Assembly (NCBI GenBank): GCA_945867505.1
Contig: CAMBIM010000003.1
Coordinates: forward strand, 1 to 46,305
Length of the DNA stretch: 46,305 nt
Source: Chitinophaga pinensis
GTDB lineage: Bacteria > Bacteroidota > Bacteroidia > Chitinophagales > LD1
Direction of reading: 5' to 3'
This document shows, piece by piece, positions 1-46,305 of this stretch. Position 1 is the first letter of the stretch. The number at the start of each line of letters is the position of its first letter. The translations under genes were made by a program, and so were the position numbers. The notes below the pieces were generated by a model that saw nothing but the letters and a program-made list of their open reading frames with translations, had not been told where the DNA came from and ran no database searches.

Positions 1-2
1 CG

Positions 3-1340
3 CAATCACTCGGAACGGTTTTTAGCATTATGTTAATTATGCCAAGTTGGGGTGGAATGATAAACGGATTACTCACATTGCGTGGTGCTTGGGATAAAGT
101 TCGTGATGATGTTGTTCTCAAATTTTATGTAGTAGCCGTTACTGCATACGGTATGGCAACTTTCGAAGGACCAATGCTTTCCATCAAATCGGTAAATGCA
201 GTTTCGCACTATACCGATTGGACTATCGCTCACGTGCATATTGGTGCATTGGGATGGAACGGCTTCCTCACATTCGGAATTCTATTTTGGTTAATACCGC
301 AAATGTATCGCACCACACTTTGGTCAAAGAAGTTAGCGAACATTCACTTCTGGCTAGGAACCCTTGGTATTTTATTCTACGCAGTGCCTATGTATTGGGC
401 AGGCTTTGTTCAAAGTTTTATGTGGAAAGAGTTTACTCCTGAAGGCATTTTGAAGTATCCAAACTTCCTAGAAACGGTTACTGCAATTATGCCGCTTTAC
501 ATGACCCGCGCATTTGGTGGTGGACTTTATTTAGTTGGAACACTCGTAGGTATTTTCAATTTGATAAAAACAATGGGTCAGGGAAATTTCTTGGCTAACG
601 AAGATGCTGAAGCACCGGCTCTTGAAAAGAACTACCAAGCACACGGCACCGAACACTGGCATCGCTGGATTGAACGCAGACCTGTGCAATTACTCGTAGT
701 TGCTTTTGTAATGGTGATTATTGGAGGCGTAATTGAGTTGATTCCAACTTTTTTAATTAAGAGTAATATCCCAACTATCGCCAGTGTAAAACCTTACACT
801 CCGCTAGAATTGCAGGGACGTGATTTGTATATCCGCGAAGGATGTTATGTGTGTCACTCACAAATGATTCGACCTTTCCGCAGCGAAGTAGCGCGTTATG
901 GCGAATACTCAAAGGCCGGTGAGTTTGTTTACGACCATCCTTTCCAATGGGGATCTAAACGCACCGGTCCTGATTTGGCTCGTGAAGGAGGAAAGTATCC
1001 GGATAGCTGGCACTTCAATCACATGGACGACCCGCGCACGATGAGCCCTGGTTCAATCATGCCACCATATCCGCACATGCTTGACCATGATTTGAATATT
1101 TCATTAACCGCGGAAAAAATTCGTGCGATGCAAACACTTGGTGTTCCTTATCCAAAAGGCTACGACAAAATAGCCAATGATGATTTAGAGAAACAGGCAT
1201 TGAAGGTTCAGGCAAGTCTAAAAAAAGACGGAATCAATTGCAGCGAGAAAAAAGAAATAATAGCCATGATAGCTTACCTGCAACGCATAGGCACTGATAT
1301 TAAAGCAGAACCCAAAACAGCAGAGGCAGTTATTAAATAA
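3..1340 (+). CDS. ccoNO: cbb3-type cytochrome c oxidase fused subunit I/II (CcoNO), 5'-truncated by window edge
   Basis: Frame is open from the window start (QSLGTVFSIMLIMPSWGG). CcoN heme-ligand motif IAHVHIG is followed by a CcoO domain with CYVCH and WGSKRTGPDL. Confidence 0.97.
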   Translation, partial: QSLGTVFSIMLIMPSWGGMINGLLTLRGAWDKVRDDVVLKFYVVAVTAYGMATFEGPMLSIKSVNAVSHYTDWTIAHVHIGALGWNGFLTFGILFWLIPQMYRTTLWSKKLANIHFWLGTLGILFYAVPMYWAGFVQSFMWKEFTPEGILKYPNFLETVTAIMPLYMTRAFGGGLYLVGTLVGIFNLIKTMGQGNFLANEDAEAPALEKNYQAHGTEHWHRWIERRPVQLLVVAFVMVIIGGVIELIPTFLIKSNIPTIASVKPYTPLELQGRDLYIREGCYVCHSQMIRPFRSEVARYGEYSKAGEFVYDHPFQWGSKRTGPDLAREGGKYPDSWHFNHMDDPRTMSPGSIMPPYPHMLDHDLNISLTAEKIRAMQTLGVPYPKGYDKIANDDLEKQALKVQASLKKDGINCSEKKEIIAMIAYLQRIGTDIKAEPKTAEAVIK

Positions 1341-1358
1341 CAACTAAAACAAAGAGCC

Positions 1359-1523
1359 GTGTTTTCATTTTTCAGAAATTATGCAGCTACCATTGATAGT
1401 GTGGATGTATTTCCCAAAGTAGCCCTCTTCATTTTCGTTTTTGTTTTTGCTGCCATGATTTTAATTGCACTAAAAGCCGACAAAAAATATATCGAGGAAA
1501 TTGAACAGTTACCTCTTCAATAA
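1359..1523 (+). CDS. ccoQ: cbb3 oxidase subunit IV (CcoQ/FixQ), 54 aa; not in the ORF track
   Basis: GTG start. MFSFFRNYAATIDSVDVFPKVALFIFVFVFAAMILIALKADKKYIEEIEQLPLQ*: one TM helix and a C-terminal LPL, lying between ccoNO and ccoP. Confidence 0.9.
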   Translation: MFSFFRNYAATIDSVDVFPKVALFIFVFVFAAMILIALKADKKYIEEIEQLPLQ

Positions 1524-1549
1524 ATTATAAAACCCAAAAACGAATTGTC

Positions 1550-2677
1550 ATGATAAAATCGTTCAAAAATAATCTACTTCTCTGTGCTGCAATTTTTGCC
1601 AGTACAGTTATATGGGCTCAGGATGCTACACCGGTTGCGGTTTCTGTAACAGGCACTCCAAGTTCCGATAATACGCTGCTTTATCTTCTCATCACCGCTT
1701 GTGCGGTAATGTTGCTGGCTGCATTTTTATTAGGAAATGTTTGGGTTAAACTCGCCAAACTTGCTTTTGACAAGCGTGCAGAGAAAGCAGTCACTGTATT
1801 AATTCTGCTTTTAGCCAGCAATTTTCTTTTCGCACAAGATGCTACACCGGTTGCCGATACTTCATTCAAACTTCCTATGCGGTTAGATTTGATTGTCGGA
1901 ATTTCTGTTTTTGCTATTGAAATGATGGTAGTTCTTTGGATGCTGTTGGGCATACGCAACTTGCTTAAAGAGCTTTCACCTGAAGAAAAGGTAGTGACAA
2001 AACCATTTGCTGTTCAACTGCCGCACATCTTCGATAACATCAATGCCAGTGTTCCTATTGAAAAGGAGCGGGATATTCTACTCGATCATAATTACGATGG
2101 CATTCGCGAGTTAGACAATTCACTTCCTCCTTGGTGGAAATACAGTTTTTATCTTTCTATTATATGGGCATTCTTTTATCTCGCATATTACTATGTAGGT
2201 GGAGGGCCGTCAACACATGATGAATATATTGCCGAAATTCAACAGGCAAAAATTGAGGTAGATGCTTACAATAAAAAGAACGCATTGAACGTAGATGAAA
2301 GCAATGTGAAATATGCCGATGCTATAGGGGTTGCCGAGGGCATGGAAATTTTTAAAACCAATTGCATAGCATGCCACGGGAATGTTGGGGAAGGGAATCA
2401 GGTTGGACCTAACCTTACCGATAATTACTGGATACATGGAGGAACAGCAAACGAACTTTTTAAAACCGTGAAATATGGTTGGCCAGCAAAAGGTATGAAG
2501 AGTTGGGAAACTGATTTGAGTGCAGTGCAGATTAAAAATGTAATCAGCTACATCCATTCTATTCGCGGAACTAACCCGGCAAATGCGAAGGCACCACAGG
2601 GAGATTTATTTACCGAATCAGGTATTGCCAAAACTGATTCAACCTTAGTGGTAGCTACAGACACAACGAAAAAATAA
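1550..2677 (+). CDS. ccoP: cbb3 oxidase subunit III (CcoP), mono-heme Bacteroidota type
   Basis: DHNYDGIRELDNSLPPWW FixP N-terminal motif, a single CIACH, GPNLTDNYWIHGG. Confidence 0.95.
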   Translation: MIKSFKNNLLLCAAIFASTVIWAQDATPVAVSVTGTPSSDNTLLYLLITACAVMLLAAFLLGNVWVKLAKLAFDKRAEKAVTVLILLLASNFLFAQDATPVADTSFKLPMRLDLIVGISVFAIEMMVVLWMLLGIRNLLKELSPEEKVVTKPFAVQLPHIFDNINASVPIEKERDILLDHNYDGIRELDNSLPPWWKYSFYLSIIWAFFYLAYYYVGGGPSTHDEYIAEIQQAKIEVDAYNKKNALNVDESNVKYADAIGVAEGMEIFKTNCIACHGNVGEGNQVGPNLTDNYWIHGGTANELFKTVKYGWPAKGMKSWETDLSAVQIKNVISYIHSIRGTNPANAKAPQGDLFTESGIAKTDSTLVVATDTTKK

Positions 2678-4072
2678 GTGAGCGCGCCTAACGAACTTTT
2701 CAGGGATTCTTTTGGCACGATTACTAAAGATGGTAAACGCAACTGGGTTTTTGCAAAAAAGCCGCACGGAAAGTTTTACAATGGCAGAACCATTGTCAGT
2801 ATAGTTTATCTCCTCGTATTCTTTGCCCTGCCTTGGATAAAAATCCATGACGAGCCGCTTTTTCTTTTCAACATGTTTGAGCGCAAGTTCATTTTGTTTG
2901 GAATGATTTTTTGGCCGCAGGATTTTTTCGTGTTCGCATTAGGCATGCTTACGTTTATTGTTTTCGTAGTTCTTTTTACGGTAGTGTTTGGTAGAATTTT
3001 TTGCGGATGGGTTTGTCCGCAGACTATTTTTATGGAAATGGTTTTCCGCAAAATTGAATACTGGATTGATGGTGATGCCGAAAAACAAAAGCGATTAAGT
3101 GCCATGACGTGGAATGGAGAGAAAATTCTTAAACGTGCAGGAAAATTTGTGGCGTTCTTCACTATGTCATTTGTCATCGCCAACTACTTTTTGTCTTATC
3201 TCATTGGAATGGATGACGTGATGCTTTACATGAAGGAGGGAATTGCCGCACACTTGGCCACCTTTATTCCGCTAATCATCTTCACCTGCACTTTCTTTTT
3301 TGTTTACTGGTGGTTTCGCGAGCAAGCTTGTTTAATTGTTTGCCCTTACGGAAGATTACAAGGTGTAATGCTCGATCCGAATTCAATTGTTGTGGCATAC
3401 GATTATGTACGTGGTGAACCCAGAGGGAAAATTAGCAAAGAAGAAACCGAAAAGAAAGGTGATTGCATTGATTGCTTTGACTGCGTTCGTGTTTGTCCTA
3501 CCGGTATTGATATCCGCAACGGCACACAAATGGAGTGCGTAAACTGCACGGCATGTATTGATGCCTGTGATGCTATCATGACTAAAGTGCATCGCGATAC
3601 CGGTTTAATTCGCTACGCTTCTGAAAACAATATTAAGAAAGGCGAGAAGTTGCACATGACCGTGCGCACCGGTGCCTATATAGGTGTGTTGGTTGTTTTG
3701 ATTGGTGTGCTCACCACACTTTTAGCAACCAGAAAAGATATTCAGGCTACTATTATGCGCGCCCAGGGAATATTATATCAAGACCAACCAGGAAACAAAA
3801 TCAGTAACATTTACAACATCAAACTCATTAATAAAACGCGGAAAGATATTCCTGTTCAATTACGGTTGGAAGATGAAGAAAAATTGCACGGCACCATAAA
3901 AATGGTAGGCAAAGACCTGCACGTTCCAAGCGAATGTATTGGTGACGGAGTATTCTTCGTAATTATGGATAAGAGCGAATTGCATCACCGGAAAAATAAT
4001 ATTGAAATTGGAATTTACACAGGCGATAGAAGAATTCAGGTAGTGAAGACAAATTTTGTAGCACCTAACTAA
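2678..4072 (+). CDS. ccoG: cytochrome c oxidase accessory protein CcoG (4Fe-4S cupric reductase)
   Basis: GRIFCGWVCPQT, CLIVCPYGRLQ, CIDCFDCVRVCP and CVNCTACIDAC motifs. Confidence 0.96.
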   Translation: MSAPNELFRDSFGTITKDGKRNWVFAKKPHGKFYNGRTIVSIVYLLVFFALPWIKIHDEPLFLFNMFERKFILFGMIFWPQDFFVFALGMLTFIVFVVLFTVVFGRIFCGWVCPQTIFMEMVFRKIEYWIDGDAEKQKRLSAMTWNGEKILKRAGKFVAFFTMSFVIANYFLSYLIGMDDVMLYMKEGIAAHLATFIPLIIFTCTFFFVYWWFREQACLIVCPYGRLQGVMLDPNSIVVAYDYVRGEPRGKISKEETEKKGDCIDCFDCVRVCPTGIDIRNGTQMECVNCTACIDACDAIMTKVHRDTGLIRYASENNIKKGEKLHMTVRTGAYIGVLVVLIGVLTTLLATRKDIQATIMRAQGILYQDQPGNKISNIYNIKLINKTRKDIPVQLRLEDEEKLHGTIKMVGKDLHVPSECIGDGVFFVIMDKSELHHRKNNIEIGIYTGDRRIQVVKTNFVAPN

Positions 4073-4082
4073 ATAAACGATT

Positions 4083-4529
4083 ATGAAAAATTTAAACTGG
4101 GGCTGGCGGATAGTGATTCTCTACGGAGGGTTTGTGCTAATGATGCTTTTCTTGGTATGGAAAGCAAGTACTGTTAAAGATGATTTAGTATCACCGGATT
4201 ATTACGCTAAAGAGTTAAAATTTCAGGAGCAAGTAGATAAACAAAAAAGAACTCACGCATTGAAAGAGCAACTAAACTGGAATGTAGAAGGCAAAAAAAT
4301 TGCCATTCAGTTTCCAAATGATATGCTTAGCAAAAATGTGAAGGCAGAAATTCTTTTCTACAATGCTTCATCTGCAAAAAGAGATTTTACATTGAGTTGC
4401 TCTCCAGATTCAACCGGCTTATGTCAGGTTAACTCGGATAAACTTCAACACGGTGTTTACGAAATGAAAATTGACTGGAGTGCTGGATGTGTGAGTTACT
4501 ACAACGAAGGCACTATAAATATTCAGTAA
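4083..4529 (+). CDS. ccoH: FixH/CcoH family protein
   Basis: N-terminal NWG plus TM helix, DLVSPDYYAKELKFQ motif, position after ccoG. Confidence 0.88.
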   Translation: MKNLNWGWRIVILYGGFVLMMLFLVWKASTVKDDLVSPDYYAKELKFQEQVDKQKRTHALKEQLNWNVEGKKIAIQFPNDMLSKNVKAEILFYNASSAKRDFTLSCSPDSTGLCQVNSDKLQHGVYEMKIDWSAGCVSYYNEGTINIQ

Positions 4530-5242
4530 TGGAATTCTTAATCGCGGCAATATCACTCGGCTTCCTCGGAAGTTTCCACTGCATAGGCATGTGCGGTCCT
4601 ATTGCTATGGCATTGCCGCTGGGAAGAGAAACTAAATTCAAAAGAGTTACCGGTGGTATAGTTTACAACCTTGGCAGAGTGTTTACGTATGGAGCTTTCG
4701 GCTTGCTCTTTGGTTTACTCGGTAAAGCTTTTGTGGTTGGCGGTTACCAGCAAATTCTATCCATCACTCTTGGTGTAATAATTCTGTTTGGCTTGCTTTT
4801 GCCTTCACGGGCAACATCTTTTTTAGGATTGACGAAAATCATATTGCCAATAGTTACGAAAGTAAAATCTTCGTTGGGTAATTTGTTTAAGCAAAAAAGT
4901 TACGTATCGCTCATTTCTATTGGTGTATTGAACGGATTGCTTCCCTGCGGGTTGGTTTACTTAGGTGTAGCCGGTGCTATTGCCACCGGTGATGCATGGA
5001 AAGGAAGTTTGTTCATGATGGCATTCGGTTTAGGAACTCTACCAGCTATGCTTTTTGTTTCTATGGCATCAAGTGCCATTAGTATTCAATGGAGAAGTAA
5101 AGTAAGAAGAGCAGTGCCGGTGTTTGTAGGAGTAATGGCTTGTGTGTTGATTTTGCGCGGAATGAATTTGGGTATTCCATACGTAAGTCCAGAGTTAAGT
5201 AAAATAGATTGCACGAAACATAATTGCTGTAATAAAAAATAA
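4529..5242 (+). CDS. DsbD_2 / TauE-SafE-like cbb3 biogenesis membrane protein
   Basis: GSFHCIGMCGP, YNLGR, GLLPCGLVY and FGLGTLP motifs. ATG at 4529 overlaps the ccoH stop (TAATG), so it is preferred over the track start at 4487. Confidence 0.9.
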   Translation: MEFLIAAISLGFLGSFHCIGMCGPIAMALPLGRETKFKRVTGGIVYNLGRVFTYGAFGLLFGLLGKAFVVGGYQQILSITLGVIILFGLLLPSRATSFLGLTKIILPIVTKVKSSLGNLFKQKSYVSLISIGVLNGLLPCGLVYLGVAGAIATGDAWKGSLFMMAFGLGTLPAMLFVSMASSAISIQWRSKVRRAVPVFVGVMACVLILRGMNLGIPYVSPELSKIDCTKHNCCNKK

Positions 5243-5246
5243 AGTC

Positions 5247-5672
5247 ATGGAAATTCTAATCACCGACTCAAGAACGATAAGCGAAGTGCAACGCGACTTC
5301 AGCAGGGTGTTTCCTTTTTTGAAACTCGAGTTTTTTGATGCACCATATAAGGAAGAGAAAGCTCTACCTAAATCTAAAATATTTACACATGATAGTAAGC
5401 TTTCGCTGTGCCGTAAAAAGCATATAGATGGTAAACTGGAAGTTGAAAAAGATGAAAAGGTTAAAGATTTAGAAATGCAGCTTTGGAATACTTTTGGGCT
5501 TTCGGCACAGGTGTTTCGTAAGAGCGGAAATCTTTGGATAGAAACTTCTCTTACCGATAGCTGGACGCTTGAACAACAAAACCGCGAAGGATTAGAAATG
5601 AGTAGCGTGCATAAAAATCCTTATACAGAAGCTGAAGAACAGGATTTGACCGACCGCGATAAGTGGGAGTAG
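5247..5672 (+). CDS. hypothetical soluble protein
   Basis: 141-aa ORF tightly packed in the operon; FPFLKLEFF and QVFRKSGNLWIETSLTDSWTL segments; function not recognised. Confidence 0.8.
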   Translation: MEILITDSRTISEVQRDFSRVFPFLKLEFFDAPYKEEKALPKSKIFTHDSKLSLCRKKHIDGKLEVEKDEKVKDLEMQLWNTFGLSAQVFRKSGNLWIETSLTDSWTLEQQNREGLEMSSVHKNPYTEAEEQDLTDRDKWE

Positions 5673-5673
5673 T

Positions 5674-6079
5674 ATGTCAATAGCTTTGAGAATACTTTCA
5701 AACATCCTTCTCCTCTTTAATGGCATTGGTGCATTTTACGGAAGTGTAAAATTTATAACTGACCCAAGCGGAGCAAGTTTGGGAATGACGGTTTCCTTGC
5801 TGGAGCATTCCCCTTTCCCTAATTATTTTAATTCTCGGAATCATTCTCTTGATTGCAAACGGCATCTTGAGTTTTGTTGTTATCGCTCTAATTCTTTTGA
5901 ACGAAAATATTTATCCATTAGCGATAATTGCAGAAGGTTGTATCCTGTTTTTATGGATAGCTATTCAGGTTATTATGCTGCGAAGTGTAGCAGGTTTACA
6001 TATTACACTTTGGACTGTTGTAGTTTTACTAATATTATCTGGAATTGCACTGAACCGAAAGATGCTCCTCAAAAGATAA
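5674..6079 (+). pseudogene. small ~4-TM membrane protein split by a +1 frameshift near 5826-5830
   Basis: The hydrophobic N-half (..DPSGASLGM..HSPFPNY) continues in another frame as (L)ILGIILLIANGILSF.. up to TAA at 6079. Deleting one T from TATTTTAATT restores a single ORF. Confidence 0.75.
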
Positions 6080-6080
6080 C

Positions 6081-6818
6081 ATGACCATCATCTTCGCCTT
6101 ACTAGCTCTTCTTGCCGAGATAATAGGAACGGTAGGCGGGTTTGGGTCATCTTTATTTTTTGTTCCCTTAGCAGGATTGTTTTTTGATTTTAAAACCGTT
6201 CTCGGTATTACAGCCGTATTCCATGTTTTTAGCAACCTAAGCAAACTGATATTGTTCCGCAAAACTATTGACTGGAAACTGTCTTTGCTTTTTGGAATTC
6301 CGAGTGTTGCCTTTGTAATTTTGGGAGCGTGGTTGACCAACAAAATTAATTTCCGGTACGATCAATTATTTCTCGCACTCTTTCTCATTTCATTCAGTGC
6401 ATTGCTGCTCTTGAAGCCCGATTTTAAATTGCAGGCGAATAATCTTACCAGCATAACCGGGGGAAGCTTTGCTGGATTTCTTGCAGGTTTTATTGGCACC
6501 GGTGGAGCAATAAGAGGATTGAGTTTAGCAGCTTATAATTTGGAGAAGAGTTTTTTTGTTGGAACATCGGCAGCCATTGATATGGGCGTTGATTTAAGCA
6601 GAAGCGTAATCTATATCAGCAATGATTACCTGAACCCGAAAGATTATTACCTGCTTCCCATATTGTTTGTTGTGTCTGTTATTGGTTCTTATATCGGCAA
6701 GTTGTTGTTATCTAAAATTAATCAGGAACATTTTCGGAAAATCGTTTTGGGTTTAGTACTAGGTGTTGGCATATTTATGTTCGTGCGTAGCAGTATAGAT
6801 TTAACTAAGAATCTTTGA
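6081..6818 (+). CDS. TauE/SafE (sulfite exporter/TSUP) family membrane protein
   Basis: AEIIGTVGGFGSS and GFLAGFIGTGGAIR repeats, about 8 TM helices. Confidence 0.88.
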   Translation: MTIIFALLALLAEIIGTVGGFGSSLFFVPLAGLFFDFKTVLGITAVFHVFSNLSKLILFRKTIDWKLSLLFGIPSVAFVILGAWLTNKINFRYDQLFLALFLISFSALLLLKPDFKLQANNLTSITGGSFAGFLAGFIGTGGAIRGLSLAAYNLEKSFFVGTSAAIDMGVDLSRSVIYISNDYLNPKDYYLLPILFVVSVIGSYIGKLLLSKINQEHFRKIVLGLVLGVGIFMFVRSSIDLTKNL

Positions 6819-6916
6819 TTTAAATTTTTGTTTGCGCACAGGAGCTAAATTTGGAGGGTATCATCTTCGTGCTCCGATATATGACAATTCCAGAATGTAT
6901 AAATCAAGCTATTCAT

Positions 6917-6981
6917 TGATTATTGTCATTCTTTCATTTGACTTAACTCAGCATGACTTACCGTTTTCTCAAGGATATTTG
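6917..6981 (+). promoter_or_regulatory. tandem Crp/Fnr-type boxes plus -7 promoter element for mlaE
   Basis: TGATTATTGTCA (6917-6928) and TGACTTAACTCA (6939-6950), then GATATTTG (6974-6981), similar to TAnnTTTG. Confidence 0.7.
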
Positions 6982-6993
6982 ACAAAAGAATAA

Positions 6994-7824
6994 GTGGAAA
7001 ATAATCCAGCCGAAACAACTCCTGCTAAAAAACAATCAGAGCCAATTTGGGTTTCTGTTTTACCTGAAGAATTTCGCGATTTTTTAAATGAGGTTGGTGA
7101 AATAGTGCGATTTGTGATGCGGTTTTTTCGCGAGGTTTTTATGCCTCCTTATGAGTTGAAGGAAATCTTTCACCAGTCGTATGAAATTGGTTATCGCTCA
7201 TTGCCGTTGGTGGCTTTAACCGCATTTATTATTGGTTTGGTTCTCACTTTGCAATCGCGCCCCACATTGGCACGTTTTGGTGCTGAATCGTGGTTGCCTG
7301 CTATGGTAGGTATCAGTATTATACGCGAGATAGGTCCTGTAATTGTGGCGTTAGTATGTGCCGGTAAAATTGGTTCTAGTATTGGTGCCGAGTTGGGTTC
7401 AATGAAGGTGACCGAGCAGATAGATGCAATGGAAGTAAGCGGCACCAACCCGTTTAAATATATTGTGGTTTCGCGCATTATCAGCACTACTTTCATGATT
7501 CCTATTTTAGTAATTATGGGTGATGCTGTTGCGTTAATCGGTTCTTTTATTGCCGTTAAACTCACTAGTGCCATTAGCATTACGCTATTCTTTAATCAGG
7601 TATTTGAAAGCACCGATTTCAGCGATTTTATACCTGCGTTTGTCAAAACATTTTTTTTTGGTTTTGCTATTGGTCTGGTAGGTTGTTACAAAGGCTACAA
7701 TTCGAAAAAAGGAACCGAAGGGGTTGGCGAGTCGGCAAATTCATCTGTGGTGATTGCCTCGTTGCTTGTGTTTATTATTGATTTAATAGCTGTTCAAATC
7801 ACCCAATTTTTCGGGTATTTATAA
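6994..7824 (+). CDS. mlaE: MlaE family ABC transporter permease
   Basis: IIREIGPVI, GAELGSMKVTEQIDAMEV and GTEGVGESANSSVV motifs. Confidence 0.95.
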   Translation: MENNPAETTPAKKQSEPIWVSVLPEEFRDFLNEVGEIVRFVMRFFREVFMPPYELKEIFHQSYEIGYRSLPLVALTAFIIGLVLTLQSRPTLARFGAESWLPAMVGISIIREIGPVIVALVCAGKIGSSIGAELGSMKVTEQIDAMEVSGTNPFKYIVVSRIISTTFMIPILVIMGDAVALIGSFIAVKLTSAISITLFFNQVFESTDFSDFIPAFVKTFFFGFAIGLVGCYKGYNSKKGTEGVGESANSSVVIASLLVFIIDLIAVQITQFFGYL

Positions 7825-8603
7825 TGGAAACAATTTCAAGAACCAACACAGAAGCGTTGCCGAAATACGGTGAATCTATTATAGAGATATCAAGCCTTTG
7901 TAAATCATTTGGCGATAATTATGTGCTGAACCAATTTAACCTAACGGTAAGGCGCGGAGAAAATGTGGTGGTGCTGGGCAAATCCGGTTGCGGTAAATCG
8001 GTGTTGATTAAATGTGTGGTGGGTTTGTTGAAATATGAAGAAGGTTCATTACAGGTTTTTGGAAAAGAAATTAATTCGCTAAAACAGAAAGAATTGGATG
8101 AAATGCGAGCGCGAATAGGTTTTGTGTTTCAGAGCAGTGCGCTGTATGATAGTATGACGGTTCGCCAAAATCTGGAATTTGCTTTGCGCAGACATGGCAA
8201 AGGAAAAACCAAACAGGAGGTGGATCAGTTGGTAGAAGAAATGTTGGATAATGTGAGTTTGGCAAATGCCATTAACCTAATGCCTTCTGAACTATCGGGC
8301 GGTATGCGTAAACGAATAGGATTGGCGCGTTCCCTTATTTTAAAACCCGAACTAATGCTTTATGATGAACCAACCACCGGTCTCGATCCTATTACTGCAG
8401 AAGAAATAAGCAATATGATGTTGGCTATGCAACATAAATACAATACTTCAAGCATCATTATTTCTCACGATATGCATTGTGCTCGGCTTACAGCTAACCG
8501 CTTGGCAGTAATGATTGACGGAATAAATTATGCCGAAGGAACTTTTGAAGAATTAAGTAAAATGAATGACCCAAAGGTGAATGCATTTTTCAAAAAACAA
8601 TAA
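7824..8603 (+). CDS. mlaF: MlaF-type ABC transporter ATP-binding protein
   Basis: Walker A GKSGCGKS, FQSSALYDS, LSGGMRKR, YDEPTTGLDP. Confidence 0.94.
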   Translation: METISRTNTEALPKYGESIIEISSLCKSFGDNYVLNQFNLTVRRGENVVVLGKSGCGKSVLIKCVVGLLKYEEGSLQVFGKEINSLKQKELDEMRARIGFVFQSSALYDSMTVRQNLEFALRRHGKGKTKQEVDQLVEEMLDNVSLANAINLMPSELSGGMRKRIGLARSLILKPELMLYDEPTTGLDPITAEEISNMMLAMQHKYNTSSIIISHDMHCARLTANRLAVMIDGINYAEGTFEELSKMNDPKVNAFFKKQ

Positions 8604-8606
8604 ACT

Positions 8607-9569
8607 ATGAACATAGAAACAATAAAGAATATCCGCCTTGGTTTTTTTGTACTTACAGGAACCGCCTTGCTTATTTTGGCCTTGTATTTTATTGGCAGCA
8701 ACAGTAATTTATTCAGTAAAACATTTAAGCTGTATGCAAAATTTGAAACCGTTAATGGACTGAAAAAAGGAAATAATGTACGCTATGGAGGCATTGATGT
8801 AGGCATCATAAAAAATATTGAAATTGTAAACGATACCACTATCCGAGTAGAAATGTCGGTGGAGGCTGACTTAAAAAAAGTGATTAGAAATAACTCAGCT
8901 GCCACCATAGGCACTGACGGATTGATGGGAAATAAACTTATTAATATATCTGCTGGTACGGCTGAGGCGGGTTTAATAAAAGACGGTGAAGAACTGGAAA
9001 GCTTGGCTTCACTAAATACCGATGAGATGCTGCGAACCTTAGATAAAACTAATAGAAACATCCTAGTTATTTCTGCCAACTTGAGAGACATCACCCAGAA
9101 AATTACAGATAGCCGCGGAACGCTTTATACTGTGTTGATGGATACAACTATTGCTGAAGGGTTGCGACATACATTGGGTAACATAGATGTAGTGAGCAAT
9201 AATATTTTGCAAATTTCGGACGACATTAATGATGTGGTATCGGAGGCGAAGAATGGTAAAGGGTTGTTGGGCACTTTGGTAAAAGATACCGTAATGGCTG
9301 AAGACCTTAGCAAAGCTGTTAAGGAGGTACGAACTGCGGGTGAACAAATCAATACTTCGGCCGGTGAGCTTAAAGTGATATTGGAAAAAGTAAATAATGG
9401 CGGAGGCACTCTATCCACTTTAATAAATGATACCACTTCGGCCAATAGTTTAAAACGAAGCCTTATAAATATTGATGCAAGCGCCAAGAAACTGCCCGAC
9501 TTAATGGAAGCGTTAAAGCATAATTTTCTTTTTAAAGGCTACTTTAAAAAGCAAGAAAAAAAGAAGTAG
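8607..9569 (+). CDS. mlaD: MlaD/MCE family substrate-binding protein
   Basis: N-terminal TM, GLKKGNNVRYGGIDVG, TDGLMGNKLINI, long helical C-terminus. Confidence 0.92.
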   Translation: MNIETIKNIRLGFFVLTGTALLILALYFIGSNSNLFSKTFKLYAKFETVNGLKKGNNVRYGGIDVGIIKNIEIVNDTTIRVEMSVEADLKKVIRNNSAATIGTDGLMGNKLINISAGTAEAGLIKDGEELESLASLNTDEMLRTLDKTNRNILVISANLRDITQKITDSRGTLYTVLMDTTIAEGLRHTLGNIDVVSNNILQISDDINDVVSEAKNGKGLLGTLVKDTVMAEDLSKAVKEVRTAGEQINTSAGELKVILEKVNNGGGTLSTLINDTTSANSLKRSLINIDASAKKLPDLMEALKHNFLFKGYFKKQEKKK

Positions 9570-9704
9570 AATAGCCACAACGTTGAGGCATAAAAAAGGG
9601 CAGAGTATCACTAAAGAGTTTTTTTTGTTGCACACGCTTTTCTCGAAAGAAACATATGCCCATTGGGTTAAACAAGATAACCAACGTAGTCTTCTTAAGA
9701 TATA

Positions 9705-12092
9705 CTAACTCATTTTTTTGCCCGAATTCCATTTCCAATTGCGGATTTCAGGTAGGTCTTCGCCATGCATTTCAATATAGGCTTTATGGTCTAGCAACTT
9801 GTTGCGGATGTATTGTTTGATGTTTGCCCCCTTGGAACCTAAGTGTGGCAAATGGTCTATAACATCGGCAGCTAGGTGAAAGCGGTCAAGGTTGTTCATT
9901 ACTACCATGTCGAAAGGGGTGGTAGTAGTACCCAGCCCTTTGTAACCGCGCACATGTAGGTTGTGGTGGTTGGTTCTGCGATATGTGAGACGATGGATAA
10001 GCAATGGGTAGCCATGAAAGGCAAAGATGATAGGTTTGTCTTTTGTGAAAAGCGCATCGAAATCATTGTCATTGAGTCCATGCGGGTGTTCACTGGGTGG
10101 TTGAAGCGTCATCAGGTCAACCACATTGACTAAACGAATTTTAATTTCGGGCAAATGTTCGCGTAAAATCTGTACGGCAGCAATGGTTTCTAGCGTTGGG
10201 ACATCTCCCGCACAAGCCATTACCACATCAGTTTCGTCCCCTTCGTCATTACTCGCCCATTCCCAAATACCTAATCCAACAGCGCAATGTTTTATTGCTG
10301 AATCTATATTCAGCCACTGCATTTCGGGTTGTTTGCCAGCAACTATTACATTAATATAATTACGGCTACGCAAACAGTGGTCGGTTACAGAGAGGAGTGT
10401 ATTCGCATCGGGCGGAAGATAGATACGGATAATGTCGGATGTTTTGTTTGCTACCACATCTAAAAAGCCCGGGTCCTGATGGCTATTGCCATTGTGGTCT
10501 TGTCTCCATACGTGAGAGGTAAGCAAATAATTCAAGGAAGCAATCGGTTGCCTCCACGGTATTTTATTGGCTACCTGTAGCCATTTAGCGTGTTGGTTGA
10601 ACATTGAAGCGACTATATGAATGAATGCTTCATAACACGAAAACAGACCATGTCTGCCGGTCAGCAAATAGCCTTCCAGCCAACCTTCGCACAAATGTTC
10701 GCTTAGCACTTCCATTACTCTTCCATCAGCAGAAACATGTTCATCGGTTTTCAGAATTTGGGCAGTGGAAGTGCGAGTAGTAATATCAAACAAGGCAGAG
10801 AGGCGGTTGGAGGCGGTTTCATCGGGACCGAATATTCTAAAGTTTCTTTTTTCCCAATTCAGTTTCAATATATCGCGCAGAAAAATTCCCATGGTGAAGG
10901 TTGCCTGTGTTTTTATCGTGCCCGGTTCAGCCACCTCAATCGCATTTTTTCTAAAGTCTGGCATTTCTAAATCGTGTAAAAGAAGCCCGCCATTGGCGTG
11001 TGGATTATCACCCATTCGCCTTTTACCTTTCGGTGCAAGTTCGGCTATTTCAGGAATCAGTTTTCCTGCTTCATCAAAAAGCTCTTCGGGTTTATAGCTT
11101 TTCATCCATTGCTCCAAAATGGTGATGTGCTCCGGCTTTGTGACCAGTTCAGCCAGCGGCACCTGATGCGCGCGCCAGGTTCCTTCCACCTGAATACCAT
11201 CCACCATTTCGGGACATGTCCATCCTTTGGGTGTGCGGAAAACAATCATAGGCCATTGGGGTCGCTTAGTAAATCCGTTGGTGCGAGCTTCGTTTTGTAT
11301 TTGTTTAATTTCTGAAACAATAATGTCCAGCGTTTTGGCAAGCAACTGATGGACTTCTTCGGGCACATCACCTTCCACAAAGTGAGGTTTATAACCATAG
11401 CCCAGGAAGAGTTGTTCCAATTCATCTTTTGGAATTCTTGCCAGCACGGTCGGGTTCGCAATTTTGTATCCGTTCAAATGAAGGATAGGAATAACCGCAC
11501 CATCCTGCACAGGGTTTAAAAATTTATTCGAGTGCCAACTTGCGGCAAGCGCACCCGTTTCGGCTTCACCATCGCCAATTACACAAGCCACCAACAAATC
11601 GGGATTGTCAAATACTGCTCCGAAAGCATGCACCAATGAATAACCTAGTTCACCTCCCTCATGAATAGAACCGGGTGTTTCGGGAGCTACATGGCTTGGG
11701 ATTCCACGGGGGAAAGAAAACTGCTTGAAAAGTTTTTTCATGCCCTCTTCGTCTTCGCTAATATTCGGATAGAATTCACTGTAGGTTCCTTCAAGGTAAG
11801 TATTTGCTACCAAGCCAGGACCGCCATGGCCAGGACCGGTAACATAAATCATATTCAAATTGTGTTGCTTGATAATGCGATTGAGATGAACATAGAGAAA
11901 GTTGAGACCCGGTGTAGTGCCCCAATGACCTAACAAACGCGGCTTAATGTGTTCAAGTGTCAGTGGCTTTTTCAGCAGAGGATTATCATACAAGTAAATC
12001 TGCCCGACCGACAAATAATTAGCCGCACGCCAATAGGCATTCATCTTTTGAAGTAATTCTGGAGATAAAGAATTAATGTTTTCTGCTTCCAT
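9705..12092 (-). CDS. xfp: xylulose-5-P/fructose-6-P phosphoketolase
   Basis: [47 protein letters not shown]. Confidence 0.97.
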
Positions 12093-12097
12093 AGTAA

Positions 12098-13297
12098 TTA
12101 GCTTTTAACGGAGTGATTTAATAACTCACAAACTGCTATTGCAATCATCAACTCCTCGTTTGTTTTAATAATACGCACACACACTTTGCTTGTATCGGTA
12201 GATATAATTGCTTCATTTTTTTCGTTTCTTGGTTCATCCAATTCAATTCCTAAAAATTGAAGTCCATCGCATATTCGTTTGCGTACTTCAGGGGAATGCT
12301 CGCCAATTCCTGCTGAAAATATAAGGGTGTCTAAGCCACCGAGCACTGCGGCATAAGCGCCAATCCATTTTTTTGTTTGGTAGCAAAATAATTCCACAGC
12401 TTCAGCTGCACGGTGGTCAGTGCCTTCCTGTTCCAACAACTCCCGCATGTCTGCATTTGTTTCTGATATACCCAGCAGACCAGATTCGTGATTGATGAGA
12501 TGATTAAACTGTTTAGCATTCATCTTTTCGCTCTCTATTAAATACAATCCAACACCGGGGTCAAGGTCACCGGTACGCGTTCCCATCACTAAACCTGATG
12601 TAGGCGTAAAGCCCATGCTGGTATCCATGCTCTTCCCTTCTTTTACCGCGGCAAGACTTGCTCCATTGCCAAGGTGCGCTAGTATTATTTTGCCTTGTGC
12701 AGTTTCATTACCTGCTACACGTTTAAGTTCTTGCATCAGATAAGCATAAGACAAACCATGAAAGCCGTAGCGCTGAATGCCCTTATCACTGAATCTTCGC
12801 GGAATGGCTAATTGTTTTGCAACGGATGGCATGGAAGCATGAAAAGAAGTATCGAAACAAGCTATTTGCGTTAAATCAGGATATTGTTTTTGGAAAATTT
12901 CTATGAGCATTATTGCTAGAGGTAAATGTACCGGGTCATATACACTAATTTGTTTTAATTCAGCCAGTAGTGTAGCAGTAATCGGTTCTGGGTTGGTATG
13001 TTTCATTCCATGAACTATTCGATGCCCTATCGCTTCAATGGAAACAAACTCTTGTTGCTTTTCAAGCCATTTTATAAGAAGGTTTGCCGCTTCACTATAA
13101 TCAGCAGTGGGTAGGGGGATGCTGTTTTGCTGAGCGGTCATTGAGTTTGTAAAACGAAGTTGTGCGTTTTTAGAACCCATGCCTTCTATCTCTCCATGAA
13201 ACAATTGTAGAGGAGGTTCTTCTTTGTTGAATAAAGCAAACTTAATGCTGGAGGAACCGCCATTGATGGTGAGCACAGAATTTCTATTTGCTTTCAT
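12098..13297 (-). CDS. ackA: acetate kinase
   Basis: [46 protein letters not shown]. Confidence 0.96.
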
Positions 13298-13356
13298 AAT
13301 TGTTTCTTTGAGCTTCTGAATTAGTACTGGTGTAAAGCAAAATCGAGTAACCCCAA

Positions 13357-13896
13357 TTAAAGATTTTTTAAAATGAAATCTACCCGCTCGTGGGGCAGAA
13401 GTAACGGAACATGTATTATAGGAAAGGGCAATGATTTATAAACGTTAGTAATGATGGCATGTATTTTTTTTTGCGCTGTCTCATCTTCTCTTCGTGCATA
13501 ATCCTGCACTAACGGGAGGCAGTCAAGAATAAATACTTTTTTGTAGGCTATCGAGTGCATGGCTTCTGCAAGCTTAGGGTCTACGATAATGTTCAGATAG
13601 CGGTAGTATGCGAGTGCATCGGGAATGGCTCGGTCCAGAAAAACAATATCATCTGGCGAAAGTTGCTTCTCCAGTTCAATCTGCATTTCAAGAATTTTCA
13701 ATTGAAAATCTTCCTGATTTTTTCTTACTTCTTATACTGTTTTGCCATTCAAGCGTTGCATATCAAAGTAATGGCGTGCGTTCTCAATTGTAGTTTTGTA
13801 TCCTCTTGCTCGCAGTAAATTAACCATCGTAGTTTTTCCAGAACCCGGACCACCTGTTATAACATACCAATTAGTTGATTTTTTTGTATCCTGCAT
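13357..13896 (-). pseudogene. AAA_28 / NadR-like P-loop ATPase with an in-frame TAA at codon 55
   Basis: ATG at 13896 gives MQDTKKSTNWYVITGGPGSGKTT..GKTV*EVRKNQ..FLDRAIPDALAY. The stop is at 13732-13734 and both halves share one frame. Confidence 0.85.
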
Positions 13897-13910
13897 TTTA
13901 CCGTTATTCG

Positions 13911-14028
13911 CAAAGATGGCAAGAAATAATAGCTATGTAAATGATATTCGAAAATCTTGGTTGTGACAAAACTCACCTCCTGTTTTGACTTGCATCACCT
14001 TATGCAGATGCCATTCCCTCCATCTTTG
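13911..14028. promoter_or_regulatory. divergent promoters sharing phased Crp/Fnr-type boxes
   Basis: Minus-strand -7 CATCTTTG (13911-13918); degenerate box TGATATTCGAAA (13942); TGACAAAACTCA (13964-13975); TGACTTGCATCA (13986-13997); plus-strand -7 CATCTTTG (14021-14028). Confidence 0.72.
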
Positions 14029-14058
14029 TAACATTAATAACGATTAAAAACAAACAAA

Positions 14059-14436
14059 ATGAAAGCAAGTATCAATTCTTTACACCATCAGGAAAACGAC
14101 TGGTTACGTGAACTCGAATTTTACAAACAGGAACTTATTGTCCTTACTGACCGGCTTGAAGAAGTAGCAGCAAAAAATACTTCAAACGAAACCATGGCAC
14201 AGGTAGAGCATTTTCAAAACCGATTTATACTTTTGAAGGAGCAGCACGATATTCTTCGCCACGACAATGCAGCCCGTTCTGCAAGATTAAATGAAATGGC
14301 AAAAGCAATTCCAACACATATTGAAGAAAAGTTTGTGGCAGACAATGATGATATGCATAAACGTATGGTCGACTTCTTTTCTTCATTCCGCGATACGCGT
14401 TTTGAATTCTATAAATTCCTTTCAAAAGTTCTATAA
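14059..14436 (+). CDS. hypothetical helical/coiled-coil protein
   Basis: 125 aa, all-helical pattern (LHHQENDWLRELEFYKQEL..VEHFQNRF), His-rich, preceded by an A-rich leader. Confidence 0.8.
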   Translation: MKASINSLHHQENDWLRELEFYKQELIVLTDRLEEVAAKNTSNETMAQVEHFQNRFILLKEQHDILRHDNAARSARLNEMAKAIPTHIEEKFVADNDDMHKRMVDFFSSFRDTRFEFYKFLSKVL

Positions 14437-14479
14437 GCCCTTTTTAGCGGTCGGTTGAACCTTTTGAAAATATAAATCC

Positions 14480-16153
14480 ATGCTTTTTAATTTAAACTTT
14501 AAAGTTTTAAGGCGATACCGGCAAATTATTGGGATATTGATTAAATACGGTTTTCAGGATATCCTTTCTGATGCTGGTATGTCGTTGAGAGCGAGAGTGG
14601 TGGAGACTTTTCTTCCGAAAGATTTGGTGGAAAAAATTCACAGCCATTCTAAATCGGAAAGAATGCGCATGGCGGTGGAGGAATTGGGCACTACCTATAT
14701 TAAACTGGCGCAAATACTCAGCAACCGACCCGATGTTATTCCTTTAGAGTTGGTTGCTGAGTTTGAAAAACTGCAAACACATGTTCCTCCGTTTCCGGGT
14801 GAGGAGGCGCGAAAAATTATTGAGCAGGAATTAGGAAAAAGCATTGACGATGTTTTCATGAAGTTTGAGGACACTCCATTTGCCAGTGCATCTATTGCGC
14901 AAGTGCACAAAGCCAAATTGAAAGATGGTACGCAAGTAGTTTTGAAAGTGCGCAGGCCGGGCATAACCGAAAAGATAGAGCTAGACATTGTCATCATGAA
15001 TTATTTCGCGGGCAAAATGGAGGAGCGTGGCTATTTAGTCAATCTTGACCCTGTGGGTATGGTTCGCGCGTTTGATGTTTCGATACATAAGGAACTCGAC
15101 CTTACTCATGAGGGATATAACCTTCAACGCTTTGCGGGTAATTTTGAAAACAGCGAATTGGTTTTTGTTCCTAAATACTATCCGCAACTCACTACTAAGA
15201 AACTTCTCACTATGGAGTTTGTGCAGGGCGTACACCCATACGACACCGAAGGTTTGCAACGCATTGGCGCAAACAGTCATGAGCTTGCCAAGAACGGTAT
15301 GTTCGCTTTGTTTCAGCAGATATTTGAATTTGGCTTTTTCCATGCTGACCCGCATCCGGGAAATCTTTTTGCCATGCCTGATAACAAAGTTTGCTTCATT
15401 GATTTCGGTATGATGGGCACTGTGCTGAAAGCTGATGTAGAGTTTTTTGCGGATATAGTTTATGGAGTGACTACAAAAGATTCTAAAACACTTATCTGGG
15501 GTTTGAAAAATATTGCGGTGAGTCAGCAGTTTGAAGGCAACAAGACTTTTGAGTACGAAGTAGAAGACCTCATTAACGATTATCATGCTTTGCCGGCTGA
15601 TAAAATGAATATGTCTGACCTCTTTAATCGTTTACTTGAATTGGTTAATCGGTACACTATCAAAATGCCTCCAGATTATTTTCTGCTATCTAAAGCTATG
15701 ATAACGATTGAAGGAGTAGGGCACCGGTTAGACCCCAACCTGAATATCATTGAGGAGTTAACCCCACACATCAATAAAACTTTAGCCGATGAGTTTGGCT
15801 TAATGGCCATTCTGAAACGCTTTTTGGGTTCTGCGCGTGATTCCCTTTCGCTGATCGAAAATTTTCCGCGCGACATACGCGATATTATCGGCAAGATAAA
15901 AAGAGGAGAACTCAAAGTATCTATCGAGCATGAAGGTTTGGAAGACATTACACACAAAATTGATTTGGCAAGCAATCGAATTGCAGGTGGATTTCTTATC
16001 GGCTCTATCTTAATGGCTTCGGCTATTCTGATTGCTGTAAAATTTCCACCACTGTATCAGCACGTTTCTATTTTCGGAGGAATTGGTTTTGTATTGGCTA
16101 ACATTCTTGGAATAAGAATGCTGTTTACAATTTTTAGAAGCAAGAAATATTAA
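14480..16153 (+). CDS. AarF/UbiB/ABC1 family atypical kinase
   Basis: LGTTYIKLAQ, ASASIAQVH, VLKVRRP, FFHADPHPGN, IDFGMMG, C-terminal TM pair. Confidence 0.93.
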   Translation: MLFNLNFKVLRRYRQIIGILIKYGFQDILSDAGMSLRARVVETFLPKDLVEKIHSHSKSERMRMAVEELGTTYIKLAQILSNRPDVIPLELVAEFEKLQTHVPPFPGEEARKIIEQELGKSIDDVFMKFEDTPFASASIAQVHKAKLKDGTQVVLKVRRPGITEKIELDIVIMNYFAGKMEERGYLVNLDPVGMVRAFDVSIHKELDLTHEGYNLQRFAGNFENSELVFVPKYYPQLTTKKLLTMEFVQGVHPYDTEGLQRIGANSHELAKNGMFALFQQIFEFGFFHADPHPGNLFAMPDNKVCFIDFGMMGTVLKADVEFFADIVYGVTTKDSKTLIWGLKNIAVSQQFEGNKTFEYEVEDLINDYHALPADKMNMSDLFNRLLELVNRYTIKMPPDYFLLSKAMITIEGVGHRLDPNLNIIEELTPHINKTLADEFGLMAILKRFLGSARDSLSLIENFPRDIRDIIGKIKRGELKVSIEHEGLEDITHKIDLASNRIAGGFLIGSILMASAILIAVKFPPLYQHVSIFGGIGFVLANILGIRMLFTIFRSKKY

Positions 16154-16180
16154 ATTCGATAATAACCTGACAGTTAGAGT

Positions 16181-17008
16181 TTACTCCAACGTTTTAAATG
16201 CCTTTGGCAGATAGCTGATTATATCAGCAGCCGTCATAGCTGTTTCGCCTAAATCTATTTTGGCTAAATCTCCGGCAAGTCCGTGTATGTATACACCCAG
16301 CACCGCAGCATCGGCTGAAGAATAGCCTTGTGCAAGAAGCGAAGTAGTAATACCTGTTAGCACATCACCGCTCCCACCTTTTGCCATACCGGGGTTACCG
16401 GTGTTGTTGATGTAAGTTTTGCCATCTGGAGAAACTACGGTTGTATTTGCACCTTTCAGCACCGTTACAAGTTTACGTTTTACCGAAAGCTCTGTGAGCT
16501 TTTCCATCTTTTCATTTTCGTTATTCCAATCACCAACCAGTCTTTTAAACTCGCCTACATGCGGAGTAAGCACCGAATTTTCCGGAATAATTTCAATCAG
16601 CTTTTCATCAACTGAAATAATATTCAGAGCATCGGCATCTAATACTATAGGCTGACGAAACTGTTGCAATAAGTTTTTTAGAAATTCAACCGTGTTATCC
16701 GAAGTTCCTATTCCGGGGCCAACAGCGATGGTAGTAAAGGCAGTTAAATCAGGCACCTTGTGCAATTCATTTTCTCCGCTAACAATTACCATTGCTTCGG
16801 GATTACGGATTTGCATGATATCATAACCACATTTTGGAATGAGCGCAGTTACTAAACCTGCACCACTATGTAAGGCTGATTTTACAGAGAGAACAGCCGC
16901 GCCCATTTTGCCGTAACTACCTGCAGCAATTAATAAATGGCCATAACTTCCTTTATGCGAAAACTTATCGCGTTTTTTAAATTGGGGAAGGGTAAGGTTT
17001 GCGGCCAT
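16181..17008 (-). CDS. nnrD: ADP-dependent NAD(P)H-hydrate dehydratase (stand-alone)
   Basis: SHKGSYG, GAGLV, GPGIG, DADALN, TPHVGEF, GGSGDVL, HGLAGD. Confidence 0.92.
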   Translation of the reverse strand: MAANLTLPQFKKRDKFSHKGSYGHLLIAAGSYGKMGAAVLSVKSALHSGAGLVTALIPKCGYDIMQIRNPEAMVIVSGENELHKVPDLTAFTTIAVGPGIGTSDNTVEFLKNLLQQFRQPIVLDADALNIISVDEKLIEIIPENSVLTPHVGEFKRLVGDWNNENEKMEKLTELSVKRKLVTVLKGANTTVVSPDGKTYINNTGNPGMAKGGSGDVLTGITTSLLAQGYSSADAAVLGVYIHGLAGDLAKIDLGETAMTAADIISYLPKAFKTLE

Positions 17009-17014
17009 TAAAAG

Positions 17015-18076
17015 TTAATTGAGCAAATTCTTCAGCTTGCTTTCATCCAGCACAGAAATCTTTCCCTCTTTAATTTCAATCAGCTTTTCGTTCTTAAAAT
17101 CGCTAAGGGTGCGGATTAAACTTTCGGTGGCTGTGCCTACTACCTGTGCTAAATCTTCGCGCGGTATTTCCAGCTTAGGTTTATCGCCCGGAGCTTTTTT
17201 AAATTTATCATACACCTGCAACAAACCAACGGCTACGCGTTTGCGCAGCGAGTTGTAAGCAAGATTCAGCAAGGCTTCTTCGCGCTCGGCTAAGTTGTGT
17301 GAAAGCAATTTGATGAAACTCTTTGCCACCTGTGCATCAATATTCAGCAGTGCATAAAAATCAGATTTTGGAATTAGCATTACTTCACTGTCTTCCATTG
17401 CTTCGGCATTATCGGCATAGGCAGTTTCTTCCAGCAACGCGGTGTAGCCCATAAAGTCGCCATCGGTATGTATGGCGGTAATCAACTCCTTACCATCATC
17501 GTTCATGCGGAACGACTTTACTTTTCCTTTTACCACAAAATATAAATACGATGGACGGTGACCATGCGTATAAATCATCTGTTTCTTTTTGTAGCTCTGC
17601 ACTTCGCGGTCGCCTTTGGTTAAATCTACTTTGCCATTTGCGCGGGCTTGGTTTAAAAAGTCATTTACCCCCTCTGCACTTGCCGCAAACTCTGTTTTTA
17701 GTAAATCATTTTTCTTTAAGCGGACTTCTACTGCATTCAATAATTCAATATCATCAAACGGTTTGGTAATGTAGTCATCGGCACCCATTTCCATTCCCTT
17801 TCTAAAATCTGTTCTATCTGCTTTTGCCGTAAGGAAGATAAACGGAATGGCACTGGTCTTTGGGTTTTTACTAAGCATGTGCAACACTCCGTAGCCATCT
17901 AACTCAGGCATCATAATATCGCAGATGATTAAATCCGGATTTTCCTTCTGCACCAGGTCAACTCCCTTTTTACCGTTAGGGGCAGCAAAAACCGTGTAGT
18001 TAGCCAGTTCAAGAATTTCTTCAATGTTTTCGCGTACTGCTTTGTTGTCTTCTATCAATACAATTTTCTTGCTCAT
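17015..18076 (-). CDS. response regulator fused to Crp/Fnr cNMP-binding and HTH domains
   Basis: Receiver domain (IED, CDIMMP, FLTAK, KPF), a Crp beta-roll, and HTH REDLAQVVGTATESLIRTLSDFK. Confidence 0.93.
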   Translation of the reverse strand: MSKKIVLIEDNKAVRENIEEILELANYTVFAAPNGKKGVDLVQKENPDLIICDIMMPELDGYGVLHMLSKNPKTSAIPFIFLTAKADRTDFRKGMEMGADDYITKPFDDIELLNAVEVRLKKNDLLKTEFAASAEGVNDFLNQARANGKVDLTKGDREVQSYKKKQMIYTHGHRPSYLYFVVKGKVKSFRMNDDGKELITAIHTDGDFMGYTALLEETAYADNAEAMEDSEVMLIPKSDFYALLNIDAQVAKSFIKLLSHNLAEREEALLNLAYNSLRKRVAVGLLQVYDKFKKAPGDKPKLEIPREDLAQVVGTATESLIRTLSDFKNEKLIEIKEGKISVLDESKLKNLLN

Positions 18077-18081
18077 CTGGG

Positions 18082-19359
18082 TTACTGATTAGGTATGGTT
18101 ATAGTAAATATAGTTCCGTTATTTTCTTCGCTTTGCAATTCAATTTTGCCGTTAAGCAGTTCAATGTATTTAGAAACAATGTGTAAGCCAAGCCCTGTAC
18201 CCTGAATGTTTGCTGCATTGCGGGCGCGGAAAAAACGTTCGAACAAATGTTCCTGATCTTCTTTCGAAATTCCTATGCCGCTGTCTTTTACAGAAAGCAC
18301 CACTTGCCCGGTGGTGTTTGTACACGAAATTTCAATCACCCCATCGTCAGGCGAAAACTTAATGGCATTTGAAATCAGATTCAGCATGATGTTTTTCATC
18401 AATCGCTTATCGGTATAAAAATCGTCTATACCGGTATGCGCAAACTCCAACTGCTGACCGGGCTTTAGAATTTCCTTTACATCGCTCATAAAGTCCTCCA
18501 TAAACTCCCTGCATTGTACCACATCTTTTTTGGCTTCTACCAAACCCTCTTCCAGTTTGCCCAGCGATAATAAATCTTCTAACATCGAGTTAAGGTGCTG
18601 CACCCCTTCTTTAATACGCGCTACGTGCTTATCGCGCTTTTCCTGCTCTTCGGTTTTGGTGTATTTGCCTAATAGCGCTGCCGATGAAAGCACAGCCGCC
18701 AAAGGTGTGCGGAACTCATGCGATACGGTAGATACAAAGCGCGATTTTAAATCGCTCAATTCTTTTTCTCTTTCCAGCGCGCGTTCTAAATCATCTTTTG
18801 AGTTTTCCAGTTGCGCCAGTGTTTCGCGGAGCATGATGGTACGATCCTGCACCTTCTGTTCCAGTTCGCTGTTCAGCTTTTTTATTTCAGAAGTTACCCG
18901 CTCTAAGTCCGCTTGTTGCTGACGCTGAATTTCTTCATGTTGCTTACGTACGGTTATATCAATAACAAAAGCAATTACAAAGGTTTCGTCATTCAAAATG
19001 TAATGACTCAAACTTACTTCTACCGGAAAAACGCTGCCGTTTTTTCGCTTGGCATGCAAATCGCGTCCGGCACCCATATTGCGGTTAATGGGGTTGGCAT
19101 GAAACGAATGGCGGTGATGCACATGCTCTTCTCTTATATCCTGCGGTAGTAGTATTTCTATGGGTTGGCCAACCATTTCATCTTTAGTAAAGCCAAACAT
19201 CTTCTCGGCACAGGGGTTTACCAAAACTATTTGCCCCCCCCGGTTAGCTAACACAATGCCCTCGGTGGCGTTCTCAAACAGAGAAGCCATCATTACATTA
19301 TTATTTATTTCGGGTAGCACTTTTTGGGTGAACATACATGCTGCTGGCTTATCAAACAA
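18082..19359 (-). CDS. cytoplasmic PAS-domain sensor histidine kinase (FixL-like); true start may be a downstream ATG
   Basis: PAS domain with LLPQDIREEH..MGAGRDL..RKNGSVFPVEVSLS, H-box SHEFRTPL, and N/G1/F/G2 boxes; no TM segments. Confidence 0.93.
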   Translation of the reverse strand: MFDKPAACMFTQKVLPEINNNVMMASLFENATEGIVLANRGGQIVLVNPCAEKMFGFTKDEMVGQPIEILLPQDIREEHVHHRHSFHANPINRNMGAGRDLHAKRKNGSVFPVEVSLSHYILNDETFVIAFVIDITVRKQHEEIQRQQQADLERVTSEIKKLNSELEQKVQDRTIMLRETLAQLENSKDDLERALEREKELSDLKSRFVSTVSHEFRTPLAAVLSSAALLGKYTKTEEQEKRDKHVARIKEGVQHLNSMLEDLLSLGKLEEGLVEAKKDVVQCREFMEDFMSDVKEILKPGQQLEFAHTGIDDFYTDKRLMKNIMLNLISNAIKFSPDDGVIEISCTNTTGQVVLSVKDSGIGISKEDQEHLFERFFRARNAANIQGTGLGLHIVSKYIELLNGKIELQSEENNGTIFTITIPNQ

Positions 19360-19391
19360 CTTTATAGTTGCTTAAATGATTTTTGCAAATA

Positions 19392-19435
19392 CAAACGTAT
19401 GGTGAAAGTGTTATGGCAACAGATGATTGTTGTCA
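19392..19435 (-). promoter_or_regulatory. promoter with one Crp/Fnr-type box upstream of the kinase-regulator operon
   Basis: Perfect -7 TACGTTTG on the minus strand (19392-19399) and TGATTGTTGTCA (19424-19435). Confidence 0.7.
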
Positions 19436-19462
19436 TGTAAAATTAAGCCGGTAAGCCGGGTA

Positions 19463-20560
19463 TCAGCTTTGTTTGTGCGTAATTTTGCTGAGCCAGCTTT
19501 TTATCTTTTTTACAAACCCCGATTCTGTTTTTGCCGTTTCAATTTCACCTATTAAAAAACCGTAGGGCTTCAGCACATCAATGTGATCGCATACAATTTT
19601 TAGTATGCCGGTAAGCGGTATGGCCAAAACAATTCCGGGAATGCCCCACATAAGTTCGCCCACCACCAAGGCAATAATGGTGAACAGAGGATTAATTTTT
19701 ACCTGCGGACCAAGTATCATAGGCTCCAGCACCCAACCCTGAATTAATTGCACCGCACCGTAGGTAATTACTATGCCCCCAAGGATAGGCAGCGGTGCAC
19801 CGTTAATGGCAGTTACCAATACCGTAATTGTGGTGCCGGTGAGGTTGCCTATAAACGGAATAATTTCCAGCAGGCCGCAGAAGATGGCAAAGAAAATAGC
19901 ACTCTTAACACCCAGAATAATAAAGCCTATGCCGTACATAATCCATAAACAAAAAATCATTTTGGCCAGTCCAACCAGGTATTGCTGCGATACATGAGCG
20001 GCACTTAAAATAACCAGTTTCATTTCGGCCTGCTGCTCGGGCAACGAAAGTTTTAATATGAAATTTTTGATATGCCCGCGGTAATACAACAGCAGAAAAA
20101 CATACACCAGCATCAGAACAAAGCCTGTAAAAATATTTACCACCGAGCCCGCCATTACCTCAATTAAACCCGTTACCGATTTTTGCTGGTCCTTAATTAA
20201 CCGCGATTGCTCTGCCAATGATATGCCGAAATGATTGAAAATGTATTGCTGAACATGTCCGGCTGTTTCAAGGGTTTTTTGTTTTAGTAAAACAAAGTCG
20301 GTGGTTAAGGCTACCAGCTGCCAGCTAATTAGCGCGCCTACACCGGCTATAAACAGTATTAACAGCAACAGGCAGATAAAAGCTGCTGCCCACCGGGGCA
20401 GTTTCTTGGTTTCCATCCAATTGCTGAAGGGCAAAAACAGGGTGGCCAGTATGGTGGCTATAACCAGCGGTATCAAAAACTCCTGCGCATAATACAAACC
20501 CGCTATTACCAGAAAAAGAAAGAATAGCCTTTTTGTAACGGACACGCTATTAGTCATCAT
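19463..20560 (-). CDS. AI-2E (UPF0118) family transporter
   Basis: Multi-TM, LEIIPFIG, VLEPMILG..INPL, WGIPGIVLAIP. ATG at 20560 preferred over TTG at 20587. Confidence 0.9.
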   Translation of the reverse strand: MMTNSVSVTKRLFFLFLVIAGLYYAQEFLIPLVIATILATLFLPFSNWMETKKLPRWAAAFICLLLLILFIAGVGALISWQLVALTTDFVLLKQKTLETAGHVQQYIFNHFGISLAEQSRLIKDQQKSVTGLIEVMAGSVVNIFTGFVLMLVYVFLLLYYRGHIKNFILKLSLPEQQAEMKLVILSAAHVSQQYLVGLAKMIFCLWIMYGIGFIILGVKSAIFFAIFCGLLEIIPFIGNLTGTTITVLVTAINGAPLPILGGIVITYGAVQLIQGWVLEPMILGPQVKINPLFTIIALVVGELMWGIPGIVLAIPLTGILKIVCDHIDVLKPYGFLIGEIETAKTESGFVKKIKSWLSKITHKQS

Positions 20561-20632
20561 ATCAATGTATGTGCAGGTAAGGTTCAAACCTACCCTTTCT
20601 TTTTACTATTCTATTGCAAACTGCAGGCAAGT

Positions 20633-20727
20633 GGGGGTTGCCGCCTCAAAGCAGGCGGTCGCGCTATACACTACAATTTCCGCACTGCAAAGCCGATGCG
20701 GGAGATTTCCGTTCCTATCGCTAACCC
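20633..20727 (+). ncRNA. Flavo-1-like structured RNA / repeat element
   Basis: GGGGGTTG-CCGCCT..AGGCGG-TCGCGCTATACACTACAAT..TTTCCGTTCCTATCGCTAACCC: the ends pair and there are internal hairpins. It resembles my recollection of the Bacteroidota Flavo-1 motif; not confirmed by a search. Confidence 0.65.
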
Positions 20728-20861
20728 AATACAAACAGCCGAATGCAAGATGCCTCGTTCCCCGCAGGCTCTTCGGGCATATAAACCCATGTTTGATCCG
20801 CGTGGGGTCTACGCTTCGGGCCCCTACGGTAGTTGAATGCCAACCGCTAACTAGCACCCAC

Positions 20862-20900
20862 AAAAAAAGCGCGCAACAGTTTTCACCGATGCGCGCTTTT
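20862..20900 (-). terminator. intrinsic terminator of the T9SS gene
   Basis: AAAAGCGCGCA..TGCGCGCTTTT stem with a T7 tail on the minus strand, about 56 bp past the stop codon. Confidence 0.8.
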
Positions 20901-20956
20901 ATCTTACCTTCTAACAGCATGGTAGCCAGGTGCAAACCCTGAAGAGAAGGAGAGTA

Positions 20957-22417
20957 TTACTCTTTTACAATTCTTTTTACAGTTCCATTAACCGTTACAA
21001 AATACATACCTGCTGCTAAGTCAGCTACATTAAGCTGATACGAATTGGTATTATTCATTTTTTCATTTTTAATAATACGTCCATTCATATCTGCCAACTT
21101 AATTTCAAGGCTTCCGGTTGGTTCGGCTAATGAGATATTGATTTTGCCTGAAGTTGGATTAGGGAACAAATTAAATTGGGTAGTAGTTATTTCTTTTACA
21201 CCAGTGCTTGCGTTAGCGTAAAACTTAGCTGTTAAAGAGCCATAGATTGACGCACTACCTGAGCCACCTGTTTCTACATAATTCTGAGCTACTGCATAAT
21301 ACGTGTGTGTACCCGCAGTTACATCATAAGAACGAGTGTGCGAGAAGGAGTTGCCATCTATACTTGCACTTGGTGCTTCCACGTTTACGTTGTCTGCGTT
21401 GGTTCCCCAGTCTCTGACATCACTAGCTGCAAGAACAATGCGGTCGCCCAGGTCAGAATTGCAATTTCCATCAAACGTAACCAATACTTTTCCGTCTGTT
21501 GGAGCAGTTAAGGTTACCGAATCCAGAGCCACAGCATTAGTTAAAGCTACACCGGTTTTTGAAAGGCTTGTATAGCTTGCAGTAGGGCCGGTTGCAGGAA
21601 AAAATTCGGCTGACAGGTTACCATAGATATAGGCATTACCGCTACCGGCAGTATTTACGTAGTTCTCGCCTACTGCATAGTAAGTATATGCACCGGCTGT
21701 TACATCATACACTCTGGTATGTGAAAAGGGCAAATACCGAGAGTTAGCATTCGAAGATTCTACCGATACGTTGCCAGCGTTTGCTCCCCATGAAGCAGCA
21801 TTGCTTGCCGCTACAACAATTTTATCGCCTACATCGGAATGAACGTAGCCGTCAAAGTGAACGACTATTTTACCAGCAGCCGTTGGGTTGATGGTAAGCG
21901 AACCGAGATTAACCGCGGCACCTCTCAAATTTCCGTTGTAGTAAATATCCTGATTAACTACAGCAGCCGTACCAGTGGCAGGGAAAAACTCTACTGAAAG
22001 ACTAGCATAAATATTGGCTATGCCGGAACCAGCTTCTTCTACATAATTTTGACCTACAGCATAAAACGTATCGGCACCTGCTACTACGTCATAAGAACGG
22101 GTATGCGAAAATGACCGTCTGTTGGCTGCTGCATCCGGCACTAACATTCCGATGTTATCATTGTTGGTGCCCCAATAAGGTTCGTTACTGGCTGCCAGTA
22201 CAATTCGATCTCCATCATCGGCCGTAAACATACCATCAAAGTGTACCACCACCTTTCCAGCAGAAGGGAAATCAACAATCTGTTGTGATAAGGCAACCGG
22301 GGCTCCGCGCAAGTTACCCGAATACTGAATGCTTTGATGCCAAACCAACGACTGGGCTTGACTGATAACCGCAAAGAATGAAAAAATTAAAACGAGGGGT
22401 AAAATTTTTGTTTTCAT
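20957..22417 (-). CDS. T9SS type A sorting domain protein with three tandem ~125-aa beta-rich repeats
   Basis: Signal peptide; three copies of GK(V/I)vVxFDG..DxIVxAAS..WG.N..FSHTRxYDV.AG..YAV..NYV..GSG.A.IY; C-terminal LFPNPT..LAAGMYFV..KRIVKE. Confidence 0.9.
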   Translation of the reverse strand: MKTKILPLVLIFSFFAVISQAQSLVWHQSIQYSGNLRGAPVALSQQIVDFPSAGKVVVHFDGMFTADDGDRIVLAASNEPYWGTNNDNIGMLVPDAAANRRSFSHTRSYDVVAGADTFYAVGQNYVEEAGSGIANIYASLSVEFFPATGTAAVVNQDIYYNGNLRGAAVNLGSLTINPTAAGKIVVHFDGYVHSDVGDKIVVAASNAASWGANAGNVSVESSNANSRYLPFSHTRVYDVTAGAYTYYAVGENYVNTAGSGNAYIYGNLSAEFFPATGPTASYTSLSKTGVALTNAVALDSVTLTAPTDGKVLVTFDGNCNSDLGDRIVLAASDVRDWGTNADNVNVEAPSASIDGNSFSHTRSYDVTAGTHTYYAVAQNYVETGGSGSASIYGSLTAKFYANASTGVKEITTTQFNLFPNPTSGKINISLAEPTGSLEIKLADMNGRIIKNEKMNNTNSYQLNVADLAAGMYFVTVNGTVKRIVKE

Positions 22418-22576
22418 GTGAATAGTTTTAATGATTTAATTAATAATGCACAAACGTTGATTTTTGCTGGTGAAACACTGCTGATAAATAACAGAATAGG
22501 AGATGATAATGCTCACCCCCACAGAAGTAAAACAGTGGCTTAAGCAAAAAGAATGAAAGCAACCCTTCCTTCTCCG

Positions 22577-22606
22577 CAGGGTATTCCGGCATTACGGAAT
22601 ACCCTG
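22577..22606. repeat. GC-rich 12-bp perfect inverted repeat
   Basis: CAGGGTATTCCG-gcatta-CGGAATACCCTG, extendable outward with imperfect pairing. Confidence 0.8.
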
Positions 22607-22648
22607 ACGGAAAGAGAAATTCTTTTATCAAAGCACTATAACAGCTAT

Positions 22649-22858
22649 AACAATGCTGTTTTAATTAATAACAATATTGAAAGGAATTAAAGCAGTATAG
22701 TTATTGCCTAAAACACTATTATTTTATATAAAAACAATAGTGTTTTAATTCATTTTATAGTTGTAATAAATAATAACAACGCTGTTATTATTTATTACAA
22801 TGTTGTTTTGTTTTGTAGCAATGCTGTTATTTTATAAAACAACATTGTTATATATTTG
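22649..22858. repeat. ten phased degenerate 21-bp units with quasi-palindromic core AACAAT(A/G)(T/C)TGTT
   Basis: Units start at 22649, 22670, 22691, 22712, 22733, 22754, 22775, 22796, 22817 and 22838, with no indels. Confidence 0.85.
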
Positions 22859-22932
22859 GGCATCTTGTTTATATGCAAAAACGTGCTTTCTTTTGCAATA
22901 GTTGCTCTATTTCTTGACCCAACTAAGCGTTT

Positions 22933-23604
22933 ATGATAATAAGCCGGTGCAATCGAAACTATCACCGAATGAAAATTCAAGCTCGCGGGATATTTGCCAG
23001 CGGAGTGTTGGAATCTTATTTCAAAAACAAACCCCCGTTTACAGCACCGGTTATGCAGGAAGCCGACTTTAAAAACCTACTTAAAAATTACCACAGCACC
23101 TATTCCGATTACGCTAACGGAGGAAAGTTGAATAAAGGCGAATGGATACAGGCGCAGAAAGCGTTAATACAAGGGCTGGATGATATAGCTGATGATGTAG
23201 ACGAAATAGCCAAGGGGGATGAAAATGTTGTAGAAAAAGGAGGCTTTCAATCCATTAAAACATTCCGTTCAGATAAAGCTGAACCTGCTACACCTATAGT
23301 TGAATGGATTGGCCGCGGAGCCGATGGACAGCTACTTACGCGGTGCAACATGCTGGGGCAGGATGTGTATTATGGCTGCATATTAACGGAGGGCGAACCG
23401 CTGCCCCAGGGTATGCAAATGCAAAACGGCTGCATCAAAATTTTGCAAGGGCTTACTTTTGCTATTTACTTAGAAGAGAATAAGTCGCGCAAAAAATCTT
23501 TCATCCATTTGACGTCTGGCACGCGCTACTATGCGTATTTTTTTGCCCGCAACAGTGCCGGTGTAAGTTCATTAAGCGAGCCCAGAAGTATTATCTGCGG
23601 ATAG
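22933..23604 (+). CDS. hypothetical protein, N-terminal helical bundle plus C-terminal Fn3-like beta-sandwich
   Basis: 223 aa, no signal peptide; ends LTSGTRYYAYFFARNSAGVSSLSEP, the typical Fn3 F-G strand pattern. Confidence 0.75.
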   Translation: MIISRCNRNYHRMKIQARGIFASGVLESYFKNKPPFTAPVMQEADFKNLLKNYHSTYSDYANGGKLNKGEWIQAQKALIQGLDDIADDVDEIAKGDENVVEKGGFQSIKTFRSDKAEPATPIVEWIGRGADGQLLTRCNMLGQDVYYGCILTEGEPLPQGMQMQNGCIKILQGLTFAIYLEENKSRKKSFIHLTSGTRYYAYFFARNSAGVSSLSEPRSIICG

Positions 23605-23637
23605 GGTAGGGATTAGGCGATGTAACAAAGTGACAAT

Positions 23638-23684
23638 TACAATGCAAACAGCCGAAGAAATTCTCTTCGGCTGTTTGCATTGTA
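23638..23684. terminator. 21-bp perfect inverted repeat between convergent genes
   Basis: TACAATGCAAACAGCCGAAGA-aattc-TCTTCGGCTGTTTGCATTGTA; no long U tail. Confidence 0.7.
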
Positions 23685-23764
23685 GATCCCCTCCCGGGGA
23701 AATTGAAGATTCGATAATTGCTTTATAAATAATCAGTGCATTATCATTTTGTGGTATTAATAGT

Positions 23765-25039
23765 TCACCAACACTTACCATACAATTTATGGGCTTCCTG
23801 TTCTAATACTTCCCTATGCATGGGGTGCGCAATACTGATGAGCGCCTTAGCGCGTTGCGCAATATTTTTTCCGTAAAGGTCAACTGTTCCGTATTCCGTA
23901 ACCACATACTGCACATGTGCACGGGTAGTTACCACACCGGCACCGGTTTTAAGGGTGGGTGTAATTTTAGAAATACCTTTTGCGGTTACTGCCCCCAAAG
24001 CAATAATGGGTTTGCCGCCTTCGCTTAAAGCAGCACCACGCATAAAATCCATTTGCCCGCCTACGCCACTAAAAATTTCGGTGCCAATGCTATCGGCACA
24101 AACCTGACCGGTCAAATCAATTTCAATAGCACTGTTAATGGCGGTTACCTTTTTGTTTTTGCGGATAACCGAAGTATCGTTTACGTATGCCACATCCAGC
24201 ATGGCTATTTCGGGGTTATCATGTATAAAATCGTACAGCGCACGGGTGCCCATAGCAAAGGAAGAAACAATTTTACCCGGGTGCTTGGTTTTTAGCTTGC
24301 CGTTAATTACTCCGCTATTTACCAAAGGCAAAATGCCATCACTGAACATTTCGGTATGCACGCCCAGGTTTTTATGGTGGGTTAAAAACTGCAATACCGC
24401 GTTGGGTATTCCGCCAATGCCCATTTGCAGGCAGGCTCCGTCATCTACCAATTCAGCTACGTTTTTGCCAATGGCAATTTCCACTTCACTTGCAGCAGTT
24501 GCAGGGTATTCATGCAGGGCATCTTCGGCATATACCGCAGCGGTAATTTTTGATTGATGAATAAAGCTATCGCCCAAACTGCGCGGCATGTTCGGATTAA
24601 CTAGTGCAATAATTTTACCGGCTACTTCGCAAGCCGCAAGCGCTATATCCACAGAAATGCCTAGCGAACAGAAACCGTGCGCATCTGGCGGACTTACCTG
24701 AATTATGGCCGTATCAATAGGGTATTTTCCCGAGCGGATGAATAAAGGAATTTCGCTCAAAAACATAGGAATGTATTGCACGTTTGTTTCACTGACATGC
24801 TCGCGTATGTTCCTACCCACAAAAAATGCGTTTACCCTAAATGCCTTAGCATAAGCAGGGTTGGCATATGGTGCAGTGCCTTCGGTGTGCAGATGGGTAA
24901 TTTCAACATCGATCAGCTCCTGATGGCGCGCGGTAATTGCATTTACTAAACGTTGCGGAGCGGCTGCACCGGTATGTATATATACGCGTTCGTTACTCTT
25001 GATAATAGCTACGGCTTGTTCGGCTGTTATATAATTCAT
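23765..25039 (-). CDS. acetyl-CoA hydrolase/transferase (4-hydroxybutyrate CoA-transferase family)
   Basis: LQMGIGGIPNAV, VHTEMFSDG, SGVGGQMDF, VVTEYG. Confidence 0.93.
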   Translation of the reverse strand: MNYITAEQAVAIIKSNERVYIHTGAAAPQRLVNAITARHQELIDVEITHLHTEGTAPYANPAYAKAFRVNAFFVGRNIREHVSETNVQYIPMFLSEIPLFIRSGKYPIDTAIIQVSPPDAHGFCSLGISVDIALAACEVAGKIIALVNPNMPRSLGDSFIHQSKITAAVYAEDALHEYPATAASEVEIAIGKNVAELVDDGACLQMGIGGIPNAVLQFLTHHKNLGVHTEMFSDGILPLVNSGVINGKLKTKHPGKIVSSFAMGTRALYDFIHDNPEIAMLDVAYVNDTSVIRKNKKVTAINSAIEIDLTGQVCADSIGTEIFSGVGGQMDFMRGAALSEGGKPIIALGAVTAKGISKITPTLKTGAGVVTTRAHVQYVVTEYGTVDLYGKNIAQRAKALISIAHPMHREVLEQEAHKLYGKCW

Positions 25040-26037
25040 CTTGTTTTTTGTTTTTTATACCACGCCACGGTGCGTTTAATGCCTTCTTCAAAACCTACCT
25101 GTTGTTTATACCCTATTTCGCGTTGCGCTTTGGCAGAAGAGAAATGTAAATGATGCGTAGATGTATTGACAATATAAGTGCTGATAAGCGGCATCTGTTT
25201 GCGCAAAAAAAGAAAGTGAATTAAATCCATTACAAACCCTACCGGCATAAACAGAAAAGATGGAACAGCAGTAAGCTTGGGTTGAATGTTCAACTCTTTG
25301 CCAAACAACTCCAGTAGATTTTTTAAATGAAGATACGGAGGCTCGTAATCAGCAATAATGTAGGTATTGCCTGCCGCGTTTGGGCTTACACCGGCACATA
25401 GTAAACCATAAGCCAGGTTTTCGGCATACACATAACCAAGTTTTGATTCCCCATCGTTTACATATCCCATTAGCTTTCCATTCTCCAACCGTTGCAACAT
25501 TTCTCTGCTCGTTATTCTATCATTAGGTCCGTAAATATTAAAGCCCGGGCGAATGATGACGGTTTCAATTTTATCCTTAAACAATTCAAATAGCTCTTCG
25601 CATTTCACCTTTGATAAGATATAAGGTCGTGTAAACAATCCCGGTTTCATCAGCGGTGTTGCTTCATCGGCATTTTCAAAATTATTAAACCCATGCACCA
25701 CCAGCGAACTCATATACACCAATCTGCGCACCTTACTCTTTATGGCTTCTAGTATAAGATTCCAAGTGCCACAATAATTCACTTTTGTAATATCGTTGTT
25801 CCATGCCAGCGAAGGAAGAGCCGCTAAATGAAAAACAACTTCTACATCGTTCAGCAAACCATGTAGCGTATCCGGTTTGGTAATATCAGCATATACAATT
25901 TCGCAATTCAATCCTTCAAGATTCGATAACTCAGTACCGGGCAACACCATGGCTTTAGCGCTATGGCCTTCGCGCAAAAGCAGTTGAGTAAGGTTACTTC
26001 CTATAAAACCATTAGCACCGGTAACTAAAACGTTCAC
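25036..26037 (-). CDS. NAD-dependent epimerase/dehydratase (3-beta-HSD-like SDR)
   Basis: GTG start at 26037 gives MNVLVTGANGFIG; VFHLAA, YILSK, IRPGFNIYGP. Confidence 0.9.
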   Translation of the reverse strand: MNVLVTGANGFIGSNLTQLLLREGHSAKAMVLPGTELSNLEGLNCEIVYADITKPDTLHGLLNDVEVVFHLAALPSLAWNNDITKVNYCGTWNLILEAIKSKVRRLVYMSSLVVHGFNNFENADEATPLMKPGLFTRPYILSKVKCEELFELFKDKIETVIIRPGFNIYGPNDRITSREMLQRLENGKLMGYVNDGESKLGYVYAENLAYGLLCAGVSPNAAGNTYIIADYEPPYLHLKNLLELFGKELNIQPKLTAVPSFLFMPVGFVMDLIHFLFLRKQMPLISTYIVNTSTHHLHFSSAKAQREIGYKQQVGFEEGIKRTVAWYKKQKTR

Positions 26038-26042
26038 AATAG

Positions 26043-26801
26043 TTAAAAGAATTTTTGTGGTAGAAGATGAAGCCAATGCAGGGTAAACAGGTCGATGAAA
26101 ATATTCATGATAAAATGAATAGCCATGCCATACCAAATAGAATTATAGCGAAATGCCACATAGCCAAACACAGGCCCGAAAGCAGCCGCAGCAGAAATTT
26201 CGGGTGTCGGTTTGCCTATATGAAACAATGTGGTCAACACCGTTTGAATCAGAATAATGATGATAATCTCTTTTGTTCCCGCCTTCTCACTTTTCAAACC
26301 AAATTGTAAATATCCGCGAAAGAAAATTTCATACGCTATAAAGTAGAACAGATAAACCGATTGATAGGTAACAAAAACACTCCAACTTGTTCCAATCAAT
26401 TTACTTAACGGATATTCCGATTGAATCAACGGGTCGTGTGAGGAGAAATAGGTGGAAGCAATAACAACAGGATAAGCCACCGCACAAATCAATAACGCCT
26501 GCTTGTTGTAATTCAAACGCAAACCAAGCGAGGAAAAATCTTCTTTCAGATAATATTTAGTAATTAGATAGGGAAGCAGCCAAAACAATAGCACGGTTAT
26601 TGTAAACTGATAAACATATTGCCAAAGGTCGAGCCATTTGTCTCCGTTGCCAAACAGTTGATGAAACACCACTAGGTCTTTGGTATAAGCTCCTTTGTTG
26701 TTATACCACAAAGCCACAAACCAGTAAACAAAGGTAATAAGCACCGAAGAAAGTAGAACAGTAGTTCTTCTTTTTTGCAGAGAAGCGTAGGTTTGTTGCA
26801 C
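26043..26801 (-). CDS. CPBP (Abi/CAAX) family intramembrane metalloprotease-like protein
   Basis: YEIFFRG, LFHIGKP and MAIHFIMN motifs; multi-TM. Confidence 0.85.
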   Translation of the reverse strand: MQQTYASLQKRRTTVLLSSVLITFVYWFVALWYNNKGAYTKDLVVFHQLFGNGDKWLDLWQYVYQFTITVLLFWLLPYLITKYYLKEDFSSLGLRLNYNKQALLICAVAYPVVIASTYFSSHDPLIQSEYPLSKLIGTSWSVFVTYQSVYLFYFIAYEIFFRGYLQFGLKSEKAGTKEIIIIILIQTVLTTLFHIGKPTPEISAAAAFGPVFGYVAFRYNSIWYGMAIHFIMNIFIDLFTLHWLHLLPQKFF

Positions 26802-26831
26802 GGGCTAAAAGTAAAGGAAATAATTTCCGAA

Positions 26832-28232
26832 TCAGAGGCTAACCTCCTGATGTAATTCAGGAATCTCTACATCAGCAAATCCTTTTCTCATTAATTTGCT
26901 TCTGAAAGTTTGCTGCACATCATACTCTCCGTGCACAAGAAATAATTTCTTTATGGCTTGTGGATTTTGGCAGGCAATAAACTGACATAAATCTTCGTAA
27001 TCACCGTGTGCGCTCATGCTGCGCATTACCTCAATTTCTGCCCGCACTTCGTAAGGCTCACCAAAGAGGGTAACATCTTTATAATTGCGCATTAACTTTC
27101 CTCCAAGCGAGCGTGGTTCGCAATAACCTACAATCAAAATAGTATTTCGTTTGTCGCTTATTACATTTTTGATGTGGTGCTTTACTCTTCCTGCATCAGC
27201 CATGCCCGATGCTGAAATGATTACGCATGGTTCTTTGCGTTCGTTCAAGGCTTTCGATTCTTCTACGTTTTGTATGTAATGCAAACGTTTGAAATCAAAT
27301 GGTTCTTTATCGCGTTCCAGAAACTCCTGAAATTTTTTGTTGAGTTCTGACTGATGTTTTTTCATCACCGCTGTAGCCTCTACCGAGAGCGGAGAGTCTA
27401 CAAAAAAGTCTATTTCCGGTAAAGCCTTTGAAATTTCTAATCGGTTCAGCGCATAAACCAGTTCCTGTGTTCTTCCCACACTGAATGCAGGAATAACCAG
27501 TTTCCCTCTTTTCTTCAAGCAGGTATTTACAATGGCTTCCAGCAATTTATTGTCTTTCACAGCCATATCTTCATGCAAGCTGTCTCCGTAGGTTGATTCC
27601 AAAATCAGGTAATCGGCTTGCGGAAAAACTTCGGGTGAGCGAAGCAACTCATCGTTGTATCTGCCTACATCGCCACTAAAAGTTAAAGTGGTTTCCTTTT
27701 TGTCATCACTAATTTTCAAATTAACTACTGCACTGCCAATGATGTGACCTGCATCAGTAAAACAAAACGAAACGCCTTCTTTCAAAACTTTCTTTTGGTT
27801 GTAATTCACTAACTCAAAATGTTTGAGTGCATTGTGTACATCATTTTCTGTATAAAGTGCTTCAAAAGCAGATTCCCCACGCTTGGCTCTTTTTTTATTA
27901 TGATAAAAAATGTCCTGTTTTTGTATGTGAGCAGAATCGAGCAGAAGAATTTTGCTTAGGTCATAAGTTGCAGGTGTGCAGAATACTTTCCCTCTATAAC
28001 CTTCGGCAATCAGTTTCGGAATCAAACCGCAATGGTCAATGTGCGCATGAGATAAAATCAGAAAATCAACTTCATTTGGTTCAAACCCCCAATCGCGATT
28101 CAGGCCGTCCGCTTCTTTCGGGTTGCCCTGAAACATACCGCAGTCCAATAAAATTTTTGTACCGTCATTTAATTCAAGAAGATGTTTGCTACCGGTAACC
28201 ATTCGCGCAGCACCGTGGAAAGAAATTTTCAT
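26832..28232 (-). CDS. metallo-beta-lactamase / beta-CASP RNA-processing nuclease
   Basis: LLDCGMFQG, SHAHIDHCG, AGHIIGS, ESTYG, PAFSVGR, SAHGD, VHGE. Confidence 0.93.
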   Translation of the reverse strand: MKISFHGAARMVTGSKHLLELNDGTKILLDCGMFQGNPKEADGLNRDWGFEPNEVDFLILSHAHIDHCGLIPKLIAEGYRGKVFCTPATYDLSKILLLDSAHIQKQDIFYHNKKRAKRGESAFEALYTENDVHNALKHFELVNYNQKKVLKEGVSFCFTDAGHIIGSAVVNLKISDDKKETTLTFSGDVGRYNDELLRSPEVFPQADYLILESTYGDSLHEDMAVKDNKLLEAIVNTCLKKRGKLVIPAFSVGRTQELVYALNRLEISKALPEIDFFVDSPLSVEATAVMKKHQSELNKKFQEFLERDKEPFDFKRLHYIQNVEESKALNERKEPCVIISASGMADAGRVKHHIKNVISDKRNTILIVGYCEPRSLGGKLMRNYKDVTLFGEPYEVRAEIEVMRSMSAHGDYEDLCQFIACQNPQAIKKLFLVHGEYDVQQTFRSKLMRKGFADVEIPELHQEVSL

Positions 28233-28241
28233 ACTGATTAT

Positions 28242-30701
28242 TTATCTGGCTAAACTACTTTGAACTTTTGTTTCATCGGAGAAATATTTTTTTCCTGCCA
28301 CGGTTGAAGCCAAAGTGGTGAACAGAATTATAGTAACAGAACTAACCGGCATTAGCACCGCAGCAACCAAAGGACTCATAGTTCCCTGCACCGCGAAGAA
28401 CATACCCAGAACATTATAGCAAAGCGAAATCACAAAACTTGCTTTAATGATGTTTACTCCGGCTTTGGAATAATTCAACAACGTTTCAATTTTATCAAAC
28501 TGCGATGAATCAATAATACCATCGCAAGCCGGAGAAAAATTATTTACATCATCGCTAATGGCAAGGCCAACCTCTGCCTGTTTCAATGCACCGGCATCGT
28601 TTAATCCATCGCCAACCATCATTACACTTTTGCCCGATGATTGTATCTTCTTTATCACATTTAGTTTATCAGCGGGTTGCTGATGAAATACAAGATTCTT
28701 TTCTTTGACATATTGCGAAAGGAAATTCTTTTCAGCATCATTATCGCCACTTACCACATACGTTTCAAACCGCGAGCGAAGCTTATTCATCAACTTACCA
28801 AAGCCTTTTCGGTATTCGTTCTTTACTAAAAAGAAACCGCGCACTTTGCCGTTAATGCCTACATAAACTTTTGAAGCGTGACGAAAATCCGAAATATGAG
28901 AGCCATCGGTGTTCACTTCACCGCATAAAAATTTCTTAGAGCCAATACGAACACAGTTTTCATCTACCCAACCTTCAATTCCTTTTCCTTCCTCCTCTTT
29001 GAAATCTTCGGTGGTAATAACTTTAACTCCCTTCAAATGCTCATATACTTTCTTACTCAACGGATGGGAGGAATGATAAACAAGAGATTTAACCAGTTGG
29101 ATTTCATAATCTGAAAGGCTAATCTTGTCTGTTGTCTGATATTCGATTTTCGCATTCTTAGTATTCGTCAGCGTTCCGGTTTTGTCAAATACAATCGAAT
29201 TTATTTGAGCCAGCTTTTCAATGGTGATGGCATTTTTTAAATAAATTTTATTTCTGCCGAGTATTCGTAAGATATTTCCAAGTGTAAATGGAGAAGATAA
29301 GGCAAGAGCGCAGGGGCAGGTGATAATAAGCAATGATGTAAATGCGTTGAGTGCTTTGTGTAAATCTTTGTTCCACCAATATGCTGAGGCGATAAAGGCA
29401 ATAGCTATTACGATAGGAGTGAACCAGTTGCTCACTTGGGTTGCCAAGGATGTGATGTTATCTTTTCCCTCTTTAGTAAAAGCAGAATCGTTCCAAAGTT
29501 GTGTGAGGTAACTGTGCGAAACATCTTTCATTACATCTAATTCAATGGCTCCGCCTAACTGCTTGCCACCGGCATAAATTAAGTCGCCACTGTTTTTAGT
29601 AATAGGCGTTGCTTCACCTGTTACAAAGCTATAGTCAATATTTCCTTTGCCCTTTATCAGTACTGAATCAGCAGGAATCAATTCCATGTTGCGCACTAAC
29701 ATTCTATCACCTAAACGAACATTGGTAAGCGGAATGGTAGTTTCGTTTCCGTTGTTGATAGTAGTAACCGCCACCGGGAAATACGATTTGTAATCGCGCT
29801 CAAACGAAAGTGTATCGTAAGTTCTGTTTTGAAACAATCTTCCAATCAACATCAGCATCACCAAACTAGCCATGGTATCGAAATAACCGCCACCAGAGTG
29901 AGAAAATATTTCGTAACTGCTTCTGATAAACATAGCCAGAATGCCAAGCACAATAGGGAAATCCATATTGAGTGCCTTTTGTTTCATTGCGCTCCAAGCC
30001 GAAACAAAAAACTCTTGGGCACAATAAAACAGAATGGGAAGAGCAAGACCAAAATTCAAATACCCAAAGAATTTGCGAAGTGGAGTTTCGGTTAATGCAT
30101 CTATTCCTAAGTATTCAGGAAAAGACAGCAGCATGATATTGCCAAAGCAGAAAAATGCAACACCTATTTTTAAATAGTATTTGCGTAAGTGATGTTGTTT
30201 TTCTTTACGCGTTAAATCGTTGAGATTGATGTGCGGATCATATCCAAGCGAAGCCAGCGTTTCTACAACCTGCCGTAGATTCAGTTTAGAATTATCGAAA
30301 GTGATGTGCACTTCGCGTTTCAAAAAGTTGACGTTGCTACGCTTTATACCATCTTTTATTTTAAAAAGATTCTCCAACAGGAATATGCACGAGCTACAAT
30401 GAATTTGCGGCATGTAAAACGTAACTGTAGAAATATTTCCATCTTTAAACTGAATCAATTGTTCGGCAACCTGTTCATCTTCCAAGTAAGCAAACTTCTT
30501 GGCATTCACTTGTTTGCTGAATGAACTGCCAGGCGAGGCATTCATATCATAATAGCTACACAAATTGTTCTCATCCAAAATTTCGAAAACAGTTTTGCAG
30601 CCGTTGCAGCAGAACTTATGTTGATGAGCAACAATGCTACCATCGCAGCTTTCGCCACAATGGTAGCAAGTTAAAGATTCTTTATCCTTTACTGCGTTCA
30701 T
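28242..30701 (-). CDS. ccoI: Cu-translocating P1B-type ATPase (CcoI/FixI)
   Basis: N-terminal CYHC..FCCNGC, IHCSSC, TGE, CPC, DKTGT, GDGLND, YN, MPVSS. Confidence 0.93.
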   Translation of the reverse strand: MNAVKDKESLTCYHCGESCDGSIVAHQHKFCCNGCKTVFEILDENNLCSYYDMNASPGSSFSKQVNAKKFAYLEDEQVAEQLIQFKDGNISTVTFYMPQIHCSSCIFLLENLFKIKDGIKRSNVNFLKREVHITFDNSKLNLRQVVETLASLGYDPHINLNDLTRKEKQHHLRKYYLKIGVAFFCFGNIMLLSFPEYLGIDALTETPLRKFFGYLNFGLALPILFYCAQEFFVSAWSAMKQKALNMDFPIVLGILAMFIRSSYEIFSHSGGGYFDTMASLVMLMLIGRLFQNRTYDTLSFERDYKSYFPVAVTTINNGNETTIPLTNVRLGDRMLVRNMELIPADSVLIKGKGNIDYSFVTGEATPITKNSGDLIYAGGKQLGGAIELDVMKDVSHSYLTQLWNDSAFTKEGKDNITSLATQVSNWFTPIVIAIAFIASAYWWNKDLHKALNAFTSLLIITCPCALALSSPFTLGNILRILGRNKIYLKNAITIEKLAQINSIVFDKTGTLTNTKNAKIEYQTTDKISLSDYEIQLVKSLVYHSSHPLSKKVYEHLKGVKVITTEDFKEEEGKGIEGWVDENCVRIGSKKFLCGEVNTDGSHISDFRHASKVYVGINGKVRGFFLVKNEYRKGFGKLMNKLRSRFETYVVSGDNDAEKNFLSQYVKEKNLVFHQQPADKLNVIKKIQSSGKSVMMVGDGLNDAGALKQAEVGLAISDDVNNFSPACDGIIDSSQFDKIETLLNYSKAGVNIIKASFVISLCYNVLGMFFAVQGTMSPLVAAVLMPVSSVTIILFTTLASTVAGKKYFSDETKVQSSLAR

Positions 30702-30740
30702 TGCAGATTATTTTTAAAACACAGTTCCAGGAATGGTAAA

Positions 30741-30947
30741 TTACAAATGAATTTCCTTATCGGAGTTTGTGCTGATGCCAAACATGGCGTAAAGCGGACA
30801 CCACATAACTACCGAAGTAGCCAAAAAAATGGTGGTAGGAATTACCCATAGCCAAGCATAACCGCCTGCTAAAATGGCATAACAAATAGATACAATAAAG
30901 AGAAGAATTCTGAACCAGCCATCAAAGGCACCAACATTTACTTTCAT
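30741..30947 (-). CDS. DUF2892/YgaP-like small membrane protein
   Basis: MKVNVGAFDGWFR..WCPLYAMFGIST; ATG at 30947 preferred. Confidence 0.88.
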   Translation of the reverse strand: MKVNVGAFDGWFRILLFIVSICYAILAGGYAWLWVIPTTIFLATSVVMWCPLYAMFGISTNSDKEIHL

Positions 30948-30980
30948 AATTATCGTTTTAGGATTTAAAAATTGATGGCG

Positions 30981-31045
30981 CAAAGGTTATTTGCGTGTAG
31001 CGCATAGTCAATGATTTTTCTCAAATATGGATATGATTCAAGTCA
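30981..31045 (-). promoter_or_regulatory. tandem Crp/Fnr-type boxes plus -7 element for the DUF2892-ccoI operon
   Basis: Minus-strand AACCTTTG (30981-30988); TGATTTTTCTCA (31012-31023); TGATTCAAGTCA (31034-31045). Confidence 0.72.
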
Positions 31046-31196
31046 CTACATCATGTAAAGTTTATTAGGAAGCAGATGCTTTACCTGCCTTTTTGCATGG
31101 TGTTTTTTTGTTTTCTAAGACTATCCTGTTTCATTTGTAGCTAAAGTTTTTTTCGCGCGGCTTTTGTGTTTTTAGTCGGGCTCACAAAATATTTTA

Positions 31197-31787
31197 ATGC
31201 TTTTCCTCATCGCTTTCTCACTTGGTTTTATCGGCTATCTGCCTTTAGGTAATATCAACCTGACGGTAGTGCAAATGAGCGTGAGCGAAGAAAAACGCAA
31301 ATGGCAGGCGTTCATTCTTTTTGCAGCCATCATGGAGTTTATCTACTGCTTTGGTTGTTTGTATGGTATGCAAATGCTGTTAAAACAACCACAATTGATT
31401 AACGCATTGAGCTGGAGTGCAGTAGCAATTTTCTTCGCGCTTGGTCTTTTTAGCATTTTACACAAACCCGATTCCGCACATTCTTCTGGTGTAAAGCGCG
31501 GAATGCTCATTGCCATTTTCAATCCATTGCAAGTGCCTTTTTGGTTGGTATGGGGAGTATATGTAATGCAAAACGGCTGGGTAAAAAGCGAAGTGCCTTC
31601 TATTGCTCTGTTCAGTTTTGTTTGCTCGGTAGGAACAATTGCCGTACTATACATGTATGCCGTGGCCGGTAAAAAAGTAGTAGAGAAATTAAATGTGAAT
31701 AAAATTTTGCTTAGCAGGTTCATAGGCTCACTGCTAATAATACTTGCCATTTATCAGGCAGTAAAGTTGCTAACGCATCACTCGTAG
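31197..31787 (+). CDS. LysE family translocator
   Basis: GFIGYLPLGNINL, GMLIAIFNPLQVPFW; about 6 TM helices. Confidence 0.8.
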   Translation: MLFLIAFSLGFIGYLPLGNINLTVVQMSVSEEKRKWQAFILFAAIMEFIYCFGCLYGMQMLLKQPQLINALSWSAVAIFFALGLFSILHKPDSAHSSGVKRGMLIAIFNPLQVPFWLVWGVYVMQNGWVKSEVPSIALFSFVCSVGTIAVLYMYAVAGKKVVEKLNVNKILLSRFIGSLLIILAIYQAVKLLTHHS

Positions 31788-33013
31788 CGCAAAGCCTCCA
31801 CCGGGTCAAGGTCCGCAGCTTTAATAGCAGGATAAATGCCGGCAGCAAGTCCAACAATAAAAGTGAATATCCAACCGCCAAACACCCACACATAAGGAAA
31901 TATAAAACCCGAATCAAGAAACAGACCTACCATGTTTCCCATGGCAATACCGAGAATGATTCCTAAAACTCCTCCTATTTGGCAAATAACAATAGCCTCG
32001 GTAAGAAATTGAATACGGATAGTTTGTTTGTTAGCACCCAGTGCTTTGCTAATACCGATTTCGCGCGTTCGTTCGTTTACACTTACCAGCATAATATTCA
32101 TTAATCCTATACCTGCACCAATCAGGGTAAGAATACCAATAACTATTGTCGCAATTTTTATGTATTGCATTTGGTCAAGAATCTGGTCGGCAAGTCGTTC
32201 GCTTTTGGCTATATCAAAATCGTTTTCATCGCTTACTCTCAAGTTTCTTACCCCGCGCAACACACCGGTAGCTTCATCAATAGCCATATCCAACTCTGTG
32301 GCATTAGTAACCATTATATTCAATAGGTACGAATTAGAATTATCCGGAAAACTCCACCGGGCATTCTGCACTGGTATCATTGCTTGGTTATCGGTAGCAA
32401 TTTGGCTTGCACCTTTAGAGGCAAGAATACCCGCCACTTTAAATTTTTTGCTACCAATGCTTACCAGTCTTCCAATCACCGTATCATAAGGGTTAAAAAT
32501 TTTTGCCACCACATCTCTGCCCAATAAAATCACATCGCTTCCGCTTTCAATTTCTGTTTTCGAAAAATTTCTTCCTTCCGAAATATTCTGTCCGCTTACT
32601 TTCAAATAGTTTTCGTCAATGCCAATCACCTTTACGTTCGGGTTGGTTTTCTTCGATTCGTTTTTGACTATCGCAATATTGTTCGCAATGTTCGATACCG
32701 ATACTTCTGCCGGGTAATGAAAATTCTTTTTAAAACTATTGGCTTGCTGAATAGTAATAGGCGGGTTCTCCGATTTGCGATGTCTGCGCGGGCCACCAAT
32801 TTTTTTTACACTGCCCTCATTAGTTACCGAAAAAGTATTGGAACCCATTTCGGTAAAACTCGAAAGCATTTTTGTTTTAATGCCTTCGGTGGCAGTTAAG
32901 ATGCCGATTAGCGCAGTTATGCCGAACATTATAATAGAAAGCGTAAGCACCGTGCGCAAAATATTAGCGCGTATGGCGCGCAGAGCAAGTTTTATTTGTT
33001 CGGTCAGGTTCAC
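31778..33013 (-). CDS. MacB/FtsX-type ABC transporter permease
   Basis: LRTVLTL, GIGLMNIMLVSVNERTREIG, PAIKAADLDPVEALRYE. Confidence 0.93.
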   Translation of the reverse strand: MNLTEQIKLALRAIRANILRTVLTLSIIMFGITALIGILTATEGIKTKMLSSFTEMGSNTFSVTNEGSVKKIGGPRRHRKSENPPITIQQANSFKKNFHYPAEVSVSNIANNIAIVKNESKKTNPNVKVIGIDENYLKVSGQNISEGRNFSKTEIESGSDVILLGRDVVAKIFNPYDTVIGRLVSIGSKKFKVAGILASKGASQIATDNQAMIPVQNARWSFPDNSNSYLLNIMVTNATELDMAIDEATGVLRGVRNLRVSDENDFDIAKSERLADQILDQMQYIKIATIVIGILTLIGAGIGLMNIMLVSVNERTREIGISKALGANKQTIRIQFLTEAIVICQIGGVLGIILGIAMGNMVGLFLDSGFIFPYVWVFGGWIFTFIVGLAAGIYPAIKAADLDPVEALRYE

Positions 33014-33064
33014 GGTGCTAACTTATGTAAAAGATAAAACTTCGGAAATCTATATTTGCCCCTA

Positions 33065-35242
33065 ATGGACAATTACGAATTTGAATTAGCCGAACAATTT
33101 GCCCTGCAAACCAACAAGCACTTTTTCTTAACCGGTAAAGCCGGTTCAGGTAAAACAACCTTGCTGCGGCAAATTGCCAAGCAAACCACCAAAAATTTTG
33201 TGGTAGTAGCACCCACCGGGGTTGCCGCAATCAATGCCGGTGGTGTAACCATTCATTCGCAATTCAACCTGCCGCTTTCCTCCTTCATCCCAACCAGCGA
33301 TTCGGTCAATCTAAACCTGGTCACCAACCGCAGAGCCTTAATGGAACACATGCAGTTTCGTAAAGAAAAACGCAAAGTCCTTCAGGAAATGGAATTGCTG
33401 ATTGTAGATGAAATAAGTATGGTGCGTGCCGATATTTTAGATGCCATAGACTTCGTCATGCGCAAAGTGCGCAGGCGCGAAAAGCCTTTTGGCGGTGTGC
33501 AGGTCATGCTCATTGGCGATATGCACCAACTGCCGCCCGTAGTTAAAGAACCCGAATGGGCAATTCTAAAAAACTATTACGCCAGCCCCTACTTCTTCGA
33601 TTCTTTAGTTTGGAAACAATTAGATGCTGCCGAAATTGAACTGAAGAAGATTTACCGCCAAAGCGATGCGCGTTTTGTCCGTTTGCTCAACAATATTCGT
33701 CATCAGCAATTAGATGAAGATGATTATGAAGAACTGAAGAAACGATACAACCCCGGCTTTCGCCCTACCGAAGAAGGATACATCTTGCTCGCAACGCACA
33801 ACAACAAAGCCAATGCAGTAAACGAGACAGAGTTGAAGAAGCTCGAAGGTCGCCCTTATGCTTTTGAAGCCGACATTACTGGCGATTTCCCCGAGCATAT
33901 TTATCCTTGCGAAAAATACTTACAACTCCGCGAAGGCGCGCAGGTAATGTTTACCCGCAACGATGCCGCAGATGGAAAATACTTTAACGGCAAACTGGCT
34001 ACCGTTAAAAAACTCAACTACGAAAATATTACCGTTACCTTTCAAAGCAACAACGAAGATTTTGTATTGAAAAAAGAAGTTTGGGAAAACGTTTCTTACA
34101 CCGTTGACCAATCGAAAGACAAAATCAACAAAGATGTTATTGGCACATTCAGTCAATATCCGTTACGCTTGGCTTGGGCAATCACCATCCACAAAAGCCA
34201 GGGCTTAACTTTCGATAAAGTAATTATTGATGCCGGAAACTCTTTTGCTGCCGGTCAGGTTTATGTTGCCTTATCGCGTTGCAGAACTTTAGATGGTATT
34301 GTATTGCACTCCCTCATTACCCAAAACTCATTGCACGGAGATGAAAAGATTGTGCAGTTCAGCGAAGCACATCATGGCGAGCGCGAGCTGGAAGAACAAT
34401 TGAACGGTGCTAAACGCGAATACGCAAACGACCAACTGAAAAAGCTTTTCGATTTCAATAAACTGCGCGAGCGCGTTGGCGATTGGAAAGATTTATTGTT
34501 CGAAAAGGATTTCCCCGAAAAAGAAAAATCACTCACGCTTTTCGACAATGTAGCTTCAAGAATTGAAACCATAGTTTCTACTGCCGAAAAATTTGAATCG
34601 CAATTAGAAAGATTGTTAGCAGATTACAACAATCATCAACAAAACAAATCCGCCCTGCACGAGCGCAGCGCAAAGGCCATTGAATACTTTACCGAGAATA
34701 TTTTCAATACCCTCATTACGCCCATGCACGCGCACATTACCGAAATGGCCTACAAAAGCAAGGTGAAGAAATACATGCAGCAAGCGCAGTTGGTGCAGGA
34801 TAATTTCTGGAGTAAAGTAAACCAGCTTTACAGTGCGCGGTTTATGGACGAAAAACTTTATACTGGTGAAGTAAAATATAGTAAAGACAAACTGGTTACA
34901 GTTGCTACATCCAACACTTCCGGCAAAAAAGAAAAGGGGGGGACGTTTCAAGATACACTTGACCTGTATCGCAAAGGAGTTTCGATTGCAGAAATTGCTT
35001 CGGTGCGAGGCTTAACTACCGGCACTATTAAAAGCCACTTTGCCAAATGGATTTTAAGTGGCGATATGAACATACACGATGTGTTGCCTAAAGAAACCAT
35101 TAACCCCATAGAACAGTTTCTGACAAAAAGTAAAACCTACGAAGCTAATGCCGTACGTGCCGAATTTGGCGACAAATTCGATTATGGCGATATACGAATG
35201 GTGGTGAATCATTTGCTGAACCAAAAGCAAAAAGAAGACTAA
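33065..35242 (+). CDS. PIF1/RecD-like SF1B helicase with C-terminal HTH domain
   Basis: GKAGSGKT, APTGVAA, DEISMV, GDMHQLPP, AITIHKSQG, YVALSR; C-terminal IAEIASVRGLTTGTIKSH. Confidence 0.92.
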   Translation: MDNYEFELAEQFALQTNKHFFLTGKAGSGKTTLLRQIAKQTTKNFVVVAPTGVAAINAGGVTIHSQFNLPLSSFIPTSDSVNLNLVTNRRALMEHMQFRKEKRKVLQEMELLIVDEISMVRADILDAIDFVMRKVRRREKPFGGVQVMLIGDMHQLPPVVKEPEWAILKNYYASPYFFDSLVWKQLDAAEIELKKIYRQSDARFVRLLNNIRHQQLDEDDYEELKKRYNPGFRPTEEGYILLATHNNKANAVNETELKKLEGRPYAFEADITGDFPEHIYPCEKYLQLREGAQVMFTRNDAADGKYFNGKLATVKKLNYENITVTFQSNNEDFVLKKEVWENVSYTVDQSKDKINKDVIGTFSQYPLRLAWAITIHKSQGLTFDKVIIDAGNSFAAGQVYVALSRCRTLDGIVLHSLITQNSLHGDEKIVQFSEAHHGERELEEQLNGAKREYANDQLKKLFDFNKLRERVGDWKDLLFEKDFPEKEKSLTLFDNVASRIETIVSTAEKFESQLERLLADYNNHQQNKSALHERSAKAIEYFTENIFNTLITPMHAHITEMAYKSKVKKYMQQAQLVQDNFWSKVNQLYSARFMDEKLYTGEVKYSKDKLVTVATSNTSGKKEKGGTFQDTLDLYRKGVSIAEIASVRGLTTGTIKSHFAKWILSGDMNIHDVLPKETINPIEQFLTKSKTYEANAVRAEFGDKFDYGDIRMVVNHLLNQKQKED

Positions 35243-35270
35243 GCGAATATTCGCTTAGTCCTTTTCCTTT
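35237..35270 (+). terminator. 24-bp palindrome overlapping the helicase stop codon, followed by a pyrimidine tail
   Basis: GACTAAGCGAATATTCGCTTAGTC then CTTTTCCTTT. Confidence 0.65.
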
Positions 35271-35321
35271 GTGGCAAAACCTGCTACATTCGCGCCCGCA
35301 AACAACAGTGATACTGTTGAG

Positions 35322-35357
35322 TCTAAAATCTGAATTCTAAAATCTAAAATTCTAAAG
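35322..35357 (+). repeat. heptamer tandem repeat TCT(A/G)AA(A/T), about 5 copies, in the aconitase leader
   Basis: TCTAAAA TCTGAAT TCTAAAA TCTAAAA T TCTAAAG immediately before the ATG. Confidence 0.7.
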
Positions 35358-35358
35358 A

Positions 35359-37626
35359 ATGGCCTACGACATTGAGATGATTAAAAAGGTTTACGCAGAG
35401 CTTCCTTCAAAAATTGCTGCTGCACGTAAAGTGTTAAGCCGTCCTTTAACGCTTACTGAAAAGATTCTTTACTCGCATTTACACGCGTCTCAAAAGTTAG
35501 AAGACTTTAAACGCGGAGGTTCTTATGTTGATTTTGCACCGGATAGAGTAGCCATGCAGGATGCTACTGCTCAAATGGCTTTGTTACAGTTTATGCAAGC
35601 CGGTCGCCCGAAGGTAGCGGTTCCTTCTACCGTTCACTGCGACCACTTAATTACTGCAAAGGATGGTTCTAAGACTGATTTGGCGGCTGCTACTTCAGGC
35701 AATAAAGAGGTATATGATTTCTTGGCTTCTGTTTCTAATAAATATGGCTTAGGTTTCTGGAAACCAGGTGCTGGTATTATTCATCAGATTGTTTTAGAGA
35801 ACTATGCTTTCCCCGGTGGAATGATGATTGGAACAGACTCGCACACAGTAAACGCAGGCGGTCTTGGTATGGTGGCGATTGGAGTGGGCGGTGCTGACGC
35901 TTGCGATGTAATGGCAGGGTTAGCTTGGGAATTAAAACAACCTAAGTTGATAGGAGTGAAGCTAACTGGTAAGTTGAATGGCTGGGCATCTCCTAAAGAT
36001 GTAATTTTGAAAGTAGCGGGTATCTTAACCGTAAAAGGTGGAACTGGTGCAATCGTTGAATATTTTGGCGAAGGCGCGGTGAACATGAGCTGCACCGGTA
36101 AGGGAACTATCTGCAACATGGGTGCGGAGATTGGTGCTACTACTTCAACTTTCGGGTATGATGAAAGCATGAGCCGCTACTTAAGTGCAACTGGTCGTGC
36201 TGATGTGGCTGCTGCGGCTGATTTAGTAAAAGAACATTTGACAGGCGATGTAGAAGTTTACGCTTCTCCTGAAAAATATTTCGACCAGGTTATTGAAATT
36301 GATTTAACCACGTTAGAGCCATACATCAACGGTCCTTTTACACCGGATTTGGCTACGCCAATTTCTGAAATGAAAGCAGCGGCTGCGGCTAACAACTGGC
36401 CAACAAAAGTTAGCGTTGGTTTAATTGGTTCTTGCACCAACTCTTCTTACGAAGATATTTCTCGTGCCGTTTCTTTAGCTAAACAAGTGGCTGAAAAGAA
36501 TTTGAAAGCGAAAGCGGAATTCAGCATTACTCCGGGTTCAGAGCAAATACGCTTTACTATCGAACGCGATGGCTTTATTGAAACCTTCAACAAAATTGGT
36601 GCAACAGTTTACGCTAATGCCTGCGGACCTTGTATTGGTATGTGGGCGCGTCATGGTGCAGATAAACAAGAGCGCAACACTATCGTTCACTCCTTCAACC
36701 GTAACTTTGCAAAACGTCAAGATGGCAACCCAAACACTTTAGCGTTTGTGGCTTCACCAGAACTTACTACTGCATTAGCTATTGCCGGTGATTTAACTTT
36801 CAATCCGCTTACCGATACTTTAACCAACGAAGCAGGTCAGCAAGTAAAGCTTGACGCACCAACAGGTGATGAACTACCAACAAGAGGTTTTGCGGTGGAA
36901 GATGCAGGTTTTGTGGCTCCATTTGAAGATGGTAGTGGCGTAGAAGTAAAAGTTTCTCCTTCATCTGACCGCCTTCAATTACTTGCACCATTTGCAGCTT
37001 GGGAAGGAACAGATTTGAAAGGTTTGAAATTGTTGATTAAAGCAAAAGGCAAATGCACGACCGACCATATTTCTATGGCTGGCCCTTGGTTGAAATATCG
37101 CGGACATTTGGATAACATCAGCAACAACATGCTGATTGGTGCTACTAACTTCTATAACGAAAAAACAAACTCGGTAAAGAACCAGTTAACTGGCGAGTAT
37201 GGCGAAGTGCCTGCGGTACAACGTGCTTACAAAGCTGCGGGTATTGGTTCCATTGTAGTAGGTGACGAAAACTACGGTGAAGGTTCTAGCCGCGAACATG
37301 CTGCTATGGAGCCACGTTTCTTGGGGGTGCGTGCAGTGTTGGTTAAATCTTTCGCGCGTATTCACGAAACCAATTTGAAGAAACAAGGTATGTTAGGATT
37401 GACGTTTGTAAACAAAGAAGACTACAACAAAATTCAGGAAGATGATGTGGTAGCTATTCTTGGTCTTACCTCTTTTGCTCCGGGCAAAAACCTTACCTTG
37501 GAGTTAACGCACGCTAGCGGTACAGTTGAATCTTTCGAAGTAGCGCATACTTACAACGAGCAACAAGTAGAGTGGTTCAAAGCAGGTGCTGCGTTGAATA
37601 TTATCAGAGCTGCGATAGGAAAATAG
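35359..37626 (+). CDS. acnA: aconitate hydratase (mitochondrial-like type)
   Basis: [56 protein letters not shown]. Confidence 0.96.
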
Positions 37627-37648
37627 ACAACAGTCAACAGACCACAGT

Positions 37649-37692
37649 AAAAAGCAAATAGCCAAAGAATATTCTTCGGCTATTTGCTTTTT
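37649..37692. terminator. bidirectional intrinsic terminator
   Basis: AAAAAGCAAATAGCC..GGCTATTTGCTTTTT between convergent genes. Confidence 0.85.
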
Positions 37693-37729
37693 GAAACCTT
37701 CCATCGCTTAAAGCGATGGAAGGTTTCAA
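37691..37729. repeat. 19-bp perfect inverted repeat (REP-like)
   Basis: TTGAAACCTTCCATCGCTT-a-AAGCGATGGAAGGTTTCAA abutting the stop codon of the lipoprotein gene. Confidence 0.8.
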
Positions 37730-38125
37730 TTACTCCTGCCCAAATGAAACAGTTTCGTGCGTAGCGGCTCCGGTTTTAGGAATAAGAATAGTTGAACAAG
37801 CACCGTCTGTTTTGCGGATTATCCACGGATGAGTAATGAACGTTGGACAATCCCAAGAAGCGCCATCGGGTAAATCGTGGTAGGTAACTTCGTGTCCGTC
37901 ATAATCTATCCAGTTAATATGTAACTCGCGCTTGCTGTTGTTGGTAAAGGTAATGTTAATAGAGTCCAGCGAGTTTTGCGAGGCTACTCCGCCAAGCTGG
38001 TCGCAGGTTTTTTCGTAAAAAGAACCGGCTGTGTAAAAGGCTTTTACTTTAAGCAGGTCAACTACTTTTTTACAAGAGGTAGTAAGAATGGTTGCTGTGA
38101 TGACAAGAAATAAGAAACGTTTCAT
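37730..38125 (-). CDS. lipoprotein with von Hippel-Lindau (VHL) beta domain
   Basis: Lipobox TTSC; ITFTNNS..INWIDYDG..Y..L..G..TFITHPWIIR matches the VHL beta-domain pattern. Confidence 0.78.
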   Translation of the reverse strand: MKRFLFLVITATILTTSCKKVVDLLKVKAFYTAGSFYEKTCDQLGGVASQNSLDSINITFTNNSKRELHINWIDYDGHEVTYHDLPDGASWDCPTFITHPWIIRKTDGACSTILIPKTGAATHETVSFGQE

Positions 38126-38308
38126 AATTGGGGTTGTTTTTAGTTATGCCGTAAAATAAATTCAAAATAATTTGGCAACCGAATTTGGGTAAGAAAACAT
38201 CGTTTTTGGCTTTTGGGACAGGAACTATTGTCCCTCTTTTTTTACTACGCATAAAACCTATATTTACCGCCCGACACTAACTAACATTTAATTCAAAATT
38301 CCCTGATT

Positions 38309-41300
38309 ATGAAAAAAGCACTTACCCTGTTTTGCTTTGCCTGTTTATGTTTTTCATCGGCTGTGTTTGCGCAAAAGCAACTACAACCACAAGCTGCCGG
38401 TAAGGCGGTTTCTTATCAAGAGATAAAAGAAAAAACTACAGGCGTTAAAGTTCCTGCCAGTAAAATTTACAAACCGGACTTCGAATCGTCTGCCGAGTTT
38501 AAGAAACTGTATGCTACCGATGGGCCATACTCTTTTGTACACCCCGATGCCGAAATTTTTGACAAGCGCGACTTAACCACCAAGCATTACAAATGCAGCG
38601 ATGGAACGGTTACCGCCATCAGTTCGGCAGGGCCTGTTCATTATCAAAAGAATGGTTTATGGAATACCATCCTGAATGATGTTTCGCCTAACACAACCCA
38701 TGCAGGGTTTGGTTATGCCAATACTTACAACCGTTTTCAAACCTACTACGGCAACTCGTTGCAAAGCGGTATTCGTGTAATTACCGAAAACAATCAGCAG
38801 CTTGATTTAATGCAGAATGCGGCTGTGGTTTATTTAGATGCTGCAAAGCACCAAATAGGAAGTGCCGGTGCTATTGGCGGCAGTGTTAAACATGTAAACA
38901 ACGAAAACATTATCTACCAAAACCTGTATGCTGGGGTTACCGCCCACATTGAACACAATTCTGCCGGTTACGAGTTAAACTACGAATTGGATAATTTGAA
39001 CTGGATGAACCTGCCCGCAAACACAGCTTACGTTTCATTTAGCGAAGGAGTAAAAGTTCCTGCCGGTTATCATGCTTACCTGGAAAAAGAAAACACCATG
39101 CTGGTAATTAAAAACGATGCAGGAAACATCTTGCTTAAATACAAAGCCCCTCATTTTTACGAACGCAATAAAACTACAGAGGGCGGAAAGTTGAATGGTA
39201 GATATTCTGTTGAAGAAAAAAACGGATTGATATATGTTAACGTATTGGTAGATGCTGCCTGGTTAACCGATGCCGGAAGAAAGTTCCCTTTAGTAATTGA
39301 TCCAGTAGTGACGGTTACCCCTAATAATGCTGCCTATTGGACGTTTACTATAGACGAAGATGCCGGTTGTCAATACGACCCCAATAACGATGCGGATGAT
39401 AACTTACGCATAGGTTATGATGATGGCTTTTTTGATGATGATTATTTTCAGTGCTATGCTAAGTATAACATTGCTTCCATACCCGATAATTCTTGTTTTA
39501 TAAATTATTCTTACTGCCGTTGGTATGAGTATAATTTCACTAACGACCAATTGAATGATAATGCATTGCAATTCTTCTATCAGGCTTATGATCCTATTGC
39601 TACGGACCCTGTCCCATTAACCTGTGACCAGAACTATACCGATATAAACGCAACAGGTACTGTTTACCGAAACTACAACGCCTTTGGCAATTTTGGGACG
39701 CCAACCACTGGTTGGTACGATTTTCAACAATTAGATGTAAAAGCAAGAGTGCAAGCTGCATTAACTTACGATTTTGTAGCTTTCTCTCTGGACAATGCCA
39801 ACCAAGGCGGTCATAGCGACCCTTCCGGACCAAGCAATGATGAATGGATAGATTTTCGTGGGCACAGCAATGCTAATCGCCCGCAGTTGATTATTAATTA
39901 TGAAGTGCCTTATATAGCAGCTACAAGCGTTACTGCCTCGCCAAGTTCTACTATTTGTGCAGGTTCTTCTGTAACCCTTACCCGTTTTGATGGCACTGCC
40001 GGTACTCCAGGAAATTGGGCTTGGTATGCAGGCAGTACATTTCTTCAATATAACAATGGTAGCATAAGCGTAGCACCGGCCAGCACTACTACTTACTGTG
40101 TGCGTGGAGAAAATGGTTGCGGAAGCACTACATGCACACCTATTACTATTACGGTACAATCACTTTCAGTAGCCGCTACTTCTATTACCGGAATTACTAC
40201 TATTTGCGATGGCGGAAGCACTACGCTTAGCGTTTCGGGTGGTTTGCTTGGCACGGGTGCAAGCTGGCGTTGGTATACCGCAGGCTGCGGCTCAACATTT
40301 GCAGGCACAGGCGCATCGCTATTGGTTAGTCCAACTACTACTACCACCTACTATGTAAGAGCAGAAGGCACGTGTAACACTACTGCCTGCGTGCAAGTAA
40401 CAGTTACGGTCAATACAGTTTCTACTGCTCCGGGTTCGGTTAGCGTAACTACTTCAACTATTTGCAACGGACAATCTACACAACTTACTGCCAACGGTGG
40501 CTCGTTAGGAACAGGTGGTGTTTACCGTTGGTATAGCGGAAGTTGCGGTGGCACATTAGTTGGCACTGGGGTTTCTATTACCCCATCGCCAGCGGTTACT
40601 ACTACTTATTATGTAAGAGCCGAAGACCCCGCTCCATGCAACACACTTACAGCATGTGCATCAGCTACGGTTACGGTTAATCAATCATCGGTTGCGCCTA
40701 CAGGTATTTCGGGAGTTACTACTATATGCAATGGTGGAAGCACTACGCTGACGGTAGTTGGCGGTTCGCTTGGAACCGGTAACAGTTGGAACTGGTATAG
40801 CGGAGGTTGCGGTGGAACTTTTGTAGGCACCGGCACTACGGTTACTGTTTCGCCAAATTCTAGCACCACTTATTTTGTAAGAGCAGAAGGCTTGGCTCCT
40901 TGCCCTACTACTACAGCTTGCGTATCGCAATTAGTAACAGTTAATACCCTTTCTACCGACCCTGTTTCGGTTTCGGGAACTACTACCATTTGCGAAGGTA
41001 ACTCAACAACGCTTACAGTAGTTGGAGGCTCGTTGGGAACCGGTGGAGTGTGGACCTGGTATGCCGGTGGTTGCGGAAGCGGAGGTGCTGTGGCTACTGG
41101 AGCTACTGTAACGCTTACACCAACAGTTTCTACCAGTTACTATGTTCGTGCTGAAGGAACTTGTAATACAAGCAACTGTGCGTTTACGCCAGTTACGGTT
41201 AACGATTCATCGGTTGTTGCTTCTTCTATTACTGGTTCATCGGCAGTATGTATAGGTAGCTCAACTAACCTGACTGCCGTTGGGGGTAAGCTGGGTGTAG

Positions 41301-44300
41301 GTGCTAGTTGGAACTGGTATAGCTCAAGTTGTGGCGGAGTGCCGGAAGGTACAGGCTCTACTATTACAGTATCGCCTACTGTTGCTACTACTTATTACTT
41401 ACGTGCCGAAGGTTTATGTAACACTACAATATGTATTCCATTTACAGTAAACGTAAATCCGCTTCCTAACGGAAGTATTAGTGGTTCTGTTACCGTTTGT
41501 AGCGGAGTAGACACAGCTATCACTTTTAACTTTGCATTTGGCACTGCACCGTTTACGGTAGTTTATACTGACGGAACAAACGTATTTACAAAAAGCAACG
41601 TAAACAATGGCGATACGGCTAACGTATTGCCAACTACCACTACTACATATACTATTCAACAAATTACAGATAACAATGGCTGTATAAGAAACACCGGATT
41701 CCTTGGTGCGGCAACTATAACCGTTGCTCCGCTTCCGGTAGTTAATAATGTGTTGGTGCAAGATGTTTTGTGTAACGGAGGCAATACCGGTGTTATAACA
41801 ATTACGGCTACTAATGGCACACCTGCTTATACCTATTCAAACGATAATGGAGTTACTTACCAAAGTAATAACGTGTTTACTGGTTTAACCGCTGCTACTT
41901 ATTCCGTGTTTATTCAGGATGCGTTGGCTTGCGTTTCTAACCCGGTATATAACGTAGTGGTGGGTGAACCTACTGTTCTTACCCATATTGCTACACCACA
42001 AAACGCTAGTTGCGACAATGTATTTGACGGAACAATAACCGTAAATGCTACTGGTGGTGTTCCCTCATATACTTACTCATTAAATGGCGGACCAAACCAA
42101 CCGGGCAATGTGTTCAACGGTTTATCTGCCGGCACTTACACGGTTTTAGTAACCGATGATAATGGCTGTACTAATTCATCTACCGTAACTATTGATACAG
42201 CTTATGCGGTATATGCAAGTTTAGTTTCGCAAACACCGGTATCATGTTTTGGCGGGGTAGATGGAACAGTTACTGTTCAATTAACTAGTGGCGTTCCCCC
42301 TTACGCTTATTCAATTAATGGAGTACAGTTTGTAGCATCACCAACCTTTACGGGTTTATCTTCTGGTAACTATGTAGTTACTCTTCGCGATTCGAAAGGT
42401 TGTACAGATTTTGTAAACGTAACTATTACGCAACCAAACCAATTGCAAGCGCAAATAGATTCGCTGTTTAACATTGGCTGTAATGGAGCTAGCTCTGGTG
42501 CTATTTACATTACGGTAAGCGGAGGTAATCCGGCTTATAATTTCTTATGGAGCAACGGAGCTACTACCGAAGATTTAACTGGCTTGATTGCCGGAACATA
42601 TAATGTGGCTATAACCGATTCTAAGGGTTGTTCGGCATCTGTTGGTGCTACCATTTCGCAGCCGCTTCCTTTATTTATAAATGTAGCTTCTTACCGCGAT
42701 TTGCTTTGCTACAACGATTCATCGGGTACAATAGATATTACGGCTAATGGCGGTGTGCCACCTTATAGCTTTGTATGGAGCAATGGCGAAACAACCGAAG
42801 ATATTTATGGATTGTTGCCGGGCACTTATTCCGCAACAGTTACTGATGCCAACGGATGTCAGGAAACTATTAGCCAGGATATTATTGAGCCTACTCAATT
42901 GGCTTCTACTATTTCATCTACAGCGGTATTATGTGCAGGTGCTGCCAGCGGAAATGTGAATTTAACCGTGTCTGGAGGAACCAGTCCATATAACTATTTG
43001 TGGAATAATGGAGCAACTACTGAAGACCTTTCAAGTGTTGCTGGCGGAACGTATTCTGTTGTAGTGAATGATGCCAATGGTTGCAGTATTACTAATACAA
43101 CTTTAGTAGTCGAGCCTACACCAATTACAATTTCATTGGTTAAAACGGATGTATTATGTAATGGCAATTCAACCGGTGAAATTGATATTACCGTTAACGG
43201 TGGAACACCTGTTATCACTTATGCGTGGAGCAACTCTTCTACCAACGAAGATTTAGTGAATGTGCCAGCCGGCAATTATTCTGTAACTATTACAGATGGC
43301 AACAGTTGCACAGCAAGTGCTAGTAATACAATTACACAACCTTCAGGTCTTGTATTAAATGCAACGATTGAAAGCGTTGCTTGCAACGGTGGTGCGAACG
43401 GCTCGGTAGATATTACGGTTCAGGGAGGTGTTTTCCCTTACTCATTTAACTGGAGCAACAGTGCTACTACCGAAGATATTAACGGATTAAGTGGAGGTAC
43501 CTATTTAGTAACCGTTACCGATGCAAATGGCTGCACCATTGGTGCTTCATATTCAATTACCGAGCCTAGTGCGTTAAACGTTACGGTTACCGGCACTAAT
43601 GTTACTTGTGCAGGTTCGGCTAATGGTTCTGCCAGCGTAAGTGCCAATGGAGGAACCGCCCCTTATACTTTCTTATGGAACACTTTCCAAACTACCCAAA
43701 CTATAGTAGGAATTAGCGGAGGAACTTATTTTGCAATTGTTACCGATGCTAACGGATGCACTAATACTGATTCTGTAGTTATTACCGAAGCTCCGGCTAT
43801 AGTTCTTGCTATTAGCGTAACCAACGTTTTATGTAACGGTGCTGCTACCGGTGATGTAACTTTAACTGTAAATGGTGGAGTAAGCCCTTACGGCTATACC
43901 TGGAGCAATGGAGCTTCTACACAAAACCTAACGGGTGTAACTGCCGGAACTTATGATGTAACCGTAAAGGATTCCAACAATTGTACTGCCTCCATATCGG
44001 CTACAGTTACCCAGCCTTCTGCTATGGTAATGAACTCATCGGTGGTGAGTGTAGGTTGTGCCGGTGGTGCCGATGGTTCGGTAGATATTACTGTGCAAGG
44101 CGGTGTATTCCCTTATACTTACTTATGGAGCAACGGTGCAGTAACGGAAGATATTAATAATGTATCGGGCGGAACATTTGATGTTACTGTAACGGATGCT
44201 AACCTATGCACCATTACGGCTTCATTTACTATTACAGAACCTACTTCTATTACTTCTTCTGTTGTAGGAACGGATGTTACCTGCAACGGTGCTAGTAACG

Positions 44301-46305
44301 GTCAGGCAGATTTAACCGTAAGTGGTGGCACTACTCCTTACAATTTCTTATGGTCAACTTTCCAGGGTTCGGAAGATATTTCGGGATTAGACGGTGGACT
44401 TTACTATGTAATTATTACCGATGCTAACGGGTGTGAGAAAAAAGATTCAGTATTTATTGATGAACCGACCGCGCTTGTTCTTACAACTGTAGTTACCAAT
44501 ATCTCTTGCTTTAATGCAAACGATGGTGCTATAGATTTAACTGTTACCGGTGGTTCTCCTGCTTACACGTATGCATGGAGCAGCGGACCAACTACACAAG
44601 ACCTTTCATCTTTACCGGGTGGCTTATATGTAGTTACCGTAACCGATACGAACAACTGCACGGCTACTACATCGGCTACTATTGTAAACCCTACAGCTAT
44701 ATATGCCAACTTTATAGTGAAGAACCCATTATGTAATGGCGATACTACAGGAAGAATAGATTTGATAGGCTCTGGCGGAACACCGCCTTATGTTTACGCA
44801 TGGAGTAACGGTGCAACTACCGAAGACCTCATCAACTTAGGAGCAGGAACATACATTGTTACAATTACAGATTCACGTAATTGTTCATTTGTAGATTCGG
44901 CTGTGGTAACAGAACCTGGTCAAATATTTACTTCGGGTGTAGTGAAGAATGTAACCTGTAATGGTTTAGCCGATGGCTTTGTTGATATTACCGCTTATGC
45001 CGGCACATTGCCATACTCTTACTTATGGTCTACCGGTCAATCAACAGAAGATATATTTAATGTAACAGGTGGTAACTACTATGTTACGGTAACGGATGCC
45101 AACGGCTGTCAGGCAGTTTCGCTTTACATTATTGTAGAGCCGCAAGTTCTTGGTATTAGTTTAGTTAAAACGGATGTCACCTGTTATGGTGCAGCTACAG
45201 GAACTCTTGCTGTTTTACCAACAGGTGGTTCGCGTCCTTACTACTATTTATGGAACACGTTTGATACCGATTCATCTTTAGCTGGTGTTACTGCCGGACG
45301 CTATGTGGTGCAGTTAACCGACTCTAACGGATGCTTTATTTACGATAGTATAGATATTAACGAGCCTACCGAAATTCGTATTTCGGGTATTGTTACCGAT
45401 GCGGTTTGCTACGGTTCTTCTACCGGAAGTATTGATGTAACCGTTACAGGCGGAACTACCGCTTATACCTTTAGCTGGTCGGATGGAAGTGTTGCTGAAG
45501 ATTTGAGCAACGCAGAAGCAGGAACGTATACCCTTACAGTAACCGATGCTAATGGTTGTGTAAAAACAGCCACGTTTACAGTAGGCGAGGGCGTGCAGAT
45601 AATTTCGAACTTGAGTAGTTACGACCCTATATGCCACGGAGGAAATACGGGTTCTGCCACGGCAATAACTACGGGTGGCGTTCAGCCGTATGTATACGCA
45701 TGGAGCAACACTAAAACAAGTATCTCTATCGGCAATTTGGTGGTGGGAACGTATACCTTAACCGTAACGGATGCCGAAAGCTGCACAGCTACTGCATCGG
45801 TAGTGGTTAATGACCCTGCACCAATTACAGTTACTACTAATGCGCAAGGTGCTAAATGCTTTAACGTAGCTAACGGCACAGTAGCGGTAGGTGTAACCGG
45901 AGGATTTGCACCATATACTTATTTATTGAATGGCAACGGTCAGGCATCCGATAGCGGCTCTATTGTTTTCAATAACTTACCTGCCGATGATTACCTATTG
46001 ATTGTAACCGATGTAAACGGTTGCCAGGGAACGGCTAACTTTACTGTATCATCACCGGGTCAAATTAATGTTGACTTGCAGGTAACCGAGCAGGTAATTC
46101 TTACCGGTATGAATACACAGTTGATTGCAACAGCAAACTCTACAGCAGCTATACTTAACTATTTCTGGAGTCCTGATTCGTTACCTAATCCGGTGTTTGA
46201 TTACTCGCTTTGTGGCGACCCTACTAACTGCCCTAACCCATACGTGGCACCGCGCACTACTACTACATTTACCGTTACGGTAATGAATGCCGATTCATGT
46301 TATGC
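38309..46305 (+). CDS. giant surface protein/adhesin with Ig-like and SprB repeats (>2660 aa), 3'-truncated; absent from the ORF track
   Basis: ATG at 38309 with signal peptide MKKALTLFCFACLCFSSAVFAQ. The same frame was spot-checked at 38.5, 39.2, 39.8, 42.0 and 46.3 kb. About 6 YYVRAEG.C Ig-like repeats, then about 19 C.G..G.I..T..GG..PY.Y.WS SprB repeats. Confidence 0.93.
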   Translation, partial: MKKALTLFCFACLCFSSAVFAQKQLQPQAAGKAVSYQEIKEKTTGVKVPASKIYKPDFESSAEFKKLYATDGPYSFVHPDAEIFDKRDLTTKHYKCSDGTVTAISSAGPVHYQKNGLWNTILNDVSPNTTHAGFGYANTYNRFQTYYGNSLQSGIRVITENNQQLDLMQNAAVVYLDAAKHQIGSAGAIGGSVKHVNNENIIYQNLYAGVTAHIEHNSAGYELNYELDNLNWMNLPANTAYVSFSEGVKVPAGYHAYLEKENTMLVIKNDAGNILLKYKAPHFYERNKTTEGGKLNGRYSVEEKNGLIYVNVLVDAAWLTDAGRKFPLVIDPVVTVTPNNAAYWTFTIDEDAGCQYDPNNDADDNLRIGYDDGFFDDDYFQCYAKYNIASIPDNSCFINYSYCRWYEYNFTNDQLNDNALQFFYQAYDPIATDPVPLTCDQNYTDINATGTVYRNYNAFGNFGTPTTGWYDFQQLDVKARVQAALTYDFVAFSLDNANQGGHSDPSGPSNDEWIDFRGHSNANRPQLIINYEVPYIAATSVTASPSSTICAGSSVTLTRFDGTAGTPGNWAWYAGSTFLQYNNGSISVAPASTTTYCVRGENGCGSTTCTPITITVQSLSVAATSITGITTICDGGSTTLSVSGGLLGTGASWRWYTAGCGSTFAGTGASLLVSPTTTTTYYVRAEGTCNTTACVQVTVTVNTVSTAPGSVSVTTSTICNGQSTQLTANGGSLGTGGVYRWYSGSCGGTLVGTGVSITPSPAVTTTYYVRAEDPAPCNTLTACASATVTVNQSSVAPTGISGVTTICNGGSTTLTVVGGSLGTGNSWNWYSGGCGGTFVGTGTTVTVSPNSSTTYFVRAEGLAPCPTTTACVSQLVTVNTLSTDPVSVSGTTTICEGNSTTLTVVGGSLGTGGVWTWYAGGCGSGGAVATGATVTLTPTVSTSYYVRAEGTCNTSNCAFTPVTVNDSSVVASSITGSSAVCIGSSTNLTAVGGKLGVGASWNWYSSSCGGVPEGTGSTITVSPTVATTYYLRAEGLCNTTICIPFTVNVNPLPNGSISGSVTVCSGVDTAITFNFAFGTAPFTVVYTDGTNVFTKSNVNNGDTANVLPTTTTTYTIQQITDNNGCIRNTGFLGAATITVAPLPVVNNVLVQDVLCNGGNTGVITITATNGTPAYTYSNDNGVTYQSNNVFTGLTAATYSVFIQDALACVSNPVYNVVVGEPTVLTHIATPQNASCDNVFDGTITVNATGGVPSYTYSLNGGPNQPGNVFNGLSAGTYTVLVTDDNGCTNSSTVTIDTAYAVYASLVSQTPVSCFGGVDGTVTVQLTSGVPPYAYSINGVQFVASPTFTGLSSGNYVVTLRDSKGCTDFVNVTITQPNQLQAQIDSLFNIGCNGASSGAIYITVSGGNPAYNFLWSNGATTEDLTGLIAGTYNVAITDSKGCSASVGATISQPLPLFINVASYRDLLCYNDSSGTIDITANGGVPPYSFVWSNGETTEDIYGLLPGTYSATVTDANGCQETISQDIIEPTQLASTISSTAVLCAGAASGNVNLTVSGGTSPYNYLWNNGATTEDLSSVAGGTYSVVVNDANGCSITNTTLVVEPTPITISLVKTDVLCNGNSTGEIDITVNGGTPVITYAWSNSSTNEDLVNVPAGNYSVTITDGNSCTASASNTITQPSGLVLNATIESVACNGGANGSVDITVQGGVFPYSFNWSNSATTEDINGLSGGTYLVTVTDANGCTIGASYSITEPSALNVTVTGTNVTCAGSANGSASVSANGGTAPYTFLWNTFQTTQTIVGISGGTYFAIVTDANGCTNTDSVVITEAPAIVLAISVTNVLCNGAATGDVTLTVNGGVSPYGYTWSNGASTQNLTGVTAGTYDVTVKDSNNCTASISATVTQPSAMVMNSSVVSVGCAGGADGSVDITVQGGVFPYTYLWSNGAVTEDINNVSGGTFDVTVTDANLCTITASFTITEPTSITSSVVGTDVTCNGASNGQADLTVSGGTTPYNFLWSTFQGSEDISGLDGGLYYVIITDANGCEKKDSVFIDEPTALVLTTVVTNISCFNANDGAIDLTVTGGSPAYTYAWSSGPTTQDLSSLPGGLYVVTVTDTNNCTATTSATIVNPTAIYANFIVKNPLCNGDTTGRIDLIGSGGTPPYVYAWSNGATTEDLINLGAGTYIVTITDSRNCSFVDSAVVTEPGQIFTSGVVKNVTCNGLADGFVDITAYAGTLPYSYLWSTGQSTEDIFNVTGGNYYVTVTDANGCQAVSLYIIVEPQVLGISLVKTDVTCYGAATGTLAVLPTGGSRPYYYLWNTFDTDSSLAGVTAGRYVVQLTDSNGCFIYDSIDINEPTEIRISGIVTDAVCYGSSTGSIDVTVTGGTTAYTFSWSDGSVAEDLSNAEAGTYTLTVTDANGCVKTATFTVGEGVQIISNLSSYDPICHGGNTGSATAITTGGVQPYVYAWSNTKTSISIGNLVVGTYTLTVTDAESCTATASVVVNDPAPITVTTNAQGAKCFNVANGTVAVGVTGGFAPYTYLLNGNGQASDSGSIVFNNLPADDYLLIVTDVNGCQGTANFTVSSPGQINVDLQVTEQVILTGMNTQLIATANSTAAILNYFWSPDSLPNPVFDYSLCGDPTNCPNPYVAPRTTTTFTVTVMNADSCY

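Follow-up and report, generated by a model that had tools for sequence, protein, structure and literature searches.

Paired TGA-N6-TCA boxes in Chitinophaga pinensis as predicted low-oxygen operators, with a receiver-FNR fusion as their most likely reader

What reads a set of TGA-N6-TCA boxes that recur at fixed spacing in front of several operons in Chitinophaga pinensis, and in answer to what signal? The boxes lie in a 46,305-bp stretch of contig CAMBIM010000003.1 (positions 1 to 46,305, here called the window). A first-pass annotation had taken them for operators of a low-oxygen regulon read by a locally encoded receiver-Crp protein. The genome-wide and comparative analyses reported here support that reading, with this protein as the predicted binder and low oxygen as the putative signal.

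Box pairs and promoters in the window

The box pairs at 6917/6939, 13964/13986 and 31012/31034 are exactly 22 bp apart, and all of the coordinates first assigned to them hold. In each pair the proximal box is separated by exactly 23 bp from a -7 element; this element had been described as TAnnTTTG-like, and the distance is exact in all three cases, but the first T is unmatched, so that the element reads nAnnTTTG with A at position 2 in all three. The first pair (distal box TGATTATTGTCA at 6917-6928 and proximal box TGACTTAACTCA at 6939-6950, plus strand, 22 bp start to start) and its -7 element GATATTTG (6974-6981, plus strand, 23 bp downstream of the proximal box) form the predicted operator and promoter of mlaE-mlaF-mlaD (6994-9569, plus strand; Pfam MlaE, ABC_tran and MlaD), with the mlaE start at 6994 (GTG). 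On the minus strand, a box scan placed the predicted DUF2892-ccoI operator at 31012-31023 (proximal) and 31034-31045 (distal), again 22 bp apart, with the -7 element AACCTTTG at 30981-30988, 23 bp from the proximal box. This operon encodes a DUF2892/YgaP-like membrane protein (30947-30741) and a ccoI/FixI-type Cu P-type ATPase (30701-28242), both assigned by Pfam / NCBIfam and both on the minus strand.

The remaining pair (13964-13975 and 13986-13997, 22 bp apart) is, from the box and -7 positions, a predicted operator shared by two divergent promoters. The 13986 box is proximal for the plus-strand promoter, whose -7 element CATCTTTG lies 23 bp downstream at 14021-14028, and the 13964 box is distal for both promoters. 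The minus-strand promoter has its -7 element CATCTTTG at 13911-13918, which lies, as the first reading had it, 23 bp from a degenerate proximal box (TTTCGAATATCA, 13942-13953, minus strand) that keeps the TCA half alone. This box stands 22 bp from the 13964 box and in 22-bp phase with both the 13964 and 13986 boxes, so that the divergent region 13942-13997 contains three phased boxes; its design is that of the ccoS-ccoN promoters in six relatives. Rightward lie two predicted target genes, for a 125-aa protein without a family match in the profile search (14059-14436, plus strand) and a UbiB/ABC1 kinase (14480-16153, plus strand; Pfam). Leftward lies a further predicted target, the ATPase-ackA-xfp operon (9705-13896, minus strand; Pfam and ORFs), made up of a split AAA_28 ATPase gene (13896-13732 and 13701-13357), ackA (13297-12098) and the phosphoketolase gene xfp (12092-9705). 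A relative, G003, has a paired-box-driven 125aa-ackA-xfp operon whose first gene product shares 58% identity with the 125-aa protein.

Two further minus-strand promoters complete the set. The kinase promoter carries a single box (TGACAACAATCA, 19424-19435; box scan) and, at the 24-bp distance originally given, the -7 element TACGTTTG (19392-19399); this box implies that the kinase-regulator operon is autoregulated, a prediction from sequence. The first-pass annotation had counted five promoters. The window holds six, the one it missed lying at 22482-22515: a relaxed scan found a distal box at 22504-22515 and a degenerate proximal box at 22482-22493, followed after 23 bp by AACGTTTG (22451-22458), in front of a gene for a T9SS-tailed protein (22417-20957, minus strand; Pfam Por_Secre_tail).

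The cbb3 oxidase cluster of the window (1-6818, plus strand; Pfam, blastn) comprises ccoNO (5'-cut), ccoP, ccoG, FixH, DsbD_2, two unknown genes and TauE. The region upstream of ccoNO had been proposed as a place to look for the same design. By blastn, the 5' half of ccoN and the region upstream are absent from the assembly, and with them the cbb3 promoter; the only other blastn match, C55, proved to be a conserved tRNA. In relatives, the ccoS-ccoN promoter has a distal box and a proximal half-site in six of six loci examined.

The assembly searched (coded G000 among the compared genomes) has 2,938,865 bp, is 73.9% complete and contains 620 TGA-N6-TCA boxes. Twenty of these lie in the window, compared with 10.82 +/- 3.12 in shuffled sequence, and none of 100 shuffles gave at least 20. 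Ten pairs in the whole genome are no more than 80 bp apart; three have the 22-bp spacing, none has 21 or 23 bp, and all three fall within this window on the same contig; by our estimate, the 620 boxes would give about 0.13 pairs at any one spacing. A perfect box and a one-mismatch box 22 bp apart showed no enrichment in this genome (4 pairs, vs 1-12 at other spacings), and a half-site design was therefore used instead: a perfect distal box, N10, an N9-TCA proximal box, N23-24 and NNNNTTTG, scanned over the whole genome. The first-pass annotation had named an equal frequency of the design at unrelated promoters as a finding that would speak against it. The scan gave six matches at N10, five of them inside the window, and none or one at each of 12 other spacings (1, 1, 0, 0, 0, 0, 0, 1, 0, 0, 0, 0 for N4-9 and N11-16). 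The sixth match, C35:7015, was discarded as a site because it lies within a coding region. These results confirm that paired boxes occur at a fixed spacing far from chance.

A haem-PAS kinase and a receiver-FNR fusion

The predicted sensor-regulator operon (16181-19359, minus strand; Pfam, PDB matches and alignment) encodes a haem-PAS histidine kinase (19359-18082; Pfam HisKA and HATPase_c, PDB matches), a REC-FNR fusion regulator (18076-17015; Pfam REC, cNMP_binding and HTH_Crp_2) and an NAD(P)HX dehydratase (17008-16181; Pfam). In a PDB search with kinase residues 23-143, the 13 top matches were without exception haem domains of FixL or EcDOS/DosP (E 4e-14 to 1e-11). The alignment sets the His of REEHVHH against the proximal His of FixL/DosP, and the Arg of GAGR against the distal Arg of FixL. 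At the sequence level the protein has the make-up of a FixL/DosP-type sensor kinase, namely a PAS domain of the haem subfamily with its proximal His, HisKA and HATPase_c. Low oxygen as the signal would fit such a kinase together with cbb3-oxidase targets. In 29 of 30 loci the kinase and regulator genes are direct neighbours. As to other ligands, the haem-PAS domain could instead sense NO, CO or redox state.

In the regulator, a receiver domain (PF00072, 104.3 bits against a cut-off of 30.2, residues 5-117) is joined to PF00027 (76.3 bits, cut-off 27.5, residues 160-245) and PF13545 (49.3 bits, cut-off 27, residues 280-351). The receiver contains E9-D10, D53 in LIICDIMMP, T83 and K105, the roles of these residues being read from the sequence; the phospho-acceptor Asp and the cognate kinase mark the protein as a two-component response regulator. 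The cNMP-binding-type beta-barrel followed by a C-terminal Crp-type HTH also places it in the Crp/Fnr superfamily. It is not an FNR in the strict sense, having no N-terminal Cys cluster and scoring 71.4 bits with NCBIfam Fnr (cut-off 228). Nor is it a FixK: NF050806 is the best NCBIfam match of its C-terminal module but falls far below the cut-off (73.1 vs 300 bits), and the protein has a receiver domain of its own.

Crp/Fnr HTH domains with E..R in the recognition helix read TGA-N6-TCA. The helix TESLIR, named in the first reading, matches LETVSR of FixK2 and VETISR of FNR at both of these residues in the alignment, with E opposite E and R opposite R, and the helix GTATESLIRTLSDF is identical in the fusions of eight of the nine genomes aligned. 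With a cut-off of E<=1e-8, no FNR-clade match other than the fusion was obtained in either the present genome (73.9% complete) or the 100%-complete G011. Sister Chitinophagales families (G027, G033 and G034) have FNRs with a C-x2-C-x8..C N-terminal motif and no receiver. These are 36-37% identical to the window regulator over the shared part and have near-identical helices (GTATETAIR and GTVKETAIR); they share with it the 22-bp boxes and the ccoI/ccoNO targets, the gene order in G027 being FNR, paired boxes, ccoI, paired boxes, ccoNO. In the alignment, their Cys motif gives way to a 120-residue receiver and linker in the window protein. The most likely reader of the paired boxes is thus the REC-FNR fusion, a predicted FNR-type binder with its Fe-S sensor swapped for a receiver.

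Conservation of the boxes and the choice of reader and signal

The same architecture was seen in relatives. Around the regulator gene of ten congeners (367 kb) there are 13 N10-type box pairs, and in a spacing survey of the genus the 34-mer with N10 made up 22 of the 75 plus-strand pairs listed (N0-30). Five near-complete congeners contain 31 paired sites, compared with 0 reversed-pattern controls; all 31 lie outside long ORFs, and 11 are within 21 kb of the regulator gene. At 30 of 39 unique sites NNNNTTTG occurs 22-25 bp away in exactly one direction (at 23 bp in 25), and the other nine have no NNNNTTTG at 22-25 bp; the 30 sites so oriented show no TTG where a -33 element would be expected. 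Across 121 genomes of the order there are 355 paired sites and 16 reversed-pattern controls.

Targets that recur are DUF2892-ccoI, a 165-aa cytochrome c, tandem Usp genes, mlaE, ccoS-ccoN and ackA-xfp. The cytochrome c, tandem Usp and DUF2892/ccoI are each paired-box targets in 5/5 congeners (the DUF2892-ccoI operon has paired boxes in G003, G008, G011, G017, G021, G024 and G001), and mlaE is preceded by paired boxes in 2/5 (G021 and G024) as well as in the window. In G003 and G020 the ackA operon has boxes upstream of it; the G016 ackA locus lacks a box, and at the G023 locus the box stands at another distance. Single boxes upstream of the kinase are also present in loci L002, L005, L015, L021, L024 and L027. 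In the present assembly (73.9% complete) neither the cytochrome c nor the tandem Usp targets of the relatives had a tblastn match at 1e-8, and their HSP20 had a weak match only. The comparisons support the view that the boxes are real, conserved predicted operators in front of respiratory and stress genes in the genus and the order.

Among the 121 genomes, those bearing the fusion have a mean of 4.37 sites (at least one site in 51/59), those with a stand-alone FNR only 2.07 (31/41) and those with neither 0.57 (5/21), figures that overstate the association because related genomes are not independent. Eight of the 59 fusion-bearing genomes have no perfect pair, and the five genomes with pairs but no FNR-clade match are G156 (5), G145 (3), G088 (2), G096 (1) and G114 (1). 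Paired boxes are also present in genomes with a Cys-FNR only, so that the design is not confined to the receiver fusion.

A signal other than O2 (NO, CO, redox state or another PAS ligand), or repression at some of the sites bound by the fusion, is unlikely. FixL/DosP-type haem-PAS domains do also bind CO and NO; yet the targets match the low-O2 regulons of FNR and FixK (cbb3 oxidase, ccoI, cytochrome c, Usp, HSP20), and in the sister lineages these boxes and targets go together with a Cys-cluster FNR. Repression could be suspected at the three phased boxes of the divergent region, and upstream-bound dimers can repress at E. coli tandem-FNR promoters, but the boxes stand where the -33 element is missing and therefore fit activation.

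It is quite unlikely that the boxes are real but read by a different Crp/Fnr protein, the fusion having other targets. Two sorts of reader come into question. A second Crp-type protein whose helix contains E and R (the C221 type, HREAVSR) is encoded in this genome and in G011, and in each its gene is closely followed by a single TGA-N6-TCA. Site counts nevertheless follow the FNR-clade regulator rather than this paralogue: FNR-clade genomes without a C221-type protein have a mean of 3.0 sites (15/20 genomes; G029 has 28), and genomes of the opposite make-up 0.71 (3/7). The C221-type gene moreover adjoins a sulfur operon (TauE, MBL-rhodanese), and its box-to-promoter distance is not conserved (12 vs 23 bp), so that this candidate is disfavoured as the binder. 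The other sort would be a stand-alone FNR-like paralogue missing from a 73.9% complete assembly; one with the helix TETLVRNLSDF occurs in G001, and G024 and G017 have further FNR-like matches. Against it, the fusion is the sole FNR-clade match in the complete G011, and the proximity of 11 of the 31 congener sites to the fusion gene argues against any other reader. That the pairs are chance or compositional features without a regulatory role, as the abundance of single boxes and the intragenic match at C35:7015 might suggest, is effectively refuted by the excess over the estimate for one spacing and over the reversed-pattern controls, by the intergenic position of all congener sites and by the fixed distance to the -7 element.

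The proposed oxygen circuit and its known counterparts

We consider it probable that the boxes serve as operators for a low-oxygen regulon in which a haem-PAS kinase signals to the REC-FNR fusion for class II activation. A histidine kinase in the cytoplasm, equipped with a haem-PAS domain of the FixL/DosP type, would sense O2 and phosphorylate the receiver of the adjacently encoded hybrid regulator, whose C-terminal two thirds form an FNR-type effector barrel and Crp-type HTH, with the receiver in place of the Cys cluster. Crp/FNR proteins dimerise, and phosphorylation is proposed to drive this step. Activated dimers would then bind TGA-N6-TCA, two of them on the same face of the DNA and 22 bp apart, at promoters that have the Bacteroidota -7 element and no -33 element, and would recruit RNA polymerase in class II fashion. 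At weaker promoters the distal box would be perfect, but of the proximal box only the TCA half nearer the promoter would be kept. Genes switched on in this way would include those for cbb3-oxidase maturation (DUF2892-ccoI, and ccoS-ccoNOP in relatives), mlaEFD, the 125-aa protein with UbiB, the phosphoketolase/acetate kinase operon, the T9SS-secreted protein and the kinase-regulator operon itself and, in relatives, the small cytochrome c and Usp proteins.

The promoter geometry can be placed by comparison with Flavobacterium. PMC9723704 gives TAnnTTTG at -12..-5 in mapped promoters of Flavobacterium psychrophilum, from a different order of the phylum, and reports induction of cbb3 oxidase under O2 limitation. 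With the 8-mer so placed, the proximal box would span about -47..-36 and the box centres would lie at about -63.5 and -41.5; the proximal box would therefore stand just upstream of the -33 region and not, as the first-pass annotation had supposed, over it. The Bacteroidota sigma-A promoter consists of a -33 TTTG and a -7 TAnnTTTG. The window element 23 bp past the proximal box likewise ends in TTTG, and the oriented sites are without the -33 TTG, as expected for activator-dependent promoters.

The closest counterparts are FixL-FixJ-FixK and hFixL-FxkR-FixK of alpha-proteobacteria, which also combine a haem-PAS O2 kinase with a Crp/Fnr-type binder, a combination that is here predicted from sequence. 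FixK itself has no sensory N-terminus and is controlled through its own transcription. FixK boxes, TTGA-N6-TCAA-like and found at the cbb3 oxidase (fixNOQP) and fixGHIS genes, resemble those of the window, and FixK2 (PDB 4i2o) aligns with the window regulator over the HTH. The window system differs in having its boxes as rigid 22-bp pairs at Bacteroidota-type promoters, and in uniting receiver and FixK-like binder in one polypeptide; the relay step, in which FixJ or FxkR induces fixK, is therefore absent (the hFixL-FxkR-FixK chain is described in PMC7888657).

The FNR of E. coli and Aliivibrio, a [4Fe-4S] O2 sensor, belongs to the same fold family (PF00027 and HTH_Crp_2), with the E and R of the helix, the same TGA/TCA core half-sites and a respiratory regulon; the window proximal site would likewise lie near -41.5. 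The window regulator has a receiver where FNR has its N-terminal Cys cluster, and Ile where the FNR helix has Ser. The paired sites do not conserve the outer T/A of TTGAT-N4-ATCAA, and a second dimer site 22 bp upstream, an exception for FNR, is the rule at promoters of the window type. A full-text literature search, with Galperin's response-regulator census outside its scope, turned up no paper that deals with receiver-FNR fusions, with FixL-like sensors or with paired FNR boxes in Bacteroidota, nor any study of how aerobic members of the phylum sense oxygen; in a term search, PMC8510549 was not relevant.

More tentatively, these proteins could represent a new hybrid class of oxygen regulator, widespread in Chitinophagales and other Bacteroidia, a one-step version of the FixL-FixK pathway with a rigid 22/23-bp promoter grammar (-63.5/-41.5, no -33). 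With a receiver in place of the Fe-S sensor, a FixL-like haem kinase would control an FNR-type binder directly, and so rigid a grammar may mean that the dimers must bind cooperatively, in a tetramer-like manner that suits the Bacteroidota sigma-A polymerase.

Aerobic Bacteroidota (Chitinophagales, Cytophagales and relatives) abound in soil, freshwater and wastewater. For these organisms the analysis offers a testable circuit in which sensor and regulator are both named, with an operator rule exact enough for targets to be predicted from sequence alone and a predicted core regulon of cbb3 oxidase maturation, small cytochrome c, Usp proteins and Mla lipid transport, to which some strains would add phosphoketolase/acetate kinase fermentation. 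It also suggests how such control may evolve, the same DNA-binding module and operator grammar being driven by an Fe-S cluster or by haem-kinase phosphorylation according to lineage. The 22/23-bp geometry would be a rare readable case of activator-dependent promoter architecture for the unusual sigma-A of Bacteroidota, with possible uses in regulon prediction and in O2-responsive expression tools for this phylum.

Paired boxes in the window and the genus

The assembly that contains the window totals 2.94 Mb in 309 contigs and is 73.9% complete, the window being the entire 46,305-bp contig C3. Public database names of proteins nearly identical to its regulator assign it to Chitinophagales (Bacteroidota). 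We counted 20 TGA-N6-TCA boxes in the window vs 10.8 ± 3.1 in shuffled sequence, and none of 100 shuffles reached 20. Genome-wide, 620 boxes form only ten pairs within 80 bp; exactly three are spaced at 22 bp (start to start, N10 between boxes) and none at 21 or 23 bp. These three, at 6917/6939 (mlaE), 13964/13986 (the gene at 14059 and UbiB) and 31012/31034 (DUF2892-ccoI), are the pairs that the first-pass annotation had described. The distance it had given from the proximal, promoter-side box to a TAnnTTTG-like -7 element was also exact: in all three pairs, 23 bp separate the box from GATATTTG, CATCTTTG or AACCTTTG in promoter orientation. The kinase promoter has the single box claimed for it, 24 bp from TACGTTTG, and the degenerate box TTTCGAATATCA is indeed present at the ATPase promoter. 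Since TTTCGAATATCA keeps the 22-bp phase of boxes 13964 and 13986, two divergent promoters share a set of three boxes in phase. A relaxed scan (perfect distal box, N10, N9-TCA, 23-24 bp, NNNNTTTG) matched six places in the genome at N10 vs zero or one at each of twelve other spacings, and five of the six are in the window. The earlier observation was confirmed in that all five claimed promoters were found, but it had missed one, since the site at 22482-22515, in front of the gene for a T9SS-tailed protein, also fits the relaxed design. The sixth match, C35:7015, falls within a gene and was rejected. A counter-result is that pairs combining one perfect and one one-mismatch box showed no 22-bp enrichment in this genome (4 pairs vs 1-12 at other spacings).

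The arrangement is conserved in the genus. Full-length regulator orthologues (67-94% identity) are present in 23 of the 24 other genus genomes first sampled, the sole exception being a 67% complete genome (G009), and the kinase-regulator pair adjoins the cco cluster in 6/10 congeners examined. The 367 kb surrounding the regulator in 10 congeners holds 13 exact 22-bp pairs, every one intergenic. Five near-complete congeners together have 31 exact matches to the pattern and none to its reversed control; all 31 sites lie outside long ORFs, 23 have NNNNTTTG at 22-25 bp in one direction, and for 11 the regulator gene is no more than 21 kb away. Among 39 unique sites pooled from all loci, 30 have a TTTG 8-mer in exactly one direction, at 23 bp in 25 cases. 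A genus-wide spacing survey (N0-30) gave the N10 form for 22 of the 75 plus-strand pairs listed. The two boxes differ, the distal one reading TGAt-n-a-n-a-ATCA and the proximal one t-TGAC-N5-TCA-T, whose ninth position is T in none of 30 sites; no TTG was seen at the expected place of a -33 element in the 30 oriented sites. A separate array of nine boxes at an exact 21-bp period (14420-14599 of locus L034, G001:C7) is a tandem repeat that bears no relation to the 22-bp operators.

A response regulator of the Crp/Fnr superfamily and its putative haem-PAS kinase

The C-terminal module of the REC-cNMP_binding-HTH_Crp_2 regulator (18076-17015, minus strand) matches the Crp/Fnr structures 2gau, 4ev0, FixK2 (4i2o) and Aliivibrio FNR, and in its helix TESLIR the E and R line up with those of LETVSR and VETISR. 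No full-length NCBIfam model covers it, and the best partial matches are to FixK (73 bits) and Fnr (71 bits), each scoring far under its cut-off. The helix GTATESLIRTLSDF is identical in 8/9 aligned fusions, the ninth (G032) having GTAKESVIRTLSDL. Sister families that lack the fusion have a homologue of ~235 aa whose N-terminus carries a Cys motif and whose helix reads GTATETAIR or GTVKETAIR; in the alignment, receiver domain and linker replace the Cys cluster in fusions. Downstream of the Cys-motif FNR homologue gene of G027 come paired boxes, a 162-aa gene, ccoI, a second set of paired boxes and ccoNO. The genome of the window and the 100%-complete G011 yield no FNR-clade match other than the fusion at E<=1e-8; in G011 the remaining HTH_Crp_2 matches are the C221 type (HREAISR), a SRIRKR-type protein and two unrelated proteins. 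The C221-type paralogue of the window's genome (C221:3790-4401; helix HREAVSR) stands beside a DUF2892-TauE-MBL/rhodanese-HMA-rhodanese sulfur operon, with an inverted repeat AGTGATGC...GCATCACT in between; its orthologues occur in 87/121 genomes of the order.

The adjacent kinase (19359-18082, minus strand) comprises one PAS, HisKA and HATPase_c (Pfam). Compared with the PDB on its own, the PAS domain has only FixL or EcDOS/DosP haem domains among its 13 best matches, and it aligns at both the proximal His and the FixL distal Arg. A kinase homologue adjoins the regulator in 29/30 loci. A single box was found within the 200 bp upstream of the kinase gene of the window and of six other loci (L002, L005, L015, L021, L024 and L027); most of the remaining loci encode a kinase with a longer N-terminus, whose promoter lies beyond these 200 bp.

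In 121 genomes of the order (120 at least 90% complete), we found 355 paired sites vs 16 reversed controls. The 59 genomes with the fusion average 4.37 sites (51 with at least one), the 41 with only a stand-alone FNR-clade match 2.07 (31), and the 21 with neither 0.57 (5: G156 with five sites, G145 three, G088 two, G096 and G114 one each). When the C221 type is considered as a rival binder, genomes with the FNR clade but no C221 type average 3.0 sites (15/20 with at least one; 28 in G029), and those with the reverse 0.71 (3/7). Kin genomes are not independent, so we take all these counts as descriptive. In one family, paired boxes within ~20-55 bp of the REC-FNR gene itself (G086:C70:23865-23898, G121:C9:64172-64205, G074:C7:90677-90710) suggest direct autoregulation. 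Fusions also occur in 34/251 phylum-sample genomes, among them members of families from further orders of the class and of one family beyond it; the two largest families sampled yielded none (0/51 and 0/41). Public databases give the protein generic names ('response regulator', 'CRP/FNR family'), and our literature search found no description of the Crp/Fnr response-regulator domain combination, which the response-regulator census (Galperin) may list.

Predicted target genes

By Pfam, the window encodes a cco cluster (a ccoNO truncated at its 5' end, ccoP, ccoG, FixH, DsbD_2, two unknown genes and TauE), mlaEFD, the minus-strand genes xfp, ackA and a split AAA_28 ATPase, a 125-aa unknown protein and UbiB, a minus-strand NAD(P)HX dehydratase beside the regulator and kinase, and, further along, ccoI and a DUF2892/YgaP-like gene. 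The P-loop ATPase gene ahead of ackA (13357-13896) is read as two minus-strand ORFs, of 54 aa (13896-13732, with the P-loop) and 114 aa (13701-13357), which reflects a frameshift or a faulty assembly.

We called targets by Pfam on genes flanking paired sites. A ~165-aa cytochrome c, a 277-aa tandem Usp, and DUF2892 and/or ccoI each flank such sites in 5/5 congeners, and mlaE does so in G021, G024 and the window; other flanking genes encode HSP20, OmpA, a PAS kinase, a 141-aa unknown protein at the end of the cco cluster and several T9SS/PKD proteins. In six relatives, ccoS-ccoN is preceded by a perfect distal box, a proximal N9-TCA half-site, 23 bp and nAnnTT(T/C)G, exactly the design of the ATPase-ackA-xfp promoter of the window. 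ackA is rare in the genus (5/40 genomes). Of the four other genomes that have it, G003 shows a perfect pair, 23 bp and CAGCTTTG upstream of a 125aa-ackA-xfp operon, its 125-aa protein being 58% identical to the window 14059 product. At ackA, G020 has a distal box and half-site (24 bp) and G023 a single, differently spaced box; no box was found at the G016 locus.

Several further features were observed. The 141-aa protein (5247-5672, plus strand; also L034:1449-1874) has no Pfam or NCBIfam match and closes the cco cluster beside the regulator in most congeners; in G001 its gene stands alone, immediately after a paired-box promoter (23 bp, GATATTTG). Close to the predicted hypoxia regulon, a 131-aa protein (37730-38125, minus strand) matches the VHL beta domain (PF01847, E 2.9e-10, 40.5 bits, cut-off 21), which is unusual in bacteria. 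A giant open frame (38309-46303, plus strand; >2665 aa) continues past the contig end. A second, partial ackA (C65:1-693), 78% identical to that of the window, may represent a paralogue, or its contig may come from another strain or a contaminant. C55 has a single box, TGAGAAAAATCA, at ~920, flanked by a tRNA gene and by a gene whose product, by reading of its translation, we take to resemble an Fe(II)/2-oxoglutarate (PhyH-like) dioxygenase.

Promoter geometry and proposed mechanism

At class II promoters, CRP/FNR activators bind around -41.5, and FNR dimerises on Fe-S acquisition. In Flavobacterium psychrophilum, mapped promoters carry TAnnTTTG at -12..-5 and the cbb3 oxidase is induced under O2 limitation (PMC9723704). 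With that element position applied here, the proximal box would be centred at -41.5 (about -47..-36) and the distal one at -63.5 (about -69..-58). The boxes are two helical turns apart on the same DNA face, and predicted binding would put one dimer at the class II position and a second directly upstream. We infer that low O2 would activate the haem-PAS kinase, that the receiver domain would become phosphorylated, and that the regulator would dimerise, as FNR does with its cluster. Two dimers would then bind the paired boxes, probably cooperatively, and activate promoters without a -33 element. With the corrections made here, the reading of the boxes as predicted regulator-bound low-oxygen operators is supported. 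The predicted system would work similarly to FixL-FixJ-FixK and to FNR but belongs to neither, as the regulator falls outside the curated FixK and Fnr models and lacks the Cys cluster of FNR; it is a response regulator of the Crp/Fnr superfamily.

What the first reader, a model, noticed from the sequence alone, without database searches (positions are those of the whole stretch)
22649..23604. Phased 10 x 21-bp non-coding array running into the promoter of an uncharacterised helical+Fn3 gene
Seen: ten consecutive 21-bp units without indels (e.g. AACAATGCTGTTttaattaat, AACAATAGTGTTttaattcat, AACAACGCTGTTattatttat, AGCAATGCTGTTattttataa, AACAACATTGTTatatatttg). Each has a 12-bp quasi-palindromic core and a variable 9-bp AT-rich linker. 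The last unit ends in TATATTTG (22851-22858), a perfect Bacteroidota -7 element 74 bp before the ATG at 22933. The minus-strand heptad reading frame has many stops. Inference: 21 bp is two helical turns, so all cores would sit on one DNA face. This suggests a cooperative protein-loading array (operator, centromere-like or nucleoprotein-filament site) or a repetitive ncRNA, paired with the adjacent signal-less protein. I know of no described system with this layout, and it is the best candidate for one here.
Basis: partly seen in the sequence, partly recalled or inferred. Interest (0 to 1): 0.85.

Follow-up and report, generated by a model that had tools for sequence, protein, structure and literature searches.

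The report
Helically phased 42-bp non-coding repeat arrays
The 10 x 21-bp array is real and belongs to a previously undescribed class of strictly 21/42-bp periodic, non-coding DNA arrays that occur by the dozen in some lake Chitinophagales genomes and sit in a fixed position in front of uncharacterised helical-plus-beta-sandwich protein genes.

Summary
The array at 22649-22858 is confirmed: ten 21-bp units in strict register. An independent metagenome contig spans it with one difference. It is not unique. The same genome holds 40 intergenic arrays with a 42-bp (2 x 21) period and almost none at 40, 41, 43 or 44 bp. Each array has its own sequence, and none shares flanks apart from a few duplicated loci.

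The arrays do not code for protein. They match no Rfam family, and their palindromes show no G·U bias.

Homologues of the adjacent 223-aa gene carry such an array upstream in 22 of 32 assessable loci, against 1 of 32 downstream, and the loci share no synteny. In the closest orthologues the ACA-N4-TGT cores keep the same phase relative to the ATG, with the last core at -94.

Arrays were found in 6 of 6 sampled genomes that have the gene family and in 0 of 5 that lack it.

My best reading (about 0.4) is a helically phased DNA platform that loads a still unknown protein. The rivals are a repeat RNA and a period-locked minisatellite. Six literature searches found no described equivalent.

The parts
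22649..22858 (.). Array of ten 21-bp units (5 x 42 bp). Each unit has a 12-bp core wACA-N4-TGTw and a 9-bp AT-rich linker. Dyad axes lie at the core centres. GC content is about 0.20.
   Evidence: both strands fold equally well as single strands (z -7.2 and -9.4)
22859..22932 (+). 74-bp spacer between the last good unit and the ATG. It holds degenerate unit remnants and a TTTTGCA motif near -42 that is shared with the orthologues. The promoter of the gene is presumed to lie here (inferred, not shown).
   Evidence: no terminator-like site on the + strand here
22933..23604 (+). 223-aa gene (P0001). It has a conserved N-terminus MxxSxC[SN]xN[YF]HRMKI, a helical hairpin (H15-29, H43-93) and a C-terminal Fn3 domain. 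Four cysteines are invariant: C6, C138, C149 and C222.
   Evidence: no Pfam, PHROG, PADLOC or NCBIfam hit
23636..23684 (.). GC-rich hairpin between the convergent gene ends, probably a bidirectional terminator that closes the one-gene module.
   Evidence: sequence; picked up only as sub-threshold hairpin 'miRNA' hits

Best explanation
The array is a cis-acting DNA element, not an RNA or a gene remnant. It is a lattice of equivalent sites spaced exactly two helical turns apart (21 bp; the translation period is 42 bp because neighbouring sites are related by dyads). All sites therefore face one side of the helix and can load an oligomeric or cooperatively binding protein over about 200-350 bp.

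At this locus the lattice ends about 75 bp before the start codon and keeps a fixed helical phase to it. I read it as an upstream control platform (silencing or activation by wrapping or looping) for the one-gene module that encodes the helical+Fn3 protein.

It is one member of a lineage-specific class. There are about 40 arrays in this genome, each with a private sequence, and the only shared property is the 21/42-bp period.

Shown:
- the period is strict
- the arrays are non-coding
- the gene-array linkage is conserved, and so is the phase to the ATG
- arrays and the gene family co-occur at genome level

Inferred:
- a protein binds the array
- binding controls transcription of the adjacent gene

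The identity of the binder is open. It could be an array-specific dimer recognising ACA-N4-TGT here, or a factor that reads periodic DNA shape.
For: 1. Period. In G000, windows with at least 55% self-identity number 40 at lag 42, 23 at lag 21 and 21 at lag 63. They number 0, 2, 0 and 2 at lags 40, 41, 43 and 44. The same holds in five other genomes. A period locked to 2 x 10.5 bp across unrelated sequences is what a helical-face constraint predicts.

2. Non-coding. In G000, 29 of 40 arrays have stops in all six frames, and 1 of 40 shows a codon-phase bias at P<0.01. For the family-associated arrays the figure is 0 of 20.

3. Not an RNA stem. At consensus-paired positions on the gene's sense strand I counted 1090 Watson-Crick pairs, 117 G/T, 117 A/C and 409 other. 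Both strands fold equally well. No Rfam match falls inside the array.

4. Linkage. 22 of 32 homologue loci have an upstream array, against 1 of 32 downstream. The flanking genes are not syntenic. In 19 of 21 loci the arrays occupy about -84 to -380.

5. Phase and motif conservation. ACA-N4-TGT cores lie at phase 11 mod 21 from the ATG in L001 (5 of 5), L021 (7 of 7) and L022 (11 of 11), with the last core at -94 in all three. Protein identity among these is 50-58%. L024 has 6 of 6 cores at phase 12. The N4 centres and the linkers differ, which points to selection on the half-sites and on the spacing.

6. Some arrays lie between two inward-facing terminators (C50) or beyond a terminator (C35, C218). 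These are places where read-through transcription is unlikely.
Against: - No binder is identified.
- The adjacent protein has no HTH, RHH or other DNA-binding fold. Its long helix is acidic.
- Array sequences share no universal motif. The best 5-mer, AACTT, occurs in 13 of 37 arrays, so one sequence-specific factor cannot serve them all.
- Paralogues with the same N-terminal motif have unrelated arrays.
- Palindromy is significant in only a subset of arrays.
- There is no 10.5-bp A/T phasing (harmonic 4, z 1.6), so intrinsic A-tract curvature is not supported.
- About a quarter of the arrays lie in convergent intergenic regions with no promoter to control.
- No transcription data cover the array.
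- The genome-level co-occurrence may partly reflect shared ancestry. The array-bearing genomes are also the closer relatives by GroEL and acetyl-CoA hydrolase identity.
Confidence: 0.4

Rival explanations
1. Repeat RNA module. The array is transcribed and its 42-nt units, processed or not, bind and control the adjacent protein. This would work like a type III toxin-antitoxin pair or an RNA sponge. Each paralogue would have its own cognate repeat, and orphan arrays would be orphan antitoxins.
For: - The layout of a tandem array directly upstream of a 223-aa gene fits the published criteria for type III loci. Those give a repeat of 31-62 nt and a toxin of 45-288 aa (passages read in PMC3401426).
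- The gene family is patchy (14 of 67 genomes of the family), multi-copy and non-syntenic, with private repeat sequences. This is TA-like.
- A T-run often follows the last unit.
Against: - No terminator-like hairpin lies between the array and the gene on the + strand here.
- No Pfam match to any family, toxin families included, at E<=0.01.
- The predicted fold is a helical hairpin plus Fn3, and the listed fold matches are Fn3 domains only.
- Published type III repeat lengths vary widely within one family (31-62 nt), whereas here the period is invariant across unrelated adjacent genes.
- G/T equals A/C at paired positions (117 each).
- Copy numbers of 5-10 exceed the published range of 1.9-5.6.
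- Many arrays flank housekeeping genes or sit between terminators.
Confidence: 0.2
2. Period-locked minisatellite without function. A lineage-specific mutational process (slippage or recombination with a 42-bp step, or a mobile activity that duplicates 42 bp) seeds arrays in intergenic DNA. Arrays then evolve by unequal crossing-over. The gene association would arise because modules duplicate together with their arrays.
For: - Arrays occur in every intergenic topology.
- Orphan arrays and gene-linked arrays have similar internal identity, about 0.73 against 0.71 (my tally of the values).
- Arrays have homogenised centres and degenerate edges.
- Arrays are either absent or abundant per genome: 6 of 6 against 0 of 5.
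- Downstream of groEL, G000 and G013 carry unrelated 42-bp arrays, while G017 and G011 carry none.
Against: - The ACA/TGT half-sites and the exact distance to the ATG are conserved at 50-58% protein identity.
- Arrays lie upstream, not downstream, of family genes: 22 of 32 against 1 of 32.
- Array length is narrow, about 220-450 bp.
- Old, diverged arrays such as this one still show no register shift over ten units.
- There are no shared ends that would mark a mobile element.
Confidence: 0.25
3. Iterons or a centromere of an integrated replicon. The array would be the origin or partition site, and the adjacent gene its initiator or centromere-binding protein.
For: About ten direct or dyad units at two-turn spacing beside a cognate gene is the classic iteron or parC layout (recalled from memory). 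One family member lies next to a tyrosine recombinase (C86).
Against: - The context is chromosomal and housekeeping.
- The gene matches no Pfam family at all, so no Rep, ParA/ParM/TubZ or RHH family. No partition or replication family turned up in the neighbouring genes scanned.
- No DnaA box at up to 1 mismatch lies in 22400-22950.
- tblastn of the protein finds nothing in 72,556 plasmids or 50,697 phages, and there are no relatives in IMG/VR.
- Forty arrays per genome is too many for replicon origins.
Confidence: 0.04
4. Decayed coiled-coil (heptad, 7 codons = 21 nt) coding repeat.
For: The period is a multiple of 3 and of 7 codons. Some GC-rich arrays are open in a frame that reads like a 14-aa repeat (L013).
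Against: - Stops are present in all frames in 29 of 40 arrays and in 10 of 20 family arrays.
- No third-position excess of variation: 1 of 40 and 0 of 20 at P<0.01.
- Arrays with about 20% GC keep the period.
Confidence: 0.02

Closest known systems
Plasmid/phage iterons and ParR-parC or omega-type centromere/operator arrays (recalled from memory, not from a call)
   Same: Four to ten or more short units at about two-turn spacing beside a gene. The array sequence is private to each module. Cooperative loading on one face of the DNA is the working principle I propose here.
   Different: There is no Rep, Par or RHH protein, no NTPase partner, no DnaA boxes and no plasmid or phage context. There are dozens of arrays per chromosome, many without a partner gene. 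The period is exactly 21/42 bp in all of them.
Type III toxin-antitoxin loci (ToxIN, CptIN, TenpIN; PMC3401426, abstract and passages read)
   Same: A tandem nucleotide array lies directly upstream of a small protein gene. The 42-nt unit falls within the published range of 31-62 nt. The gene family is patchy and multi-copy.
   Different: No terminator was detected between the array and the gene. There is no sequence or listed fold similarity to known toxins. The period is invariant. Arrays also occur without a partner gene, and there is no wobble signature of RNA pairing.
BrickBuilt minisatellite-MITE of Porphyromonas gingivalis (PMC4596501, outline and abstract read)
   Same: An intergenic, non-coding tandem array in Bacteroidota, present at many loci per genome and located close to gene ends.
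   Different: BrickBuilt has a 23-nt unit, the same sequence at all 19 loci, and leader and tail parts with inverted-repeat ends. Here the unit is 21/42 bp, every array has its own sequence and no ends are shared.
ARG boxes / ArgR operators, and phi29 p6 periodic binding (recalled from memory)
   Same: ARG boxes are palindromes spaced 21 bp centre to centre. phi29 p6 reads a periodic DNA shape rather than a sequence, which is the analogue for a possible 'period reader'.
   Different: ARG operators have two to a few boxes and sit upstream of arginine genes. The p6 period is 24 bp and the element is on a phage genome end. Neither context applies here.

Membership tests
Type III toxin-antitoxin | Tandem nucleotide repeats upstream of the protein gene | tested here: met
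   10 x 21 (5 x 42) bp ending 74 bp before the ATG. Criteria taken from PMC3401426.
Type III toxin-antitoxin | Short palindromic terminator between the repeats and the toxin gene | tested here: not met
   The scan of 22300-23800 lists no + strand terminator-like site in 22859-22932. Only a weak AU-rich stem is visible by eye.
Type III toxin-antitoxin | Toxin related to ToxN, CptN or TenpN (sequence or fold) | tested here: inconclusive
   0 Pfam families at E<=0.01. The listed Foldseek and VIA rows are Fn3 domains. The N-terminal helical part was barely tested by the fold lists.
Type III toxin-antitoxin | Repeat RNA is made and neutralises the protein | not testable with these tools
   The RNA-run contigs laid (X19, X20) did not cover the array or the gene.
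Iteron-type replication origin | Adjacent Rep initiator gene | tested here: not met
   No Pfam, NCBIfam or PHROG hit. The fold is a helical hairpin plus Fn3.
Iteron-type replication origin | DnaA boxes near the iterons and a plasmid, phage or ICE context | tested here: not met
   No TTATCCACA (at most 1 mismatch) in 22400-22950. The neighbours are housekeeping genes. No plasmid or phage relatives.
Partition centromere (parC/parS-like) | Operon with a partition NTPase and a centromere-binding protein | tested here: not met
   The module has one gene between a divergent T9SS-tail gene and a convergent acetyl-CoA hydrolase gene.
CRISPR array | Conserved repeats alternating with unique spacers | tested here: not met
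   Both 21-bp halves of the 42-bp unit recur. Cas genes were not searched for.
BrickBuilt-type MITE minisatellite | Same unit at all loci, with conserved leader and tail carrying inverted-repeat ends | tested here: not met
   All-against-all blastn of 200-bp flanks of the 40 arrays finds only locus duplicates (C20/C2, C259/C294). The unit consensus sequences differ.
Known RNA families (Rfam 15) | Covariance-model match | tested here: not met
   An E-value scan of 20500-25500 gives no match inside 22649-22858.
Protein-coding heptad/14-aa repeat | Open frame and third-position-biased variation among units | tested here: not met
   This array has 3-9 stops per frame. The phase test gives P 0.65-0.77 for this array.

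The most novel reading that the evidence does not exclude
Some Chitinophagales carry a genome-wide system of 'period-coded' DNA elements. Dozens of intergenic arrays would be defined only by an exact 21/42-bp helical period, not by sequence. They would be read, and perhaps generated, by an unknown period-sensing nucleoprotein machinery. They would be co-inherited with families of helical-hairpin plus beta-sandwich proteins whose genes they precede. This would be a new kind of bacterial chromatin or regulatory element, and the 223-aa protein family would be one of its components.
Probability: 0.3. Interest if true: 0.9.

Novelty: categorically new. Interest (0 to 1): 0.8.

Why it matters
If the arrays are functional, they define cis-elements recognised by helical period rather than by sequence. 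That principle is known for a few architectural proteins but not as a genome-wide class in bacteria. They also give a handle on at least three uncharacterised Bacteroidota protein families (the P0001 family alone has about 220 clusters at 50% identity) that always travel with them.

Even if the arrays are neutral, a mutational process with a 42-bp ruler would be new. It would matter for genome assembly: several family genes lie at or within about 170 bp of a contig end. It could also matter for CRISPR finders, which I expect may flag such arrays (not tested).

The class is easy to test, because the period can be changed by design.

Tried and rejected
Coding repeat: rejected.

Known RNA family: none in the array. 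Flavo-1 lies 2 kb away.

Bacteroidota -7 promoter box as a class feature: not enriched, 16 found against 15.4 +/- 4.0 in shuffles.

Intrinsic A-tract curvature: no excess power at 10.5 bp (z 1.6 for W, 1.0 for AA/TT). The excess lies at 21, 7 and 5.25 bp.

Universal motif: none found.

Shared leader or tail: none found.

Expression: the two metatranscriptome runs (X19, X20) hold contigs only over the neighbouring T9SS-tail gene, from a relative about 93-96% identical by the differences listed. One contig stops at 22418. Nothing covers the array or the gene, so this says nothing either way.

Homodimer prediction for P0001: no verdict, score 0.40 against a mark of 0.42. This is not evidence for or against.

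Fold searches: for P0001 only Fn3 matches. For the second array-linked family only transthyretin-like beta-sandwich and generic coiled-coil matches. The helical parts were barely tested.

Profile comparison of the P0001 family with the second family: probability 1.7%, so no detectable homology.

Synteny: the flanking genes of the window are not next to the homologues. The acetyl-CoA hydrolase neighbourhood in G013 has no module.

Relatives elsewhere: none in JGI metagenome contigs by pattern scan, none in IMG/VR, none in phage or plasmid records.

Literature: six full-text searches gave no description of 21/42-bp periodic intergenic arrays or of this protein family. Supplementary files were not seen.

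Palindromy as a class feature: significant only in a subset of arrays.

Full report
**What is there.** The window is contig C3 of a 2.94-Mb, 309-contig genome that is 74% complete. The closest named relatives of the gene under study are lake and river MAGs labelled Chitinophagales or Chitinophaga. The DNA is held by lake-water and riverine metagenome runs.

The finding lies in a 515-bp intergenic region. To its left is a divergent 486-aa gene with a T9SS C-terminal sorting domain (20957-22417, minus strand). To its right is a 223-aa ORF (22933-23604, plus strand), followed by a hairpin and a convergent acetyl-CoA hydrolase gene. The surroundings are ordinary chromosomal genes: a two-component system, an AI-2E transporter, aconitase and acetate kinase.

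Read in rows of 21 from 22649, ten units stay in register. Six have a good core (AACAAYRYTGTT with at most 1 mismatch), three are weaker and one is degenerate. The core pattern gives 12 matches in the window against 3.45 expected, and 0 of 100 shuffles reach that number. Eleven of the 12 are in the array. Spacings are multiples of 21.

The linkers on either side of a core are reverse complements of each other. The array is therefore a lattice of dyads 21 bp apart with a 42-bp translation period. It contains inverted repeats with arms of 17-19 bp, and both strands fold equally well as single strands. A contig from an independent riverine metagenome spans the whole array with one difference.

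**It is one of a class.** A scan of the whole genome for self-identity of at least 55% in 168-bp windows gave these counts:
- lag 42: 40 places
- lag 21: 23 places
- lag 63: 21 places
- lags 40, 41, 43, 44: 0, 2, 0 and 2 places
- an unrelated 9-bp series also appears

The 40 arrays are 219-417 bp long (5-10 units) and 19-55% GC. Each has its own unit sequence. Their flanks share nothing except two locus duplicates and a few short or local matches. No k-mer is common to all. Palindromy is significant only in a subset.

All 40 are intergenic, in divergent, tandem and convergent settings. Some lie between two inward-facing terminators or just beyond a terminator, for example after groEL.

**Not coding, and no sign of RNA pairing.** In 29 of 40 arrays every frame has stops. 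Variation among units shows a codon-phase bias at P<0.01 in 1 of 40 arrays, and in 0 of 20 arrays next to family genes in other genomes. Open frames in GC-rich arrays such as L013 are what repeats give by chance.

Rfam finds nothing in the array. At positions that are complementary in the consensus, deviations on the sense strand are 117 G/T, 117 A/C and 409 other, against 1090 Watson-Crick. That is the symmetry expected of duplex DNA, not of an RNA stem that tolerates G·U.

**The gene and the array travel together.** The 223-aa protein has no Pfam, PHROG, PADLOC or NCBIfam match. AlphaFold (pLDDT 89.9) gives an N-terminal strand, a helical hairpin with a 50-residue helix and a C-terminal Fn3 domain. 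Structure searches return only Fn3 domains.

About 220 clusters at 50% identity exist. Those that carry a name are called hypothetical, and the nearest ESM Atlas clusters are from Bacteroidota. In the taxonomic family, 14 of 67 genomes have the gene, usually in several copies. The loci share no flanking genes.

Of 34 distinct family genes, 32 have enough upstream DNA to judge. 22 of these have a lag-42 array within 700 bp upstream; one of the 22 lies 500-700 bp away. Only 1 of 32 has an array downstream. The ten without an array include a C-terminal fragment, N-terminally truncated copies, distant members, and three loci (L025, L026, L009) with visibly degenerate or 21-bp-only arrays.

Arrays occupy about -84 to -380 in 19 of 21 loci.

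In G000 itself the family HMM finds seven members (positions):
- three have an array within 200 bp upstream (C3, C193, C86)
- two have one 440-770 bp upstream (C78, C20)
- one has an array at its 3' end (C272)
- one runs off its contig (C201)

**Selection on sites and spacing.** In the three closest orthologues (50-58% protein identity) the unit sequences differ. All ACA-N4-TGT cores nevertheless lie at the same phase from the ATG: 5 of 5, 7 of 7 and 11 of 11. The last core is at -94 in each. A fourth orthologue has 6 of 6 cores shifted by one base, and two more distant ones have cores at -73 and -52, the same phase. More distant paralogues have entirely different units, for example GAGAC-N-GTCTC, TTGCAAGCTTGCAA and AGTACT.

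Conserved half-sites, free centres and linkers, and an indel-free distance to the gene argue for a DNA site read by a dimer and held on one face relative to the promoter region.

**Genome-level pattern.** I sampled 84-400 kb from ten other genomes. Arrays per sampled length were as follows:

| Genome | Has the gene family | Lag-42 arrays | DNA sampled |
|---|---|---|---|
| G000 | yes | 40 | 2.94 Mb |
| G013 | yes | 11 | 400 kb |
| G017 | yes | 6 | 200 kb |
| G080 (another genus) | yes | 3 | 192 kb |
| G001 | yes | 4 | 200 kb |
| G051 | yes | 9 | 200 kb |
| G011 | no | 0 | 400 kb |
| G024 | no | 0 | 84 kb |
| G078 | no | 0 | 200 kb |
| G019 | no | 0 | 200 kb |
| G058 | no | 0 | 200 kb |

That is 6 of 6 against 0 of 5. 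The genomes are related to one another, so this is a pattern and not a statistical test. Array-bearing genomes are also the nearer relatives by GroEL and acetyl-CoA hydrolase identity.

Among the 73 arrays in the six genomes, 45 ORFs of at least 120 aa have their 5' end within 300 bp of an array. 18 of these fall into four recurrent families:
- the P0001 family (4 members)
- a 310-400-aa family (9 members in five genomes)
- a family of about 320 aa (3 members)
- a family of about 140 aa (2 members)

None of the members I scanned has a Pfam family, apart from a CarboxypepD_reg domain in one. A model of the 9-member family (pLDDT 76.7) is again long helical hairpins plus a C-terminal beta-sandwich. 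Its profile shows no detectable homology to P0001.

The other neighbours are housekeeping genes: thioredoxin-reductase-like, PolA, a DEAD helicase, peptidases and groEL. Downstream of groEL, G000 and G013 carry unrelated 42-bp arrays. G046 carries a 40-41-bp array of terminator-like hairpins. G017 and G011 carry none.

**Interpretation.** The one property common to all arrays is a period equal to two or four turns of B-DNA, and the tested neighbouring periods are almost empty. RNA repeats of known protein-RNA modules vary in length even within a family (31-62 nt for toxIN; passages in PMC3401426). A helical constraint on duplex DNA explains the lock most simply.

I combine this with the DNA-like symmetry of mismatches, the conserved phase to the gene and the arrays in untranscribed-looking places. 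On that basis I commit to a phased DNA platform that loads a protein cooperatively and, at this locus, controls the adjacent one-gene module (confidence 0.4).

The weak points are real:
- no binder is known
- the adjacent protein does not look like a DNA-binding protein
- no single sequence-specific factor could serve all the arrays
- A-tract curvature is not supported
- a quarter of the arrays have no promoter nearby

The rivals are a repeat-RNA module of the type III TA kind (0.2), a period-locked minisatellite produced by a lineage-specific process (0.25), iterons or a centromere (0.04) and a decayed coding repeat (0.02).

**Comparison with known systems.** The locus works, on my reading, like iteron, parC or omega-type arrays, but it fails each membership test that could be run. 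There is no Rep or Par protein, no DnaA box, and no plasmid or phage relatives.

It has the outline of a type III TA locus. It lacks the terminator, lacks any similarity to the toxins, and does not show the length variability of those repeats.

BrickBuilt, the one described Bacteroidota intergenic minisatellite found in my searches, has a 23-nt unit of one sequence with conserved ends (abstract of PMC4596501).

Six full-text searches found no description of 21/42-bp periodic arrays or of these protein families. Supplements were not available, and subscription journals are not covered.

**Verdict.** The promoter detail and the claim that the array is particular to this gene are not supported.

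The feature is real, conserved and unexplained, and I could not place it in any known family. Interest is 0.8.

Noticed in passing
window 20653-20731 (-): Flavo-1 RNA (RF01705), 44.6 bits against a gathering score of 42, E 1.9e-07. It lies in the gap between the AI-2E transporter gene and the T9SS-tail gene.
   Followed up: no
window 37730-38125 (-): A 131-aa ORF matches the VHL beta domain (PF01847, E 2.9e-10, 40.5 bits against a cut-off of 21). This is an unexpected family for a bacterium.
   Followed up: no
window 38309-46303 (+): An open-ended ORF of at least 2665 aa runs off the contig end. It was not annotated.
   Followed up: no
window 22577-22606: A perfect 12-bp inverted repeat, CAGGGTATTCCG / CGGAATACCCTG, with 6 nt between the arms, lies 43 bp upstream of the array, between the array and the T9SS-tail gene.
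   Followed up: no
G000 genome-wide: A second periodic series at 9, 18, 27, 36, 45 and 54 bp (7-14 windows each). It is probably made of coding 3-residue repeats and was not examined.
   Followed up: no
L160 3254-3530 (G046, downstream of groEL): A tandem array of A-run / GC hairpin (CCGCAAGGTTGCGG) / T-run units with a 40-41-bp period and indels. It looks like a string of bidirectional terminators, at the position where G000 and G013 carry 42-bp arrays.
   Followed up: partly
window 22611 (run X8): One contig of an independent lake metagenome matches from 22611 onward but continues with 255 unrelated bases upstream. In that population the left flank of the module may differ.
   Followed up: no
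G000 contigs C201, C20, C192, C227; G007:C91 and G013:C180: Several contigs begin in an array, or end at or within about 170 bp of a family gene (the G007:C91 gap shows 21-bp units). These repeats probably break short-read assemblies, so array counts are lower bounds.
   Followed up: partly
42-bp consensus units of 37 G000 arrays: The A/T pattern of the units has excess power at periods 7.0 and 5.25 bp (z 5.6 and 5.9), the third and fourth harmonics of 21 bp. This is unexplained.
   Followed up: no
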